Shown in pieces: positions 1 through 64,000 of a stretch of DNA of 64,000 bases (the stretch's first letter is position 1; every line of letters starts with the position of its first letter). The stretch lies in IMG/VR virus record IMGVR_UViG_3300026549_002477; one strand, written 5' to 3'. Source of the stretch: an uncultured virus (IMG/VR IMGVR_UViG_3300026549_002477). Lineage: Duplodnaviria; Heunggongvirae; Uroviricota; Caudoviricetes. The notes under the pieces are model-generated. The model was not told the origin of the DNA. It searched no databases and was given only the letters and a program-made list of their open reading frames with translations. The position numbers were made by a program, and so were the translations under genes.

Positions 1-684
1 CTTGCAAAGCTTCGTTCCCTTTCTAGCAGCCTTGAGGTTGTCAATACTCTTGGTTTTGGTAAGAGTGGTAACATCGTTGCTGACAAGGCTCAGAATGAAG
101 CTAATAAGGCAGCAGCAGCTCCGGGTGAGAAGGTTAAGCACTCTGTTATGAACACCAGCAAGATTGTTGGTTATGTTGTTCGTAACAACGGTACAGCTAG
201 CATTGATTACACCACCGAGGTTTGGAAGAAGGGTGCTGATGGCGTCTATACTTCTCAGGTTGTTAAGAAGACAATGGCTCCTGGTGAGAGCATTGTTCTT
301 AACCGTGAGTATATGACAAGATTTGCAGTTCGTCCGGAAATTTCCTTCACCTTCAGCAATGGTATTATCGTTACCAAGTCTAAGGCTGCAGCAAAGATGC
401 AGTCTGCTGATCCGGCTGATCGCAAGGCATATCTCTCCAGCTTCCACTTCATTTTCAGCAGTGATGCTGGCAAGGCTGTTAATGATCCAGCAGTTAAGAT
501 CCCGATCGATGACATTGATGAGAACGGAGTTTCCACTGTTAAGCCTGAGTACCTTGAGACTTTCGGTTATCTCATGAATCCGGCTGTTTCCGCTCCTCGT
601 GCAAAGAAGGCTCCTGGAAAGAAGTTCACACTGCAGGAGCTTACTGCAAACCTCATCAACAGACAGCTTGGCGAAGAGCAGTAA
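1..684 (+). CDS. Hypothetical protein, 5'-truncated by the window edge
   Basis: Frame 1 is open from base 1 (LAKLRSLSSSLEVVNTLGFGKSG...) into the listed ORF 148..684. Codons are strongly biased (ggt, cgt, ctt, aag, gag). A strong terminator follows. Confidence 0.85.
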   Translation, partial: LAKLRSLSSSLEVVNTLGFGKSGNIVADKAQNEANKAAAAPGEKVKHSVMNTSKIVGYVVRNNGTASIDYTTEVWKKGADGVYTSQVVKKTMAPGESIVLNREYMTRFAVRPEISFTFSNGIIVTKSKAAAKMQSADPADRKAYLSSFHFIFSSDAGKAVNDPAVKIPIDDIDENGVSTVKPEYLETFGYLMNPAVSAPRAKKAPGKKFTLQELTANLINRQLGEEQ

Positions 685-736
685 TTTGGGGAAGTTCCTC
701 AAATCAGTTGCCTAGCATAGCTAGCTAACTTCTAAC

Positions 737-783
737 AAAGGGACAGGGCCATCTACTTAAGTAGGTGGCCCTGTTCTTTTTTT
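737..783 (+). terminator. Rho-independent terminator
   Basis: Long hairpin aaagggacagggccatctac / gtaggtggccctgttcttt followed by a T-tract. Confidence 0.9.
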
Positions 784-868
784 ATTATAATATAGCATTG
801 ACAAAAATGCAGTTGGCCTATAAATATTATGTAGTATAATTTTAATTTTTAGAAAGGATTTGGTTTAA

Positions 869-2317
869 ATGGAAGATACAAACGTTGAACAAAGTTGGTA
901 TACAAAGTATAGGCCAGTAACTATTGAACAGTACTGTGGAGATAGAGTTAAAAACATTATCAAGAAAAGGTTTACTTCAAGGGATAAAATGCCACATGTA
1001 ATAATGGTTTATGGTAAGCGTGGGTGTGGTAAAACTACTCTGTGTAGAATATTGACCAAGTATTATATGTGTGAAAATCCGGCAGAAGATGGTACCCCTT
1101 GTGAGTCTTGTGAAACTTGCCAAGATATCAATGATATGCTGATTAAAGGGCAGTCAGAAGTTGATACATCTTCTTTGGGTATTAGGGAAGTAGATGCTAC
1201 TGTAGCAAATGGCAAGGATGATATTCAAGAGATCATTGAAGATGCTAAACAACCACCAGTAATTGGTGAATATAAGATTATTATATTCGATGAGTGCCAT
1301 ATGATGACACAGCAAGCTCAGAATAGCTTACTTAAGATTATTGAAGATATTCCACCACATCTGGTAATAATGTTTGCAACTACAAACCCGGAGAAGGTTC
1401 TACAGACTGTTAAAAGTAGATGTCAGCTAACTATTGAAGTTAGAAAACAATCTATATCTGATATGGCAGATAGACTGGAAGAAATAGCTAAGACTGAGGC
1501 ATTAACTTACAGTAAAGAAGCATTAAATGCTATAGCTAAAAAGGGTGGGTGCGTTCCTAGAGAGTGTATTAATATTCTTGAAAATGTGGCTAAAACTTAC
1601 GCAAATACTGTAAACATAGATAATGTAGTTGACTACCTTGGAGATATTTCTTCAGATTATTATATTGATTATTATAAAGCTGCCAATGATTCTTTGAACA
1701 GTGTTCTTAATTTTATAAACAGATTAAAAGAAAATGATGTAAATCCGAGAGACTTTGTAGATGGTTTATTATCATTTACTTTTGATGCTATGTACATCAA
1801 GCATGGAATTAACCTTGAAGATTATCCAGTAAGCTATGTAAAAACTATTAAGCAATTATTTGATATGTATGATAGTAGTGATTTTGATACTTTACTTCAA
1901 ATTCTAGAATACATGTCAAATCATGTAACTGCCGGTGATAGGTCTTCTGCTTCTGATCTAACTATTGCAACTACAGCCATGAGAATTGGTAAGATTAAAA
2001 TGTTATCTAATGGACTTACATCAACTAAATCAGATGCTGAAAAAGAGAATAGAATAAGCCTTGTAGAACATGCAGATAAGCTAAAGGTTGATACAAAAGC
2101 TTTACTGATAAGCCAAGAGCAATCATCAGATGATATAGATAAAGAATTTGAAGATCCATCATTGATCGAAAATTCAGTGAATATGTTTAGCTTGCCATCT
2201 TATGATGATTTTCAGAAATTACAAGACAAGAATGAAGACAATAAAGATACTAAATCAGACGATGATAGTTTAGATGAAACTCAAGAAGATAAAGATATAG
2301 ATGATTTTCTTAGCTAA
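869..2317 (+). CDS. dnaX: DNA polymerase III subunit gamma/tau (clamp-loader ATPase)
   Basis: KYRP N-terminus, Walker A GKRGCGKTT, C4 zinc module (CENP...PCESCETC), Walker B IFDECHM, QNSLLKIIED, SRC motif. Confidence 0.93.
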   Translation: MEDTNVEQSWYTKYRPVTIEQYCGDRVKNIIKKRFTSRDKMPHVIMVYGKRGCGKTTLCRILTKYYMCENPAEDGTPCESCETCQDINDMLIKGQSEVDTSSLGIREVDATVANGKDDIQEIIEDAKQPPVIGEYKIIIFDECHMMTQQAQNSLLKIIEDIPPHLVIMFATTNPEKVLQTVKSRCQLTIEVRKQSISDMADRLEEIAKTEALTYSKEALNAIAKKGGCVPRECINILENVAKTYANTVNIDNVVDYLGDISSDYYIDYYKAANDSLNSVLNFINRLKENDVNPRDFVDGLLSFTFDAMYIKHGINLEDYPVSYVKTIKQLFDMYDSSDFDTLLQILEYMSNHVTAGDRSSASDLTIATTAMRIGKIKMLSNGLTSTKSDAEKENRISLVEHADKLKVDTKALLISQEQSSDDIDKEFEDPSLIENSVNMFSLPSYDDFQKLQDKNEDNKDTKSDDDSLDETQEDKDIDDFLS

Positions 2318-2344
2318 ACATTTGGATTATAATTGAACAAAGAT

Positions 2345-2388
2345 TATAATAAAACGACACTATAAATTTGAGGTGTCGTTTTATTATA
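2345..2388 (+). terminator. Rho-independent (possibly bidirectional) terminator
   Basis: Inverted repeat tataataaaacgacac ... gtgtcgttttattata just after dnaX. Confidence 0.8.
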
Positions 2389-2563
2389 TTAATAACTTTT
2401 ATAATGTGTGAAGTAACGATTATACTTAAATGTTTACTATTAATATCAAATGTAATGCCTAGTAGATCTACATTAAATATAACATTAATTAGAAAATATA
2501 AAAAATAATTAAAAATTGAATTCTAGCTAAGTCACTTATATACATTTTTAGGAGGTTATTAAC

Positions 2564-3466
2564 ATGAGAAAGCGAATAATGGCATTGTCAATGGCTATGA
2601 TGCTGTGTATGACTGTTCCATTTATAAGTTTTCATGCTGCTTCATTGGATGATGTTGTTGGACAACAGACAACAACTGAGCAGACCCAGGGAAATTCTAA
2701 TAGCCAATATCAAGGATCTACTAATCAGAGTTCAACTGATCAGAGTTCAGCTACTACTGATCCATTTAATAATCCAAACAGTGCAGCTAATGTACAGAAT
2801 CAAAGTCAGGGTAATACAGGTGATAGTAATTTAAATCTTCCTAAGGATAGTTCAGCTGAGGAATTTGCAAATGCTCTTTCAGAGGGAACAAACTTCACAG
2901 AGGAAACATACCAAGAGACAACAGCTGTTACAAATAAAATCAAAGCAGTTGTATCTCCATTGATTCAGATTTTTTTGTACTTGATAATGATTCTTATGAC
3001 TATAAGAGTTGTTATTGATCTTATATATATTGTATTTCCGCCTATAAGAGCTTTCCTTTCAAATGGGCATGTTGGTAATGCAGCTAGTCAAGGAACAATG
3101 CAAACTGGTGGCTTCGGTGGTGGATACGGCGGTGGTATGGGTTCCTATGGTGGATTTAGCGGAGGCATGGGTGGCATGAATGCTGCTAATAACATGGCAA
3201 TGCAGCAGCAGAACAACCCAAGTAATGTAAGTCGCATACAGTGGGTGTCCCAAGCAGCATTAAATGCTGTTGCATCTGAAGCTGTTGTTGGGACAAATGG
3301 TAAAGCAAATAGCCCACTTAAAGCTTATGCAAAAGACATGATAGTTTTGATGATTGGAGTTCCAATTATGTTGATACTCGCTGCATCTGGAATATTATCA
3401 AAGCTCGGATTTGCTTTAGCAAGCGTCATTAGTGGAGTGATAGAGTCAATCATCACCAGCTTCTGA
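2564..3466 (+). CDS. Signal-peptide membrane protein, paralog 1 of the D-x-x-Y-x-x-F-P two-TM family
   Basis: AGGAGG RBS, N-terminal signal peptide, TM ending in DLIYIVFPPIR, Gly/Met-rich loop, VSQAALNAV...SPLKAYAK, then a second TM region. Confidence 0.85.
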   Translation: MRKRIMALSMAMMLCMTVPFISFHAASLDDVVGQQTTTEQTQGNSNSQYQGSTNQSSTDQSSATTDPFNNPNSAANVQNQSQGNTGDSNLNLPKDSSAEEFANALSEGTNFTEETYQETTAVTNKIKAVVSPLIQIFLYLIMILMTIRVVIDLIYIVFPPIRAFLSNGHVGNAASQGTMQTGGFGGGYGGGMGSYGGFSGGMGGMNAANNMAMQQQNNPSNVSRIQWVSQAALNAVASEAVVGTNGKANSPLKAYAKDMIVLMIGVPIMLILAASGILSKLGFALASVISGVIESIITSF

Positions 3467-3486
3467 GTTTAGGGAGTGATTAGAAT

Positions 3487-3798
3487 ATGTCTAGAGTATC
3501 TGATGTAATTGCCAGTAAGCATAAAATAGAAAATGCCAGACGTAACAAGCGAAATCGTGAAATGACGAACTTGAGAAACATGTCTGAGTATAAAGCTAGA
3601 CTATTTGATGAAATGCAGAAAATCGAGGTAATGCTATCTGATCCAGATATAGATGCAGTAGTCATAACAATACCGGATGATCAGTTTAGTAGATTTTCAG
3701 CTTCAATATATTCTCCTGAAATGTCAGCATATGACATAAGACAAGATAATATAAAAGCAAATGTTTTTTATATAAGACATAAGTTTGTTTCTATCTAA
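3487..3798 (+). CDS. Hypothetical protein
   Basis: GGGAG RBS, 103-aa ORF in operon context. Confidence 0.8.
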   Translation: MSRVSDVIASKHKIENARRNKRNREMTNLRNMSEYKARLFDEMQKIEVMLSDPDIDAVVITIPDDQFSRFSASIYSPEMSAYDIRQDNIKANVFYIRHKFVSI

Positions 3799-3837
3799 AT
3801 AAGATCAATAAGGTACATTTGAAAGGAAAACAAGATC

Positions 3838-4203
3838 ATGGACATGCAAGAAAGATATAATGACATTGCAAAGAAAACAGGTTTATCTGAAAATATAATT
3901 AGGAGTGTATTTAAAGCTACTAGAGACAGTGTTATAGAGTCTTTGAAACATGGTGAAAGAGCAACAATTCCTGGTATTTGTAATTTCACACCTGATTTAA
4001 GAGTAGGGTATGACTTTGGCGGAGACAAGAAATATTTTGTTAAAGCAAAGATTAAAGTTTCATCAACTTTTGAAAAAGAATTAAAAGAGAGCAGTGTAAT
4101 TGATCAAGACATTAAGAATGGAAAAACAAGTGTAGAAGATCTTACATACGTTAGTGATGGATCTGGAATCATTAGAACTACACAGATAAACAGCCTGCTC
4201 TAA
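3838..4203 (+). CDS. HU/IHF-family DNA-binding protein
   Basis: IAKKTGLSENIIRSVFKATRDSVIESLKHGERATIPGICNF matches the HU/IHF N-terminal pattern (IA..TGLS...L..GE.V.I.GFG.F). Confidence 0.8.
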   Translation: MDMQERYNDIAKKTGLSENIIRSVFKATRDSVIESLKHGERATIPGICNFTPDLRVGYDFGGDKKYFVKAKIKVSSTFEKELKESSVIDQDIKNGKTSVEDLTYVSDGSGIIRTTQINSLL

Positions 4204-4225
4204 TAATTTAGAGGTGATTAAGTTT

Positions 4226-4828
4226 ATGACAGGCCCAACACATAGACAGTACAGTATCTGTTTTGCACTTGTAACAGCAATGCTATTTTTTAAACTTGAT
4301 ATAACAGCAGTTAATTACTACATTGCATTGCCAGTATTAATAATGACAGCAAAAGCTGGGGCATTATTTCCAGATGTTGATCATGATTGGAGAAATGTAC
4401 ATGATAAGACTATTATAAATAGAATTATAAATTTCTTAATACATATAACCGGTGGGAGGCATAGAAGCTGGCAGACACATAGCTGGGATATATGTTTATG
4501 GTTTACAGTTGGTGCTTACTTCATTCCAATAAGAATATTTAGAGATGGGATATTAACTAATGTAAATAGTGAGATACTTCAACTACTATTACTAGGATTT
4601 GCAAGTGGGTGGATAAGTCACTTAATAGCCGATATGTTTACATCAGCAGGTGTAAGAGTCATATGTTTTTTAAATAAAAAGGTAGCATTCGTACCTAAGA
4701 AGTTAGGGCCAATAGTATTTAAAACTGGAGCATCATGGGAGATGTTCAACTACAAATTTATGAGAGTTGTAAACGTAATACTCGGATGCTTATGCTTAAT
4801 ATACCCAGCAGTTTATGATAAGATATAA
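4226..4828 (+). CDS. YdjM-like membrane metal-dependent hydrolase
   Basis: MTGPTH, GALFPDVDH, HRSWQTHS and GWISHLIADMFT.GV motifs with several TM segments. Start placed at the ATG after GAGGTG. Confidence 0.85.
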   Translation: MTGPTHRQYSICFALVTAMLFFKLDITAVNYYIALPVLIMTAKAGALFPDVDHDWRNVHDKTIINRIINFLIHITGGRHRSWQTHSWDICLWFTVGAYFIPIRIFRDGILTNVNSEILQLLLLGFASGWISHLIADMFTSAGVRVICFLNKKVAFVPKKLGPIVFKTGASWEMFNYKFMRVVNVILGCLCLIYPAVYDKI

Positions 4829-4850
4829 CAAATTTTGGAGGAAAGGCTTT

Positions 4851-5699
4851 ATGAAGGCAAAGATTAAAAGCAGTTTAATCATTTTAATGATATTAGCTGC
4901 AATACTTGCTAGTTTTCTATCTATAACAAGTGTGAATGCAGCCAGTACAAAAACATATACATCCGTACAGGAAGTAGCAGATGAATTTGGACCTGGTGGT
5001 TCTGCTGGAAACACTTCTTGGCCAAACGGTTTAGCTAGCTATTTCACAACTGAGGATCATAGTAGTTATGATTCTTGGTCTAGTGTGTCAGTCGGTGGCC
5101 AGACATACTATTATGTAACTAACCAAGCAAGTACAATTCTAGCACAGGCTTCTCAAACTGCAGCAGCATCAAATGCAGTGGCATCTGATTCACAGGCAGT
5201 TAGCCAGTATGAAGATATTACATCAGGAATGAACATAAGAGCTGATACTGAACAAGGTAGAAAAGTTTTAACTCCACTTGTTGGTGTTATTAATATAATC
5301 CTTGGTGTTATAGTTATTGGTATTGGTGTTATGACTACTGTCGTTACTGGTCTTGACATTGCATATATTGTATTCCCTACATTCCGTACTGGTGTTGACA
5401 CATCAAAGAGTGCTGGTGGTGGTATGATTGGTGCACATTCTCAAGATAAGAATGGCGATGGTGAAGGTAAATTAAGGCTTGTATCTGATGAAGCAGTATT
5501 TGCAGTGAAGTCAGCAGATACAATTGAAAGTGGTAAAAATCCACTTGCTATATATTTTAAGAAACGTGCATTAGGCTATATTTTACTCGCAATAGTACTG
5601 TTTGTATTCCTTACTGGTCGTATTACAATATTTACCACTGCTGCTCTTAAGTTAGTTGATGGTATACTTAAACTTATACAGGGTGCATCCCTTCATTAA
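4851..5699 (+). CDS. Signal-peptide membrane protein, paralog 2 of the two-TM family
   Basis: GGAGG RBS, signal peptide ending VNA, TM-DIAYIVFPTFR, VSDEAVFAV...NPLAIYFKKR-TM. Confidence 0.85.
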   Translation: MKAKIKSSLIILMILAAILASFLSITSVNAASTKTYTSVQEVADEFGPGGSAGNTSWPNGLASYFTTEDHSSYDSWSSVSVGGQTYYYVTNQASTILAQASQTAAASNAVASDSQAVSQYEDITSGMNIRADTEQGRKVLTPLVGVINIILGVIVIGIGVMTTVVTGLDIAYIVFPTFRTGVDTSKSAGGGMIGAHSQDKNGDGEGKLRLVSDEAVFAVKSADTIESGKNPLAIYFKKRALGYILLAIVLFVFLTGRITIFTTAALKLVDGILKLIQGASLH

Positions 5700-5719
5700 A
5701 TTAATCAGTAATTAAGTTT

Positions 5720-5794
5720 AGCAGGCAGGTAAGGTTCTTACCTGCCTGTTTTTATGTAGATCTTAAAGGTCAGATAGATAATATCTGGCCTTTT
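5720..5794 (+). terminator. Two tandem terminator-like hairpins
   Basis: agcaggcaggtaag/cttacctgcctgtt + T-run (5720-5753) and aaaggtcagata/tatctggccttt + T (5765-5794). Confidence 0.8.
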
Positions 5795-5876
5795 ATCATA
5801 TAAAAAATTTGAATGGGCATCAAGATTAACTTGTTATAGTATAATCAATAAAAATATAAATTATTGAGGTGATAAC

Positions 5877-6380
5877 ATGTCAAATACTACAACCGTTCAA
5901 GGTATAGAAAACTCTATAGAGAATACTTTAAGAAATACTGGTGGTATAGATAACTTAATGGCTATGGAAACAACTATAACTATTCAAAAAGTATTTTCTG
6001 TTATATTGGGTATACTAGCAATATTAATATTAATAACAATTCCATTAACTGTATTATTTGAGCTATGCTACATGAATTTTCCAATAATCAGAGAAAAAAT
6101 TGATCAAGCTGTTGATGAGCATGGTGGATTTATAAAAAGGTCATTACAAATGACCTTGAAAGATGCTATGAAAGCTATTGAAATAGCAGAAACAAATCCT
6201 GATGGGCCATCAGTAATGACAGTATACTTGAAAATCAAAATAAAAGCAGTATTTATTGCTATGTTCTGCTTGATGCTAGTGCTATATGGAACAGATACAA
6301 TAGTTGCGACTGTGTCAGGATGGATGAAAGGACTATATGATGTAGCAGTAAATTTCTTTTCTAGCATTGGTGGATTTTAA
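5877..6380 (+). CDS. Small membrane protein, paralog 3 of the two-TM family
   Basis: GAGGTG RBS. TM-ELCYMNFPIIR...DAMKAI...SVMTVYLKIK-TM, the same layout as 2564 and 4851 but with no long N-terminal region. Confidence 0.85.
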   Translation: MSNTTTVQGIENSIENTLRNTGGIDNLMAMETTITIQKVFSVILGILAILILITIPLTVLFELCYMNFPIIREKIDQAVDEHGGFIKRSLQMTLKDAMKAIEIAETNPDGPSVMTVYLKIKIKAVFIAMFCLMLVLYGTDTIVATVSGWMKGLYDVAVNFFSSIGGF

Positions 6381-6399
6381 TTAAAATAGAGGTTGTAGC

Positions 6400-9300
6400 A
6401 TGACTATCTTTAATAAAATCAAAGAATTTTTTAAAAAACATAAGTTATCAAGCAATCAGAGAACTCGAGTAGGAATTATAGGCTGCTTGGTGTTAGCATC
6501 TGCAGGCTTGTATGGATGCGGTGATAGTACTGTTATAACCATTCAGTTAACTGGAATGGCCTCACAAATCGAAGGCAGACTTAGTGCTAATTTAAATATA
6601 GCTGCTACATTAGCCGGAAAGGATACATCCAGTGGCGAAACAATACTTAAACTTGGAAGCGACGAAGATGTTAAAGCTGGCGTTGGAGCAATTCTTTCAG
6701 AATCAGATTATCAAACTATAGTAGACAGTATACAAACTGTAGAAAACTTTTATGGAATAAAAGAAGCAGCAAGTAGTAGTGCTAAAGACCTAGATAGTGC
6801 TAAATTAACATCACTAGCCGCATTTGTTTATCAGTTTAGACCAATAACACCAGGATATTTAATTAAACATGAAGGTGAATCTGCAGCAACAAAAGTTGCA
6901 ACAGAGGTTGATGATAATGGGGCAGCTACAAAGTATCAGTGGAGAATTACAGCAAGTGCAAATGCAAATGATGATGACTACGGAAAGCAAATTGATCAAG
7001 ATTTAAATTTGTCAGATACATTTGATCCAGGAGCTGATCCTAATATATATTCTGCTGATGATGCATTTGGTGGTGATGGTACATCTGGGGCTGGCAAAAA
7101 TGATGATGGATTTTTTAGTGCAACTGACTATTTGATACATAATAGCTCTTACATGCTTGATGCAAAAGTTGTGGGTGGATCATCATCTGGAGCTGAAAGC
7201 TATTTGGATAGCACAGAAATTGAGGATACACCAGTATATCAATATGATAGTTATACATACATTTCAATAGTTGGAAACCAAAAATTCAATAATTCAGGTA
7301 AAGGGCAAGACCCAGATGCAGGTAAGACAGATGAAGTTGTGTCTGCAATAAATGATGGATTTAACTTTACAATTTATGTGTTGAATCCGGCGAAGTTTAC
7401 TAGAGAAGATCAGCAGGGCATAGACGGATTGTACGCAATGTTTAGAGACTCTGGGTTTATAACTGTTCAGAGTGGTGCAATAAATGGCATAATATCTAAT
7501 TATTTTAATATGGCTACTGGAGAGGATAAAGATGGAAACGTAGTAACCAATATAAAGTTATTTTCTGATGAAAATAAAGAGGTTGGAGATAAGTATAAAC
7601 TAATAAGATATGATGATCCTAGTGTACTTGGCGATAATCTTGGGGGTTCTAGAGAAGATTACCTTGAGTATAATTCAAAACCAGGAAATCCATTGGTATA
7701 TTATGAATATGGCATGCCAGCTATGGCTGTCATGTTTATGGAATTTGATCAGGATACAGTTGATTTATATGAACAAATAATAGGAAGTCAGACTGGCAAG
7801 TGGTTACTTATATCAACAAATGGATATAATAATGCATATTTATTACAGTATCCTGTATCAGTAGTAACTGGTTTAGAGCAAGAGTCAGATGGCAGAATAA
7901 AAGCTATTCTTGCTCAATCAGACAATATGGAAGTTAATGTATGCACTGGTAAAATAATAAAAACTTGGAATGATGGAAATGAGAAGGCTATAGACACAGA
8001 AACTTATTACAGAGTTGGTGGAGCAGAGAATGATTCAGAGCAAAGCCTAGCATCTTTCATTGTAAGTGGATATACAACATGTACAGTTCAAGTATATAAT
8101 CTTAACAAGGATACAAGTTTAACCAACACAGATATAGACGTTTATGCAGGGAGAATAGTGTTAAGAGACTATCTAGAAGGTATGTATGCACCTGGAGCAG
8201 TTCAGGATAGCCCTGATGAAAAATTAGTTTGCCTTGGTAGGATGATAAGATTGAACTTAAAGTTTGAGTCTCTTGATCCAAATGCTGTTAGTGTAGATAC
8301 AACTACTACAACAAGCAAAGCAAATAAACCATTATATGAAGCTGATTACAGAACTGCTGATATAGTACAAGCAAGTGTGATAGGAGCATTTAATATTGAT
8401 AAAGATATAAGTAAAACAAAATCAGATAATACAGTTGATAATGCAACCAACACAACCATTGTAGCAGATGCTGTATCTAGTACATCAGGAACTGGTGATT
8501 TTCCAAATTTATCTCCAAATTTATCTCCAAATTTATCTCCAAATTTATCTCCAAATTTATCTCCAAATTTATCTCCAAATTTATATACAAATTCAACAGA
8601 AGTGGAAAACTTTGATGAACTGCAGGATGGTTTATTTAAGCAACTTGTTGGAAATGAAGTGGCAAGTTATTACGGAAACAAAACGTTTAAGAACTTTACT
8701 TCTGTAGATAAAGATGTTCTCACTTATCTTGTGATAGGGAGTTCTGACGGGTATGATAAGTTGTCATTAACAGATCAACTTAGAGTAATAAAATCTCTTG
8801 GGTGGAGCTCAGCGGCTGATGCAGAGACTAAAAAGATAAAAAATACTGCAACAACACTAGATGCAGAAGCAATCTTAATAGAATTGTACAAGGCTGTTAA
8901 AAGTGTATATAATACACCTATAACTGAAAATGAATTAAAGTCTGGATCTGTTTTCATGCCATCATATGATAATGATAAAGCAGCAAATGCAGCAATAGCT
9001 GCAAGGAAACTTAAGGATGCAAGAATAAAAAATTCATCCGACACTAAAGATATAGATAAACAAAGTTCAGACATGGCTATGCAGTTATCTGCTTCTGGCA
9101 TAAATACAGATCCAGATACTTTAAGTCATTTAACAAATATAGATGGTGGAACAATATATAATACAGCAGCATTTTGGAATAGAGATGATCCAATAGGATA
9201 TTATATAGGTACTGATGGAAATAAGATAGATCAATTTGGGGACATTCATGTTTATGACATCATGGATGCAAAAGAGATAATAAATAATAATAAAGTTAAA

Positions 9301-10164
9301 TACTTTACAGAATCAACAGTACAGAGTTTTCAAACAGACGAAACATCTGATCCATCAACTAATTCCACGAGTTCTGCTGAAAAAGCAAAGAAGTTAAATC
9401 AACTTGCAACTACAGGATACGGTACAGATGCAGCTGCTGGAACACAAATTATGTGTACTGCTGAAATGCCATCTTCAACTATAGATGCTGTTGATTATAC
9501 TAAAGATAAGGATTATGCAACTCAGATTTCTACAGTTCAGCGCTTTTATGTAATAGCAGTTAAAGGTGATTTGTTCCAGAGGCAGTTGTTCAGTAACTGG
9601 ATTGATGTACAGAGTGATACAAACTGTTTGGATTGGTGGAATAAATATTTAGCTGCATGTGGAATGAATTATAACGTTTCTCACCAAAACATCAATGATT
9701 GGTTAACTAATAACTATGCATATGAAATGTCTCAGAATGGCATTGTTATTCTTGATCTCAATACAGTTGGATGGATTCAAAGAATGTATGATGCTGAACA
9801 GAGTAACTCAGTAGCAGTTAAGCTAAGAACAATATTTATGGTTTTAGGTTACATATTAATAGCCTATGCAGCAGTATTATTACTTTGTTGGACTCTAGAT
9901 GTTAATGTTGGATTGAATGTTGGATTACTTGAGAAAGCTACATTTGGACATTGGATCGCAGTTAAATATAAGTCAGATGTACCAGCAAAAGATAGTGAAC
10001 GAAGATCATATGTTTATGGATCATCAATGTTAATAAGGTTTGTATTAATGATCATTGTAGCTATCATAATGATCAACTTCAATGTGTTTAGATTAGTAAT
10101 AGTATTTGTAAAAGTCTTTGGTAAGTTAGCAGAACATATTCAAAATGTATTACAAGGTAATTAA
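6400..10164 (+). CDS. Large membrane/surface protein (1254 aa), putative lipoprotein with C-terminal TM helices
   Basis: AGAGG RBS, lipobox-like LASAGLYGC, long polar region, two hydrophobic segments at the C-terminus, internal PNLS repeat. Confidence 0.85.
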   Translation: MTIFNKIKEFFKKHKLSSNQRTRVGIIGCLVLASAGLYGCGDSTVITIQLTGMASQIEGRLSANLNIAATLAGKDTSSGETILKLGSDEDVKAGVGAILSESDYQTIVDSIQTVENFYGIKEAASSSAKDLDSAKLTSLAAFVYQFRPITPGYLIKHEGESAATKVATEVDDNGAATKYQWRITASANANDDDYGKQIDQDLNLSDTFDPGADPNIYSADDAFGGDGTSGAGKNDDGFFSATDYLIHNSSYMLDAKVVGGSSSGAESYLDSTEIEDTPVYQYDSYTYISIVGNQKFNNSGKGQDPDAGKTDEVVSAINDGFNFTIYVLNPAKFTREDQQGIDGLYAMFRDSGFITVQSGAINGIISNYFNMATGEDKDGNVVTNIKLFSDENKEVGDKYKLIRYDDPSVLGDNLGGSREDYLEYNSKPGNPLVYYEYGMPAMAVMFMEFDQDTVDLYEQIIGSQTGKWLLISTNGYNNAYLLQYPVSVVTGLEQESDGRIKAILAQSDNMEVNVCTGKIIKTWNDGNEKAIDTETYYRVGGAENDSEQSLASFIVSGYTTCTVQVYNLNKDTSLTNTDIDVYAGRIVLRDYLEGMYAPGAVQDSPDEKLVCLGRMIRLNLKFESLDPNAVSVDTTTTTSKANKPLYEADYRTADIVQASVIGAFNIDKDISKTKSDNTVDNATNTTIVADAVSSTSGTGDFPNLSPNLSPNLSPNLSPNLSPNLSPNLYTNSTEVENFDELQDGLFKQLVGNEVASYYGNKTFKNFTSVDKDVLTYLVIGSSDGYDKLSLTDQLRVIKSLGWSSAADAETKKIKNTATTLDAEAILIELYKAVKSVYNTPITENELKSGSVFMPSYDNDKAANAAIAARKLKDARIKNSSDTKDIDKQSSDMAMQLSASGINTDPDTLSHLTNIDGGTIYNTAAFWNRDDPIGYYIGTDGNKIDQFGDIHVYDIMDAKEIINNNKVKYFTESTVQSFQTDETSDPSTNSTSSAEKAKKLNQLATTGYGTDAAAGTQIMCTAEMPSSTIDAVDYTKDKDYATQISTVQRFYVIAVKGDLFQRQLFSNWIDVQSDTNCLDWWNKYLAACGMNYNVSHQNINDWLTNNYAYEMSQNGIVILDLNTVGWIQRMYDAEQSNSVAVKLRTIFMVLGYILIAYAAVLLLCWTLDVNVGLNVGLLEKATFGHWIAVKYKSDVPAKDSERRSYVYGSSMLIRFVLMIIVAIIMINFNVFRLVIVFVKVFGKLAEHIQNVLQGN
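8503..8586 (+). repeat. 12-bp in-frame tandem repeat (PNLS x6 + PNLY)
   Basis: ccaaatttatct repeated perfectly 6 times, then ccaaatttatat. Confidence 0.97.
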
Positions 10165-10169
10165 TTAAT

Positions 10170-10212
10170 AAGCAGAGGGATTAAGTCAGTTGACTAGGTT
10201 CCTCTGCTTTTA
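10170..10212 (+). terminator. Rho-independent terminator
   Basis: aagcagaggga ... ttcctctgctt followed by a T-tract. Confidence 0.85.
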
Positions 10213-10302
10213 TTATACTGGAATTTTTGCATATGCTATTAAATTAACCTGTGAAATTAATATTATATATTATAATATCATAGAAATTGGAGGGATTTAA
10301 AA

Positions 10303-10845
10303 GTGTTATTAACAGCTGCTGTCATAGAAACTAAAGATGGAAAGCAATATAGAATACTAGATACATCTGATGGCTGTTGCTATGACATTGAATATGCTAA
10401 GATATATAATGCTATTTGCAGGAAGACTATAGATGATAAGAATAATACAAATAATAAAGTGTTATTAAAACTTGTAAATGGTGAAGATCTTAAGGGATTT
10501 AGACAAAGCATTAGTATAACTTCATCTAAACATAACATAGTATCATCAAGCAAGTGTTTAATAAAGCAAGATAATTTATATAGTATATTAAACATTCCAA
10601 GATTAAATGAAAACAAAGAGTTAATTGACAGCAATGATGGGCATAGATATATACCTATTGGATGGCATGGATTTGGTAAAAATAGATGCTTTTACTGTAT
10701 AGATTATAAATGTCAGCTTAATAAATTTAATTATTCTAAGATGGAACAATTAATCAACGATGGGAATATTAATGGAGCGCATATTATAAATGACAGAATC
10801 CATCTATATAAAGATCTAAACAATGAGCTTGGAGTTAGAGTATGA
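10303..10845 (+). CDS. Hypothetical protein, distantly resembling the repeated DUF3892-like module
   Basis: GGAGGG RBS and GTG start. Segments YRILDTSDG..YDI and MEQLINDGNINGAHI resemble the module in 37846, 59187 and 60578. Confidence 0.75.
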   Translation: MLLTAAVIETKDGKQYRILDTSDGCCYDIEYAKIYNAICRKTIDDKNNTNNKVLLKLVNGEDLKGFRQSISITSSKHNIVSSSKCLIKQDNLYSILNIPRLNENKELIDSNDGHRYIPIGWHGFGKNRCFYCIDYKCQLNKFNYSKMEQLINDGNINGAHIINDRIHLYKDLNNELGVRV

Positions 10846-11279
10846 AATTTATAGTGGGAGTTTATAAAGAATCTGCAGACAATAGTAATGGGAAGGTTAT
10901 AAAAGCTTGTTTGGTGTATGACAATCATACTAAGCAAGTGTCTGAGTTATTGTCTTTAAATACTTTAAAAAATATGTTAGCTAGTGGAATAAACATAATG
11001 GGAACACATTTAGCTGTTGGAGTTGATGGACAAACAAAGATAAAGTTTACTCAACAGAATTATGATTATAGATCTTTAGCTGAAGTTGATGAGTTTTCAA
11101 ATCTTATTAAACCTGGATTGCCAGTTATAGTCGGAAAGCGTAAAGATGGAAAATATGTTTCTGTTGATTATAAAGGAAACATACAATACGTAGATAAACA
11201 TGATTTAAATTGGTATTCTTACTTGGGCATAACCAAAGCAAACTATATATGCAAATCAAGCTCTGAAGAAGTGTATTAA
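10842..11279 (+). CDS. Hypothetical protein
   Basis: Overlaps the upstream stop (ATGA), GGAG RBS. The N-terminus (FIVGVYKE...IKACLVYD) resembles the N-terminus of 60578. Confidence 0.78.
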   Translation: MKFIVGVYKESADNSNGKVIKACLVYDNHTKQVSELLSLNTLKNMLASGINIMGTHLAVGVDGQTKIKFTQQNYDYRSLAEVDEFSNLIKPGLPVIVGKRKDGKYVSVDYKGNIQYVDKHDLNWYSYLGITKANYICKSSSEEVY

Positions 11280-11301
11280 CTAAAGAAGGGCCAATAACAC
11301 A

Positions 11302-14300
11302 ATGAAAATTATTTTAGGTAAAAAATTAAAAAGAGTAGTAACAGCATTACTTGCAACAGCTAGCATTACATTAACAGTTGGACAGTATATACCATACGTA
11401 CAAGCTGATAGCTCAAGAATGCTGGGGTCTTCACAAGCTCTTAATTCTCCTATATTAAACAATAATTTTACATCTGATAACTGGAATAAGTGGGAGATGA
11501 TATGTTGGGGTGTTTACCTCAGCAATTTTTGTGTACCATTTATAGATAACTATCAGATGGCATTTTCTACTGGAGCCGGTGGATCAAATGGCTCTGGATA
11601 TAATGCTCTAGTATTTGGTTCTGGAAACGATCCAACAAATAATGAAACAATAAAAGATTTTTGTGACTCTGCAACTAATTATCAAGCATCTGCTGGTAAA
11701 CAAATTTACGTCGGATACACAAAGTTATCTCAGTCATCTACAAGTGAGATGCCTAAATTATCAGAAAGGTTTACACCAACAGACGGGGATGATACTGGAC
11801 TTCGTCAGGCTTGCGTGGCAGACTTGTTCTTTTTGAAGCAGAGTGCTTTTGATAATTCTGGTAATAAACCATCTGATGATGATACACAATGGACAAACTA
11901 TAAAAGCTATAATAGTCTTTCAGACAGCGCTTTAAGCGATGATGGAAATGCTATACAGGATCTTGTATATGAAGAGGCATACATTCCTACTTTTTACATT
12001 AAAAGCGATAGTGGAAATTGGGTTAAAATTCTTGATTATACACAGAATATAGATTTGCAGTGTGTTGGAAGTTTGATGTCTAACATCGGTAATAGTGCGT
12101 ACAGTGCTAGAATAACTGATGAACAACTATCTGCAGCAACAATTCCAGAAAGCATTAAAAGTTATGTTGATAATGGCAGTGGAAGTCCATTAACATTGGA
12201 CTGTTTTGGAAACATCGTAACTTCTAACTCTATTGTCTGTGTACCGGCAGCAGTAAATCCAAATTTAACTGTTGATAAGAGCGTTAACATGTTAAATAGC
12301 TGGATGGTCAATGGGCTTACACAGACTAAAGATACTTCTAACTTAGTTAGTAATATAGGATCAGCTAATGGATCATCTGGCTTTAAAGACTGGTTTCATA
12401 ATGCATATGGGTTTAATGGATCATCCAATGGGTTTGGGCCTGGAGCAGCAAAATTCTTAAATATTCCGGCTTTGTGTGGAACGACTGCTTTTAATAATTT
12501 TCAGGCAATTTATTTTGATTTATCATCATTTGTTGGTGGAAGTACAACTTATGGAGACAGATTAAAAACATTATATAATCAAGATATAAATAATGATACA
12601 TATGATATGCCATTGATGTTTGGTACATCTACAAAATTCCCATCTGAGATCAATAGCAAAGATGATAATACTACATCATTAGCGGCACAGAATACTGCAA
12701 TAGCAGCTTCTGTGCTTAGTAATGACTATTTTATCACCGATAGTCAAAACCAAGTTTATTTAACTGCAGAATCAATGTTGCATGAACTTGAGATATATGA
12801 TGGATCAAAGATAGATATATTTGGAGATCCAATATGCATAGGTGTGGATGCTTGTCCAGTTAATCAGTCAAAAGCAAAAGCTAAGGCACAGGCTGTAAGA
12901 GATTTTTATAACTGGTTGTATCAATCTTATAGAAACAGCTCAGAATCTTCAAGTGGTATAACTGTAAACAAAGCACTTGTAACAGCAGCATTAGAGGATG
13001 TAGTAACATTTAATGACTTTGTAGAAAAAGTTGTACATAATGATACAATTTGGAAGTCTTTTGAAGCAGATCATCCTGAAGATGCAGGTGTATTTGATGC
13101 AGATAACACTGGTTTTTTAGCAAATAAAGACCCAGCAAATGTATGGTTTGATTATGGTGATAATAACACAGTAAATAATGAAACTGGTCGTATGATAGTT
13201 ATGTATCCAGCAAATAAAGTTCTTACCTACTGCGGATCAGTTCTTGGATTACAAGCAAACACAGAGTTTAGAGAGTATTCAACTTACCTTTATATGACAT
13301 ACCTTGACTGGTATGGAATTGTGAACAAGACAACATTCTCAACAGGAACAACTGCTACAAGTAAATTTGATACTAACATTTATGGTAATAGTGATCAAGC
13401 TCTTGTAGCTGATGTAACAAGTATAACTAATGTGCTTTCTGATGATCAAATGGAAAGTAAGATAAGAAATTACAGTTTCTTGATGCTGAGTCCAGATACA
13501 GATGGTATTGAATATAGAAACAGTGTTTTAATGAGCGGTGTATCTAAATTCATATATCAGCAGTATGAAAAAGTAGTTTATGGTGGTGCTAAAACTACAA
13601 AGACATTTACCTCTAGTAATAACTCTGGTTTCTTAAATGTGCCAATGTATGAAGATAATATATTTACAAAGGCATTTCTGAAGTTATATGTAAAGATAGC
13701 AGTTCTACTTGTTGGTTTTGGGGTATTACTGTTAGTTATAACAGGAATAATTAAAACAAAGAAGAACATATCATGGTGGTTCTTTGGTATGATCTCTATT
13801 ATTTCAATTGTGCTGCTGTTACCAAGTGTTAGTGACTTGACTCCAGTAGTCGCAACTGCAATAATTAATAGAATGTACAGTCCAAAGATGACTTACTGGT
13901 CATTGAGTGAAGAGATTGCAAATGCTTCTTTGGAAGCTAACTTAACTCAACAGAGTGCAGATAATGATGGACTATCTGATGAAGAAACTGCTACTGTTAT
14001 GAAGGTTGTATCTAATTTAAGTTCTCTTCATGCAGATAGAAGTTTGATGATAAAGCAGGATATAAGTCAGAAATTAACTCAGCAATTAGGAGGTGCATAC
14101 TCAGAAATTCAGAGTCTACCATCAGCACGTTGGCTATTACCTACAATAATGCAGCAGTATACTACAACTGATGGACAGGGTAATGTAAGTACAGATGCAG
14201 TGTATGTTAGTTTATCAAATGTATTAACTGATTGCAGCAATATGTATTGGTATATGTATCCAAACGATGCAGCATTTGTAACAAAGCCTACTTCAACATC

Positions 14301-16764
14301 AAGTCAATTTGCAACGAGCGTTAGTTCTTATAGTAATGATGAAAACGGAACAACTAATAAGACTACAGAAGCAAGTACAGCAGACGGTGTTAAAAAAGAT
14401 AATGATCAGGAAGGCTATACAAAGTTATCTGAGTATTTTGGAGATTATAAAGAAGAAACTTGGGCAGACGACACAAATACTGATGTAAACTATGCAAACT
14501 ATAGTTATACAGTTAGAGGAAATGCTAGTAGCGATGAAACAGAGTCTGGAAGTTCAGATATGGATTCCATGGTACACTTATATGGCTGGTGTGACATGGT
14601 TAAATCTAATGGAAACTCAAGATTTGTACCAAGTAGGGTAACAAGTAACTTTTTAGCTAGTGATAACTATGAAGGTTGGACAGATGCTTATAAAGATCCA
14701 GATAGTTGGATTGGATATATAAGGGATGCTGGTGATTACATTAAGAGTAGCTCTGGAGATTCATTAGGAGTTTGGAATACTAATAGTACAGACGCTGGGT
14801 TTGATGCAATAGCAGATACTTATGATAGAACAGATGCTTCTACAATTAAACCAAGCTTTTCATATTATAGAAACACTGAGTCAATCTTGTATTATTTCTT
14901 TGATGTTGTTAAAGATTCATTTGATGAATCTACTTCACTTGGTGGTGTTATAGGTCAGCTTCAAGGAACAATCGAAAATAAGTATATAGATCCAGATGAT
15001 CCAGATTATGATGCTAAGAAGACGGCTCAAGATCATGGAGATGAAAATTATCAGGTACGTAACAACTTCATGTATGCAACAGTAACAACTGATAGAGAGC
15101 AATATACAAAGTCAAATTATGATAATCAAGATGTTCAATACACAGGATGGACTAGAGATGTACTTGACTTGCAAGAGCTGTTTACAAATGTTGTTCCTTA
15201 TTTATATCAAACAACACTTGCAACTGGTGGGTTTTCTGGAGAAGATGCAGATTCAGCATTGGCTGGTATGTATATAAGTGCACAGTCTGATTATTATGAA
15301 GGATCACCTCAATCTTGGGCTTATCGTTGTAATTGGGCTGTAAAACTAATGGAAAATCCAAATTACTGCAAGGCAATGAGGGTTTATGGATATGATGAAA
15401 ATGGAAAAAGAACTAGATATATGATTTCAAACCCGATAATGCCAAGTGCTTATCCGGATAATCGTCCAATGATTTTCAGTGAAGCTCAAATGTATGCTTA
15501 TGGGCTTACTGAGAATGATCTTAACCTTGTTGAGTTAAAGTGTGTAAGAACTAATGAAGCAGTTGTCAAGGACTGGACAAGTTTAATTAACTATGCTGGA
15601 ACAGATGGGTTAACAAAAGAGAGTCTGTTTAGGCAGATGGCAGTAGATGCAGCAATCATATTTAATCAGAATTTAAGCAATACAGATATGTTGAATAATA
15701 AATATGCTGTTTATCCACAGTCACTTGATTTAAGGTACTTGTCATTTGATAGCATTATGAAGATATTAATTGTAAATGCTACAAAGAATTCAAGCTATGT
15801 TGGCAGAGATACAGTTGAGGTACTGCTTGATAATACCGATATATTTACTGGCGGACTGCTATTAATTTCTGCATTCTTATGGGCATTTACAATTCCACTA
15901 TTCCAAGAGTTCTTATTAGCATTTATATTCTATTTGTCAATATTGGCAATGGTTAGAACACTATTAGCATCTGGCATGTATAAAGTCAAAGTTGCCTGTG
16001 GACAATTAGTAAGCAATGCAATGTTTATAGTGATAACTATCATAAGCTATGGGTTAGTTGCTTTGTTATCTAGTATTACACAAGCTGATGAAGTATTATC
16101 TTTGAATAGAGTGCAATCAGATGGTGGATCACCAGTTTGGGTATTGATTATAATTATTGTTATTGCTGCACTATATATGGCAGCAATGGCAAACATGATA
16201 AGGTTCTGTTATCAAAATAGATATGACATGGGTTATTCAGCATATTCAGGTATGTTGCATTCAGCAGTAGATGGAATTTCTGGTGCATTTAGTGGACTTG
16301 CAAGTACAATTGGTGGATTCTTTGCAGGATCAGCCGCTGGGGAAGCTCTTGGTGGATTCTTTGGATCAGGTTTAGGCGAAGGAGGAGCTGCTGATGCAGC
16401 TGAACAGAAGAGAATTGAAGCTGCTAGACATAGCAGAGGGTTATTCTCAAAAACTGAAAATCAAGCTAGCTCAACATCTAGCAGTTCTTCAACATCTACA
16501 AAATCAGCAACTACTACAGATTCAAGTTCAAGTACTGATGATTCAACAACAGATAGTGCTGGAAACAATTATAATAATAATGCAACAACAGCTGCTGATG
16601 AAGAAAGCACAGAGTCAGCAGAAACAATCAATGCTGAGATCAGAAAAGGGCATGAGATGGAGAAGAAAGAAGAATCTACTACAACAAGTAACGATAAAAA
16701 AGAAGAATCTACTACAACAAGTAATGCTAAAAAAGATGATACAAAAACTACAATACCTGAATAA
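11302..16764 (+). CDS. Giant membrane protein (1820 aa), candidate VirB6-like component with large extracellular domains
   Basis: Signal peptide, central TM pair, C-terminal cluster of hydrophobic helices followed by a Gly/Ala-rich then Ser/Thr-rich tail. Lies upstream of the VirB3-like and VirB4-like genes; the VirB6 role is inferred from topology and context. Confidence 0.7.
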   Translation: MKIILGKKLKRVVTALLATASITLTVGQYIPYVQADSSRMLGSSQALNSPILNNNFTSDNWNKWEMICWGVYLSNFCVPFIDNYQMAFSTGAGGSNGSGYNALVFGSGNDPTNNETIKDFCDSATNYQASAGKQIYVGYTKLSQSSTSEMPKLSERFTPTDGDDTGLRQACVADLFFLKQSAFDNSGNKPSDDDTQWTNYKSYNSLSDSALSDDGNAIQDLVYEEAYIPTFYIKSDSGNWVKILDYTQNIDLQCVGSLMSNIGNSAYSARITDEQLSAATIPESIKSYVDNGSGSPLTLDCFGNIVTSNSIVCVPAAVNPNLTVDKSVNMLNSWMVNGLTQTKDTSNLVSNIGSANGSSGFKDWFHNAYGFNGSSNGFGPGAAKFLNIPALCGTTAFNNFQAIYFDLSSFVGGSTTYGDRLKTLYNQDINNDTYDMPLMFGTSTKFPSEINSKDDNTTSLAAQNTAIAASVLSNDYFITDSQNQVYLTAESMLHELEIYDGSKIDIFGDPICIGVDACPVNQSKAKAKAQAVRDFYNWLYQSYRNSSESSSGITVNKALVTAALEDVVTFNDFVEKVVHNDTIWKSFEADHPEDAGVFDADNTGFLANKDPANVWFDYGDNNTVNNETGRMIVMYPANKVLTYCGSVLGLQANTEFREYSTYLYMTYLDWYGIVNKTTFSTGTTATSKFDTNIYGNSDQALVADVTSITNVLSDDQMESKIRNYSFLMLSPDTDGIEYRNSVLMSGVSKFIYQQYEKVVYGGAKTTKTFTSSNNSGFLNVPMYEDNIFTKAFLKLYVKIAVLLVGFGVLLLVITGIIKTKKNISWWFFGMISIISIVLLLPSVSDLTPVVATAIINRMYSPKMTYWSLSEEIANASLEANLTQQSADNDGLSDEETATVMKVVSNLSSLHADRSLMIKQDISQKLTQQLGGAYSEIQSLPSARWLLPTIMQQYTTTDGQGNVSTDAVYVSLSNVLTDCSNMYWYMYPNDAAFVTKPTSTSSQFATSVSSYSNDENGTTNKTTEASTADGVKKDNDQEGYTKLSEYFGDYKEETWADDTNTDVNYANYSYTVRGNASSDETESGSSDMDSMVHLYGWCDMVKSNGNSRFVPSRVTSNFLASDNYEGWTDAYKDPDSWIGYIRDAGDYIKSSSGDSLGVWNTNSTDAGFDAIADTYDRTDASTIKPSFSYYRNTESILYYFFDVVKDSFDESTSLGGVIGQLQGTIENKYIDPDDPDYDAKKTAQDHGDENYQVRNNFMYATVTTDREQYTKSNYDNQDVQYTGWTRDVLDLQELFTNVVPYLYQTTLATGGFSGEDADSALAGMYISAQSDYYEGSPQSWAYRCNWAVKLMENPNYCKAMRVYGYDENGKRTRYMISNPIMPSAYPDNRPMIFSEAQMYAYGLTENDLNLVELKCVRTNEAVVKDWTSLINYAGTDGLTKESLFRQMAVDAAIIFNQNLSNTDMLNNKYAVYPQSLDLRYLSFDSIMKILIVNATKNSSYVGRDTVEVLLDNTDIFTGGLLLISAFLWAFTIPLFQEFLLAFIFYLSILAMVRTLLASGMYKVKVACGQLVSNAMFIVITIISYGLVALLSSITQADEVLSLNRVQSDGGSPVWVLIIIIVIAALYMAAMANMIRFCYQNRYDMGYSAYSGMLHSAVDGISGAFSGLASTIGGFFAGSAAGEALGGFFGSGLGEGGAADAAEQKRIEAARHSRGLFSKTENQASSTSSSSSTSTKSATTTDSSSSTDDSTTDSAGNNYNNNATTAADEESTESAETINAEIRKGHEMEKKEESTTTSNDKKEESTTTSNAKKDDTKTTIPE

Positions 16765-16809
16765 TTAGATTATAAACACTAGACCTGTTGATTAAAATGT
16801 ATGATATGC

Positions 16810-16850
16810 AATGGGTCTGAAAGGGATATTACACTTCAGACCCATTTTTA
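16810..16850 (+). terminator. Terminator-like hairpin just before the RBS of 16867
   Basis: aatgggtctgaa ... ttcagacccatt followed by ttt. Confidence 0.7.
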
Positions 16851-16866
16851 ATGAGAGGTTTCACAA

Positions 16867-18096
16867 ATGGCCAATACTAAACGTAGAGAAAAATACACAG
16901 ACAGAAGCGGGAATATGTTTATTCCTATGAATGTTGAAGGAACATCATGGGATGAACATTTTATAAATACTACTAAGTTATTTTGTATACTAGGCATTAT
17001 ATTAGGATACATCTTATTAGTAATATATCTTGGTACAGTTGAGTCTAAACCTCTGGGATATGTAATTTTACTTGGGGCATGGACTTTAGTAACAATAATG
17101 CTAGTAAGGTTTGTGATTTTTGAAGAGAAATTCTACTATAGAATGTATAAAGAATTAAAACAAAATGAAGTATGTACACCTGCTTTGTTTTGGGGAATTG
17201 CATCAATAGAAGATACTGACCAAGGTGCTATTATTACATATAGTGATGGTAAAATAGCTATTATGGTTAAAGTTGATAGAGACACAATTACTGGTAAAAA
17301 GTCAGACTTTCAAGAAAAGCACTATGATACACTAAGTGATTTTTACAGAGCATTAGCACAATTTAATTACAGTTTTGTACAAATGAATATCATGGAGCAA
17401 GCTGGAAATGACCCAAGATTAAAAGAATTTACTAAATTGATAAATAAGAGTGACAATTCAAATATTCGTAAATTAATGGAAAATGAAATAGGATATATTA
17501 AAAATGTTACAAGAAACAGTCTGTATGAAACGGATTACTTTCTAGTTTATACAACTGATATGAATAGAGCTGATCATATCATAGAAGAAGTTTCAAATAT
17601 ATTCTCCATGTTAAGAGAAGGAGCCTATGTAGGTCATAGTATATTAACCCATAAAGGCATAAATGATTTTGTTAAACAGGAATATGGAGTTGAGTACTTT
17701 AATTCAACGGAAGCTTCATTATACATGTTTAGACGATTGAATGGTAGAGGTAAACTTCCATTTAACATTTCTGGCATTCTTTGGACTGATGGAGTTGAGC
17801 AAAATCTGAATCAAGTTGAAATAAATAAAGTCCGTAATTTGGCTAGTTCTGTTGTTTCAGAAACAGTCTCTCAAGGAGATGTATCGTTTAAAAAAGCAGT
17901 TTATAGAAAAGATATAAAGAAAGAAGCTGGAGTAGACTTTGAAAGTTTGAATCAGGTCAACGTTAGAAACAATAGAAGTACAATTAAACAAAATGTCACT
18001 AACAATAGTATAAATAATAAGCCAAATGGAGATAGTAATAAGCCAAGTGATAGTGATAACAATGCAATTGATGAAGATGCTTACATTGACTTTTAA
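16867..18096 (+). CDS. PrgI/VirB3-TrsD-like conjugation membrane protein
   Basis: Two N-terminal TMs, then a segment (IEDTDQGAIITYSDGKIAIMVKV...EKHYDTLSDFYRAL) resembling proteins that precede VirB4 in Gram-positive T4SS. Confidence 0.55.
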   Translation: MANTKRREKYTDRSGNMFIPMNVEGTSWDEHFINTTKLFCILGIILGYILLVIYLGTVESKPLGYVILLGAWTLVTIMLVRFVIFEEKFYYRMYKELKQNEVCTPALFWGIASIEDTDQGAIITYSDGKIAIMVKVDRDTITGKKSDFQEKHYDTLSDFYRALAQFNYSFVQMNIMEQAGNDPRLKEFTKLINKSDNSNIRKLMENEIGYIKNVTRNSLYETDYFLVYTTDMNRADHIIEEVSNIFSMLREGAYVGHSILTHKGINDFVKQEYGVEYFNSTEASLYMFRRLNGRGKLPFNISGILWTDGVEQNLNQVEINKVRNLASSVVSETVSQGDVSFKKAVYRKDIKKEAGVDFESLNQVNVRNNRSTIKQNVTNNSINNKPNGDSNKPSDSDNNAIDEDAYIDF

Positions 18097-18116
18097 ATTA
18101 AAGAGGTAAATAATAA

Positions 18117-21014
18117 ATGAGAATTTTAATTTCAGCAGGAATCAAAACAGAAAACATTAGAAGAGGAATTAGCAAGGCTTTTGCTAATTCTGGTGATACA
18201 ATAGATATTGTCAATTATATTGATGATATTGACAGTATATTTGAAAAGGGAGACTATTTTGATAAAGCTCTCATCATTGATAAAGCTATTACAAAAGATG
18301 GTGAGATAAAAGATGAGTTTGAAATTCGTAATAAGATTAATGAATTTTCAAGACTTATGGGACGTAGATTAACTGCTGATAAAAACAGAGAATTCGTGTT
18401 TATGACAGAATACTCTGATATAGCAAACATGATGAGTGAGGAAACAATACTCATAAACAAAAATTCAAATGTTGTATTTAAGAAACCTCCATATACTGTA
18501 AAATTCTTCGTAATGCTGTTAACTACAAGCGTAAAGAGTTTACCAGATGATATTGTTTATCATCCAGCAGCTATAACTCCAGAGGGCGTTAATAAATCTA
18601 ACGGGAATAAATTAGCAGAGAAGCTTGACATTGATAATAGTCAACAAGCTCAAGTTCATGTAGCACCACAAGATTTGGATCAAGCAATGTTTGGTTCAAA
18701 TGACGATGAGGTTGATGCTGATAAACATATAAATGATGATCTTGGACTTGATACTGATACAGACCCTGAACAGAAAGAAGCTGATGATAATTCTTTTGGA
18801 TCAGCTGATTCTGGTGCATCATTTGATGATGGGGATTTTGATACATCAGATGATCAATCAACAGATACTAGCTTTGGTGCACCAGATGATGATCAAGTAA
18901 CAAGTGATGGTACACAAGATTTTGGTTCTGATCAAACTTCAAATGATTTTGGTACACAAGATTTTGGTACACAGGATTTTGGTTCTGATCAAACTTCAAA
19001 TGATTTTGATGCACCTAATGAACAAAATCAAGGAGCTAATGACGGAGACTTTGATACATCTGACTTTGATACATCTGACTTTGATACATCCGATAATCAA
19101 AATCAAGTAAGTGATGATTTTGGCACTGATCAAGGATTTGATAATAACAGTGGATTTGAAACAGCTGACAGTAATCAAACTGTGGATCAAAATCAAGAAA
19201 ATGAACAAAACGACTTTGCAACTGATGATTTTGGTAGTGATCAAGGATTCGATGATAGTAATTTAAACTTTGATGATACACCAATAGAAAAATCTGGCGA
19301 TCTTCCTGATTATGTAGATAATACAGTTGATCAGAATAGTCAGCCAGAAGAAGTCCAGCAGCCAGAAATGCAAGAGAATAATTTTGGAATGGATCAAGAT
19401 AACCAAGTTGAGCAGACAGAAGAAGTCCAGCAGCCAGAAATGCAAGAGAATAATTTTGGAATGGATCAAGATAACCAAGTTGAGCAGACAGAAGGAAATC
19501 AGTTTAATGGAAATGTTGACTTTGATCAGCACGCTGTTAATGACTTGCAGAATCAAAATTATCAAGGAAATTATAATAATCAGCAATATGGTTGTCAAGA
19601 CCAACAGTATGAACAGAGTCAACAGTATGACCAGAGTCAGCAGTATAATAATCAAGATCAACAGTATAGTGAGCAGCAGGACAATATGAATCAGCAAGAT
19701 GGACAGAATCAATACGTCGATAACATTCCAGGATTTGATAATCAGTATGATAATAGTCAGGATGATCCAAATGCAGACATACCAGGGTTTGATAATGACG
19801 ACTATGCAAATAATGACGATCAAATTCAACAGATGCAAGTACAGCAGGAGCAGCCAGATTCATTAGATGAGTTTGATAGTTCTGAATATCAAGATCAAAA
19901 CCAGCAGAATTGTGAGACTCCTAATGGAATGAATATGAATCCAAATGGAATGAATATGAATCCAAATGGAATGAATATGAATCCAAATGGAATGAATATG
20001 AATCCAAATGGAATTGGAGCTGGTCTTGGAGTTGAGCAGAATAACACAGGAAAGAAAGGTTTCTTTGGTAGATTCAAGAGTAATAAACAGAATAATCAAG
20101 TGCATCAACCAATTCAACAGCCTGTACAGCAGCAACCTGTTCAACCTAATAGGGGAAATATAAATATAGCTCAAATAAAAAATGAGTTAAGACCATTTGC
20201 TGAAAGAGGAAACTCAATAGTAGTCACAGGATGCGGTGGATGTGGAACTAGCTTTGTTGCATTTAACTTAGCCAACATTATTGTTCAGCTTGGATACACT
20301 GTATTGCTTGTTGACTTTGATCTTAAGGGAAAAACACAGAGTTATATTTCTAGAACAAATTATGAAGCTCTTGAACCAGAAGGAAATAAGCTAATATCAG
20401 GAATTAACAGTACAACTGGTATGAATCAATACTTAACTGTTACTAAAACAGGATTTCATTTATTAGCAAATAGTTTAGGTGCTGACTCTGTTGAAGTATC
20501 AGAGGTACTTCATAAGGATAAGCTGAACAAGTTTGCTAATGTAGCTAAAGCAAATCATGCATTTGTAATTTATGATATACCGTTTGAATCGGCTACTACA
20601 TTCCTTCAGGATATTACTTACGGATGTGATAATCTTGTACTTGTAACTGATATGAGTAACTGGGGAGTTACTAAGATGATGACTTATGTTACTAATATAA
20701 CTTCTGATGAAATGCAAGATATAATATTTTCTAAAGCTCAGATAGTATTCAATAGGTACAGAAATATGAGTGCTGCTTTTGGCAAGAGAATTAGAACTGC
20801 TGCTGATATATTACAAGAAATGGATAACGAGGTCATAGAGCTTATTGGTGAAGATCCAGGATATCATTTCAGCGATATGGCAATAACAGCAATTATAAAT
20901 GATGATCCTGATATAGAAAAGGGATGGTTTGAGGATGTTCAATACACTGACACTGCTAAAGGTCAGCAAGTATTTTTAAATCTGTTAAGAAATATAGTGC
21001 TTCATAAACATTAA
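18117..21014 (+). CDS. TadZ/CpaE- or MinD/ParA-like ATPase with a long acidic D/Q/N linker
   Basis: C-terminal domain with IVVTGCGGCGTSFVAFNLA...VLLVDFD and VIYDIP; the Walker A lacks both lysines. Folded N-terminal domain, about 500-aa low-complexity linker, amphipathic KKGFFGRFK segment. Confidence 0.75.
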   Translation: MRILISAGIKTENIRRGISKAFANSGDTIDIVNYIDDIDSIFEKGDYFDKALIIDKAITKDGEIKDEFEIRNKINEFSRLMGRRLTADKNREFVFMTEYSDIANMMSEETILINKNSNVVFKKPPYTVKFFVMLLTTSVKSLPDDIVYHPAAITPEGVNKSNGNKLAEKLDIDNSQQAQVHVAPQDLDQAMFGSNDDEVDADKHINDDLGLDTDTDPEQKEADDNSFGSADSGASFDDGDFDTSDDQSTDTSFGAPDDDQVTSDGTQDFGSDQTSNDFGTQDFGTQDFGSDQTSNDFDAPNEQNQGANDGDFDTSDFDTSDFDTSDNQNQVSDDFGTDQGFDNNSGFETADSNQTVDQNQENEQNDFATDDFGSDQGFDDSNLNFDDTPIEKSGDLPDYVDNTVDQNSQPEEVQQPEMQENNFGMDQDNQVEQTEEVQQPEMQENNFGMDQDNQVEQTEGNQFNGNVDFDQHAVNDLQNQNYQGNYNNQQYGCQDQQYEQSQQYDQSQQYNNQDQQYSEQQDNMNQQDGQNQYVDNIPGFDNQYDNSQDDPNADIPGFDNDDYANNDDQIQQMQVQQEQPDSLDEFDSSEYQDQNQQNCETPNGMNMNPNGMNMNPNGMNMNPNGMNMNPNGIGAGLGVEQNNTGKKGFFGRFKSNKQNNQVHQPIQQPVQQQPVQPNRGNINIAQIKNELRPFAERGNSIVVTGCGGCGTSFVAFNLANIIVQLGYTVLLVDFDLKGKTQSYISRTNYEALEPEGNKLISGINSTTGMNQYLTVTKTGFHLLANSLGADSVEVSEVLHKDKLNKFANVAKANHAFVIYDIPFESATTFLQDITYGCDNLVLVTDMSNWGVTKMMTYVTNITSDEMQDIIFSKAQIVFNRYRNMSAAFGKRIRTAADILQEMDNEVIELIGEDPGYHFSDMAITAIINDDPDIEKGWFEDVQYTDTAKGQQVFLNLLRNIVLHKH
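19347..19490 (+). repeat. 72-bp in-frame direct duplication (EEVQQPEMQENNFGMDQDNQVEQT x2)
   Basis: Two adjacent identical 72-nt copies. Confidence 0.93.
19920..20012 (+). repeat. 21-bp in-frame tandem repeat (PNGMNMN x4 plus partial)
   Basis: ccaaatggaatgaatatgaat units. Confidence 0.95.
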
Positions 21015-21036
21015 TTAAAGGTGATAAACTTAGGAG

Positions 21037-22458
21037 ATGTCACAGATGGGCAGATATATTGTTAATGAGACAATGCATAATTTTGATAAGATCAAGATTG
21101 ATGATATTGATTTTATAAAAAACGATTTATCTTTATATGTTGTCAATGTCAATAAGACTTGTGATAATGATATAAACAAGTATTACAAGTTCATTAAAAT
21201 GGCGCTTAGAAAAGGTAACAGAGTTATTCTTCTAAGTAAAAATGATGGAAATACATCATTTAGAACTCTGGCAAACTTGATGCTTTCTTATGATGCATAT
21301 GACATTTATAAGATGCCAGGAGAAAAAATATTAACTGCTGATTATCTTGATAAGTTAATCAATCATAAGCCAACATTTAATGAGGTAGAAACTTATGTTG
21401 GTGGTGATGTTGCAGCATATGCTTCTATTGATACTTTGATGATGGGTATTGAGAGTCTTACAGAAGATGGAAATGTAGAAGCATTAGAGAAGTTTATGGA
21501 CAATCATAGTATAAGTCTAGATAGCTTAACTTCTACATTGAATTATATGAAGGGTATTTGTAATAATGTAAATACTAAGGCACAAGTAGAACAGATTGAT
21601 GAACTTAGTAAAAAGATTGAAGAGCAAGAAGCCAAATTAAAAACTCAAAAAGCTGAACTTGCTAAAATGAATACAAGTAATGAAGAACTTCAAGAAATGT
21701 TATCTAACATTAAGACAGAAAATGAAAAACTTAAGAGCACAAACAGAGAACTCCAGAATGATCGTGATGGGCTTGGTGGGTTTACTATCAAATCATATAA
21801 AACAGTTAACATGGGATTGCTTAAATGTACAACTAAAATAGTAATTTATATTAAGGAAATAAGCTATGTAAGGTATGTAAATAGCTTAGTTCATAATATA
21901 ATGTTCCTTCTCAAGTCAAAGGGAGCTAAGGCAAAGCTTCTTATATATGATGACAATCCAGGGTTTGCTAATATATACAATGGATTTACAGTTGTAACAG
22001 GAGATGTTTATAAGAATAGTAAAACTACAATATTGGGTAAATCTTCATCCATTCTTGTAGTTGAGCCTATACAAAATTTATTGGAAGATATACTTCAGTC
22101 AGAAGAAAATCTTGATGTTGTTATAGTTTATGACAGAATGAAGAACACAGAAGATCTTGTTAAAGGTAATCTTGTTACAAAATTCTTTGTAATAAACAGT
22201 ACATCTGATTATAACAATATGCAGGGTAATCTTAAAATTGAGAAGACTTCCAATATAATTATGCCATCTAATTCTTCAATGGTTAACAACAAGAATATTG
22301 TTAATGATCCATTGGATATAGGAACAATACCTGGGTATTCAGGCATGACAGACGTTGCTAAAACGGCTAAGTACTTTAGACTTTTAACATCTAAGAATAA
22401 ATTATTGATTACTGAGATATTTAAAAGATCTAAAGTTGACAAAATAACATCAATTTGA
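21037..22458 (+). CDS. Hypothetical protein with a central coiled coil
   Basis: GGAG RBS, heptad-rich segment (QIDELSKKIEEQEAKLKTQKAEL...), located between the MinD-like and VirB4-like genes. Confidence 0.82.
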   Translation: MSQMGRYIVNETMHNFDKIKIDDIDFIKNDLSLYVVNVNKTCDNDINKYYKFIKMALRKGNRVILLSKNDGNTSFRTLANLMLSYDAYDIYKMPGEKILTADYLDKLINHKPTFNEVETYVGGDVAAYASIDTLMMGIESLTEDGNVEALEKFMDNHSISLDSLTSTLNYMKGICNNVNTKAQVEQIDELSKKIEEQEAKLKTQKAELAKMNTSNEELQEMLSNIKTENEKLKSTNRELQNDRDGLGGFTIKSYKTVNMGLLKCTTKIVIYIKEISYVRYVNSLVHNIMFLLKSKGAKAKLLIYDDNPGFANIYNGFTVVTGDVYKNSKTTILGKSSSILVVEPIQNLLEDILQSEENLDVVIVYDRMKNTEDLVKGNLVTKFFVINSTSDYNNMQGNLKIEKTSNIIMPSNSSMVNNKNIVNDPLDIGTIPGYSGMTDVAKTAKYFRLLTSKNKLLITEIFKRSKVDKITSI

Positions 22459-22477
22459 TTTAAGTTGGGTATAAGAT

Positions 22478-24751
22478 ATGGGTATTTTTGGTCTTTCTAA
22501 GGAAGAAAAGGAACAGCTGGCAGCAATGCAACAGTATCAAAATGATCCTGCAAATGCTGTATTAAATAATCCTGCTGAAAATCAGACAACAAATGATAAA
22601 AAAGATAAGAATAATAATAATCAGCAAGGAATATCTGATTTTGAGAAGCAGAGAATACTAAACGGTGATGCACCAATAATAACTCGAGAGAAAAAGCAGA
22701 AAGACAAATTAAGCGATAGACTGGCTATGTATGATATGATACTGGCAAATATAATTGCCGGTGAATCTATCATTGAACCTAATATGAAGCTTGATAGAAG
22801 TCAAATACATATAGGGTTTAGTGATATAGCTTCGCAAAGTCAAATGACTAAATACTTTATGTTGACTAAACTTCCTGATTATATACCAACGAAATTTTAT
22901 GATAAGTGCAGAAGTGTTTGTTTAAAGCCAGGCATAAGGATTAATTTTTATACATATTGTATACCACATAAGGTAGATTGGAATTCACCAGAGATGAAAA
23001 ACCGAATGTCTGTGTGGAGGAATTATGCTAAGGAACATGATGGGTCAATTGATGTATTTAGTTATAGAGACCAATATAAACAAGCTACAACAAGAGATAG
23101 GTTGATTAGATCCACAGAATATTTAAACGAAGCAGAAATAGTTTATAAGAGATCTACTTTTAAAGCTACATTTATTATCACAGTATCAGCTAAAAGAACT
23201 GAAGATGCTTTAGTAAATATGCAGGATTGCATAAATGATTTAAAGCACTTTTGTTCTGGTTATGATATTAAATGTCAGGAATTAAGAGTAAACATGATAG
23301 ATTGGATTCGTGCTATTGGTATATTCAGTATGAATCCAAGTAAAGAGTTATCACACAGAATTGCAAGAAGAGTTATGACAGATGATGTTCTTGCAAACTG
23401 GAATAGCTATAAACAGGGACGTGTAGGTACTTCTGGAGTACCTCTTGGAATAGATGTTTTATCCGGTGGGCCTGTTCCATGGAAATTTAAAGCTGATCCA
23501 GATGGAGCTGACAACTGGTTAGTTAGTGCAGCAACAGGTGGTGGTAAATCATACTGGGTTAAGACAGTTGCAACTTATCTTTTAGCAGATGGATTTGTTG
23601 GGTGTGTAATGGACTATGAAGGCGATGAGTATAATCCATTAGCTGACTATATAAGGGCTGGGAATCCAAAAGATGTAAAACTTGTATCTATGGGTAAGTC
23701 TAGTAATGTTTACTTTGATCCATGTGAGATAGGTGATTTAACTGGAGATGACTCTGTTGACAGTGAATTAAAAGAGAATGCAGTTGGATTCATACTCGCT
23801 ATATTTAAGATCATTGTTTGTGGACTAGACGGAATGTTTACAAGGGAACAAGAAAGAATTATGTCTCTTGCAATACAAAGAATGTATGATATAGCTGGCG
23901 TTGTAGATGATAGGCCAGATACTTGGAAAAGAAGCGAGGGATTAAGGTTATCTGACGTTTACCAAGAAGTTGTAAACATGGTTGAGGACAAGGAGTTTGT
24001 TGGACAGGATGATGGTGATTTAAAACATAATGCAGCTGTAAGTATAAGAGATGCAGCAAGCATATATTTTGAAGAGGGTGAAGCAAAGTATGGTGTATTT
24101 GGCCACCCAATGTCAATAAATGAATTACATGATGCAAAGTTAATAGTTTTTTCATTTGGTATGAGAGGACTTGGAGATAGTGCAACTGATCAAACAATAT
24201 TAGCTTTGAAACAGTTATCAGTTGCATACATAAATATCCAGATTTCAAACTATTGTAAATATGTAAAACATTGTTTTAATTTTAAGATTTGGGAAGAGTT
24301 TCAACGTTGGGGAAATAGCCGTGGGTCTGATGAAATTATTAGTAATGCAATTACTGGTGGTCGTAAACGTGGAGATGTGAATTTTATCATAACAAATGAT
24401 TTAAATGCATTGTTAAATGAAGACAAGCCATTAAACACAAGATTAATAAGCAATATTCAAAACTTTGCTATTGGATACCAACCAGATAAAGATGTAAGAG
24501 AAAAATTTTGTGTTAAATTTCATCAAGAGGATTGTTTAGGTGCACTTGAGCAAATTGCTATTGCATCTAATAAAAAATCTAAAGAAGAACAAGCTGGGCA
24601 AAAGACAGCAGTTTCTAATAATAAATATACACATGCTTTTTGTTTGATGCTAGAGGATGGTAGTAGAGCAGTTGTTAGAGTTGAACTTCCTAAATCAATA
24701 GCTGATTCTGACTTGTTCAGGACTGGTGTTAAAGTCAAAGAAGAAGGATAA
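22478..24751 (+). CDS. virB4: VirB4/TraE-like conjugation ATPase
   Basis: NWLVSAATGGGKSY Walker A, MDYEGDEY, Walker B-like WEEFQRW and GRKRG, in the order typical of VirB4. Confidence 0.8.
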   Translation: MGIFGLSKEEKEQLAAMQQYQNDPANAVLNNPAENQTTNDKKDKNNNNQQGISDFEKQRILNGDAPIITREKKQKDKLSDRLAMYDMILANIIAGESIIEPNMKLDRSQIHIGFSDIASQSQMTKYFMLTKLPDYIPTKFYDKCRSVCLKPGIRINFYTYCIPHKVDWNSPEMKNRMSVWRNYAKEHDGSIDVFSYRDQYKQATTRDRLIRSTEYLNEAEIVYKRSTFKATFIITVSAKRTEDALVNMQDCINDLKHFCSGYDIKCQELRVNMIDWIRAIGIFSMNPSKELSHRIARRVMTDDVLANWNSYKQGRVGTSGVPLGIDVLSGGPVPWKFKADPDGADNWLVSAATGGGKSYWVKTVATYLLADGFVGCVMDYEGDEYNPLADYIRAGNPKDVKLVSMGKSSNVYFDPCEIGDLTGDDSVDSELKENAVGFILAIFKIIVCGLDGMFTREQERIMSLAIQRMYDIAGVVDDRPDTWKRSEGLRLSDVYQEVVNMVEDKEFVGQDDGDLKHNAAVSIRDAASIYFEEGEAKYGVFGHPMSINELHDAKLIVFSFGMRGLGDSATDQTILALKQLSVAYINIQISNYCKYVKHCFNFKIWEEFQRWGNSRGSDEIISNAITGGRKRGDVNFIITNDLNALLNEDKPLNTRLISNIQNFAIGYQPDKDVREKFCVKFHQEDCLGALEQIAIASNKKSKEEQAGQKTAVSNNKYTHAFCLMLEDGSRAVVRVELPKSIADSDLFRTGVKVKEEG

Positions 24752-24755
24752 ACTT

Positions 24756-24911
24756 ATGTATTTCTTATTATTCATTGTGATTATATTTGCTGTATACATT
24801 GTATCTTTCAAAGATAACTTTGATAAAGAACAGGTTGACAAAGTTGCTTTGTTTGTAGCTATTATTGGCATTCTTGCAGTAGCATTGATAGTTTTAACTA
24901 GTATATTTTAA
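24756..24911 (+). CDS. Small two-TM membrane protein (51 aa)
   Basis: AAGGA RBS, two hydrophobic segments, fills the gap between VirB4 and FtsK. Confidence 0.7.
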   Translation: MYFLLFIVIIFAVYIVSFKDNFDKEQVDKVALFVAIIGILAVALIVLTSIF

Positions 24912-24922
24912 GGGGCAATAAT

Positions 24923-27475
24923 ATGGGATTATCTAGTAAAATGAGTCAGAGCGACATAGATGCTGTTAATATGGCAAACAATCACTCTGAGTATGAAGAT
25001 GGATTTGGAACAGACGATGCTTTAAATGAAGCTTTTAATAACTCAAGTGATCCATTTGGTGGAGGCCAGAGTGATGAAAGTGATCCATTTGGTGGATCTT
25101 CTGATAATCCATTTGGTGGAAACAATGATCCATTTGGTGGAAACAATGATCCATTTGGTGGAAACAATGATCCATTTGGTGGAAACAATGATCCATTTGG
25201 CAGTAACAATAATCCATTTGGCAGCAACAATAATGGGTTTGGCAATGATCCATTCGGACAGAATCCATTCGGACAGAATGTATTCGGACAGAATGTATTC
25301 GGACAGCAACAGCAGGAACAAAAGCCAGACATAACTGATAAGATTTTCGATGCATCTGAAGATTCGATTGTAGCTCTTGGACATGTTATTGTTGATATGT
25401 TCAAAAGTTTTAAATTAAGAACAGCTGATGATATAGGATACTTAAATAGAAATATATTAATAGTTGGATTATGCATAGCAGCATTGGGGGCTATACTTGT
25501 ATTAGTTGGGGCTGTTGCTAATATACCAGTATTAACTTTTGGAAAATTTGGTGGTCAAACATTTCTTAGTGGAATGCTTGCTCTTGGCACAGGTTTAATA
25601 GGAATTGCAGCAGCATCTCTTATACTTGAGAAAAATGCTGCAAACAATTTAGCTGATTCACAAAACATAGATGGGGTTCTTGGAGATGTTTCAAGTAAAA
25701 CTAATGATGCATCTAGTGATTATGAAAGCAATATAGATGATGAATTAGACAGTTTGTTTGGGACTGATTCAACACCAGATAATAGCGATATATTTGGTAC
25801 AGAAACAGTAGATGATGCAGATACAGAGAAAACTGATAGTGAACTTGATGGATTGTCTTTAGGTGACGATGATGAAGCTAATATAGCACCTATTGATTTT
25901 GAAAAAGAAATAGCTGAAAATGTAACAGAAAACGCAGTATTAACAAGAGAAACATTGTTTAATACATTCAAAACATTGTTACCAACTAATACACCAAATT
26001 TTGCAGATTCTTGTGATATATCTGAAGGATCTGATGATTGGAATACACTTAATGCAATGTGCATTAAGTCAATAGCTAATAAAACTGGAGTTGATATGAC
26101 AACATTGATTCAAAGCGGAGTACATCTAGTCTCTGCTTCAGAGACAATGTTTGCATATACTATTAAATGTTCTAGATATAATAAAATTAAACCAGAAGAC
26201 CTTGCTTTTGAAATTGAAAACTATATGAAAGCAGATGAAAAAGATGATATTAAGCAAGGTATACATGCTACAGCTGAATTAGACGGAGATAATTTTAAGA
26301 TCATAGTAACTAGAGGTAAACAAGCAATAGTTACTATGGGTGATTGTCTCAGACAGAAATATGTAGATGATTTCTTTTTAAATAAAAAGAATAAAATACC
26401 AATGATCCTTGGACTTGATGAACTTGGAAATGTCATAATGGAAGATGGTAAAGGACTTCCATCAATGGTTATATCTGGTCTGGCTCGTTCTGGTAAATCA
26501 TGGTTAGTTTTGGAATTAATACTTTGTGCAATATTGTTTAATCCACCAACTGAAATTCAGTTGCTGATCATAGATCCTAAGGAAAGCAATCTGTTTAAGA
26601 CTATAGCATTACTTCCACATGTGTTTGGATTACATAATCATAATCATATATTAACATTGCTTGATGATTTAATCAATATAGAGGCTCCAAGGCGTAAACA
26701 AATATTAGCTGATAACAGATGTGATGATATTTGGGCAGCTAAAAAGAAGGGTGTCCAGATGCCAGTCATCTATATTGTAATTGATGAGTTTTTAACTGTT
26801 GTAGGTTCATTTGATGCTGATGGTAAAAAAGAATTAAATAAAAAGCTTTTAACTGTTCTTACACAGATGCCATCATTGGGTATATTTATTATAATTATAG
26901 CTCACCGTACTACAGGAGCAGTCGATAAGACTATGCGTGAGCAGTTCCAACTGGCAGCTGCAGTTAGAGCAATGTCAGCTGAAGATGTATGTGATACATT
27001 GAACATTAAGAAATGGAATAGAACACTTCCAAACCCCGGTGATATGGCTTTGAGAACATCAAATATGAGAAGCGGTCCGACATATGCAAAGGGTTTAGCT
27101 GTTACTACAGAAGATGCAGACAACATGATGTTTATTGAAGCAGCAGCAAAAGCTTTTTATAAGATGGGTGTTGAGATTCCAGACATGAGTTATTTAAGGG
27201 CTTGTTATAATAGAAACTTAAGTAACATAAAGAAACAACTTGGAATTGATACTGCAAACATAGTTCAGTTTGATGCTAATGGAAATAAAGAATCAGATAC
27301 AAGTAAGGATAATTTAAATATAAGTAGGAGTGATTCAGAACCTAGTGATTTTGATAATATAGACATTGATGATTCTGACATAACTGATGATAATGATGAT
27401 ATGGACATAGTAATGGATGATGTTAATCAGGATAGAGATAATATATTAAACGATCTGAACAGTGATAATTGGTGA
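24923..27475 (+). CDS. FtsK/SpoIIIE-family ATPase (TcpA-like coupling protein or DNA translocase)
   Basis: Two TMs, SMVISGLARSGKS Walker A, IIDPKE, YIVIDEF Walker B, IIIAHR, LPNPGDM. N-terminal DPFGG repeats and acidic C-tail. Confidence 0.87.
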   Translation: MGLSSKMSQSDIDAVNMANNHSEYEDGFGTDDALNEAFNNSSDPFGGGQSDESDPFGGSSDNPFGGNNDPFGGNNDPFGGNNDPFGGNNDPFGSNNNPFGSNNNGFGNDPFGQNPFGQNVFGQNVFGQQQQEQKPDITDKIFDASEDSIVALGHVIVDMFKSFKLRTADDIGYLNRNILIVGLCIAALGAILVLVGAVANIPVLTFGKFGGQTFLSGMLALGTGLIGIAAASLILEKNAANNLADSQNIDGVLGDVSSKTNDASSDYESNIDDELDSLFGTDSTPDNSDIFGTETVDDADTEKTDSELDGLSLGDDDEANIAPIDFEKEIAENVTENAVLTRETLFNTFKTLLPTNTPNFADSCDISEGSDDWNTLNAMCIKSIANKTGVDMTTLIQSGVHLVSASETMFAYTIKCSRYNKIKPEDLAFEIENYMKADEKDDIKQGIHATAELDGDNFKIIVTRGKQAIVTMGDCLRQKYVDDFFLNKKNKIPMILGLDELGNVIMEDGKGLPSMVISGLARSGKSWLVLELILCAILFNPPTEIQLLIIDPKESNLFKTIALLPHVFGLHNHNHILTLLDDLINIEAPRRKQILADNRCDDIWAAKKKGVQMPVIYIVIDEFLTVVGSFDADGKKELNKKLLTVLTQMPSLGIFIIIIAHRTTGAVDKTMREQFQLAAAVRAMSAEDVCDTLNIKKWNRTLPNPGDMALRTSNMRSGPTYAKGLAVTTEDADNMMFIEAAAKAFYKMGVEIPDMSYLRACYNRNLSNIKKQLGIDTANIVQFDANGNKESDTSKDNLNISRSDSEPSDFDNIDIDDSDITDDNDDMDIVMDDVNQDRDNILNDLNSDNW
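25047..25306 (+). repeat. In-frame repeats: 21-bp NNDPFGG units and 15-bp FGQNV/FGQNP units
   Basis: aacaatgatccatttggtgga tandem copies followed by ttcggacagaat(cca/gta) copies. Confidence 0.92.
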
Positions 27476-27486
27476 TGAAGTTATAC

Positions 27487-27523
27487 TAAATGAGCTTTTC
27501 AAAAATAATGAGAAGCTCATTTA
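27487..27523 (+). terminator. Terminator-like hairpin after the FtsK-like gene
   Basis: taaatgagcttttc ... gagaagctcattta, followed by attttg. Confidence 0.7.
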
Positions 27524-27604
27524 ATTTTGCTTATACATAATAATTAACCTGTATATAATTAAATAATAAATTTAATTTTTATTTTAATTAAAAGAGGTTT
27601 CAGC

Positions 27605-29416
27605 ATGGCTGAAAGAAAAGATTTAACTGGAAAAATGATAGGTAGATACCATGTTGATAAATATTTAGGAAAGAAAAAGTATTTATGTACATGTACAATT
27701 TGTGGAAATCAAAAAGAAGTAGCTGCTTATAACTTAAGAAAAAACTTAAATAATCCAAACTTGTGTTGTAAACAGTGCACAGGAAAGATGCACAAGATGG
27801 TTTATGACAAAGGAATGATAGGGAGAAAGTTTGGAGATCTTACAGTAATAAAGCGTTCACATGATATATATTATTTATGCAAGTGTAAATGTGGTAGAGA
27901 AGAAGAAATAAATCGTAACTATTTGTTAGATGGTTCTATTACAGCTTGTAAATTATGCAGATCATCAAAAGGTATGCAGGATTTACGCGGAAAAACATTT
28001 GGTGATTGGGAAGTAATAGGATTAGATGAATCAGATAATCGTAGAACACATTGGATTTGCAGGTGTAAAAAGTGTGGAAGAACAGTTAGTGTTATAGGGT
28101 ACAATTTAACTTCTGGACACACTACATCATGTGGATGTGATAAACAAATAGATTTAACCGGAAAGCAGTTTGGGCACTGGAAAGTACTAGAGTATGTTGG
28201 TAATGAATTTTGGAAATGTAAATGTGATTGTGGTACAATAAAAAATGTACATAGTTGGGAATTGCGTACTGGTCAGTCAACTTCTTGTGGTTGTCAGAGA
28301 TATGCAAAAATGAAAGCGACCAGCATAGAAAAATATGGGGATATATTTTATAAAAATATTGACAGTCCAAGAACAGAAGAACAAATAAATGCATATGACA
28401 ACTATAATAGTTTGAGGGATTTTATAGATAAACACTTCGAGAACAATATGCCAACAACTAAAGAATTGGCTGATACAAGTGGAATTAATGTAGCAAATAC
28501 TCTAAAAAAGATACATAAAATAAATGCTGAGAATCTTGTGAAAATAGGGGAATCAACAGAAGAAAAAACATTTTATGAGTTCATATATTCTAATACAAGT
28601 CATGATGTTATAAGACATGATAGGAGCCTATTAGGAAATTTAGAAATAGATGTTTACATTCCAGATTTGAGATTAGCTTTTGAATATGATGGTGATCTTT
28701 GGCATAGTGATATATACAAAGATAAAGATTATCATAGAAATAAATCTATCAGATGTGCAAATAAAAATGTCCAATTAATCCATGTATATGAGCATGAGTG
28801 GGTTGGAGAAGACAGAAATAAAATAGAATTATTCATCAAGGATAAATTAGATGAAAACAAAGAAAAGGTATATGCACGTAATACTGAAATAAAGCGTTTG
28901 GGAATAGAAGAAGCAAATGAATTTATAGATAAATATCATTTACAAAAATCTGTAAGTAGTAATATAGCTTATGGATTATATTATAATAATGATTTAATAC
29001 AAGTAATGACATTCTGTAAACCAAGATTTAGCAAAGAATACGAATGGGAAATACTTAGAGAAGTAACTAAATCTGGTATAATTGTTGTTGGTGGAACTGA
29101 AAAATTACTATCAGCATTTAAGAATGAATATAATCCAAGATCAATAATAACTTATGTCAATTTTGATAAATTTATTGGCATAAGCTGGATTAGCAAAGGA
29201 TTTAAAAAAGCTAATCCATTCATGTCAGATATTGACTATGTTTGGGTGTCTGAGTCTAATCCAAGTACATATTATCATAGATATGATACAATGAAACAAA
29301 AATTAATTAAAGCTGGGTTATGTACGGAAGATCAGACAGAAGATGCTGCAATGAGAGCAGCTGGTTTTTTGAAAGTATATGGATGTGGTAACTTAAGATA
29401 CCAGTATATTACTTAG
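27605..29416 (+). CDS. Hef-like homing endonuclease: zinc-ribbon repeats, Vsr/PD-(D/E)XK-like nuclease and C-terminal GNAT-like domain
   Basis: Four DL.GK.FG.W.V...C.C.CG repeats, nuclease motif LEIDVYIPDLRLAFEYDGDLWH, and C-terminal ARNTEIK...FIDKYHLQ...YGLYY...MTF...EWEILR...GG.EKL as in phage Hef-like proteins. Confidence 0.75.
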   Translation: MAERKDLTGKMIGRYHVDKYLGKKKYLCTCTICGNQKEVAAYNLRKNLNNPNLCCKQCTGKMHKMVYDKGMIGRKFGDLTVIKRSHDIYYLCKCKCGREEEINRNYLLDGSITACKLCRSSKGMQDLRGKTFGDWEVIGLDESDNRRTHWICRCKKCGRTVSVIGYNLTSGHTTSCGCDKQIDLTGKQFGHWKVLEYVGNEFWKCKCDCGTIKNVHSWELRTGQSTSCGCQRYAKMKATSIEKYGDIFYKNIDSPRTEEQINAYDNYNSLRDFIDKHFENNMPTTKELADTSGINVANTLKKIHKINAENLVKIGESTEEKTFYEFIYSNTSHDVIRHDRSLLGNLEIDVYIPDLRLAFEYDGDLWHSDIYKDKDYHRNKSIRCANKNVQLIHVYEHEWVGEDRNKIELFIKDKLDENKEKVYARNTEIKRLGIEEANEFIDKYHLQKSVSSNIAYGLYYNNDLIQVMTFCKPRFSKEYEWEILREVTKSGIIVVGGTEKLLSAFKNEYNPRSIITYVNFDKFIGISWISKGFKKANPFMSDIDYVWVSESNPSTYYHRYDTMKQKLIKAGLCTEDQTEDAAMRAAGFLKVYGCGNLRYQYIT

Positions 29417-29425
29417 AGGATTAAA

Positions 29426-30970
29426 ATGAACTTCTCGAATCTAACATCAGATATAGGTATTAACTTGGGAAGTTTGGATACAGCTATAGACTATTTAAAT
29501 GGTAACAGTAGTTTATACGAACCTGAACTAACTGAAGTTAAGCAAAACCTTTTTAATAAAAGAGTCACTACAGACCCTATACAGGTTGTAAAGCCAGCTA
29601 AACCTAGAGCTACAAAGGAAGCAATAGTAAAGAGGTTTAGTTTATTTAATGGTGAAACAGAAAGAATACAAAGTTCATCAGATGAAGATATTGATTTAAA
29701 CTTAGATATTGATGATGAAACATATCAAAATGAAGATCAATCAAGTGAGAGTGTAGAGTTTACAGCTGATGATTTTAATAAAACTAAGAATAAAAATTTG
29801 AATAATTTGAATAAACAGCTTTCAGACGAAATACAGGCTAAAGATGCACAAATATCTTATCTAATGGCTCAATTGCAGGCCAAAAATAATACTGATAGTA
29901 ACATTACTAAAAAATCAGATGACTCTGAAGAAAATTCTGATATAGAGATTGATGATTTTGAGAATTATGATAATTCAGATACAGAAGTAGATAATATAAA
30001 CTTAGAGAATAATCAAGAGACTGAAGATAGTTCATTTGAAATAGAAGATTCATCTGGATATGAAGATGATGAACCAGATGAAGAAGATGAACCAGTTGAA
30101 ACTAATAATCAATCATTTGAAGTGGATGATGAACCAGATGAAGAAGATGGTATATCAATAGATTTCAATGCACCAAATGAATCAAATGATACTGATGAAG
30201 AAGATGGTATATCAATAGACTTTAGTACACCAGATGAATCATATAAACCTAATGAAGTGCCAAAAGTAACTAATGAGACATCTAAAGTAGCTGCTGAAAA
30301 TGATACACAAACAAATAATGATGAAGATGAATTTGATTTTAGTGACTTTGAGACTGATGATGAACCAGATGATGAAGAGCAAGATGAAGACAGCAATAGC
30401 AATGAACAAAACGGTAGTGATATTAGCAATGATGAAATAGATATAGATAGTTTTAGTTTAGATGACACAGAAGATGAGAATAAACAAACTACTGAAGTAA
30501 GAAATGTTACACAGGAAACTGTTAATAAGCCAGTTGAAAATACTAATCAAAATATAAATGATGAGTTGGAATCTCTTAGAAAGCAATTAGCTGAAGCAAG
30601 AGATGAGATAAATAAGATTAAAAATGATAGAACAGCAGATAGAACCAAAGAAGTAAAGAGTAAAAGTATTGAAAATTCAAAACCAAATGCGCCAACATTA
30701 CAAGCTGTTAAGAAAGTTACAAATACAGTAAATAGTGTTTCAAGTACACAACATATTGTACAGAAACCTTCACATGAAAATCCATATGATAATATGACAA
30801 TAGATAAGTTATATGGGTGCGTAAAGGTTTATATGATAAAAGCTGGTGTAACTAGAAGAGCAATAGATTTGGATGTTCTCAATAAAAAATTTGGTTCAGC
30901 TAACATAAGTAAATTAATTAAGAAAAGTTACTTGATCAAGATAGGAAAAGGAGTAACAATAGGAAGATGA
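29426..30970 (+). CDS. Acidic low-complexity hypothetical protein with a small basic C-terminal domain
   Basis: AGAGG RBS, D/E-rich centre with short duplications, coiled coil, basic C-terminus. Confidence 0.82.
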   Translation: MNFSNLTSDIGINLGSLDTAIDYLNGNSSLYEPELTEVKQNLFNKRVTTDPIQVVKPAKPRATKEAIVKRFSLFNGETERIQSSSDEDIDLNLDIDDETYQNEDQSSESVEFTADDFNKTKNKNLNNLNKQLSDEIQAKDAQISYLMAQLQAKNNTDSNITKKSDDSEENSDIEIDDFENYDNSDTEVDNINLENNQETEDSSFEIEDSSGYEDDEPDEEDEPVETNNQSFEVDDEPDEEDGISIDFNAPNESNDTDEEDGISIDFSTPDESYKPNEVPKVTNETSKVAAENDTQTNNDEDEFDFSDFETDDEPDDEEQDEDSNSNEQNGSDISNDEIDIDSFSLDDTEDENKQTTEVRNVTQETVNKPVENTNQNINDELESLRKQLAEARDEINKIKNDRTADRTKEVKSKSIENSKPNAPTLQAVKKVTNTVNSVSSTQHIVQKPSHENPYDNMTIDKLYGCVKVYMIKAGVTRRAIDLDVLNKKFGSANISKLIKKSYLIKIGKGVTIGR

Positions 30971-33570
30971 AAAACAAAGCAGTAAAAACATTAGTATTAT
31001 TACTTAGCTTAGGGATGTCTGCATCATCTTTTACTGGCTGTGGAATGACACAGGTTACAAAAGGTGGTGTTGAAAGTTATGAAAAGGCACCAATTACAAC
31101 TCAGCAAGAGCTAACTGATTATTATGCTAAGCAAGTTAAGTATAGTAATGAAAGCATTGAGAAAAGAAACATAATAAAGCATGAAACTACATATAATTTG
31201 CATGATGTTGATGAAGACACCAAGCAGCAGCTAATTGACTTAACAGCTCAAGAGGAGCAGGTTTTGTCCGAAGATGACTATCCTGTTGAGGATATTGAAA
31301 CTCAAGGACTTATATCAGAAGACAATTTTAATTATATTAAGTCAGTTATTGATGGATATACTTTGACAAAAACTGATCAAAGTATCAGTAACATAAAAGG
31401 TGCTCTTGGATACTATTTTGTTGATGTTACATACAATATAGCACCAGCACCAGCTGGTAAGTTTAAAAAGGCAGCACAGTTGATGGGTATTAGGGGTGCT
31501 TATCAGACAATGTATGATAGCAAAACAAATACTACATATCAAGGGATTAATAAAAATTATCTTAGTGTGCTGGCTGATGCACTCACTAAATATTATACAG
31601 AAAACGATATAAAGAAGAAAGTATACTATGATGGGTATGGTTCATTCCAGATATCTGATAGTGACATTCCTGGTGGTGGAGAAGGTTGGAAATCACACCC
31701 AAGTTTTTCTGAACTTACTGCTGATGTTCTTGAGTCTGATAGTGAAGATACAGATTCTGAGGAAGTAAACCCAGAGGATGAGATCATAGTACCAACTGAT
31801 GAAGATTATGAAGCAGAAACAACTGATGACACAGAGAATGCTGATGACACAGATACTAAAGATACTAAAGATACTAAAGATACTAAAGATACAACTTCCG
31901 ATGCTAATATAGCAAATACAAAATTGAATGATGCTATAAGTGATAGTGATGAGCAGGAAAGCTTGTATGATACAGATATAGACAGTACGAAGTTTGTAAT
32001 TCCATATGTAAGAAGAGTTGATAGTAACATTGGAGAAATTAGAAGTAGTCTTGGTATGACAGTGGATGGCGCATATAATTATATTCCACTTGATTACTTG
32101 TATGAAAGACCATCAGGGAACGGCAATATATCTGGATATGGAATACTTCAGGAAGGTTCTAACGGATTGTCAATGTTTGGTTTTGACAGAAATAATCTTA
32201 GTGGAACATTGACTATGAGATATGTTTTTAAAGAAAGTTCTGATGGAAGTGGTAAGATTTACGGTTATGATACTTATGTAACTGATATAAACATTGATAG
32301 TGGTATTGATGTATCGAGCAATGATGTTTACATGCCGGATTATCTTAAAACAAGCATTGAGTCAGTTGTAGATAGATACGATAGGCTTCAAGCAAATGCT
32401 GATCTTGAGGGTATGATATCTGGTGGCCTTTGTGAAGATCTTGGGTATCCAGTATTAAGAGATTTCCAGCAGGTTTGCAGCAATACAACAAATTATACTT
32501 CAGTTTTCAATAAGTGTTTGGTTAGAAATTCTGCTGAGAATGCTTATCTTATTCAGATTACAACATATACATCTGAAGGACCTAAGGATGTAGATAAATA
32601 TGGTTCATATAAAGATACATATTTCATGGTTGTTCAGCAGCAGGGAACTGATTTCAAGATCATTGATACTCTTAGAACAAAGAGAGAAATGGTTAGAGAG
32701 CCTGATATAGTTCCAGATAGCTCAACAACAAATCGTTTGGTAGCTTTGAATTTGGCTGGTAAGGTTTCTGATGACAGTAAGGAAGAAGTTCAGGAGTTAA
32801 TGACCAACCTTTACAATGCTCTTATCAACCAAGTTAATGATGTTTCTCAAGCTGAAAATGGAGTTGTTGACGGCGTTGATAAAGATGGAAATGCCATTCA
32901 GCTTACAAGAGGTATTCCGAATCTATTTGAAAGTGATCCAGCTCTGTTATCTACTGAACAAAGAAATTATGATATTCAGTTGCTTGAAAACATTGTAACT
33001 AGATTTGGTGGTAGTACTAAGGTAGTTTACAAGGGCAAGATTACTGAATGGATTAGTGGTTATAAGAATCAAGTTGAGTTTGTAACCAAAGAGCTTGCTA
33101 CTTATGAAGGACATGAGAGTGGGTACTATCAGGAAGTTTATTACTTGGTTAATAAAGTAGATGGCGTTTGGTATATTGAAGAGAGAACTGTTATTGATGA
33201 AAATGCCAATGTAACTAATGGTGATCCTAGTAGCTCTGACGATGATAGACTTGATCAGATAAATAATGAAATTGATAGTGACGAACCTGCCGTTGATCTT
33301 TCAGTAGATAAGGAAATCACATCAACTAATATTGATTCAAGTAGCAACACTGAGATTTCTGAAGATGCTTCAAGTGAAACTACAGAACTTTCTGAAGATG
33401 CTTCAAGTGAAACTACAGAACTTTCTGAAGATGCAATTAGTGGAGATACAACAAGTGAAGGTTCTATTGATGAAGCAGTAGATGAAAATAATGATCAAGC
33501 TGAATCAGATGCTGGACAGAATGTTGAGCAGGAAACAGCCGATGAATCTGCAGCTGATCAGGACAAGTAA
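30967..33570 (+). CDS. Lipoprotein (867 aa), candidate TcpC/VirB8-like with NTF2-like domains
   Basis: Lipobox-like SSFTGC. Two C-terminal units end in DTYFMVVQQQGTDFKII and YYLVNKVDGVWYI, typical terminal strands of NTF2-like folds (inference). Confidence 0.7.
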   Translation: MKNKAVKTLVLLLSLGMSASSFTGCGMTQVTKGGVESYEKAPITTQQELTDYYAKQVKYSNESIEKRNIIKHETTYNLHDVDEDTKQQLIDLTAQEEQVLSEDDYPVEDIETQGLISEDNFNYIKSVIDGYTLTKTDQSISNIKGALGYYFVDVTYNIAPAPAGKFKKAAQLMGIRGAYQTMYDSKTNTTYQGINKNYLSVLADALTKYYTENDIKKKVYYDGYGSFQISDSDIPGGGEGWKSHPSFSELTADVLESDSEDTDSEEVNPEDEIIVPTDEDYEAETTDDTENADDTDTKDTKDTKDTKDTTSDANIANTKLNDAISDSDEQESLYDTDIDSTKFVIPYVRRVDSNIGEIRSSLGMTVDGAYNYIPLDYLYERPSGNGNISGYGILQEGSNGLSMFGFDRNNLSGTLTMRYVFKESSDGSGKIYGYDTYVTDINIDSGIDVSSNDVYMPDYLKTSIESVVDRYDRLQANADLEGMISGGLCEDLGYPVLRDFQQVCSNTTNYTSVFNKCLVRNSAENAYLIQITTYTSEGPKDVDKYGSYKDTYFMVVQQQGTDFKIIDTLRTKREMVREPDIVPDSSTTNRLVALNLAGKVSDDSKEEVQELMTNLYNALINQVNDVSQAENGVVDGVDKDGNAIQLTRGIPNLFESDPALLSTEQRNYDIQLLENIVTRFGGSTKVVYKGKITEWISGYKNQVEFVTKELATYEGHESGYYQEVYYLVNKVDGVWYIEERTVIDENANVTNGDPSSSDDDRLDQINNEIDSDEPAVDLSVDKEITSTNIDSSSNTEISEDASSETTELSEDASSETTELSEDAISGDTTSEGSIDEAVDENNDQAESDAGQNVEQETADESAADQDK
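31852..31893 (+). repeat. 9-bp in-frame tandem repeat (DTK x4)
   Basis: gatactaaa x4 plus a partial copy. Confidence 0.92.
33358..33434 (+). repeat. 33-bp in-frame tandem repeat (SEDASSETTEL x2 plus partial)
   Basis: tctgaagatgcttcaagtgaaactacagaactt x2, then tctgaagatgc. Confidence 0.92.
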
Positions 33571-33608
33571 AGATTAGACTTATAAATGTAGTAATAATAA
33601 GATAAATG

Positions 33609-33646
33609 TAAAAACGTCATGGCTTTCATAGGCTGTGACGTTTTTA
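33609..33646 (+). terminator. Rho-independent terminator ending the membrane/transfer locus
   Basis: taaaaacgtcatggc ... gctgtgacgttttta. Confidence 0.85.
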
Positions 33647-33750
33647 TAATGTAAGTGTTATTTTTATAAAAAGTTTTTAAAAATTGTGTTTCATAGTAAA
33701 CCCAAATTAAAATGTGTTTGGCTTTATTACTTTGGAGGAATAGGATTAAA

Positions 33751-34077
33751 ATGGATAAGAAGCCTGATAGAAAGAGTCATATTATTCACGGAGATAAGCA
33801 TGAGCGAATTGGAACTCCATTAAACATTCATGATATGAATGGTGAGCCACTGTTTGTTGGAGATATTGTAGATTATGTTCCGAGTGGCTTTGAAGAGTGT
33901 ATTATCCTGTGGAATGCCGAAACAAGACATTATGAGTTAATGCTAACTCGTTCTAATTGGTATGATAATCATGAGAAGTACAATAGCAATAGCTATGGAA
34001 AATCTTATGGTCTTAGACTCGACGAATCAATGAGAATGGATTTAAAACTTGTTGAACATTCTAAATACATTGCATAA
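33751..34077 (+). CDS. YopX-like hypothetical protein
   Basis: GGAGG RBS. IHDMNGEPLFVGDIV resembles the YopX motif (D.NG..IY.GDIV). Confidence 0.6.
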   Translation: MDKKPDRKSHIIHGDKHERIGTPLNIHDMNGEPLFVGDIVDYVPSGFEECIILWNAETRHYELMLTRSNWYDNHEKYNSNSYGKSYGLRLDESMRMDLKLVEHSKYIA

Positions 34078-34090
34078 AAGAGGTATTAGT

Positions 34091-35704
34091 ATGGCTGTTA
34101 AAGTAGCTCCAATTTGGCATGGAATGTACATAGGTGACATGTCAGAACAAAGGGCTGAAAACATCATGAAAGTTAGAGAAGCAAAATGTGTGGATGGTTT
34201 GAAACACATGATATTTGACTTTCCTATTGATATGATAAAGAGAAGCTTTGATGAAGAAAAGAGTATACGTCAGATAATTAAGGAAGAAAACCTTGATTGG
34301 AAACAATACATTGCAGAATTAAGAGATTATCAGACAGTTGGAACTGCTTTCATGTATATTTCACCAAGAAGCATTATTGCGGATGGGTGCGGACTAGGTA
34401 AAACTGCTGAAGTAGCTGCTCTGATTAATTGGATCAAACAAGAAGGAACAATGACAAAATTCCTTATGGCTGTTGAAACTTCTGCACTTGGTCAGATGCA
34501 GTGTGAATTGATAAGGTTTACTGGTTTAAATATAGTTGCAATGCCATCTGAAGCTCCTAAGATTAGAAAATGTGTTGAAAATGTTGATTGGACTCATGTT
34601 GATGGAATTGTTATTAAACATTCTACTTTGAGAAGTGACGAGTTTTCAAAATGGGTTGCAACTTATATGAATCCTGATGGAACTTGTAGATTGTTCAATA
34701 CATTTTTTCTTGATGAGAGTTCAGTAATTAAAAACAGTAATACTAAGATGTACACTTATACTCAAAATATTTGCAACATTTGTAATAGAGTACATTTTAT
34801 GAACGCTACTGCTTTTGAAACCAGTATTTTGGATGTTTATAACCAGTTGGACCTGGTTAATCCAGATTTACTTCCTAAAAAGTGGCGTATTGAAAAAGAT
34901 TTTTGTGTATACCATAGAAAGTCTTATTGGACTAAAGTAAATGGTAAAGCTCAAATAAATTATTCTTTTGAAAGAACAGGATATAAGAATCAAGAAGCAT
35001 TTAAGCAGAGTCTCAAACTTGTGTATTTTGGTAGGTCTAAGAAAGATATTGGTATGAATACACCATCCATTTACAAAGTTTATGAGGTGGATCCAACTAA
35101 GGAAATGCTTGCAGCTATCAAGGGTGGATATAGATATAACGAGGTATTGAATTGTCCATCATTGATTCCAGATATTAAAATCGATTTTGATAGGAAGTCA
35201 GTACCAAAGCTTGATAGACTATGTACATTGATTGAAAATGACTTCAGTGACAGTAGTGTTATGATCTATTGTTTCCATTTGGAGGCACAGAAAGTAATTG
35301 CAAATGAGCTGATTAAAATAGGACGTAAGCCATGTATTTTGAATGGTGAGTGTAACGATGAAGAGAGATACAGAATACAGAGTGAATTTAATAAGGGAAA
35401 TTATGATGTAATCATTACAGATATTAAGAAGTCATTGAATTTGTACGGTGGAGATGTTTGTATATTCTATAGTAATGAAACAAATCCTTCAAAGTCATTC
35501 CAGATAGCTTCAAGAATTGATAGAAATGTTGATAATAGAACAAAAACATTTATTTTGTTACTTTACAGTGGAACTCCTGAGTATGATTTCTTTGTTGGAG
35601 TTGTAAGGCAACGAGCAAAAGATGCTAGAGATCTTACAATTGATGCAAAGACAACAGTTGATTATTTTTGGGATTCCATGAATGAAGAAGAAAACACACA
35701 GTGA
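34091..35704 (+). CDS. SNF2-like (SF2) helicase/ATPase
   Basis: LRDYQ Q-motif, IIADGCGLGKT, LDESS (motif II variant), NATAFE, SLNLYGGD, QIASRIDR. Confidence 0.87.
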   Translation: MAVKVAPIWHGMYIGDMSEQRAENIMKVREAKCVDGLKHMIFDFPIDMIKRSFDEEKSIRQIIKEENLDWKQYIAELRDYQTVGTAFMYISPRSIIADGCGLGKTAEVAALINWIKQEGTMTKFLMAVETSALGQMQCELIRFTGLNIVAMPSEAPKIRKCVENVDWTHVDGIVIKHSTLRSDEFSKWVATYMNPDGTCRLFNTFFLDESSVIKNSNTKMYTYTQNICNICNRVHFMNATAFETSILDVYNQLDLVNPDLLPKKWRIEKDFCVYHRKSYWTKVNGKAQINYSFERTGYKNQEAFKQSLKLVYFGRSKKDIGMNTPSIYKVYEVDPTKEMLAAIKGGYRYNEVLNCPSLIPDIKIDFDRKSVPKLDRLCTLIENDFSDSSVMIYCFHLEAQKVIANELIKIGRKPCILNGECNDEERYRIQSEFNKGNYDVIITDIKKSLNLYGGDVCIFYSNETNPSKSFQIASRIDRNVDNRTKTFILLLYSGTPEYDFFVGVVRQRAKDARDLTIDAKTTVDYFWDSMNEEENTQ

Positions 35705-35721
35705 AATGGAGGAATATAAGT

Positions 35722-36567
35722 ATGAAATTTAGAAGTATTAAGAAAATGCTTTCAGTTGGTTTAGCCTCAGTATTGATAGCTTCAATGCTTACTGGTTGTG
35801 GTTCTAAACCAACGGTTGATGAAGCTGGTAATCCTATTTATGAGAATTATTCTCATGATGATTTGGTAGCAGCAGTTGAGAATTTGCAGAGTAATTATAA
35901 TACTTTGCAGAGCCAGTATGATGAATTATCAACTTTGTATGAGCAGTTGACAACATCTGATACACCTAAGACAACAATTAGCATGATTGATGCAGCCACG
36001 AATAAGTATTCGTTTAACTCTATTGATAGTAACATAGTATTTAAGAATGGTTTGGGGTATCCTGGATCATCTACAATAAGCCCATCTGGAAACATCGAAA
36101 TTGTTAAGAATGTTGATATTAATCCTGGTTCAAACTGGATTTGTAGAATGAACGGTTCAAGTATTGAACTTCAGCATATTGGAAGTGATACAGAACATTC
36201 AACAGATGGAATCAGTGGTACAATTCTTGTTAATAAGATTGATGATGCCTTGAAGCAATCAGCAGCTGACATTAGAAATAAAGTTATTGATACTTACTTC
36301 CAGCAGCTTACTCCTGATCAAATGAATCAGGCTGTTTATACAGAGATTTTTGTTGGTGGACAGACAAATGGTATGCAGGCTAAGGTTCCGATTAGAATTG
36401 ATCAGGATGCTGGGTATCTCAGACTTGGTATGTTTGCATTTGGTGGTTATGCAGTAACATATGTATTTGTTTATAGAAGTAATCAAGATCCTGTTAAGGA
36501 TGAATTAATCCAGACTGTTCTTAATTCAATCACTATTAGTAATCAGGCAGTCAATATCACTGATTAA
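35722..36567 (+). CDS. Lipoprotein of unknown function
   Basis: GGAGG RBS, lipobox LTGC, short coiled coil, beta-rich C-terminal domain. Confidence 0.85.
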   Translation: MKFRSIKKMLSVGLASVLIASMLTGCGSKPTVDEAGNPIYENYSHDDLVAAVENLQSNYNTLQSQYDELSTLYEQLTTSDTPKTTISMIDAATNKYSFNSIDSNIVFKNGLGYPGSSTISPSGNIEIVKNVDINPGSNWICRMNGSSIELQHIGSDTEHSTDGISGTILVNKIDDALKQSAADIRNKVIDTYFQQLTPDQMNQAVYTEIFVGGQTNGMQAKVPIRIDQDAGYLRLGMFAFGGYAVTYVFVYRSNQDPVKDELIQTVLNSITISNQAVNITD

Positions 36568-36587
36568 AAAGACAGAGGAATTTATTG

Positions 36588-37640
36588 ATGGAAGACAAAG
36601 ATAAAATTGATTACACTAATACATCGGATGACATTGAAGAAGTTGATGTAGATGATGCTATTGACGATTTGATTGAAGATAACAACATAGATGATTCAGT
36701 TGACATTGATAACGAAGAAGAAGCTCCGATCATTGGTTTATCTGAAGGTCAATTAAAAGAAATTGATGAGAGATATGCAATAAACAGTGGTCTAGTTCCA
36801 GAAGCAATTTTAAAGAATGATACAACCAATAAGAATGACACAACCAATAACGAGAATCATAGTTGGAAATTTGATAATAATGAGTTATGGCACAGAGTAA
36901 TGCTTAAATGTAAAAACGAAAGTATAAGGATAGCGCACTTAAGTAAATATACTAAAGCTGTTAATTATCTTCTTACAACAACTAGATTAAACAGATTACC
37001 TGATATAAGTATTTTATTAGGTGCTCCAAATGACTTTTATCAAGAGGGAATTGCTTATGAATGTATTATGAATCTTATGAAAAACAATCATAAATGCGTT
37101 CCGTATGTAAGTCTTCTTGAGTTGTCTTATATAAGAAGCACTGCTGAAAATGTCATTATGGAGCCATATAAAGTATATGACCAGAAGAAAGCTACTCATG
37201 ACATAAGAAATAGAGAGTATATTAAAAATAAAGGTTTTGTAGCTCCAATATATAAAGATATAACTATGGGAAAAGCCAATAACTTTCTAAATAGAGAACT
37301 AACAAAGCAATATAACTATTTTGATTATGTAAATGCTGATTGTTTGTTTACTTACTTTTCTGGTATAGGGTCTAAAGAAGTTGAAAGTTATGAACTTTTG
37401 GAATTATTAAACATCAGAGGAAGTAAGATGTTACCAACAATAGTATTTACGAAAACCTCGGATGAAAAATATAAAGATGATCCTAGATTACTGAAGTATG
37501 TTATAGATGAAACATTAATGGGACAGTCAAACACTGATGTTGATAAGATAAAGAGAAGAAATGTGTATAATAAGCTATATCATATTTCTTGTTATTGGAC
37601 AGATAATGACAATTCAATACTTTCTAAAGATAGTGATTAA
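36588..37640 (+). CDS. Degenerate DnaC/IstB-like AAA+ protein
   Basis: SILLGAP..., YVSLLEL, YVNADCLF, LLELLNIRGSKMLPTIVFT follow the DnaC/IstB layout, but Walker A GKT and Walker B DD are absent. Confidence 0.5.
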   Translation: MEDKDKIDYTNTSDDIEEVDVDDAIDDLIEDNNIDDSVDIDNEEEAPIIGLSEGQLKEIDERYAINSGLVPEAILKNDTTNKNDTTNNENHSWKFDNNELWHRVMLKCKNESIRIAHLSKYTKAVNYLLTTTRLNRLPDISILLGAPNDFYQEGIAYECIMNLMKNNHKCVPYVSLLELSYIRSTAENVIMEPYKVYDQKKATHDIRNREYIKNKGFVAPIYKDITMGKANNFLNRELTKQYNYFDYVNADCLFTYFSGIGSKEVESYELLELLNIRGSKMLPTIVFTKTSDEKYKDDPRLLKYVIDETLMGQSNTDVDKIKRRNVYNKLYHISCYWTDNDNSILSKDSD

Positions 37641-37845
37641 ACATTTTAAAATAAGGTTTTAAATGCAAGAATTAAATTAAACATAAAGTTTGAGCTAGTA
37701 AAAGTTATAGAAGCATTTAAGATAGGGTTTAATAGGTTTGACAAAGTTACAAACCAAAAATAAAAAGTGAAATAAACACCTTTCTCGACATTAGTTTTAA
37801 ATCTGAAACGATTTAAAATTTTTGGAAAGAGAGGTGTTTTAATTT

Positions 37846-38760
37846 ATGATTAAATCTGGTGTTACATATAGAGTAACTGGATTATATAAGAATGGTAATA
37901 AAGTAGCAGCATATCATTTAGTTGGCGAAGATGGTTCTAGTTCAGTCGAAAGTAGAGATAGAATGATCTATCTAATAAGTCGCGGAATAGTTGTTAATAT
38001 GAGAATTAACACTGGGACTGTGACTGATGAAAATGGAATTACTACTAAGAACATAATATTAAGAGGAAAAGGCGTTAACCTTGCTACTCTTCCAGTATAT
38101 GATATAAATAATCAACAGTTAAAAACTATTGGAGCTAGTGGAAATAGAACTGCAACAAGTGTTAGTCATGAATCAGCTTCTAATACAATGGGTCAGTATG
38201 AAATAACCAAGAGAATAATGCTTGGAAACAAGTGTCTTGGATATGAGATTAAAGATCATAGTGGTCATCTGTATAGAAAAAGCAGAGAAGTAGTGTTTAA
38301 ACTTGCTAGAAAAGAATTAATTAGCAATGCTAAAGCTGCAGTAGCTGAAAAAGATGGTGTTGACATTCCTATTTTGACTGGCATTAATTGTAAGCTTAAG
38401 GATTTACCCGTTTTAATTATAGATAGCTATGGGAATATAGTCGAAAGCGGTAAGTCTACTAGCACAACCATTAGGGCTGTTGCTATGAATCATCCGGGAA
38501 TTATTACATTATCCACTACACATCAGATAGTCAACTTTAAAGCTGGAGATATCATTATATGTAATATAGATGGACACATAAGCTATATGTCTTATAAAGA
38601 TTTTATGACTAAATACATAGTGGATAAAAATAGTAAAACTGCAACTTGTGATAGTTACCTTGATACTATTAGTAGATACAGTATTGAAATTTTTGGATCA
38701 AGTAAAGTTACTTTAAACGCTGCTATTATTAAGAAATGGGCCATATTTAAGTTGAAGTAA
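37846..38760 (+). CDS. Hypothetical protein: two DUF3892-like modules and a PGDYG-like module
   Basis: Two internal repeats ending LRGKGVNLATLP and LTGINCKLKDLP, then KAGDIIICNIDGHISYMSYKDFMTKY. Confidence 0.8.
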   Translation: MIKSGVTYRVTGLYKNGNKVAAYHLVGEDGSSSVESRDRMIYLISRGIVVNMRINTGTVTDENGITTKNIILRGKGVNLATLPVYDINNQQLKTIGASGNRTATSVSHESASNTMGQYEITKRIMLGNKCLGYEIKDHSGHLYRKSREVVFKLARKELISNAKAAVAEKDGVDIPILTGINCKLKDLPVLIIDSYGNIVESGKSTSTTIRAVAMNHPGIITLSTTHQIVNFKAGDIIICNIDGHISYMSYKDFMTKYIVDKNSKTATCDSYLDTISRYSIEIFGSSKVTLNAAIIKKWAIFKLK

Positions 38761-39236
38761 AGCATTGAATTTGCCTATTGATATGCATAGGAATTAAAAA
38801 TAATAAAACAGTGTTAAAAATTTGGTTTACTTTAATATTTTCTAAACAATAAAACTAAAATATATGTTTTATGGTTAATTGTAAAAATTAAAAAATTAGA
38901 TTTTTAGCCACTGATAAATTTGGCAACATGTCGAATGAACAGTGGCTAAAAATATGTGAACATAATTGCTCGAAAATTTTGAAAATTTGAGAGAGAAATT
39001 TTTGAGTAGAGTATGAGATATATAAAAATCAGTAAATAGACATTAGTAGTAGGATATACTTAAAATTTGATGGATCAATAAGATTTAACATAATAGTTAA
39101 CCTTAAAATAAAAGAAGTATGTTTAATTAATAATAATTTTGGGTTTGGAAGTAAAGGAAGAACTCTTAATTAAATAAGATGTACATTAAAAATATAGCGA
39201 AATAGATTAAAAATTTTAGGAGGAACTGTTAAAGTA

Positions 39237-41351
39237 ATGGGTACAAATAATAAAAATGCTAGCATTAACTCAAATGGTGTCGGACATATGGTTGATGATA
39301 GAAACCTAACAAGTCTGAATGAAGTAGATAAGGTTAGAAAGAAGCCATCTGTCATTTTTGGTACTAATGATGAGGCTGGTGCTTACCATGGAATTTGGGA
39401 AGTTATCACTAACTCTATTGATGAGGCTCGTGAAGGATATGGCAAGCAAATTGATGTAACCATTGAGAAAGATCACATTGTCACTGTAGAAGATGAAGGA
39501 CGTGGTCTTCCTATGGACTGGAACCCTAAAGAGAATAAGTACAACTGGCAGTTGGCTTTGTGCAGTTTGTACAGTTCTGGAAAATATGATAGTACACAGT
39601 ATGGTGGTGCAGCTGGCACAAATGGGTTGGGACTTACCGCTATGCAGTTTGCTTCTAGCTATATGAAAGTATGGTCTACTTATAATAATAGAACATATTA
39701 CATTGAGTTTAAGAAGGGTCTGCCAGCCTGTGAGTTGAAGATCATGGATCCAATTAAGGCTGGTACTGGTACAAAAATTGAATTTCAGCCAGATCCAGAA
39801 GTATTTCCTAACTTAGCCGATCCAAAGACAGTTGTAAATTATAGTCAGTACTTTCTTGATTTGAGAAGACAGGCTATGTTGATTCCTGGGCTTCTAATCA
39901 ATTTTACTCACTATACTTTTGTTGACGAAGAGACAGGTAAGCCGAAGACTATTCCTATTATTTTTAAGAATGGTATTGTTGATGCTATTGATATGAGCAT
40001 GGAGATTAGCAATGTAAAACCAATTATTTCTAATACACAGTATTATGAGGGGTCTGCTGAAGGCACCGATCGTCCAGAAGATGAGAATTACACTGTTAAG
40101 ATGAGATTTGCATTTAATTTCGGTAGAGTACCAGGTGAGTGGTCTGATTTCTCACAGCATATAGAAGTTTACCATGATGGTATGCATATGTTTGAAGGAG
40201 GTAAAACTCTTGAAGCATTGAAGAACGGTCTCATTGGAGCTTTTAATGGATATGCAATGGAAACTAAAAAGCTTAAGAAGAATGAGATGCTTACTTTTGA
40301 TGATATTTCAGACATTGCAATGATTATTGTTGCAACTGATGCACCTGGATTTAGAACTTATTTTAAGAACCAGACAAAGGGTGCCATTACTAATAAGTTT
40401 ATCGGTTCTGCTCTTCATGACTTTATTACAAATAGCCTCATTGATTGGATGAATAAAGATAAGGATACAGCTAATAAGGTTGTTGATGAAATGGTTGCTA
40501 ATATGCAGGCTCGTATCGAAGCAAAGGCAGTCAGTAAGAAAGTCATCAACAAGCTTAGTAAAGCAGTAAGTTTTAACAATAAGCCACAACTGTTTGTTGA
40601 TTGCAGCTCGAAAGATGTTTCAAAGCGTGAGTTATATATCGTTGAGGGACGTTCCGCATTTGGTTCAACTCAGCTGGCTAGAGATCCTCATTTCCAGGCA
40701 GTTCTTCCTGTAAGGGGTAAAACTATCAACTGTTTGAAAAATAAGTTGACTGAAGTAATTAATAGTGATATTATTATTGATACTTATAGAGTCCTTGGAT
40801 GCGGGATTGAAGCAAAGAGTAAATATGTAACTGATCTTCCAAAGTTTAACATTAATAAACTGAACTATGATAAGATCATCATTTGTACTGATGCTGATGT
40901 TGATGGAGGACATATTAGATGCCTTTTGATAACAGCATTTTATGTACTCAGCCCTTCTCTTCTTAAAGAAGGCAAGGTTTATATTGTTGAGACACCTTTG
41001 TATGACATTAAAGTTGATTATCAGGGTAAGTGGCAGTCAATATTTGCATATACTGATGCTGAAAAAGATAGATACTTGAAGATTCTTCATGATAACGGTA
41101 TTACTGATAAGAAGATCGTGATTGGTCGGTCTAAGGGTCTTGGTGAAAATAATGCAGAGATGATGCATCAGACAACCATGGATCCTAAGAATCGTCACAT
41201 GATTAGGGTTAAGTATCCTGAAACAGATGCTGAGATCAAGCAGATGCATGACTATTTCAATGCTTTACTTGGAGATGACCTTGCTGAAAGAAAGAATCTC
41301 ATTACTGATTATTTTAAGAGCACTGAAGATGAAGTTCCTATGTATGATTAA
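39237..41351 (+). CDS. gyrB: Type IIA topoisomerase subunit B (GyrB/ParE family)
   Basis: VRKKP, EVITNSIDE, DEGRGLP, GTNGLG (GHKL domain); IVEGRSA, PVRGK, TDADVDG (TOPRIM); SKGLGE. Confidence 0.93.
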   Translation: MGTNNKNASINSNGVGHMVDDRNLTSLNEVDKVRKKPSVIFGTNDEAGAYHGIWEVITNSIDEAREGYGKQIDVTIEKDHIVTVEDEGRGLPMDWNPKENKYNWQLALCSLYSSGKYDSTQYGGAAGTNGLGLTAMQFASSYMKVWSTYNNRTYYIEFKKGLPACELKIMDPIKAGTGTKIEFQPDPEVFPNLADPKTVVNYSQYFLDLRRQAMLIPGLLINFTHYTFVDEETGKPKTIPIIFKNGIVDAIDMSMEISNVKPIISNTQYYEGSAEGTDRPEDENYTVKMRFAFNFGRVPGEWSDFSQHIEVYHDGMHMFEGGKTLEALKNGLIGAFNGYAMETKKLKKNEMLTFDDISDIAMIIVATDAPGFRTYFKNQTKGAITNKFIGSALHDFITNSLIDWMNKDKDTANKVVDEMVANMQARIEAKAVSKKVINKLSKAVSFNNKPQLFVDCSSKDVSKRELYIVEGRSAFGSTQLARDPHFQAVLPVRGKTINCLKNKLTEVINSDIIIDTYRVLGCGIEAKSKYVTDLPKFNINKLNYDKIIICTDADVDGGHIRCLLITAFYVLSPSLLKEGKVYIVETPLYDIKVDYQGKWQSIFAYTDAEKDRYLKILHDNGITDKKIVIGRSKGLGENNAEMMHQTTMDPKNRHMIRVKYPETDAEIKQMHDYFNALLGDDLAERKNLITDYFKSTEDEVPMYD

Positions 41352-41396
41352 AAATTGACAACAATTGGAATAAATTCATTGTAAGAGGAAATTGTT

Positions 41397-42653
41397 ATGA
41401 ATAATCCTTGGGGTCAAAGCGGACAACAAATTCCGATTCAGAATCAATTTGGTGGTCAAAGTAATATGCAGCAAGGACAGAGTGGGCTTTGCGGAAATTC
41501 TATGATAAATAATGGAATGAATCAAACTAGCATTCCTAGTAGACCAGGAATGATGAGTCAGCAAATGCAAAGGCCAATGCAGCAGATGCCACAAAGTGGA
41601 CAGACAATTCGTCCTATTAATCAGGCTAACATAAATAAAACTGTACAAGCTGGACAAAATGCTATACCAAAAGAAATAGATATGGGTTTTAATAGTTTTA
41701 AAGCTATATCAAATGGAACTTCTGCTGTCAGTCCATATGGTGATACATACCAGATAAATATTAATAATATACCAGATAAAGCATTCATAAACGCTAATAA
41801 GTTTATTGATATAGCAATAGCTAGAATAGTCAATCATAAAAATTATGCTAATTATCATATAAATCCTGGTGAACCAGATGTAATGTTAATATTTAAATCT
41901 GGTGAAATGAAAAGAATCACTCGTAATGAATTGTGCAGTGAGTATAGATTGCCAAGCACGACTCATCCAAATGGAAAGAAAATAAAGCCTATACAAACAC
42001 TTACTGATGTTGATTTTTATGTATATAGGGAATCTAATATACCTTATAAAGCTATTTATATACCATCAAAGTATGTTGTTCAAACAAGCAGAGGAATGAC
42101 TCCATGCGGATTTTATTTAGTTTGTCCAGTTAAAAGTGATGGAACAGCTGATAAAACTAGGATAACAATGGTAAAGAAAAACGACTTTCATAAGATGTTT
42201 GCAATTCCACCTCAGGCTGGTGTTATAACTGGTAGAAAGAGAAATAATATACCAGAACAAGCTAAGCAGGCATTTAATAGTAATATTGCAAGTCAGATAC
42301 TAAAAGATGAACCAGGGCCAATGCAGAAACCAATGCAGAAACCAATGCAGAAACCAATGCAGAAACCAATGCAAAAGCCTATTCAACAGACACAAATAAA
42401 TAGTACACCAAGTGAAAATAAATACAAATACACTGTTATTGGGCAGTTAAAAGATATAACAGGCAATAGAAAAGGATTTATAGTCAAGAGTTTATCTTCT
42501 GGGGCAACTAAAAAGATTACTGAAAAACAGTTGATTTTTGCTTGTGATCAGCATCTTGTCAATAATGTTTCATCTGTAGTTGCAAACAGTGGAGAAAAAT
42601 TTTTAAGAGGTAATGGTATTTCAATAAATAGTTTGCCAATAACTATTATATAA
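41397..42653 (+). CDS. Hypothetical protein between the topoisomerase subunits: Q/M/N-rich N-terminus, PGDYG-like module, C-terminal DUF3892-like module
   Basis: AGAGG RBS. SGEMKRITRNELCSEY...GFYLVC...MVKKNDFHKMF resembles the 56101 repeats; C-terminal YTVIG...KGFIV...FLRGNGISINSLP resembles 37846. Confidence 0.8.
   Translation: MNNPWGQSGQQIPIQNQFGGQSNMQQGQSGLCGNSMINNGMNQTSIPSRPGMMSQQMQRPMQQMPQSGQTIRPINQANINKTVQAGQNAIPKEIDMGFNSFKAISNGTSAVSPYGDTYQININNIPDKAFINANKFIDIAIARIVNHKNYANYHINPGEPDVMLIFKSGEMKRITRNELCSEYRLPSTTHPNGKKIKPIQTLTDVDFYVYRESNIPYKAIYIPSKYVVQTSRGMTPCGFYLVCPVKSDGTADKTRITMVKKNDFHKMFAIPPQAGVITGRKRNNIPEQAKQAFNSNIASQILKDEPGPMQKPMQKPMQKPMQKPMQKPIQQTQINSTPSENKYKYTVIGQLKDITGNRKGFIVKSLSSGATKKITEKQLIFACDQHLVNNVSSVVANSGEKFLRGNGISINSLPITII
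42318..42377 (+). repeat. 12-bp in-frame tandem repeat (PMQK x5)
   Basis: ccaatgcagaaa x4 plus ccaatgcaaaag. Confidence 0.93.
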
Positions 42654-42747
42654 TTGTCAGCTTTAAATAAAAATTTAATAGCATTTAAGTAATATAAGTG
42701 TTTTTAATTAATAATTTTTGTTGATTAAAATTTTGGAGGTAATAACT

Positions 42748-45060
42748 TTGGCAGATAGTTCAAACACTAGAGAAGAAGGATTATCAAATGTACTCCTTGA
42801 GAATTACTTACCATATGCAAAGAGCACTATTGTTGATCGTGCTATTCCGTTTATTGATGGGTTTAAGCCAGTTCAGCGTAGAGTTCTTTTTAGCATGTAT
42901 AATAATGGGCTTCTCAAGGGTAAGTATATGAAGTCTACAAGAATTGTCGGTGATACAATGGGAAAGTATCACCCTCATGGCGATAGTTCTATTTATGGAA
43001 CTCTTGTCATGATGACAAATAAAATTGAGAACTGCAATGCTCCTTTGATTGATGGCCATGGTAATTTTGGTAAGCGTTGGTCAGCAGTTGGCCCTGCTCA
43101 GCCAAGATATACAGAAGCAAAGCTTACTCCACTTGCAGCAGAATTATTTGACGGAATCAATGAGAATGCTGTCGATATGGTGGATAATTATGACAATACA
43201 TTAAAGGAACCAGCACTTCTTCCTACTAAGTTCCCAAACATTCTTATTAATAATGATAGCGGTGTGGCAGTTGGTATTAGCTCTTATATTCCAACATTTT
43301 CACTTAGGAATGTTTGTACAGCAGTAAGAGGGATTCTTAATGGAACAGTTAAAACAGATGAAGATTTAGCTCATGCTCTTGGGGTTCCGGAATTTCCTTG
43401 TGGTGGGCATGTCCACATTAGTGATGCTGATCTTGTAGCTTTGATTAAAAATGGATTCGGTAGCATCAAGGTTACCGGAGACTATGAGGTTTATCCTAAT
43501 AAAATTGTTATAACTTCTTTACCTTATGGAGTTACGGCTGAAGATTTTCTTGGTGCTATTGATGAGGCTATGCAGACAGGAACAAAGCTTCAGGGTATTA
43601 AGGAATATAGTAATGAGATCGGTATTAATGGACTCAGACTTGTTATTAATATTAGAAATGGATATGAGGCACAGGAAGTTCTTAGAGAGTTATTCGTGTT
43701 TACTCCTCTTAAGACTACAATTTCATTTAGAACTAATGTTATTATCAATAATAAGCCAGAAGAACTTAGTATACGTGGACTTATTGATAGCTGGGTAGAC
43801 TTCAGACAGAATTGCATTAAACGTACTTATGAGTATCGTCTTGTATCTGTTAAAGAGAATGTGCATAAATCAAAGGCTTGGGAAAAGATTTATGATCATA
43901 TCCAAGAAGTAGTAAAGATGATTGCTAGTCATAACAATGATGATGCAAAGTTACTTCTTATGGGTAATTATGATCTTGATGAAATTCAGGCTGATTACAT
44001 TCTTGATCTTAAGATTCGTACCATTACTAAGGATCGCGCCAAGAAAGAAATTGATAAGCTTCATGAAGCTGAAGCAAAAGAAGCTGGGATGGAAGCAATC
44101 ATTTCTGATGTTAAGAATAGATACAAGGTTATCTATGATGAACTTGGGGAGATTTCTGATAAGTATGGTTCTGATGCAAAGACAGATCAGAAGGAAGCAT
44201 TTACTGAGGAGTCTCTTAAGCCAGCAAAGCATGTACCTAATAATGACATGGTAACCGTGGTGATTACCAAGAATGGGTTTATTAAGAGGCTTACAGAAGA
44301 TAAGTATGCTCTTGGTGAAACTTATGTAGCCAGAAATGGCGACTATGAGGTAAAGAAGTTTTACCTTAGAAATAATCAGTATCTTCTGGTGTTCGATATT
44401 CATTCAATTTGTCATAAGATTCTTGTTGAAAGTATTGATACTGGAAGAAGTAATCCTACACAGTCATTACTAAAGACTGTTGGCCTTACTGATTTTAAGG
44501 AAATCCTTTATATTGATGGAGATCATGATTTCAGTTATCATTTCAACATCATATTTACAAATGGTAAGGGTTCTCAGGTTAGGTATAACATTGCTAAAGG
44601 AAATAGAGCACAATATAAGTGCAAATATGGTGAATTAACACCTGGTACTTATATGATGACTCTTGAAGATAAGTTTTTTGTAAAGACAAATTCTGATAAA
44701 GCAGCTTATATAAATGTTACACCTGAAGATAGCTATGGTTTACTTGAATCTTTCAGAATTGCTCGTCCTTATAAGAATGATATGTTTGTAAAACTTATTC
44801 CGATAAGCAAAGTTCCACATATTGATATCATTGATTTTAATAAGTATACTAAGGGATATCCTGTTAGAATTGGTGACGATCTTCTTGAGCCAATGGATAT
44901 TAATGAAGAAACAGATACTGAAGAGAGTGCACCAGAGGTTTCTGAGTCTGAAGCAGAAGTAGAAAGTGAAGAAAGAGTTGTTTCTGATGAAGAGCTCGAC
45001 ACTGAAACTCTTGAGAACTTTAAAAATGTTCAAGTAATTGAAGATACTAGTGAAGATTAA
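42748..45060 (+). CDS. gyrA: Type IIA topoisomerase subunit A (GyrA/ParC family)
   Basis: DGFKPVQRR, KYHPHGD, GHGNFG and catalytic PRYTE. TTG start after GGAGGT. No GyrA-box was recognised. Confidence 0.92.
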   Translation: MADSSNTREEGLSNVLLENYLPYAKSTIVDRAIPFIDGFKPVQRRVLFSMYNNGLLKGKYMKSTRIVGDTMGKYHPHGDSSIYGTLVMMTNKIENCNAPLIDGHGNFGKRWSAVGPAQPRYTEAKLTPLAAELFDGINENAVDMVDNYDNTLKEPALLPTKFPNILINNDSGVAVGISSYIPTFSLRNVCTAVRGILNGTVKTDEDLAHALGVPEFPCGGHVHISDADLVALIKNGFGSIKVTGDYEVYPNKIVITSLPYGVTAEDFLGAIDEAMQTGTKLQGIKEYSNEIGINGLRLVINIRNGYEAQEVLRELFVFTPLKTTISFRTNVIINNKPEELSIRGLIDSWVDFRQNCIKRTYEYRLVSVKENVHKSKAWEKIYDHIQEVVKMIASHNNDDAKLLLMGNYDLDEIQADYILDLKIRTITKDRAKKEIDKLHEAEAKEAGMEAIISDVKNRYKVIYDELGEISDKYGSDAKTDQKEAFTEESLKPAKHVPNNDMVTVVITKNGFIKRLTEDKYALGETYVARNGDYEVKKFYLRNNQYLLVFDIHSICHKILVESIDTGRSNPTQSLLKTVGLTDFKEILYIDGDHDFSYHFNIIFTNGKGSQVRYNIAKGNRAQYKCKYGELTPGTYMMTLEDKFFVKTNSDKAAYINVTPEDSYGLLESFRIARPYKNDMFVKLIPISKVPHIDIIDFNKYTKGYPVRIGDDLLEPMDINEETDTEESAPEVSESEAEVESEERVVSDEELDTETLENFKNVQVIEDTSED

Positions 45061-45084
45061 GAATAAAATTTGTGGGAGCTTTCT

Positions 45085-46695
45085 ATGCAGGTTACATCTT
45101 TTTGGGATAGAATTGAAATTCCTCTTGGGATTATGACATCTCTTAATAACATTTTCGGATCAATCCTTATTGGAGGAGTATCAAAGGTAGATCCAGATAA
45201 GCAGGAGTTTAGACAGAAAAAGCAGAAAGAAGTTCAAGATTCAATTACTGCTTTTAAGGGATACTTTCCAGAGAATGTATTTACTAATTCTTATGCTATC
45301 TTTTATGAAATTATAACTGACTTCAAACTTGAAGATTTTACAGCTGATCAGATGGAGTCAATACTTGAAACTAATAGAGATCTTGTCCTTGATAGTCCTT
45401 ACATTAATAAGGCTAAGTATTCTCAGACAAAAGATGGAAACATTGCAAGTGATGATGATATACTCAATGCGTTTATTTTTCAAGCTATAGATGATCTTAA
45501 TAGACTGTCTAATATGGATGTTACATTTCCAGAATATGAAACATCCTGTAAAGCTTATATAAACTGGTATCAGAATAAGTTTGCTGAGTTTACAGCAGTT
45601 AATATGGCATCTATTATGTCAGATGATGGGTATGACGAGAGACAGTCTGGAAAGAGAACAAAACATTATCATGGAATTGAAGACATGACTGCATATTATA
45701 ATAAAAATATGAAGATCATTAAATCAATGTCTGAAAATAATAGAATTCAGAGTACAGTTATTGGTCAGCAATGGCTAGATGATGAATTAAGAGACAGTGA
45801 GAGTATTGATAAAGATAGGACGCTGTTTAAGATTGGCATTGAAGAGATTGATAATGTTATTGGATATCTGAGAAGAGGCCATATGCTTGGAATCATGGGG
45901 CCGCCTAAGGGTGGAAAGACTAGATTTACAAACTATATTGCATGCACAGCTTTGATGCATGGGTTCAATGTCTGTGTTTGGCCACTTGAAGGAACTAAGG
46001 AAGACTGGATTGCAATGTTAACATCTTGTCTTATTGCAAAGGAATCATATGGAAGAGAGAAGAATTCTGATAAGATTTTAAGAATCAGCTCAAATGACAT
46101 TGAACAAAATACTTATAATATTGATGATAAAGAGAAAGATAGAGAAATTAGAAACATTGTTAATTCAGCCAAAACTCAATTAGCAATCAATCCAAAGTTT
46201 GGAAAACTTTCATTTATTGAGGGTACAGCATATGTAGAGGATTTTCTTGACCAGCTGAAGTCTCATTGGGAAACAGATAATCAGTTTGACATTCTTATTA
46301 TTGATCCGCTTATCAATATAATGACAAAGACAGGCATTGGTAAGGTTGAGAGAATCTCTGATGCATATAAAAATCTTTTGAACTTTATCAACCATGGGCT
46401 TAGAAAGCCTGTACTCGCTATTATTCCTGCTCAGCTTAAACAGGATTATGTTGATTTCCTTAGAAGAAATCCTGACGAGACGATTGATGTTACAGCCGGT
46501 GGTGAATCTGCTGAGACAGAAAGAACTCCGGATGATGTCATCGGATTGTTTAGTAACAAAGATGAGAGAGCAAATAACATAATGCATATTTACAGCGTTG
46601 CATCAAGACATAATGGAAATTTCCCAGACTTTCAGGCAAAGTGCTATCTGGAGTGCTGTATGTTTATGCATGATGATTCTGCTCCTAGCCACTAA
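45085..46695 (+). CDS. dnaB: DnaB-like replicative helicase
   Basis: IDNVIGYLRRGH, Walker A GPPKGGKT, PLEG, LIIDPL, PAQL, SRHNG in SF4 order. Confidence 0.8.
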   Translation: MQVTSFWDRIEIPLGIMTSLNNIFGSILIGGVSKVDPDKQEFRQKKQKEVQDSITAFKGYFPENVFTNSYAIFYEIITDFKLEDFTADQMESILETNRDLVLDSPYINKAKYSQTKDGNIASDDDILNAFIFQAIDDLNRLSNMDVTFPEYETSCKAYINWYQNKFAEFTAVNMASIMSDDGYDERQSGKRTKHYHGIEDMTAYYNKNMKIIKSMSENNRIQSTVIGQQWLDDELRDSESIDKDRTLFKIGIEEIDNVIGYLRRGHMLGIMGPPKGGKTRFTNYIACTALMHGFNVCVWPLEGTKEDWIAMLTSCLIAKESYGREKNSDKILRISSNDIEQNTYNIDDKEKDREIRNIVNSAKTQLAINPKFGKLSFIEGTAYVEDFLDQLKSHWETDNQFDILIIDPLINIMTKTGIGKVERISDAYKNLLNFINHGLRKPVLAIIPAQLKQDYVDFLRRNPDETIDVTAGGESAETERTPDDVIGLFSNKDERANNIMHIYSVASRHNGNFPDFQAKCYLECCMFMHDDSAPSH

Positions 46696-46721
46696 TATAA
46701 ATAAATGGTATAGAATATATT

Positions 46722-47201
46722 ATGAATTTAACAGATAAATTGCTGATAGCAACAATAATATTGATATCAGTGCTTTTATGTTTAATCATAGCTTTGTTAT
46801 ATAAAAATGAGAGACATAAGAAAGCTATGATTAAACTTCGTAAATACATAAATAACAAGAAATCTTTGAATGATGAAGATTTTTTGACAATATATCAGAA
46901 ATATCGAACACATTATAATGATTTTGATCTTGTAGGTTGTTACATATTACATGATTTAACAAATGACAAGTATTATGTGGGCCAATCAACCCATGTACCA
47001 AAAAGAATATATGATCATCTTAATGGGAACAGTGGAAATCCAGATGTTTATTTTTACTACAGGTCTGGGCATAAATTTGAGATTACTATGATACCTTTAA
47101 TTGGTACAAGGTATTTAAGATTGGACGATATGGAAAGAGACTTGATAAAAGCCTATGACTCTGCAAAGAATGGATACAATCGTTCAAATGGCAATAGATA
47201 A
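46722..47201 (+). CDS. GIY-YIG nuclease with an N-terminal membrane anchor
   Basis: GCYILH...YYVGQS...R...H, conserved E (MERDLI) and GYN. Hydrophobic N-terminal helix. Confidence 0.83.
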   Translation: MNLTDKLLIATIILISVLLCLIIALLYKNERHKKAMIKLRKYINNKKSLNDEDFLTIYQKYRTHYNDFDLVGCYILHDLTNDKYYVGQSTHVPKRIYDHLNGNSGNPDVYFYYRSGHKFEITMIPLIGTRYLRLDDMERDLIKAYDSAKNGYNRSNGNR

Positions 47202-47219
47202 GTGATTTTGGAGGAAGAG

Positions 47220-47891
47220 ATGGCTGAATACAGTAAAGATTTGTTAAACATGCTGAGTGAATTTGTTATAGGAGAAATTGGTAAAGGTGCTCTTTATGGA
47301 GTAACTTATACAATGATATTTAATGAAGAAAAGAATGGTTCACTCTATAAGAGATGCAAAGCAATTAAGCAAGAAGCTTATAATTGTGGGTTTGGCATTG
47401 ATGAAGTATTTAGAATCTTTGAGGTATCTAATGGTTTAATTTTTGATATGGATATGGAAACTGTTAAACAGGTTTCTGCTAAAATTGCAGAAGCTATTGA
47501 AACAGAAGAACAGATTCAGATACCAAAGGAATATATTTATGATCAGTCATCACAAAGAAGACGTAGAGATCTTATCAATCTTGCTAAATTTTTAAAGAGA
47601 GAATATGATAAAGGCAATCATGATACAGAAGTTGCTTTGTATAGTAGAAATATGACAGGTAAGATTTTTGTAGATGGTACTTGGACTGACGGGTCATCCA
47701 TTAGAATTACTTATCCAGCTTTTGCTCTTAGACATTGGGATATGAGTACACTTAATGAAAAGCTTCTTGAAAAAGCAAATATTAAATTAACTCGTATAAG
47801 ACCATGTGAAATACTTCCAAGAAAAACTGGAGTAAGTTTTGAATTTCATGTTGATCCTGTTGATGCAAATAGTAGTAGTTGGGGATTCTGA
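47220..47891 (+). CDS. Hypothetical protein
   Basis: GGAGG RBS before the ATG at 47220; sits in the replication operon. Confidence 0.82.
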   Translation: MAEYSKDLLNMLSEFVIGEIGKGALYGVTYTMIFNEEKNGSLYKRCKAIKQEAYNCGFGIDEVFRIFEVSNGLIFDMDMETVKQVSAKIAEAIETEEQIQIPKEYIYDQSSQRRRRDLINLAKFLKREYDKGNHDTEVALYSRNMTGKIFVDGTWTDGSSIRITYPAFALRHWDMSTLNEKLLEKANIKLTRIRPCEILPRKTGVSFEFHVDPVDANSSSWGF

Positions 47892-47896
47892 TTAAA

Positions 47897-48832
47897 ATGA
47901 AAGTAACAATAAGGCATCCAATATCAACCGGAGAGAAGTTTATTCTTGAAACATTAGAATCAGTTGATGACATAAAAGTTAATAAATATAGCATTATGTC
48001 AATTGATGGATCTACTACAAATACCGGTATAGCTATTATAAGTGAAAGTGACAGTGGAATTTTATATAGCCTTTCAGTTGAAAGAGAGAAAGATACTGAA
48101 GAGCCTGTAAGATATAAGATTAGATTAAAGAAACTTGTACAAAATATACTTTCTAAAAATAGGTTAATAACTCAGGTTTATTATGAGGAACCTGTAATAG
48201 CTAATCCATCAGCTGTTAAAAATCTGTTCATGCTTAGATCTTTTATTGAAGAAATGATTATTGAAAATGAACCAGATTTTGACTATATTAAGCACTATGA
48301 AGTAAGTAATATACGTTGGAAAACAAGATTTCTTAGACCAGATAAGCTTCCAAGTGGCACAGAGAAGCAGAAAGAAGCAGTTAGAAAGAAATTATTAAGT
48401 ATGATGCCGTTTCTTGAGCCAGTCACTCAAGATGAGGTGGATGCAATTTGTTTGGGTGCAGTAGCTTGTGCTAATCTTAAAGAAAACAATGATGGTGATG
48501 ATTTACAATCACATAAAAAGGCAAGGCCATTTAAGTTCAATATAGAATTTATCGGGGCTAATAGTGACGATGAAATGACCGATGAACTACTAGAAGTTTA
48601 TAGTGGGCCAGATAAGTTACTTGAGAATGGACTTGCATTATCTGAAATAAATAGTAAAACTAATTTTGAGAACTATATTTATAAAACCATGGGTGATGAT
48701 GATAAAATTTTAATCATTAAGTTTAAATCTTCATGCCATGGTGATGTGATTTTAAAATATAGAGTTGGAAGATTAGCACAGGAATTTGATTATATTTATG
48801 CAGTTGTGTGGAGAACAAATCGTAAAAATTAA
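47897..48832 (+). CDS. RuvC-like Holliday junction resolvase with C-terminal extension
   Basis: MSIDGSTTNTGIAII, VYYEEP, RWK and QDEVDAICLG give the RuvC catalytic acidic pattern. Confidence 0.8.
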   Translation: MKVTIRHPISTGEKFILETLESVDDIKVNKYSIMSIDGSTTNTGIAIISESDSGILYSLSVEREKDTEEPVRYKIRLKKLVQNILSKNRLITQVYYEEPVIANPSAVKNLFMLRSFIEEMIIENEPDFDYIKHYEVSNIRWKTRFLRPDKLPSGTEKQKEAVRKKLLSMMPFLEPVTQDEVDAICLGAVACANLKENNDGDDLQSHKKARPFKFNIEFIGANSDDEMTDELLEVYSGPDKLLENGLALSEINSKTNFENYIYKTMGDDDKILIIKFKSSCHGDVILKYRVGRLAQEFDYIYAVVWRTNRKN

Positions 48833-48849
48833 ATTCAGAGGGCATTGTT

Positions 48850-49362
48850 ATGAAGTGTAATACTTGTGGAAAAGATGCTAAAACTCTTCATCCTTATAAA
48901 GATTCAGTAGGAGATAATTATTTCATTTGTGATGAGTGTTATAACAAGGTTAGTCATGGTAAATGCATTAAGTGTGGAAAAGATTTAGATGAAGGTTCTC
49001 GTGCAGGCTTGTGTAAAAACTGTTTGCAGGTTAAACTGACTGAAGATGCTGTTGAATATTCAGAGGAAAATAGTGATGCAGTAGCAGATATTTTAAAGGA
49101 TTACATAGATAATTTTACTGGTGAACAGCCAAGTGAAGAAGTTATAGAAATATTTGCTTACATGAAGATATTTGAGACCGGAATAAGCAGAGATAAGTAT
49201 AATTTATACATGCCAGATGTAATTAAATTAACTAGAAGTAATGTTAAAAAAGTCATTAAGAAAAAAGTAAGACTGATTATTGATGGGGAGACACCAAATA
49301 GTAGCACTAATGAAATATGTAGGCTTAATAAGGTGGCGTTTATAGATGTTCAGGACTATTAA
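48850..49362 (+). CDS. Zinc-finger hypothetical protein
   Basis: Four CxxC motifs in the N-terminal 60 aa. Confidence 0.8.
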   Translation: MKCNTCGKDAKTLHPYKDSVGDNYFICDECYNKVSHGKCIKCGKDLDEGSRAGLCKNCLQVKLTEDAVEYSEENSDAVADILKDYIDNFTGEQPSEEVIEIFAYMKIFETGISRDKYNLYMPDVIKLTRSNVKKVIKKKVRLIIDGETPNSSTNEICRLNKVAFIDVQDY

Positions 49363-50533
49363 TAACACAACATTAGATAAATTGAATAAATATGGCTTTG
49401 GGACAGACATTGATTCTCTTGAGAGCTATATGATTGATTTTAAACAGGCTAGCATTGTATCTGATTTATCTGACTACAGGGAAGAATATAATATATTATA
49501 TAATATATTAAGGGACGTTAAGCCAGCTTCTGTTGTACTTAATAAGAATACTGAGATACCAGAAATAAATGATGAAAAATCAGAGTTATTAGCTAAGCAT
49601 AAAAATCATGAGTTTAGTTCAGAGTTTGGATTGATAAACAAGATGTATGGATATGACAACATTCTTGGAAATCAGTTTTTGACTAGGGCTAAAGATTCAA
49701 ACTGTAATGATGTGATAGGTATAGTTCAACCACGCGGATTAAGCATTGACTGTATATTTATTTATGGGAGTTTATATAAGATCTATTGTGTGAATAGCAA
49801 TAAGATCAGATATGACATTACAGATTATTTAAGAGAATCCTTAGGTATTGATGCAATAATTGATTTTGAAGATTTTGAAAGAGTAGAACTCAGAGGCACA
49901 TTGATACTAAGAGATGGTGTACCTGTATTTAGAAAGAATACTGAGTGTTCTGTAATGGAATACATTAGACTTGGTATTTGTGCAGATAAATTAAGAGTTT
50001 TATTTGATGATATTGTTATAAAAGACGATCCAAATATAGAAATACCATTTAAAAATCAATGGGATAAACTTGAATATCTTTGTGAAGCAGTTGGTCAAGA
50101 ATTGGTCGCACCATATTATTTATCCAGAGATATAAGTTTAAATCCATTAAAAAATATATTGCAATCAATTAGTAATTCAGTAGACAAAAGTATTAAAGAT
50201 GAAGTTATAAAGTATAATTATAGTGGTATAGAAATTAGACTTTCAGAAGATATATACTGTGATGCTGATTATAGTTACTTCATGTATGTAACTGATGACG
50301 TGCCACAGAGCAAGGTATTTGAATCAGTTATAAGGTCTTATCGTTTTGATAATATAGATGGCAGGTTAATTCCTATTATTAACATAGCTGAAGTAAAATA
50401 TACTGATAAACTTTCTGTTAATAGCATCGAAATTGATGATGTTTTTAATATAGACAAGTACAATTTATATCCTGGGACACGAGTAAGGTTTAGAATAGTT
50501 CATAATAAAGCTATACTAAGCATGGATGACTGA
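49346..50533 (+). CDS. Degenerate NAD-dependent DNA ligase N-terminal half (adenylation and OB domains), catalytic Lys apparently absent
   Basis: QPRGLSI in the KxDGL position, YDIT, VELRG, YSGIEIRL (cf. IDGVVIK), GRLIPIINIAEV, LYPGTRV. Confidence 0.65.
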   Translation: MFRTINNTTLDKLNKYGFGTDIDSLESYMIDFKQASIVSDLSDYREEYNILYNILRDVKPASVVLNKNTEIPEINDEKSELLAKHKNHEFSSEFGLINKMYGYDNILGNQFLTRAKDSNCNDVIGIVQPRGLSIDCIFIYGSLYKIYCVNSNKIRYDITDYLRESLGIDAIIDFEDFERVELRGTLILRDGVPVFRKNTECSVMEYIRLGICADKLRVLFDDIVIKDDPNIEIPFKNQWDKLEYLCEAVGQELVAPYYLSRDISLNPLKNILQSISNSVDKSIKDEVIKYNYSGIEIRLSEDIYCDADYSYFMYVTDDVPQSKVFESVIRSYRFDNIDGRLIPIINIAEVKYTDKLSVNSIEIDDVFNIDKYNLYPGTRVRFRIVHNKAILSMDD

Positions 50534-50625
50534 ACCTACAAAATAGCCTAGTGAATTGTATTGAGTATAATAATCTTGATAATTTAGTGCTTATAATAGA
50601 CTAGTTAGTAATGGAGATTAAAAAT

Positions 50626-52341
50626 ATGGCAGAAGAGAAGAAACCAAAATTTGATGACATTAACATTGATGATATATCATTCGACAGTATAGATAATTCT
50701 GATAAAGCATATGATAGTGATGATTTTAGCAATGCTGATTTGTCTGGCATTGACTTTGATGATGATACTAATGATAGCAATGATACTTCAGCTGTTGATG
50801 AATTATCCAGTGATGGAATTGAGATCAGTGATGATGAACCAGATAATTCAGAATTAGATGATGACACTGAAGATGAGTCAGGTACTAATGAAGTTGACAC
50901 TGATAGCATAGAAGATTCTGAAGTTAGTACAGGTGATTCTGAAAATGATACAGATGATGAATCTGGTGCTAGCTATAGTGATGGAACTGATGTAGATTCT
51001 AATGAATTGCTAGCAGATGATGATTCAGATGGGTCAGATGATGAGAATAAGAATGACTTTATTGATGAATCTGGTGACATTATAGTCCAAGATAAAGATG
51101 ATTCAAAAGAAAATGGTTTTGATTTGATATATCTAGACATTGATAAGATAGGTATAGCAAATAGGATTAGAGAGACTAAGTCAGTTGAAGGTCTTATGCG
51201 TTCAATAGAATCTACTGGCTTGTTAAATCCTATTGTAGTAGCACCTACTATTACTAACGGAGTTTATATTCTTCTTGACGGATATAGGAGAGTTCTTGCT
51301 TGTGCTGGTATAGGTAAGAAACGTATCCCATGTGTTGTAAATAACAAGGTAAGTACCCCTGAGCTTCCTATGATTGAAGCTATGTATAACCAGAATACTA
51401 AATATACTATTAAAGAAGAAATTAATTACATAGATTATCTTGAGAAGCAAAAAGGAATCATGAATCCAAACATGATTGAATTTTTACTTCAAATGAATAG
51501 CGGTGATTATTTAAAGTTAAAAGATATACTTGCTGATAATGATGATGACATTGTAAGTAAGTTGTATGACGGAACTTATGATATAGCTACAGCTTTTAAA
51601 AAGCTTGAGCAGCGTCGTAAGAAAGAGTCAGCCGAAGAGAAAGAGAATAAGAAAGCAGCAAAGGTTTATGATAACGAAGCTGAATCTGGCGCTGATCAAA
51701 TTGCAGATTCTGGTGAAACAGGTTCTGGTCAGGGTATGACAGATGATGAAATTAAGGAACTTACCCAAAATGCTCATGACCTTGATAGCGTTGAAGATCA
51801 AGACCTTGGACAGATGATTGAGGATGATAAGCAGATTGAGGGTTTTGATCCACACCATCAGAAAGTTGGAGAGCGTGAATACATTGATCCAAAGATTAAG
51901 AAAGCAGTAATGGCTCGTGATAATAGTACTTGCCAGTGCTGTAAGCGTGGTGGTGAGGAATATGCAGATACGCTTGACCTTCATCACATGATTCCAGTTT
52001 ATTGCGGTGGTGAGGATAGTGTAGATAATTCAATCATGTTGTGTTTAACTTGTCATCATATGGTTCATTTATATGCTCAGGGAGATTTATCAATTAATAA
52101 AGAGTTGATTGACGGAAACTGGGATGAACTTAGTGAAGATAGAAAGAAAAAGTATCAAAACTCTGAAGATATATTCCGTGACGAGCAGAATAGGTTTAAG
52201 AGGATAGTTAAGCTTGGTGGATTGATTAGAAAAGCAATGGCAGCTAAGGGAATAACCAGAGATAAAATGAAGAAAGAACATCCTGTTCAGAACATTGGAC
52301 GTCGTAAGATTGGTTCAACTCAGGAAGCTAAGAATGAATAA
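50626..52341 (+). CDS. ParB/Srx-domain protein fused to a C-terminal HNH endonuclease, with an acidic N-terminus
   Basis: GLLNPIVV...LLDGYRRVLA (ParB-N); RDNSTCQCC...LHHMIP...GG...DN...LCLTCH (HNH). Confidence 0.87.
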   Translation: MAEEKKPKFDDINIDDISFDSIDNSDKAYDSDDFSNADLSGIDFDDDTNDSNDTSAVDELSSDGIEISDDEPDNSELDDDTEDESGTNEVDTDSIEDSEVSTGDSENDTDDESGASYSDGTDVDSNELLADDDSDGSDDENKNDFIDESGDIIVQDKDDSKENGFDLIYLDIDKIGIANRIRETKSVEGLMRSIESTGLLNPIVVAPTITNGVYILLDGYRRVLACAGIGKKRIPCVVNNKVSTPELPMIEAMYNQNTKYTIKEEINYIDYLEKQKGIMNPNMIEFLLQMNSGDYLKLKDILADNDDDIVSKLYDGTYDIATAFKKLEQRRKKESAEEKENKKAAKVYDNEAESGADQIADSGETGSGQGMTDDEIKELTQNAHDLDSVEDQDLGQMIEDDKQIEGFDPHHQKVGEREYIDPKIKKAVMARDNSTCQCCKRGGEEYADTLDLHHMIPVYCGGEDSVDNSIMLCLTCHHMVHLYAQGDLSINKELIDGNWDELSEDRKKKYQNSEDIFRDEQNRFKRIVKLGGLIRKAMAAKGITRDKMKKEHPVQNIGRRKIGSTQEAKNE

Positions 52342-52400
52342 GATTAAGCAGAGTTGAAAGAAATAAACATCAAGTGAGATAGCAACTAAGGTGGGGTAAG

Positions 52401-52538
52401 ATGAAAAATACAAAAGCAAGCATAAAGGAGAACACAAACGATAGCAATGTGAACACTGATAATAAACAAGAGCATAAGATGCTATGGTCAGCTAGAAAAA
52501 GAAATGCACTTGGACTTCCATGGACATTCACAGTTTAA
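52401..52538 (+). pseudogene. Truncated bacterial PH-domain (bPH_2-like) gene remnant or small ORF (45 aa)
   Basis: Purine-rich RBS and ATG. The translation ends LWSARKRNALGLPWTFTV*, resembling the start of clostridial bPH_2 proteins, and stops where the domain would begin. Confidence 0.5.
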
Positions 52539-52555
52539 AAATTAGGAGAAGCACA

Positions 52556-54598
52556 ATGAATAGAAAGATAGTTTATGCAGCTTTATTATTATTAGTTATT
52601 CTTGGAGTTTCTGGATGCGGTTTTGGAAAATCAAGCACAGTATCAACTGAGAGCACAGAGGCGTCAACTGAAGGCATTACTGAGAATAGTATTGATGATG
52701 TCATAGATGAACCACAGATTGAGCAGAATAGTTTGATGTATGATACTGATAAGCTATCTATAAATTTGGATAGCTCAACAGCCTCAGGATGCTCATTTAC
52801 AATAGCAAATAAAACTGATACAGATCTTACTCTTGGTGATATATTTGTATTTGTTAACGGGTATCAGGCGGGATTTGATCAAAGCAATCCAGTTGTATCT
52901 GCAAAGTCAACTCAAACTGTCAATTATAGATATGATGCTCAACTATTAAAAGTTATAGGTGACATAACAAATAATCCTACAATAACAATATCAGCTCTTG
53001 CATATACTTTTGATAAAGATAGTAACAGTGTAATATCTATAGATACAATAACTGGGACTACCAGTGATCAGTTTAATCCTAGCTTTTCTAATACTGGAGA
53101 ACAAGTATATTCTAATAGTGACATGACAGTTTATCCATTTGTAAATACTGAACTTGGATCTGCAATTGAAATTGTTAATAACACAGATAAAACTATTAGT
53201 ATATCAAATGTTTTGGATCATAACGTCATAAATGATAATACTGACAGTTATTCTCCAGATTCATTTTCTGCTAATGAATCAAGTGCAGTGGGGATAAATA
53301 TAGCTCCACATTGTATGGGATTTTTTGTTCCATCAAGCATGGAGTTTATAGATACTGAAAATTACAATTCTCCTGATGGAAGTGATACACTAACTGATGT
53401 AAAGTCAGATAAACTTCAGTTACGTTATATGTTTCTTGAAGATAAAAATTATGAATATTATGTAACTGATATTTTTGATGCAATCACTAAAGAAGTTATA
53501 AGCGGAACAGAAGTAAAGAATGAAGGAAACCATATTGATAAATTTGCAGCTTGTAATACAACAGAAGTAGATGTTAATAATGTAATTGAACCAACTGGAA
53601 TAGCAGGTGATGCTCAATCTGTTGTTGAGTTAGGGGTTATGCCAACGCTTGCAACTGATGAATCCGAAGCAACAACTGAAGCTACTGAAGAAGCAATTCC
53701 TAAGGCTTCACCAAAGGAAAAAGAGAAAACAGAGGATAGTTCAACAGAATCAACTGAAGATGCTGAAGAAAAAGATGACATTGTAGATAGCAGTAAGGCA
53801 GTTGTAATTGATATTCCAAACTTTAAAGCCTCCATGCAAGATGCTTATATAAATGCAGATGGAAACTTAATAATTGATGTGACATATAGGAATACAAGCA
53901 GAGATGACATAGATGTTTATATTTCAAGCGTTAACATTAATAACATTTGCATTCCATCTGGTGGAAATTACGCATATTCGGTCTACAGTACACATAGTGG
54001 TAGCGAATGTACTAGCCCGATTGTTGTAGATGAGGAAGATCTTAAAACAAATGGTATATCTGATATAAATAAAATATCTATAACATACAGACTTCATGAT
54101 ATTACAGCTGATACACAGAAGGTCACAACAGCAACGCCAGAGTATTGGGCAACTATTGATCCAGTTGAAATTTATGCAAGTGGAAACACTGGGCTTGACA
54201 TTGATCCAATAGAGATTCCAGATAAACTTTATAGTGGACAGGGGATTGATGTTGCAGCAGAAATAAAGGATGATAAAACTTACAGTGTGTACATTACAAA
54301 CACATCTAATGCAACTTTAACAGTATCTCTTGAAGAAGAACCTAGCTTAATATCTTTTGTGAATGATTCAATGGCTATAATAGATCAAGATAATCCATGG
54401 ACAGATAGTTTAGTTAACTCTGAAGCTAGGTTACAGCCGGGTTGTACAGTAGTATTTTCTCAGGATTTAAATGGAGTTAATGTAGTTGACTCCAAATACG
54501 CTGTATTACAAGACATAAAAGTTGTAAATGCATCAAATGTTGGTGAGATTAATCATCTGTTAAGAACCGGATCAATAGTTCTTGAGATAGTAAGATAA
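52556..54598 (+). CDS. Lipoprotein with two related beta-rich (Ig-like) regions
   Basis: AGGAG RBS, lipobox VSGC, recurring motifs (IANKTDTDL/VNG; YRNTSRDDI/INN) separated by an acidic linker. Confidence 0.83.
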   Translation: MNRKIVYAALLLLVILGVSGCGFGKSSTVSTESTEASTEGITENSIDDVIDEPQIEQNSLMYDTDKLSINLDSSTASGCSFTIANKTDTDLTLGDIFVFVNGYQAGFDQSNPVVSAKSTQTVNYRYDAQLLKVIGDITNNPTITISALAYTFDKDSNSVISIDTITGTTSDQFNPSFSNTGEQVYSNSDMTVYPFVNTELGSAIEIVNNTDKTISISNVLDHNVINDNTDSYSPDSFSANESSAVGINIAPHCMGFFVPSSMEFIDTENYNSPDGSDTLTDVKSDKLQLRYMFLEDKNYEYYVTDIFDAITKEVISGTEVKNEGNHIDKFAACNTTEVDVNNVIEPTGIAGDAQSVVELGVMPTLATDESEATTEATEEAIPKASPKEKEKTEDSSTESTEDAEEKDDIVDSSKAVVIDIPNFKASMQDAYINADGNLIIDVTYRNTSRDDIDVYISSVNINNICIPSGGNYAYSVYSTHSGSECTSPIVVDEEDLKTNGISDINKISITYRLHDITADTQKVTTATPEYWATIDPVEIYASGNTGLDIDPIEIPDKLYSGQGIDVAAEIKDDKTYSVYITNTSNATLTVSLEEEPSLISFVNDSMAIIDQDNPWTDSLVNSEARLQPGCTVVFSQDLNGVNVVDSKYAVLQDIKVVNASNVGEINHLLRTGSIVLEIVR

Positions 54599-54643
54599 AT
54601 AGTATTAGCTCCATTGAGATTAAAATTAAAATATTAAGTTGAG

Positions 54644-55969
54644 ATGGAGCATTATATGGATAGCATAAAGAATAATAAAGCATTGAATTCAAGTAGTGAA
54701 CTATATCATGATAATTTTGCAGATGTTCCTAACATATATTATTTGTATTCAAGCGCTAATGAATATGTAAGGAACTTGAGAAATAATAATGATATTCCTG
54801 TATTATTGTATGTAAACATTTATGGCATGAGGTTATATAATAAGCAGTTTGGATTTTCTGAAGGAAATAAAATTTTAACTATCTTGGCTAGAGCACTCTA
54901 TGAGGTATTTGAAGATAGCATAGTTTGTCATGCTTCAGAGGATCATTTTATAGTATTAACTAAACAAATTGGCATAGAAGATAATATAAGATCAATTGCA
55001 GAAATAGTTGGTAGCGAGGCTAAAAGTAAGTTCTTGACTATAAAAGTTGGAGCATACATAGCTGAAGATACCAACTATTTTAATACTTATGATGCATATG
55101 ATAAAGCTAGATTTGCATGTGGTTTAATACATGATGATGCAGGGAAAAATCTGAATTACTTTGATAAAGAAGACTTTGACCAATATGAAAAAGAGCTTTA
55201 TATCATAGGGAATATTAGAAATGCCCTAGATGAGCATCAAGTAAAGGTATATTATCAGCCAATATGCAACATAAAAACTGGTAAACTTGTTGCTTTTGAA
55301 GCATTAGCTAGATGGATTGATTCAGGGAACAAAGTAATTGGGCCAGGGGATTTTATACCAGAAATAGAAAGACACCACATAATAAGCTTACTTGATAATT
55401 ACATGTTGAATGAGATATGTAAAGAGTGGAAAGACAGGCAGCAAGTTGGATTAGGTAATATACCAATATCATTAAACATAAGTAAAGATGATTTTAGACA
55501 TGAAGATGTTAGTGACTTTGTTATAAATACAATCAACAATTATAATATTCCGCATAATTTAATAATTGTAGAGATAACTGAGAGTACTTTATATAATAAC
55601 TATGCAAATTTAAAAGAACAGCTGCTTAAATTAAAGAGTGCTGGAATAAAGATTTGGATGGATGATTTTGGAAGTGAGTATTCATCTATTGGTATGTTAC
55701 AAACAATGGATGTTGATCTTATAAAATTAGACATAAATTTCTTAAGAAGTATAGATGAGAACAAAAACAATGAAAGATTAGAAAAATCAACTAAACTCCT
55801 GGAATCTGCTATTAAACTTGCAAAATCATTGAATATACATACATTGTGCGAGGGGGCAGAAACAAAGGATCAATTAGAATTATTGGATACTTTAGGATGC
55901 GAAAATGCACAGGGATTTTATTTTGGAAAACCTGAACCATTAAATGAAACTTATAAAACACAAAAATAA
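54644..55969 (+). CDS. GGDEF(degenerate)-EAL c-di-GMP phosphodiesterase
   Basis: YNKQFGFSEGN and ASEDHF (degenerate GGDEF). YQP, FEALARW, EITE, DDFGSEYSS, KLD, EGAET and QGFYFGKP (intact EAL). Confidence 0.92.
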   Translation: MEHYMDSIKNNKALNSSSELYHDNFADVPNIYYLYSSANEYVRNLRNNNDIPVLLYVNIYGMRLYNKQFGFSEGNKILTILARALYEVFEDSIVCHASEDHFIVLTKQIGIEDNIRSIAEIVGSEAKSKFLTIKVGAYIAEDTNYFNTYDAYDKARFACGLIHDDAGKNLNYFDKEDFDQYEKELYIIGNIRNALDEHQVKVYYQPICNIKTGKLVAFEALARWIDSGNKVIGPGDFIPEIERHHIISLLDNYMLNEICKEWKDRQQVGLGNIPISLNISKDDFRHEDVSDFVINTINNYNIPHNLIIVEITESTLYNNYANLKEQLLKLKSAGIKIWMDDFGSEYSSIGMLQTMDVDLIKLDINFLRSIDENKNNERLEKSTKLLESAIKLAKSLNIHTLCEGAETKDQLELLDTLGCENAQGFYFGKPEPLNETYKTQK

Positions 55970-56100
55970 AATTAAATATTAACCAAAAAACTAACCTATG
56001 ATTGAGAATAGATATAAATTTTTAAATAATGAAATTAAAATAGAATAAGATTAAGTTTTGTGGCAGCATAATAAAACATGAATTATACAGAGGTGTTAAA

Positions 56101-57417
56101 ATGAATAAAGAAGTTGTTAAATGTAAAAAGAAATCATATTGCATTTATTACAATCCTGAAATAGAAGCTAATAGCATTATAATTAATAAGCTTGAGCAGG
56201 GTGAAGTTTATAGGGCAATGCATAAAAAGGATATTTGGAGTCCGAGAGAATTAGAGGCTCTCAAGAGAAAATATCCTGAAAAATATCAATACCTTGTGAC
56301 TGCATATAATAATCATAAATGTTATAATTCAAACAATGGATATGTTGTAAGAGGTACTGCTGGAGAGCTTTGGGTTATATCTGAGGATAAGCTTGTTCAG
56401 AAATATGAACAAACTGAGAATCAACCAAACGTTCCATTTCTTACAGAGATAAATGATGGGCGTGGAGACATTGATGAATGGTGGGTACCAATAGTAACTA
56501 AGACTGGCAATGATGCACCTATAAACTATGCATATAGGCTTCCAGTTGGTCAACAGATGGAAGTTAAAACCAGTTGGGCTGTGCTTTTAGCAAATGACCC
56601 AAATGTTGAACATGGTAAAGGTGATTGGATCGTTGCAGCTGATCCAGAATTCAAAGATCAATGGGTTGTGAATGGTTTGATCTTTGATAAAACGTATCAG
56701 ATAATTGGTTCAGAAGGTATTAGCAGTGCTAACCGGAATGTTATTGACAGTGCTAGTGGGAATGGCAGTGGTACTGGAAATATAGATGACAGATCAAGTT
56801 ACAAGCAATGCAAAAAGAAGTTATTTACTCGTTATATATGTATACCAAGGATAGGAACACAGGTGTTTAACAAGCTTGAGAAATCACAATATACTACTAA
56901 TCAGCAAAAGCCATTTGTAATTTGCGGTACTATTGGCGAGCTTTGGACAATAGATTTTACTAAGCTTATGAAGACTTATACATTTGCTGATGGCACTCCA
57001 ATTACAATAGCATCTATTAACCGTAGAATGAAGACTGTTGATACAGGTAATATGCACTTTAGAGTTATGGATTGGATTCCAGTACAGAGTAAACCAGATG
57101 CAGGTATAAATTGGGCTTGTTTCGTTCCTAATGGAAGAACTGGTAAAGTTTTGACACAATGGGGTGAAACTCTTGAAATTAATTCAGCTGGAAATTATCA
57201 CGGATATGGAGATTTTGTTGTAACAGCTGATGATAATGGCAAGCCAAGCATGAGAGATAGATGGGTTGTAAACGGTGGTGTTTTTGCAACAACTTATAAT
57301 AATAAAGGTTGGACACAATTTCTTGACCCTAAAGCATCAAATATAGATGCTGGAGCTACTAAACAGCATTTACCAAACTTTGATAGGCTGTTAAAAACAG
57401 GAAGAGCAGGGTTCTGA
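56101..57417 (+). CDS. Hypothetical protein made of two homologous PGDYG-like repeats
   Basis: CKKK...GTAGELWVI...Y...HGKGDWIV...WVVNGLIFDKTY recurs as CKKK...GTIGELWTI...Y...HGYGDFVV...WVVNGGVFATTY. Confidence 0.85.
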   Translation: MNKEVVKCKKKSYCIYYNPEIEANSIIINKLEQGEVYRAMHKKDIWSPRELEALKRKYPEKYQYLVTAYNNHKCYNSNNGYVVRGTAGELWVISEDKLVQKYEQTENQPNVPFLTEINDGRGDIDEWWVPIVTKTGNDAPINYAYRLPVGQQMEVKTSWAVLLANDPNVEHGKGDWIVAADPEFKDQWVVNGLIFDKTYQIIGSEGISSANRNVIDSASGNGSGTGNIDDRSSYKQCKKKLFTRYICIPRIGTQVFNKLEKSQYTTNQQKPFVICGTIGELWTIDFTKLMKTYTFADGTPITIASINRRMKTVDTGNMHFRVMDWIPVQSKPDAGINWACFVPNGRTGKVLTQWGETLEINSAGNYHGYGDFVVTADDNGKPSMRDRWVVNGGVFATTYNNKGWTQFLDPKASNIDAGATKQHLPNFDRLLKTGRAGF

Positions 57418-57442
57418 TAAGTCGTAGTTTACAAATTAAATT

Positions 57443-57482
57443 ATATGCACAGAGTAGGTTAGGCTATTCTGTGCATATTTTT
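57443..57482 (+). terminator. Rho-independent terminator
   Basis: atatgcacagagtag ... ctattctgtgcatat followed by tttt. Confidence 0.87.
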
Positions 57483-57562
57483 GTAGCAGCCGAGTTTTTA
57501 GCATGATAAATTTATCAGTTTGTAATTTAATTTAAGTGGATTAAAATAGTTGACATTAAATT

Positions 57563-58234
57563 TTGATGGAGAAACATAAGGAAATGAAGCTAAATATGAC
57601 AAATATAAAATCTTCAAGAATTAAAGTTCAAATTACAGACATTGATGAATTAAATCATGAAATTAAATGTAATCATATAGCAAGCAAACTTGGAATCACT
57701 GCTTATAATCCTGACAACTTAAGTATTGAAGTTAATCAAGTTGTTATGGTTGAATACAGAAAAACTAATAATGGTGGGCGTTATGTAATTGTTGATAACC
57801 TCATAGAAGAAATGATTGCTAACGTACTTGAGGTTCAGCATATCATTGATGGCGATAAGATGTATGTATCCTTGATATTTGAAAATCCAGAGACAGGTGA
57901 GAGGATGCATAGTTTAATTCAATCAACAATGGAGTTATTTAAGCAATCTGTTATAATAACTAGCCATGACAAGGTTAGATTGAAATTAAACGATGACAGC
58001 CTGTTTAGTATTAAATATATTATTCAAAAGCCATCAGAAATGAAGCAGAAAGAACAGAGAGAAAAAGAAGAGAATGAAAAGAGACTTGAGATTGAAGAAG
58101 AGCTTAAACACCAAGAAGCAATGCGATTAGCTCAAATTGAAGCAGAGTCAAACAATGTAGCTAAATCAAATTCAAATACATTGAGTGTTATGGATACAAA
58201 TAAAATTAGTAGAGATCCAAATTCTGAATTATAA
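57563..58234 (+). CDS. Hypothetical protein (start uncertain)
   Basis: Long ORF, beta-rich N-terminal part and charged coiled C-terminus; several candidate start codons. Confidence 0.75.
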   Translation: MMEKHKEMKLNMTNIKSSRIKVQITDIDELNHEIKCNHIASKLGITAYNPDNLSIEVNQVVMVEYRKTNNGGRYVIVDNLIEEMIANVLEVQHIIDGDKMYVSLIFENPETGERMHSLIQSTMELFKQSVIITSHDKVRLKLNDDSLFSIKYIIQKPSEMKQKEQREKEENEKRLEIEEELKHQEAMRLAQIEAESNNVAKSNSNTLSVMDTNKISRDPNSEL

Positions 58235-58249
58235 TGAATCGGAGTAAAT

Positions 58250-59185
58250 ATGGGAATTACATTTGAAGAAGCTTCGAAATACAATCTGATTAAAAAAGAA
58301 ACATTAAGAATATTGCCAAGTAAGTGTGGTTGTGGTGCTCCAGTGGAGTTAAGTGATTCATTGAGAGAGTTATATTGCACAGATAGAAATTGTAAATATA
58401 ACTTAACTTTTAGAATAGTTGAATTTTGTGAAAAGTTAAACATACCAATTTCTAATGACATTGCAAACAGATTGGTTACAAAGTACAATCTGATTAGTAC
58501 ATATCAGATGATGCAGATTGGACAGATAAATGATTTGTCATTAAGAAATACAAAGATAGGTATAGCTGGGATAAAAGATAAAACATTTACATTATCTGAG
58601 ATAGCAAAGTTGAGTTGCATAGATGACATAGAATATATAGCTGACAAGATATTTTCAGGGTTTAGTAGCTTTGAAGAATTTTTTGATGAGTTGGATAGAA
58701 GTCAGGTAACATTTTTAAATGCTAGGCTTGGCATATATGGAAATGCAACATCATTAAGCGTTCAAGTACTAACAGAATTGAATAGTTTAAGAGAAGAGTT
58801 AATTTTTGGAGAGACAGTATTAAAGATTAAACATATAGATAAAAATATAATCAGAGTTGTTTTTAGTGATAGCTCAGAGCCATTTATGAATCGTAGCGAG
58901 GCAATAGAGTATTTGAACAGTCAATATAATAACTATGACTTTGAATTGTTTAGCCAAGTTAACGAATCTACTGATATACTTATTATGAATTCTGACTCTA
59001 ATAATGAAAAATATCGAGATGCAAAGATAATAAATGATGATTATGTAGAAAAATTAATGAACAATGAAGAGATTGAATATGACGAGATAGGATCATTTAA
59101 AGATAAATCATTTAAACCAGTAGGAAGTAAGATATACATTGACAGTCTTACTAATATAATTAATAGATTTAACGAGATAGCATAA
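58250..59185 (+). CDS. NAD-dependent DNA ligase C-terminal-half-like protein (zinc finger, HhH-like region, BRCT)
   Basis: LPSKCGCGAPV...LYCTDRNC (LigA C4 zinc finger). VVFSDSSEPFMNRSEAIEYL...SQVNESTDILI...KYRDAK (BRCT). Confidence 0.7.
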   Translation: MGITFEEASKYNLIKKETLRILPSKCGCGAPVELSDSLRELYCTDRNCKYNLTFRIVEFCEKLNIPISNDIANRLVTKYNLISTYQMMQIGQINDLSLRNTKIGIAGIKDKTFTLSEIAKLSCIDDIEYIADKIFSGFSSFEEFFDELDRSQVTFLNARLGIYGNATSLSVQVLTELNSLREELIFGETVLKIKHIDKNIIRVVFSDSSEPFMNRSEAIEYLNSQYNNYDFELFSQVNESTDILIMNSDSNNEKYRDAKIINDDYVEKLMNNEEIEYDEIGSFKDKSFKPVGSKIYIDSLTNIINRFNEIA

Positions 59186-59186
59186 A

Positions 59187-59630
59187 ATGTATAAAGTAAC
59201 TGGAAAACTTATAAAAAATCTTGAGATTTATGCAGTAACAGCTATAGATGAGGATAATGAAGACAATAAGATTTTTACTTACAGTGATGCTGTTAAACTT
59301 GCTCGTAGAAATGAATTATCAAATGCTAGGGCTATTGTGAGTTCAGCAGATGGAAGTTTTATGTTAGCTGTGGATGGCGGAATAGATAAACTTCCAACTT
59401 GGAGTACAAACAGAAAAGCTACTATAATAGGACGTATAGTTGAAAATGGAGCTTGTACTGGATATAAAGTAATAAGCGCTGATGGAAAAGAACTCAATAT
59501 TCAAAGTGATAAAGTTTGGGAATTAGCTGACCAAGGAAGAATTCAGGACATAAAGGCAAGATTAACAAACAAGGGTAAAGCTTTGATAAGCAGTGGAGAT
59601 ACAGATTTGAGTACACTGCCAGAAAATTAG
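59187..59630 (+). CDS. Protein consisting of two DUF3892-like modules
   Basis: YKVTG...AVKLARRNELSNA...IDKLP and IIGR...TGYKV...VWELADQGRI...LSTLP. Confidence 0.82.
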   Translation: MYKVTGKLIKNLEIYAVTAIDEDNEDNKIFTYSDAVKLARRNELSNARAIVSSADGSFMLAVDGGIDKLPTWSTNRKATIIGRIVENGACTGYKVISADGKELNIQSDKVWELADQGRIQDIKARLTNKGKALISSGDTDLSTLPEN

Positions 59631-59673
59631 ATCATCTAGTTAGCAAAAATAGAAGAATTTTTGAAAAAAGTAG

Positions 59674-59702
59674 TTGATTTTAGTTTGTGGTTGTGATAAA
59701 GT
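59674..59702 (+). promoter_or_regulatory. Sigma70/SigA-type promoter upstream of the infC leader
   Basis: TTGATT, 17 nt, TAAAGT with an extended -10 TG and an A/T-rich upstream tract. Confidence 0.6.
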
Positions 59703-59719
59703 AAAAGTGTAGAAAGAGG

Positions 59720-59963
59720 TGGATGGAAGGGTTGTGTATGTACCATTGGACAGGTGCAGGTACGCCCGATCCATAAAACCATACAATGTTGCAAGAGGTA
59801 CTATTTAAAATGATTTACAACTCCTATAATCAAAACTAAATCCAGATGATATTGAAAGACAGGAAGTTTTTCGTTCATCTGGATTTAGTTTTGCTCATAG
59901 GAGCAATATAGCAGTTGGTTGTGTATAAATATTCTATTCTTAGGAGGAGAAGTAAACAACTGA
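59720..59963 (+). ncRNA. Putative structured RNA / 5' leader of infC
   Basis: GC-richer hairpin at 59723-59774; long hairpin at 59821-59903 with a perfect 19-bp stem; cagttg/caactg pairing around the RBS. Confidence 0.5.
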
Positions 59964-59966
59964 ATT

Positions 59967-60467
59967 ATGATTACAATTAATAATGAGATCGATGCCGCTA
60001 ATGTTAAGCTCGTGAAGGAGGACGGGACAGGTGTAGAGATTATTCCTACTTCTGAAGCGTTGAGTATGGCTGAGGAAAGGGGAGAAGACCTGATTTGCAT
60101 TAGTAATTCTGGGGATATACCTGTTGTAAAGATTGAAGATTACAACAAGTATATGTATAATCTCAAGAGAAAAGCTAAGGATAAGCAGAAGAAACAGAAG
60201 TCATGCGACACAAAAGAGATTGTGATCAGTGATGTGATTGCTGAGCATGACTTGGATGTGAAAGCTAAACATATTGATAAGATGCTTAATGACGGAGATA
60301 AGGTTCTGCTGACAATCCGATACAAAGGACGGGCAGTGAAGTTTATTGATGAAGGCCCAGATAAGTTGTACCATTTAGCTGAAAAGGTTACTGCTCCTTA
60401 TAAGATTGAGAAGAAACCTAAGATTAATGGGAATACAGTAAGCATGATGATATCTGCTAAAAACTAA
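59967..60467 (+). CDS. infC: Translation initiation factor IF-3
   Basis: INNEI...VKLV..DG...EAL..AEE.G.DL, PVVKIEDY.KY.Y, KEI...I.EHDLDVK, GDKV.L.IRYKGR. Confidence 0.95.
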   Translation: MITINNEIDAANVKLVKEDGTGVEIIPTSEALSMAEERGEDLICISNSGDIPVVKIEDYNKYMYNLKRKAKDKQKKQKSCDTKEIVISDVIAEHDLDVKAKHIDKMLNDGDKVLLTIRYKGRAVKFIDEGPDKLYHLAEKVTAPYKIEKKPKINGNTVSMMISAKN

Positions 60468-60473
60468 ATATAC

Positions 60474-60506
60474 GGGTGGTAGGATATATTGTCCTACCAC
60501 TTTTTT
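60474..60506 (+). terminator. Rho-independent terminator after infC
   Basis: gtggtagga ... tcctaccac followed by tttttt. Confidence 0.9.
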
Positions 60507-60577
60507 ATTGCATCATAAAAATTGACCAATTTTATAGTTACCAATGTAATTTAAATTTAGTTTTTGGAGGTGACATG

Positions 60578-63007
60578 ATGTTTTATCTGTTAGGCATAAT
60601 ATACAATGCTAATAATAAAGATATTTGCGGATACAGAATATGTAATACTGACAATATAAAAGTTGTCAATAATACTCCATATGTAGAATGTCACGACATT
60701 GGTGCTAAAGCTGTTTATCAAGGTATATTGAATAAACAGATAGATATAAATGGTCTTGGTTTGGATTCAAAAAATCCTGGAGAATTAAAAGGAACCAATG
60801 GAGTTTTTGAAGGATATCCAATTATAATAGCAGCAAAAGGGAATAATGGAGTAACAAAATCTTTAGTTAATACTGGTAGAAATATACTTGTAGGTTCTAT
60901 AGGAACTGATGGATATAGAATTATATCTGGGGAAGGAAGAGTATTTGACTTAAGATTAAATGATATACTTGTTACAATTCCATTGAATAGGATAAAGGAT
61001 TCTATATCAAATGCAAAAGTAATTAAGCGTGATAACATGATATATTTGTCACCTAAGGGTGACGGGCCACTTCCTGAAATACCTGAAGAAAAATCATTCT
61101 TACCTAAGGAAAAGAAGGATTTTACTAAAGTCAAAGTTAATGATAAGAAAGAAATAAAGACTGAACAGGATAAAAAATTAAATGCAAATGGAATAAATAT
61201 TTCTACAGTTAAAAAGATGAGAAACCGTAGTGATATTTATAGTCCATATAGGCCAAGGGTAATAACAAATGCTACTAGACAAGAATCTATGAGAAAAGTC
61301 AAGGATCCTAAAAGTGGAATGACTGTAGAACAGAAGATGGCTTATTGCCTGTTAGGTTTACAGGAGTTAAAACCTTTTTACTATGCACTTTTAGCTGGAC
61401 TTAAAAGAGTAGAAGTTGATCAAGAGAAAACTGGTATAAATACAATGGCTGTGTCAATGGACACATTGTTTTATTCACCAGAATTTGTATTGACAACACC
61501 AGTAGATGAATTATTATTTGTTGTAATGCATGAAGTTAGCCATGTAGCAATGGCACATGCAGCTCGTGAAGATGATAGAGATCATTACTATTGGAATGTA
61601 GCTTGTGACTTATACATAAATAAAACTATTGCTGATGAGATAAAAGTACAAAATCCTGGTGACTCTGGAGTACTTCAGTCAGCATTACATGGTAAAGTTT
61701 TGTATAATATTACACTGCCAGAACATGTATTGTTTAATCCAGAGGTAGATGTAAAGACAGATACACCGGAATCAATTTATAGGGAATTAAAAAAGCAAAA
61801 TGATGATCAAAAACAGGGTAATGGTCAACAAGGCAGTGGTCAACAAGGCAGTGGTCAACAAGGCAGTGGTCAACAAGGCAGTGGCCAGCAGAGTGGGAAC
61901 CAGCAAGAAAATAATGATCAGCAAGGCAGTGGCCAACAAAATGATCAGCAAGGCAGTGGCCAACAAAATGATCAGCAAGGCAGTGGCCAACAAAATGATC
62001 AGCAAGGCAGTGGTCAACAAAATGATCAGCAAGGAAATAACGAACAACAGAACAATGGCAATCAACAAGGAACTGATGGTGATCAATCTAAATATGGTGA
62101 TAAACAAGGAGCCGATGAAGCAGATCAACAAGGTCCTGATCCAAAACGTAGCCTAGAAGGAAAAGAGTTTAGAGGTCACAAATTAAGTAATACTAAATCA
62201 GACATGGTACAGTCTGAAAAAGAAAGTAAACTTGACAATGCTGTAAAACAACAACTAGCAAGAGATAGAATCAAGAGGGCTATTACTACTGCTAGAACTG
62301 CTGGATATGGCAATAAAATGTTTGGTGTTGGTGCAGGAAATCTTGAAGGTGAACTTCAAAAGATTTTAGCACCAAAGGTTGACTGGAGAAGAGCTATTAA
62401 AGGGTACGTTTTAAAGAAGTCTAATAAAACGGAAACTAATTACAAAGCTTATAAGAGATCTGATATAACTAGGTCACAGATGTTTCATCCAGAGAGAAGA
62501 AATGCTCCAATAATAATTCCAAGACCAGGGCAAAAGAAAATAGATGCTGATCTTACAGGTTTAAAGATATGCATAGATACTTCTGGGTCAATAAGTACAG
62601 ATGAATTAAACACATTTGCATCTCAGGTAATGCAATTAACTGGCGTTAGATACAGAAGTAAATATCATATAGTGGCTCCAGAAGTTATTTATTGGGACAG
62701 TAGTGTTTCAGCAGTATATCAGCTAGATAAGATAGAAGACATAATAAAATCCAAGCCAATGGGTGGAGGAGGAACTGATCCGAATTGTTTGTTTAGCTAC
62801 TTTGAGACAAATAAGGATTATTCAAAAGGTATTAGATCAAAGCCTGAATTAGTTGTTATATTTACTGATGGTTATGTGCCAGACATAGCAGATAAATATA
62901 GTAAATTAAGATATAGAGTAATTTGGGTTCTTACCACTCAACATAATGGACTTTTTAAGCCAGGAGTTGGAAAAGTTTGTACAATCAATTGCGATGAATT
63001 AGTATAG
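60578..63007 (+). CDS. DUF2201-type metallopeptidase-vWA protein with an N-terminal DUF3892-like extension
   Basis: GGAGGTG RBS. TMAV, HEVSH (HExxH), WNVACDLYIN, PE.IY; Q/G linker; VDWR; vWA motifs IDTSGS, GGGGT, FTDG. Confidence 0.87.
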   Translation: MFYLLGIIYNANNKDICGYRICNTDNIKVVNNTPYVECHDIGAKAVYQGILNKQIDINGLGLDSKNPGELKGTNGVFEGYPIIIAAKGNNGVTKSLVNTGRNILVGSIGTDGYRIISGEGRVFDLRLNDILVTIPLNRIKDSISNAKVIKRDNMIYLSPKGDGPLPEIPEEKSFLPKEKKDFTKVKVNDKKEIKTEQDKKLNANGINISTVKKMRNRSDIYSPYRPRVITNATRQESMRKVKDPKSGMTVEQKMAYCLLGLQELKPFYYALLAGLKRVEVDQEKTGINTMAVSMDTLFYSPEFVLTTPVDELLFVVMHEVSHVAMAHAAREDDRDHYYWNVACDLYINKTIADEIKVQNPGDSGVLQSALHGKVLYNITLPEHVLFNPEVDVKTDTPESIYRELKKQNDDQKQGNGQQGSGQQGSGQQGSGQQGSGQQSGNQQENNDQQGSGQQNDQQGSGQQNDQQGSGQQNDQQGSGQQNDQQGNNEQQNNGNQQGTDGDQSKYGDKQGADEADQQGPDPKRSLEGKEFRGHKLSNTKSDMVQSEKESKLDNAVKQQLARDRIKRAITTARTAGYGNKMFGVGAGNLEGELQKILAPKVDWRRAIKGYVLKKSNKTETNYKAYKRSDITRSQMFHPERRNAPIIIPRPGQKKIDADLTGLKICIDTSGSISTDELNTFASQVMQLTGVRYRSKYHIVAPEVIYWDSSVSAVYQLDKIEDIIKSKPMGGGGTDPNCLFSYFETNKDYSKGIRSKPELVVIFTDGYVPDIADKYSKLRYRVIWVLTTQHNGLFKPGVGKVCTINCDELV
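61826..62034 (+). repeat. In-frame tandem repeats: 15-bp (QQGSG x4) and 27-bp (NDQQGSGQQ x4)
   Basis: caacaaggcagtggt units at 61826-61885; aatgatcagcaaggcagtggccaacaa units at 61913-62020. Confidence 0.93.
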
Positions 63008-63029
63008 ATTAATAGGAGGATATTAGACA

Positions 63030-64000
63030 ATGGGAACATCTAATATGAGTTTAAAGCAGTTTAGAGATTGCGTAAAAGAAGAAATTGAAGCCAGCATGGC
63101 TACAGATAATCCTGATGAACAGCTTTGGGGACCTGACCTTGCTCTTGGGCCTGCTGGCATGGGTAAAACTTGGAGCATTCATGCATTAGCAAAAGAGCTT
63201 GGAATTGGATATAAAGAAATACGTTTACTGAGCATAGATCCTCAGGACATTACTGGTCTTGTCGATATTCAAGAGATATATCAGAAAAAGCCTGACGGAA
63301 GTCTAGTTCTTGATGCCAATGGCAGTCCTATTCCTGTCCGTGATTCTAATGGCAATATTAAGAAGAAAACAAGTTATTTTGCAAATGAACTTATGCCACG
63401 TGTAGAAACTGATGGAGAATATGGTATTCTTGTATTTGATGAAATTACATCAGCATCTAGGGCAAATAGAACAGCTGTATATGGTTTACTTGACTCAACT
63501 AGAAAGATTGGTAGCTATGTATTACCACCACACTGGAAGGTAGTTTGTTTAGGAAACAGTATTAATGATGGTGGTGACTTTGAAGGTTTGGAGCAGGCAT
63601 TTATTTCTAGATGCACAACTGCTACATATCTAAATTGCAACACGGATGACTGGCTTGACTGGGCTCGTGCAAATAATGTCAACCCATCAGTAATAGCATA
63701 CATTGAGTATGATAAGTCAAGACTGTATCCACATAGTCTTGGTGACGTAAATGATTCTGATTTTGAAGAGGGTGGCATTGCTCTTAATCCTACACCTCGT
63801 AGCTGGACAGCTCTTAGTAGTAAATTGACAATCTATGAAAAGATGCTTAAACAGAAGACTGGTCAGGAATACCTTCCATACGAGAGAGTGGAATTATATG
63901 CTCAGGCAACTGTCGGTGATGAATTTTCATCAGAGTTTGCAACTTTTTACAACCTTAATAATGAATTGATTCCTATTGAAAGCATTATTAAAGGCGAAGT
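63030..64000 (+). CDS. MoxR-like AAA+ ATPase, 3'-truncated by the window edge
   Basis: Not in the ORF track. AGGAGG RBS; my translation gives MGTSNMSL...GPAGMGKT (Walker A), GILVFDEI (Walker B), VVCLGN, AFISR, TPRSW. Confidence 0.9.
   Translation, partial: MGTSNMSLKQFRDCVKEEIEASMATDNPDEQLWGPDLALGPAGMGKTWSIHALAKELGIGYKEIRLLSIDPQDITGLVDIQEIYQKKPDGSLVLDANGSPIPVRDSNGNIKKKTSYFANELMPRVETDGEYGILVFDEITSASRANRTAVYGLLDSTRKIGSYVLPPHWKVVCLGNSINDGGDFEGLEQAFISRCTTATYLNCNTDDWLDWARANNVNPSVIAYIEYDKSRLYPHSLGDVNDSDFEEGGIALNPTPRSWTALSSKLTIYEKMLKQKTGQEYLPYERVELYAQATVGDEFSSEFATFYNLNNELIPIESIIKGE

Follow-up and report, generated by a model that had tools for sequence, protein, structure and literature searches.

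The locus at positions 2564-33570 of the window, the 64-kb stretch of DNA analysed here, probably encodes the mating-pore and DNA-translocation module of a pXO16 'tip'-type T4SS, carried by a giant plasmid-like element that resembles pXO16, has its genes in a single orientation and resides in gut or rumen Clostridia, as judged from sequence comparison. An earlier note on this DNA had proposed an atypical Gram-positive DNA-transfer machine, a view borne out by the VirB4-like protein 22478 (genes are named by their first position), an FtsK-type ATPase, a conserved gene order and collinearity with the pXO16 tip region. The system is less novel than the note implies: its closest known counterpart, which the note did not name, is the tip-type T4SS of pXO16, a system described before though still little understood.

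In the mechanism we propose, a hexameric VirB4-like 22478 and a membrane-anchored FtsK/TcpA-like 24923 would power transfer, an activity suggested by their homology, with the 24923 translocase substituting for a VirD4 coupling protein. Topology and conservation point to a membrane channel that may be built from the 1820-aa polytopic protein and the small TM proteins, while a 409-aa hairpin-TM protein could dock on VirB4 in a VirB3-like manner. A lysine-less MinD-like protein and a 473-aa coiled-coil protein may form a non-enzymatic scaffold or assembly factor, and large lipoproteins may serve envelope-spanning or contact functions. DNA would be processed without a canonical relaxase, as in pXO16.

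Composition of the locus

The locus holds 18 ORFs, all called on the plus strand; GC content runs from 0.30 to 0.38 (~33%), and GC skew is positive in 32 of 32 intervals. The ORFs are real genes rather than chance: a 268-kb relative (G001) encodes collinear counterparts of 16 of them, at 27-63% protein identity. Every feature named in the earlier note was found at the position it gave. The signal, lipobox and TM features of 6400, 11302 and 30967 were called with a rough script (Kyte-Doolittle hydropathy and regex) rather than with a trained predictor; the script agrees with the note's 1254-aa and 1820-aa membrane proteins and 867-aa lipoprotein. The genes of the locus and its two neighbours are as follows.

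869..2317, + strand: clamp-loader-like AAA+ protein, 482 aa (PF13177 DNA_pol3_delta2, 4.4e-33; phrog_5846, 2.5e-58)
2564..3466, + strand: 300-aa membrane protein, signal-like N-terminus and 2 TM (hydropathy script; collinear match in G001)
3487..3798, + strand: 103-aa conserved protein (47% identity, collinear in G001)
3838..4203, + strand: HU-like DNA-binding protein, 121 aa (PF00216, 2.5e-07)
4214..4828, + strand: YdjM-family membrane metal-dependent hydrolase, 204 aa (PF04307, 3.8e-11)
4815..5699, + strand: 294-aa membrane protein of a small paralogous family, 3 hydrophobic segments (script)
5877..6380, + strand: 167-aa 2-TM protein, weak paralogue of 4815 (hydropathy script)
6400..10164, + strand: fast-evolving envelope protein, 1254 aa, N-terminus signal-like or lipobox-like, 2 TM at the C-terminus (script)
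10303..11279, + strand: two small ORFs, 180 and 145 aa, variable inserts with no match in the 268-kb relative G001
11302..16764, + strand: 1820-aa polytopic membrane protein, signal-like N-terminus, ~6 TM segments (script)
16867..18096, + strand: 409-aa protein, N-terminal TM hairpin (TM at 32-86, script) and conserved soluble domain
18117..21014, + strand: three-part protein, 965 aa, with a CbiA/MinD/ParA-type domain (PF01656, 7.4e-07, residues 701-913)
21037..22458, + strand: 473-aa conserved protein, central coiled coil (sub-threshold coiled-coil family matches only)
22478..24751, + strand: VirB4-like (HerA/DUF87-class) two-domain ATPase, 757 aa (family profile and fold)
24923..27475, + strand: FtsK/SpoIIIE-family ATPase, 850 aa (PF01580 FtsK_SpoIIIE, 6.9e-13, residues 483-614)
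27605..29416, + strand: homing-endonuclease-like protein, 603 aa, repeated Zn-ribbon modules and nuclease-like core (phrog_3339 'homing endonuclease', 2.4e-77; phrog_559, 1.1e-65)
29426..30970, + strand: 514-aa protein, C-terminus alone conserved (61-262 aa matched in 4 relatives)
30967..33570, + strand: 867-aa predicted lipoprotein, lipobox FTGC at ~residue 22 (script)
34049..35704, + strand: SNF2-family helicase, 551 aa (PF00176 and PF00271)

The clamp-loader-like protein, a backbone gene next to the locus on its upstream side, opens the conserved block, and the SNF2 helicase, just past the range of the earlier note, is its conserved downstream neighbour. Both have counterparts in the same relative position on pXO16, an AAA ATPase (30% identity, 6e-53) and a DEAD/DEAH helicase (32%, 3e-74), and the SNF2 helicase is 71% identical in G001.

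The VirB4-like and FtsK-type ATPases

Protein 22478 carries a Walker A motif (GGGKS) and a WEE Walker-B-like motif. By itself it finds no sequence match in Pfam, PHROG, NCBIfam or PDB; its family profile (A2, 102 sequences, across which G356, K357, D379 and E607 are invariant) matches VirB4 in the PDB (4ag5, 6.2e-22). The AF2 model (pLDDT 89.0) leads to the same family: its best eight Foldseek matches are all R388 TrwK/VirB4 chains, and in VIA it scores Z 32.6 against 4ag5 (365 of 374 residues aligned) and Z 26.4 against R388 VirB4/TrwK (8rtd_O) over both domains, model residues 108-753. R388 VirB4 (26.4) stands above DndH (26.2), HerA (25.0) and TrwB (20.4), and the fold relatives found for the P-loop core include TcpA (6o1x). 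By family profile and fold, 22478 is thus a VirB4-like ATPase, as the earlier note had it, and by homology a secretion motor; its pXO16 counterpart is 31% identical (4e-91).

The FtsK-family ATPase with TMs that had been proposed at 24923 is likewise confirmed, by the Pfam match and by two hydrophobic TM helices within residues 173-236 (script), which lie between an FG/GN-rich low-complexity N-terminus and a single motor domain. Its profile matches EccC5 (1.5e-11) and FtsK (6e-09) in the PDB, and the FtsK/SpoIIIE protein of pXO16 is 25% identical (2e-30; profile 190 bits). We consider it a putative TcpA-like coupling or translocase ATPase.

Could this ATPase instead serve a system that secretes proteins or delivers effectors on contact, either T7SS-like through an EssC/EccC-like ATPase or an effector T4SS, and that moves no DNA? 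Among solved structures, 24923 matches EccC5 and YukB of the T7SS best, its best sub-threshold NCBIfam matches are EssC and EccC, and the large surface proteins are possible substrates or adhesins. However, 24923 has one FtsK domain in a single stretch, whereas EssC/EccC proteins have several each, and no window ORF gives a WXG100 or EssA/EssB-like match. The partner ATPase is moreover VirB4, a T4SS hallmark, and published accounts have the homologous pXO16 locus mobilising both plasmid and chromosomal DNA, so we hold this reading to be highly improbable.

MinD-like protein, membrane and envelope proteins

Upstream of the ATPase genes, 18117 consists of a conserved N-domain (~1-150), a long acidic, Q/N-rich variable linker and a C-terminal MinD/ParA/BY-kinase-like domain, whose P-loop, GCGGCGTS, is without lysine. 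The same motif stands in six of seven aligned orthologues, the seventh (L009) having GGPASGKS. As the catalytic lysine is missing, 18117 is probably no ATPase, and the sequence makes it a probable pseudo-ATPase scaffold. The earlier note's Walker-A-degenerate MinD-like protein is recovered, by PF01656 and the lysine-less loop; its ATPase label, its TadZ/CpaE affiliation and the positioning role given to it find no support. TadZ combines a non-ATPase N-domain with a MinD-like domain that has an atypical P-loop, and this two-part build of the TadZ/CpaE proteins of Tad pili does resemble that of 18117. However, the best solved matches of the profile are CapB (5e-08), Soj (4e-04) and FlhG/MinD (1e-03), with TadZ not among the matches listed, and domain-family searches found no Tad pilus genes in the window.

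The genes on either side are also conserved. Protein 16867, a candidate VirB3-like partner of the ATPase, has homologues in the same relative position on pXO16 (2e-18; profile 50 bits) and on a B. subtilis plasmid (8e-08); 21037 is kept in six of six relatives and gives a weak profile match to the 412-aa protein that occupies the equivalent place on pXO16 (hhalign E 0.0017, probability 15%).

The 1820-aa protein 11302 has 97 homologues, none with a Pfam domain, and over its C-terminal 470 aa it shares 23% identity (4e-22) with a 1834-aa pXO16 protein; it may be the channel, in a VirB6/TcpH-like role. Weak atlas leads to the TrbL and CTnDOT_TraJ clusters (0.83-0.84) stay under the 0.9 level, and PDB profile searches of 11302, 16867 and 30967 gave no match, lending no sequence or structure support to VirB6-, VirB3- or VirB8-like roles. 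Protein 6400, a candidate surface or adhesion component, has just six homologues, none with a Pfam domain: the two closest, 96% and 63% identical, align to 100% and 40% of the query, and four more distant ones, 32-37% identical, to 17-27%. Its C-terminal 330 aa match G001, and the atlas search gave no usable match. The lipoprotein 30967, at 28-38% identity in four relatives, is a candidate cell-envelope or surface component.

Among the smaller proteins, 4214 is homologous to a pXO16 'metal-dependent hydrolase' in the same position (1.7e-08) and 63% identical in G001. Membrane protein 4815 matches pXO16 x4696 (9e-12) and, more weakly, x2165 and x5694, the paralogues that 5877 also matches weakly (6e-4, 5e-3). 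The HU-like 3838, possibly a DNA-bending accessory factor, has a positional counterpart in pXO16 with a weak PF00216 match (5.6e-4). No family match in Pfam, PHROG or NCBIfam was found for 2564, 3487 or 29426, nor for the ORFs at 10303..11279, save a negligible NCBIfam match of the 145-aa ORF (17.9 bits; cut-off 581).

The homing-endonuclease-like gene 27605, which the earlier note did not mention, lies inside the locus. It holds the same position in all five relatives that reach past the ATPase genes, is duplicated in one of them (L002), is single-copy in the window and is missing from the corresponding pXO16 position.

Kinship with pXO16 and nature of the element

Gene for gene, the locus is a distant relative of the tip conjugation region of pXO16 (pBTHD789-1, NC_018516) of Bacillus thuringiensis sv. 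israelensis. Reviews describe tip ('transfer of israelensis plasmid') as a 25-kb locus of 16 CDS inside the 'replication region', delimited experimentally as the conjugation locus and holding two ATPases and a hydrolase, its relaxase and oriT unidentified; pXO16 is said there to transfer ssDNA and to be 'distantly related to T4SS, like pCW3'. From that description, and because no other such ATPases lie in the region, we infer that the DUF87-like and FtsK proteins matched here correspond to the two ATPases of tip. Eight ordered protein pairs surround the locus and 11 span the window, among them GyrB, GyrA, DnaB and ParB-HNH. Common to both are the clamp-loader AAA+, small TM proteins, the HU-like protein, the YdjM hydrolase, a ~1800-aa polytopic protein, the hairpin-TM protein (~410-445 aa), the DUF87/VirB4-like and 2-TM FtsK/SpoIIIE ATPases and the SNF2 helicase, followed by GyrB, GyrA and DnaB. 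Both elements are giant, with nearly all genes on one strand and, for pXO16 as far as described, without a recognisable relaxase.

The two are nevertheless far apart. Identities reach only 23-32%, the giant protein and the genes next to it are arranged differently, and pXO16 is a 350-kb element of Bacilli, whereas the present family belongs to Clostridia and its relatives' contigs span 400-720 kb. At the MinD-like position pXO16 has a 306-aa protein that keeps the N-domain and acidic linker and lacks the MinD-like domain; its locus includes a 710-aa protein with a weak NlpC/P60 match, and the window, which has none, adds the 1254-aa and 867-aa envelope proteins and the homing-endonuclease-like gene.

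Other systems share parts of this plan. A collinear core of five homologues (the 409-aa protein, MinD-like, VirB4-like, FtsK and ParB-domain proteins) recurs on a 143-kb B. subtilis plasmid, one of the ~140-215-kb B. subtilis/velezensis plasmids (e.g. NZ_CP032858) with DUF87 and FtsK genes. Its MinD-like protein has the three-part architecture of 18117 and a P-loop, GQEGSGVTT, that also lacks lysine. Identities to the window are 24-27%; there, an M23 peptidase adjoins VirB4, the FtsK protein has 1127 aa, and the 38 kb inspected hold no giant membrane proteins. The pCW3 Tcp system of Clostridium perfringens, to which reviews compare pXO16 transfer, and the Tn916/ICEBs1-type T4SS (MPF_FA/FATA) likewise pair VirB4 with a membrane-anchored FtsK-like coupling protein in place of VirD4. 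In contrast to these, the window has no detectable homologues of TcpC/VirB8, TcpH/VirB6, a TcpG-type hydrolase or a TcpM/MOB relaxase, and its subunits are far larger, with the MinD-like and coiled-coil proteins as additions.

The element, a ~400-kb plasmid-like replicon of Clostridia from gut or rumen, is of a kind that databases often list as viral. A synteny comparison, which the earlier note had called for, found the gene order kept in all six multi-gene relatives. The 268-kb relative has 254 of 257 ORFs on one strand, as reported for pXO16, and encodes an actin-like partition protein, ClpP/ClpX-like proteins, a PBP, SAM synthetase and PPK2. Two phage-like matches in it were rejected: a 'head protease' that is ClpP (281 bits) and a 'minor tail' protein with an NlpC/P60 domain.

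A huge phage or phage-derived virion-making replicon, whose module would serve genome delivery, FtsK/HerA-class packaging or envelope remodelling rather than conjugation, is a reading we find quite unlikely. It draws on IMG/VR, which files five relatives as viral, three of these as 'provirus', and on a cargo of many HNH and GIY-YIG homing endonucleases, RNA ligases, a tRNA nucleotidyltransferase, a Thg1-like enzyme, sigma factors and IF3. Membrane-containing viruses also package DNA with FtsK/HerA-class ATPases, STIV B204 being in the fold list of 22478 (Z 18), and reviews mention a suspected 'phage-like nature' of pXO16. However, no terminase, capsid, portal or tail-sheath match was found among the 257 ORFs (>=100 aa) of the 268-kb relative (PHROG, E<=1e-8), and terminase_6N was above cut-off in none of five related records, the weak matches all falling inside the FtsK ORF. 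Capsid genes may lie elsewhere on the element, since the window is a 64-kb part of a 400-kb contig, in a family with members of up to 720 kb. Jumbo Bacillus phage G does carry an adjacent pair of VirB4-fold ATPases, yet it shares only this generic class of ATPase (79 bits, where pXO16 scores 695), and the four other module profiles (A7, A3, A5 and A4) match none of its five tested proteins (gp153, gp155, gp156, gp159 and gp160). No annotated phage matches 22478 by sequence, and the homologous pXO16 locus is, in the accounts drawn on here, required for conjugation, with no plaques ever found.

How, then, would a plasmid-like element with a T4SS of the tip type process its DNA? Pfam, PHROG and NCBIfam searches of all window ORFs found no relaxase or peptidoglycan-hydrolase domain, in agreement with the earlier note; neither the 710-aa NlpC/P60 protein of pXO16 nor the 894-aa one of G001 has a homologue in the window, and six relaxase families gave no match in five related records (~765 kb in total). 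Candidate nucleases are conserved on the element, for example the ParB-HNH protein at 50611, common to the window, pXO16 and the B. subtilis plasmid.

Transfer of dsDNA by an FtsK-type motor without nicking, in the style of Streptomyces TraB or pELF and with VirB4 in an assembly role, would explain the absence of a relaxase. The motor is indeed FtsK-class, not VirD4-class, no relaxase is known for pXO16 in the sources consulted, and a 2026 paper argues that FtsK-type rings move dsDNA in pELF and places pCW3 TcpA among the wide-pore rings. We still think it unlikely: atypical relaxases are easily missed, as those of pCW3 and the Hodor plasmids took special searches (PMC12934698), and the conserved candidate nucleases count against it as well.

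These 'Hodor' human-gut conjugative megaplasmids resemble the present element in being Bacillota replicons of >300 kb, misfiled as huge phages, with a divergent T4SS and no canonical relaxase (bioRxiv 2026, PMC12934698). By their description they are set apart: Hodors have 44.6-47.1% GC, 211-389 kb, Rep_3, sortases, VirD4 and a MOBH-like HD nuclease, whereas here GC is ~33%, the coupling ATPase is FtsK-type and TIGR03760 (MOBH) occurs in none of five relatives. The preprint makes no mention of pXO16. What emerges for the tip-type system is a large family of 250-720-kb gut elements that would bear a form of the obscure pXO16-type T4SS.

The locus and its ATPase-like proteins

The large ORFs of the window all lie on the + strand, 18 of them within 2564-33570, in DNA with a GC content of 0.30-0.38 and a GC skew that is positive in each of the 32 two-kb segments. 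The earlier note had seen in this stretch a run of membrane, lipoprotein and ATPase genes, and this observation is confirmed; the membrane and lipoprotein features are supported by a hydropathy and lipobox script, which is crude and not a trained predictor. Direct family searches (Pfam, PHROG, NCBIfam) gave names to few of the 18 ORFs.

Locus ORFs named by direct searches (start, strand, assignment, source)
3838, +, HU-like protein, family search
4214, +, YdjM membrane hydrolase, family search
18117, +, 965-aa protein with a CbiA/MinD/ParA-type domain at residues 701-913, family search
24923, +, 850-aa protein with one FtsK_SpoIIIE domain, family search
27605, +, homing-endonuclease-like protein (phrog_3339, 2.4e-77), PHROG

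Flanking the locus are genes for a clamp-loader subunit, an SNF2 helicase, proteins resembling GyrB and GyrA, a DnaB-like helicase, a ParB-HNH protein, a GGDEF-EAL protein and IF3. Neither a tRNA nor an Rfam family was found in the window. Further features outside the locus are as follows, G001 being a 268-kb IMG/VR relative:

2345-2388, inverted repeat with perfect 16-nt arms around a 12-nt loop, located in the 247 bp that separate the clamp-loader gene from the first gene of the locus
54644-55969, +, GGDEF-EAL protein
59967-60467, +, IF3 encoded by the element itself, with both Pfam domains (about 2e-20 and 3.5e-20) and 53% identity in G001
60476-63998, +, DUF2201 metallopeptidase/VWA-like protein (843 aa), then an AAA_5/MoxR-like ATPase, a pair kept in G001

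The inverted repeat is probably a terminator, and we claim no oriT among the intergenic inverted repeats of the window, which resemble ordinary post-gene hairpins. Besides the GGDEF-EAL protein of the window, G001 encodes three GGDEF proteins (L022 13921-14823, L024 8571-9506, L025 14659-15720), so that these elements carry c-di-GMP signalling genes.

Searched alone, the protein encoded at 22478 matched nothing in Pfam, PHROGs, NCBIfam or PDB sequences (DUF87 scored 15.4 bits, under the 23.2 cut-off); its Walker A motif is GGGKS. Its family is large: 383 relatives at E<=1e-3 among 7999 candidates scored, with 56-73% identity among the 120 matches listed, and 319 representatives at 50% clustering in an exhaustive profile search. 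When 20 close homologues were scanned, all matched DUF87/HerA, ten AAA_10 and eight P-loop_TraG. A 20-sequence alignment yielded a model with a pLDDT of 51.5 and only an E of 1.1 to VirB4, so that a 102-sequence alignment, reaching down to 19% identity, was required. G356, K357, D379 and E607 are invariant in all 102 aligned sequences, the Walker A and Walker B motifs thus being conserved. Against the PDB, the family profile retrieved the Thermoanaerobacter VirB4 domain 4ag5 at 6.2e-22 and TrwK/VirB4 at 1.3e-3. The model from the larger alignment (mean pLDDT 89.0) had R388 TrwK/VirB4 chains as all of its top eight Foldseek matches (1.4e-16 to 2.1e-12, 629-744 columns), and VIA-align superposed it on 4ag5 (Z 32.6, rmsd 3.7, 365 of 374 residues) and on 8rtd_O (Z 26.4, 515 residues aligned, model 108-753), with DndH-C (Z 26.2), HerA (Z 25.0) and TrwB (Z 20.4) ranking below the VirB4 structures. 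Taken together, the profile, model, Foldseek and VIA-align results support a VirB4-like assignment for both predicted domains.

The protein encoded downstream, at 24923, combines an N-terminus rich in glycine, asparagine and phenylalanine with two TM helices and one FtsK/SpoIIIE motor. The N-terminus is visible in the DNA as a low-complexity tract (24923-25400; FG/GN-rich, NDPFGG repeats). Because the five-sequence profile of this protein lies nearest to EccC5 (1.5e-11), ahead of FtsK (6e-09), could it be a Type VII secretion ATPase of the EssC/EccC kind? We rejected this identity: there is a single FtsK_SpoIIIE stretch, the NCBIfam EssC/EccC models gave 29-36 bits against cut-offs of 346-778, and Pfam and NCBIfam matched no WXG100 or Ess partners among the window ORFs. 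By its sequence, the protein is FtsK-class and not VirD4-class, like TcpA of pCW3. The title of Traoré 2023, as it stands in the reference list of another paper, likewise has TcpA closer to FtsK, and the structure entry 6o1x bears the title TcpA.

The 965-aa protein at 18117 is built in three parts: the N-domain (~150 aa) is conserved, the linker is long, acidic and Q/N-rich, and the C-terminal domain is MinD/ParA/BY-kinase-like. Among solved structures, its profile matches CapB (5e-08), Soj (4e-04) and FlhG/MinD (1e-03) best. The earlier note had called it a TadZ/MinD-like ATPase; the MinD/ParA/BY-kinase class of the domain stands, and the TadZ-type role of a 'positioning ATPase' was overstated, TadZ not being listed among the solved-structure matches and no Tad pilus genes being detected by Pfam in the 44 window ORFs. 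The P-loop reads GCGGCGTS in six of seven orthologues and GGPASGKS in the seventh (L009 6604-8556, in another relative); in the window protein (residues about 700-712), two cysteines stand at the positions that lysines would take in a deviant Walker A. Since this P-loop has no lysine, the protein is probably a pseudo-ATPase. Its linker forms a low-complexity tract at 18600-20200 with NPNGMNM repeats, and its length varies widely among orthologues. The 473-aa protein was considered as a second degenerate MinD paralogue and dropped (MinD-like against 473-aa family profile, probability 0.3%).

For the other large proteins of the locus, the profiles of the giant 1820-aa protein, the 409-aa protein and the 867-aa lipoprotein matched nothing in the PDB, and the 1254-aa protein matched nothing in the atlas; the channel, VirB3-like, scaffold and adhesion roles in the locus are ones that we only infer.

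Conserved gene order and the pXO16 tip locus

Related loci were collected from five IMG/VR contigs of 26-268 kb and from MAGs of Lachnospiraceae and Clostridia; a single-sequence locus search of genome contigs found no relative. In all six multi-gene loci, as far as each reaches, the order is kept: giant protein, 409-aa protein, MinD-like protein, 473-aa protein, VirB4-like ATPase, FtsK, homing-endonuclease-like protein, 514-aa protein, lipoprotein and SNF2 helicase. G001 has matches for 37 of the 44 window ORFs, 36 of them collinear; 16 of the 18 locus ORFs are included, the two others being the 180- and 145-aa proteins at 10303 and 10842.

Among plasmids, tblastn with the VirB4-like protein matched 24 records, of which 21 are from Bacillus, 2 from Paenibacillus and 1 from Elizabethkingia; the ~349.6-kb plasmids of B. 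thuringiensis gave the best matches (31% identity, 84% coverage, 1e-80). One of these, pBTHD789-1 (NC_018516), is identified in the literature as pXO16. Reviews describe its tip locus, which lies within the pXO16 'replication region', as 25 kb with 16 CDS, delimited by bioinformatics and experiment; the parts they assign are two ATPases and a cell-wall hydrolase only, the relaxase and oriT being given as unidentified. Transfer is described there as fast and aggregation-mediated; it also moves plasmids that are non-mobilizable and pieces of chromosome that measure 791 kb or more. Protein-by-protein BLAST gave eight ordered pairs between the window locus and pXO16, and eleven across the window when GyrB, GyrA, DnaB and ParB-HNH are counted.

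Ordered protein pairs, window against pXO16 (start, strand, protein, match)
869, +, clamp loader, 6e-53
4214, +, YdjM, 1.7e-08
4815, +, 294-aa TM protein, 9e-12
11302, +, 1820-aa protein against the 1834-aa giant protein, 4e-22
16867, +, 409-aa protein against the 445-aa hairpin-TM protein, 2e-18
22478, +, VirB4-like ATPase, 4e-91, 31% identity over 652 aa
24923, +, FtsK (2 TM), 2e-30 by BLASTP and 190 bits by profile, PF01580 in both
34049, +, SNF2 helicase, 3e-74

The window locus thus resembles the pXO16 tip-type T4SS in its orthologous DUF87/VirB4-like ATPase, in the membrane-anchored FtsK/SpoIIIE ATPase downstream and in a collinear order inside a backbone of replication genes, and the two tip ATPases of pXO16 are presumably the VirB4-like and FtsK proteins matched here. 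The two loci also differ. At the MinD-like position, pXO16 has a 306-aa protein with the N-domain and acidic linker only, a likeness suggestive by eye only (N-domain of the MinD-like profile, E 0.026, probability 1.9%). The pXO16 locus further encodes a protein of 710 aa that matches NlpC/P60 weakly (7e-4) and has no tblastn counterpart in the window. Unlike the tip locus with its TipB, no window ORF carries a cell-wall hydrolase domain detectable by family searches; in G001, an NlpC/P60 protein is encoded ~64 kb away from the locus.

A third lineage is represented by a 143-kb B. subtilis plasmid, which has five collinear homologues. Its MinD-like protein has all three parts and a P-loop, GQEGSGVTT, that is also lysine-less, and an M23 peptidase adjoins VirB4.

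The earlier note had proposed a divergent VirB4 and FtsK DNA-transfer machine of a giant element. In substance this was right, as the ATPase at 22478 proved VirB4-like by profile and fold and the gene order proved conserved in relatives; the degree of novelty was overstated, the pXO16 tip locus being the closest known system. On sequence comparison, we regard the locus as quite probably a Clostridia-borne, new variant of the pXO16 tip-type T4SS.

Plasmid or phage

IMG/VR classes the relatives as viral. But what do they encode? In G001, 254 of 257 ORFs (>=100 aa) lie on one strand, and PHROG searches of these 257 ORFs at E<=1e-8 found no terminase, capsid, portal, sheath or baseplate. Pfam and PHROG found no terminase large subunit, major capsid protein or portal in the window, and Terminase_6N exceeded its cut-off in none of the five related records; these absences cover the inspected records, and the elements may be larger. 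Two phage-like matches in G001 proved to be something else, a 'head maturation protease' being ClpP (PF00574, 281 bits) and a 'minor tail protein' an NlpC/P60 domain. The cargo of G001, for which the Pfam scan covered 116 of the 257 ORFs at 1e-7, comprises an actin-like partition protein, a family-A DNA polymerase, ClpP/ClpX-like proteins, a class-A PBP, SAM synthetase, PPK2 and McrBC, along with MscS-like and AI-2E transporter proteins, many homing endonucleases and RNA-repair enzymes. Because of its one-strand ORFs, cell-like cargo and lack of detected virion genes, the 'viral' record G001 is suggested by its gene content to be a plasmid-like element.

VirB4-fold ATPases do occur in jumbo Bacillus phages. 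One of them, phage G (JN638751), whose own annotation reads 'VirB-like', encodes an adjacent pair, gp155 and gp156 (L032 21195-25337), matched at 3-4e-16 in a viral fold library, and Phage JL and A7KUX5 also match the window ATPase by fold at 1e-15 to 1e-16. Identity with a phage G module was nonetheless rejected, as the family profile gives gp155 only 79 bits and the pXO16 protein 695, generic VirB4s scoring 79-81. Four other module profiles, the MinD-like and 473-aa ones among them, matched none of five phage G proteins (gp153, gp155, gp156, gp159 and gp160), and when all window proteins were compared by tblastn with 72 kb of phage G, only three trivial matches came up (E 0.03-0.06).

A February 2026 preprint (PMC12934698) describes Hodor, conjugative megaplasmids of the gut that had been mistaken for huge phages, with a GC content of 44.6-47.1%, Rep_3, sortases, VirD4 and a MOBH-like HD nuclease; its text nowhere names pXO16. 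The elements studied here are set apart from Hodor, as described in the preprint, by GC, size and gene content. Unlike in Hodor, the coupling ATPase is FtsK-type and TIGR03760 is found in none of the five relatives; Pfam detected no Rep_3 or sortase in the scanned part of G001. A term search of two huge-phage preprints returned no mention of VirB4, T4SS or pXO16, and a search outside subscription journals and preprint supplements found no publication that connects pXO16 with giant elements of the gut.

DNA processing and the wider family

The relaxase families PF03432, TIGR03760, PF08751, PF03389, PF01076 and PF02486 are each absent from all five related records (~765 kb in total), which may be fragments, as family contigs reach 600-720 kb. 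Pfam, NCBIfam and PDB-profile searches likewise matched none of the MPF_FA/FATA markers sought (VirB6/TcpH-like, VirB8/TcpC-like and VirB1-like hydrolase). Two nuclease-like genes of the window were considered for a part in DNA processing:

27605-29416, +, homing-endonuclease-like gene, 603 aa, with Zn-ribbon repeats and a nuclease-like core
50611-52341, +, ParB_N and HNH protein, 576 aa, common to all three lineages

The first directly follows the FtsK gene in all five relatives that reach that far, is tandemly duplicated in one (L002 14691-17697) and has an extra copy in another (L010 21220-21993). We judged it unlikely to be the missing nickase, since it matches homing-endonuclease PHROGs strongly, is duplicated in relatives and does not occur at that spot in pXO16. 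The ParB-HNH protein matches a pXO16 'HNH endonuclease' at 4e-34, a ParB-N protein of the B. subtilis plasmid at 4e-31 and a G001 protein at 58% identity; in the B. subtilis plasmid, the ParB-N gene lies directly downstream of FtsK. This distribution makes ParB-HNH a candidate DNA-processing enzyme of the transfer system and the most interesting lead.

The family spreads over contigs of up to 720 kb and over Lachnospiraceae and Clostridia MAGs. A broader reading, which we hold only tentatively, is that the window may sample a large clade, so far undescribed, of giant conjugative plasmids of the pXO16 kind (250-720 kb) in gut and rumen Clostridia, which are routinely taken for huge phages or proviruses. 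Joined by pXO16 and the plasmids of the B. subtilis group, these would form a distinct, Bacillota-wide, relaxase-less class of T4SS, with a core of VirB4-like ATPase, FtsK-like translocase, hairpin-TM protein, lysine-less MinD-like scaffold and giant polytopic channel protein, and with DNA processing by a non-MOB nuclease, for which ParB-HNH would be the leading candidate.

Transfer of pXO16 is experimentally real yet mechanistically opaque, and the presence of the same module in hundreds of divergent giant elements provides the comparative depth with which the conserved core can be delimited and candidates for the missing parts named. It also points to a set of very large gut elements, filed as viruses, that are more likely conjugative plasmids, which is of consequence for catalogues of the virome and for estimating how genes flow among gut Clostridia.
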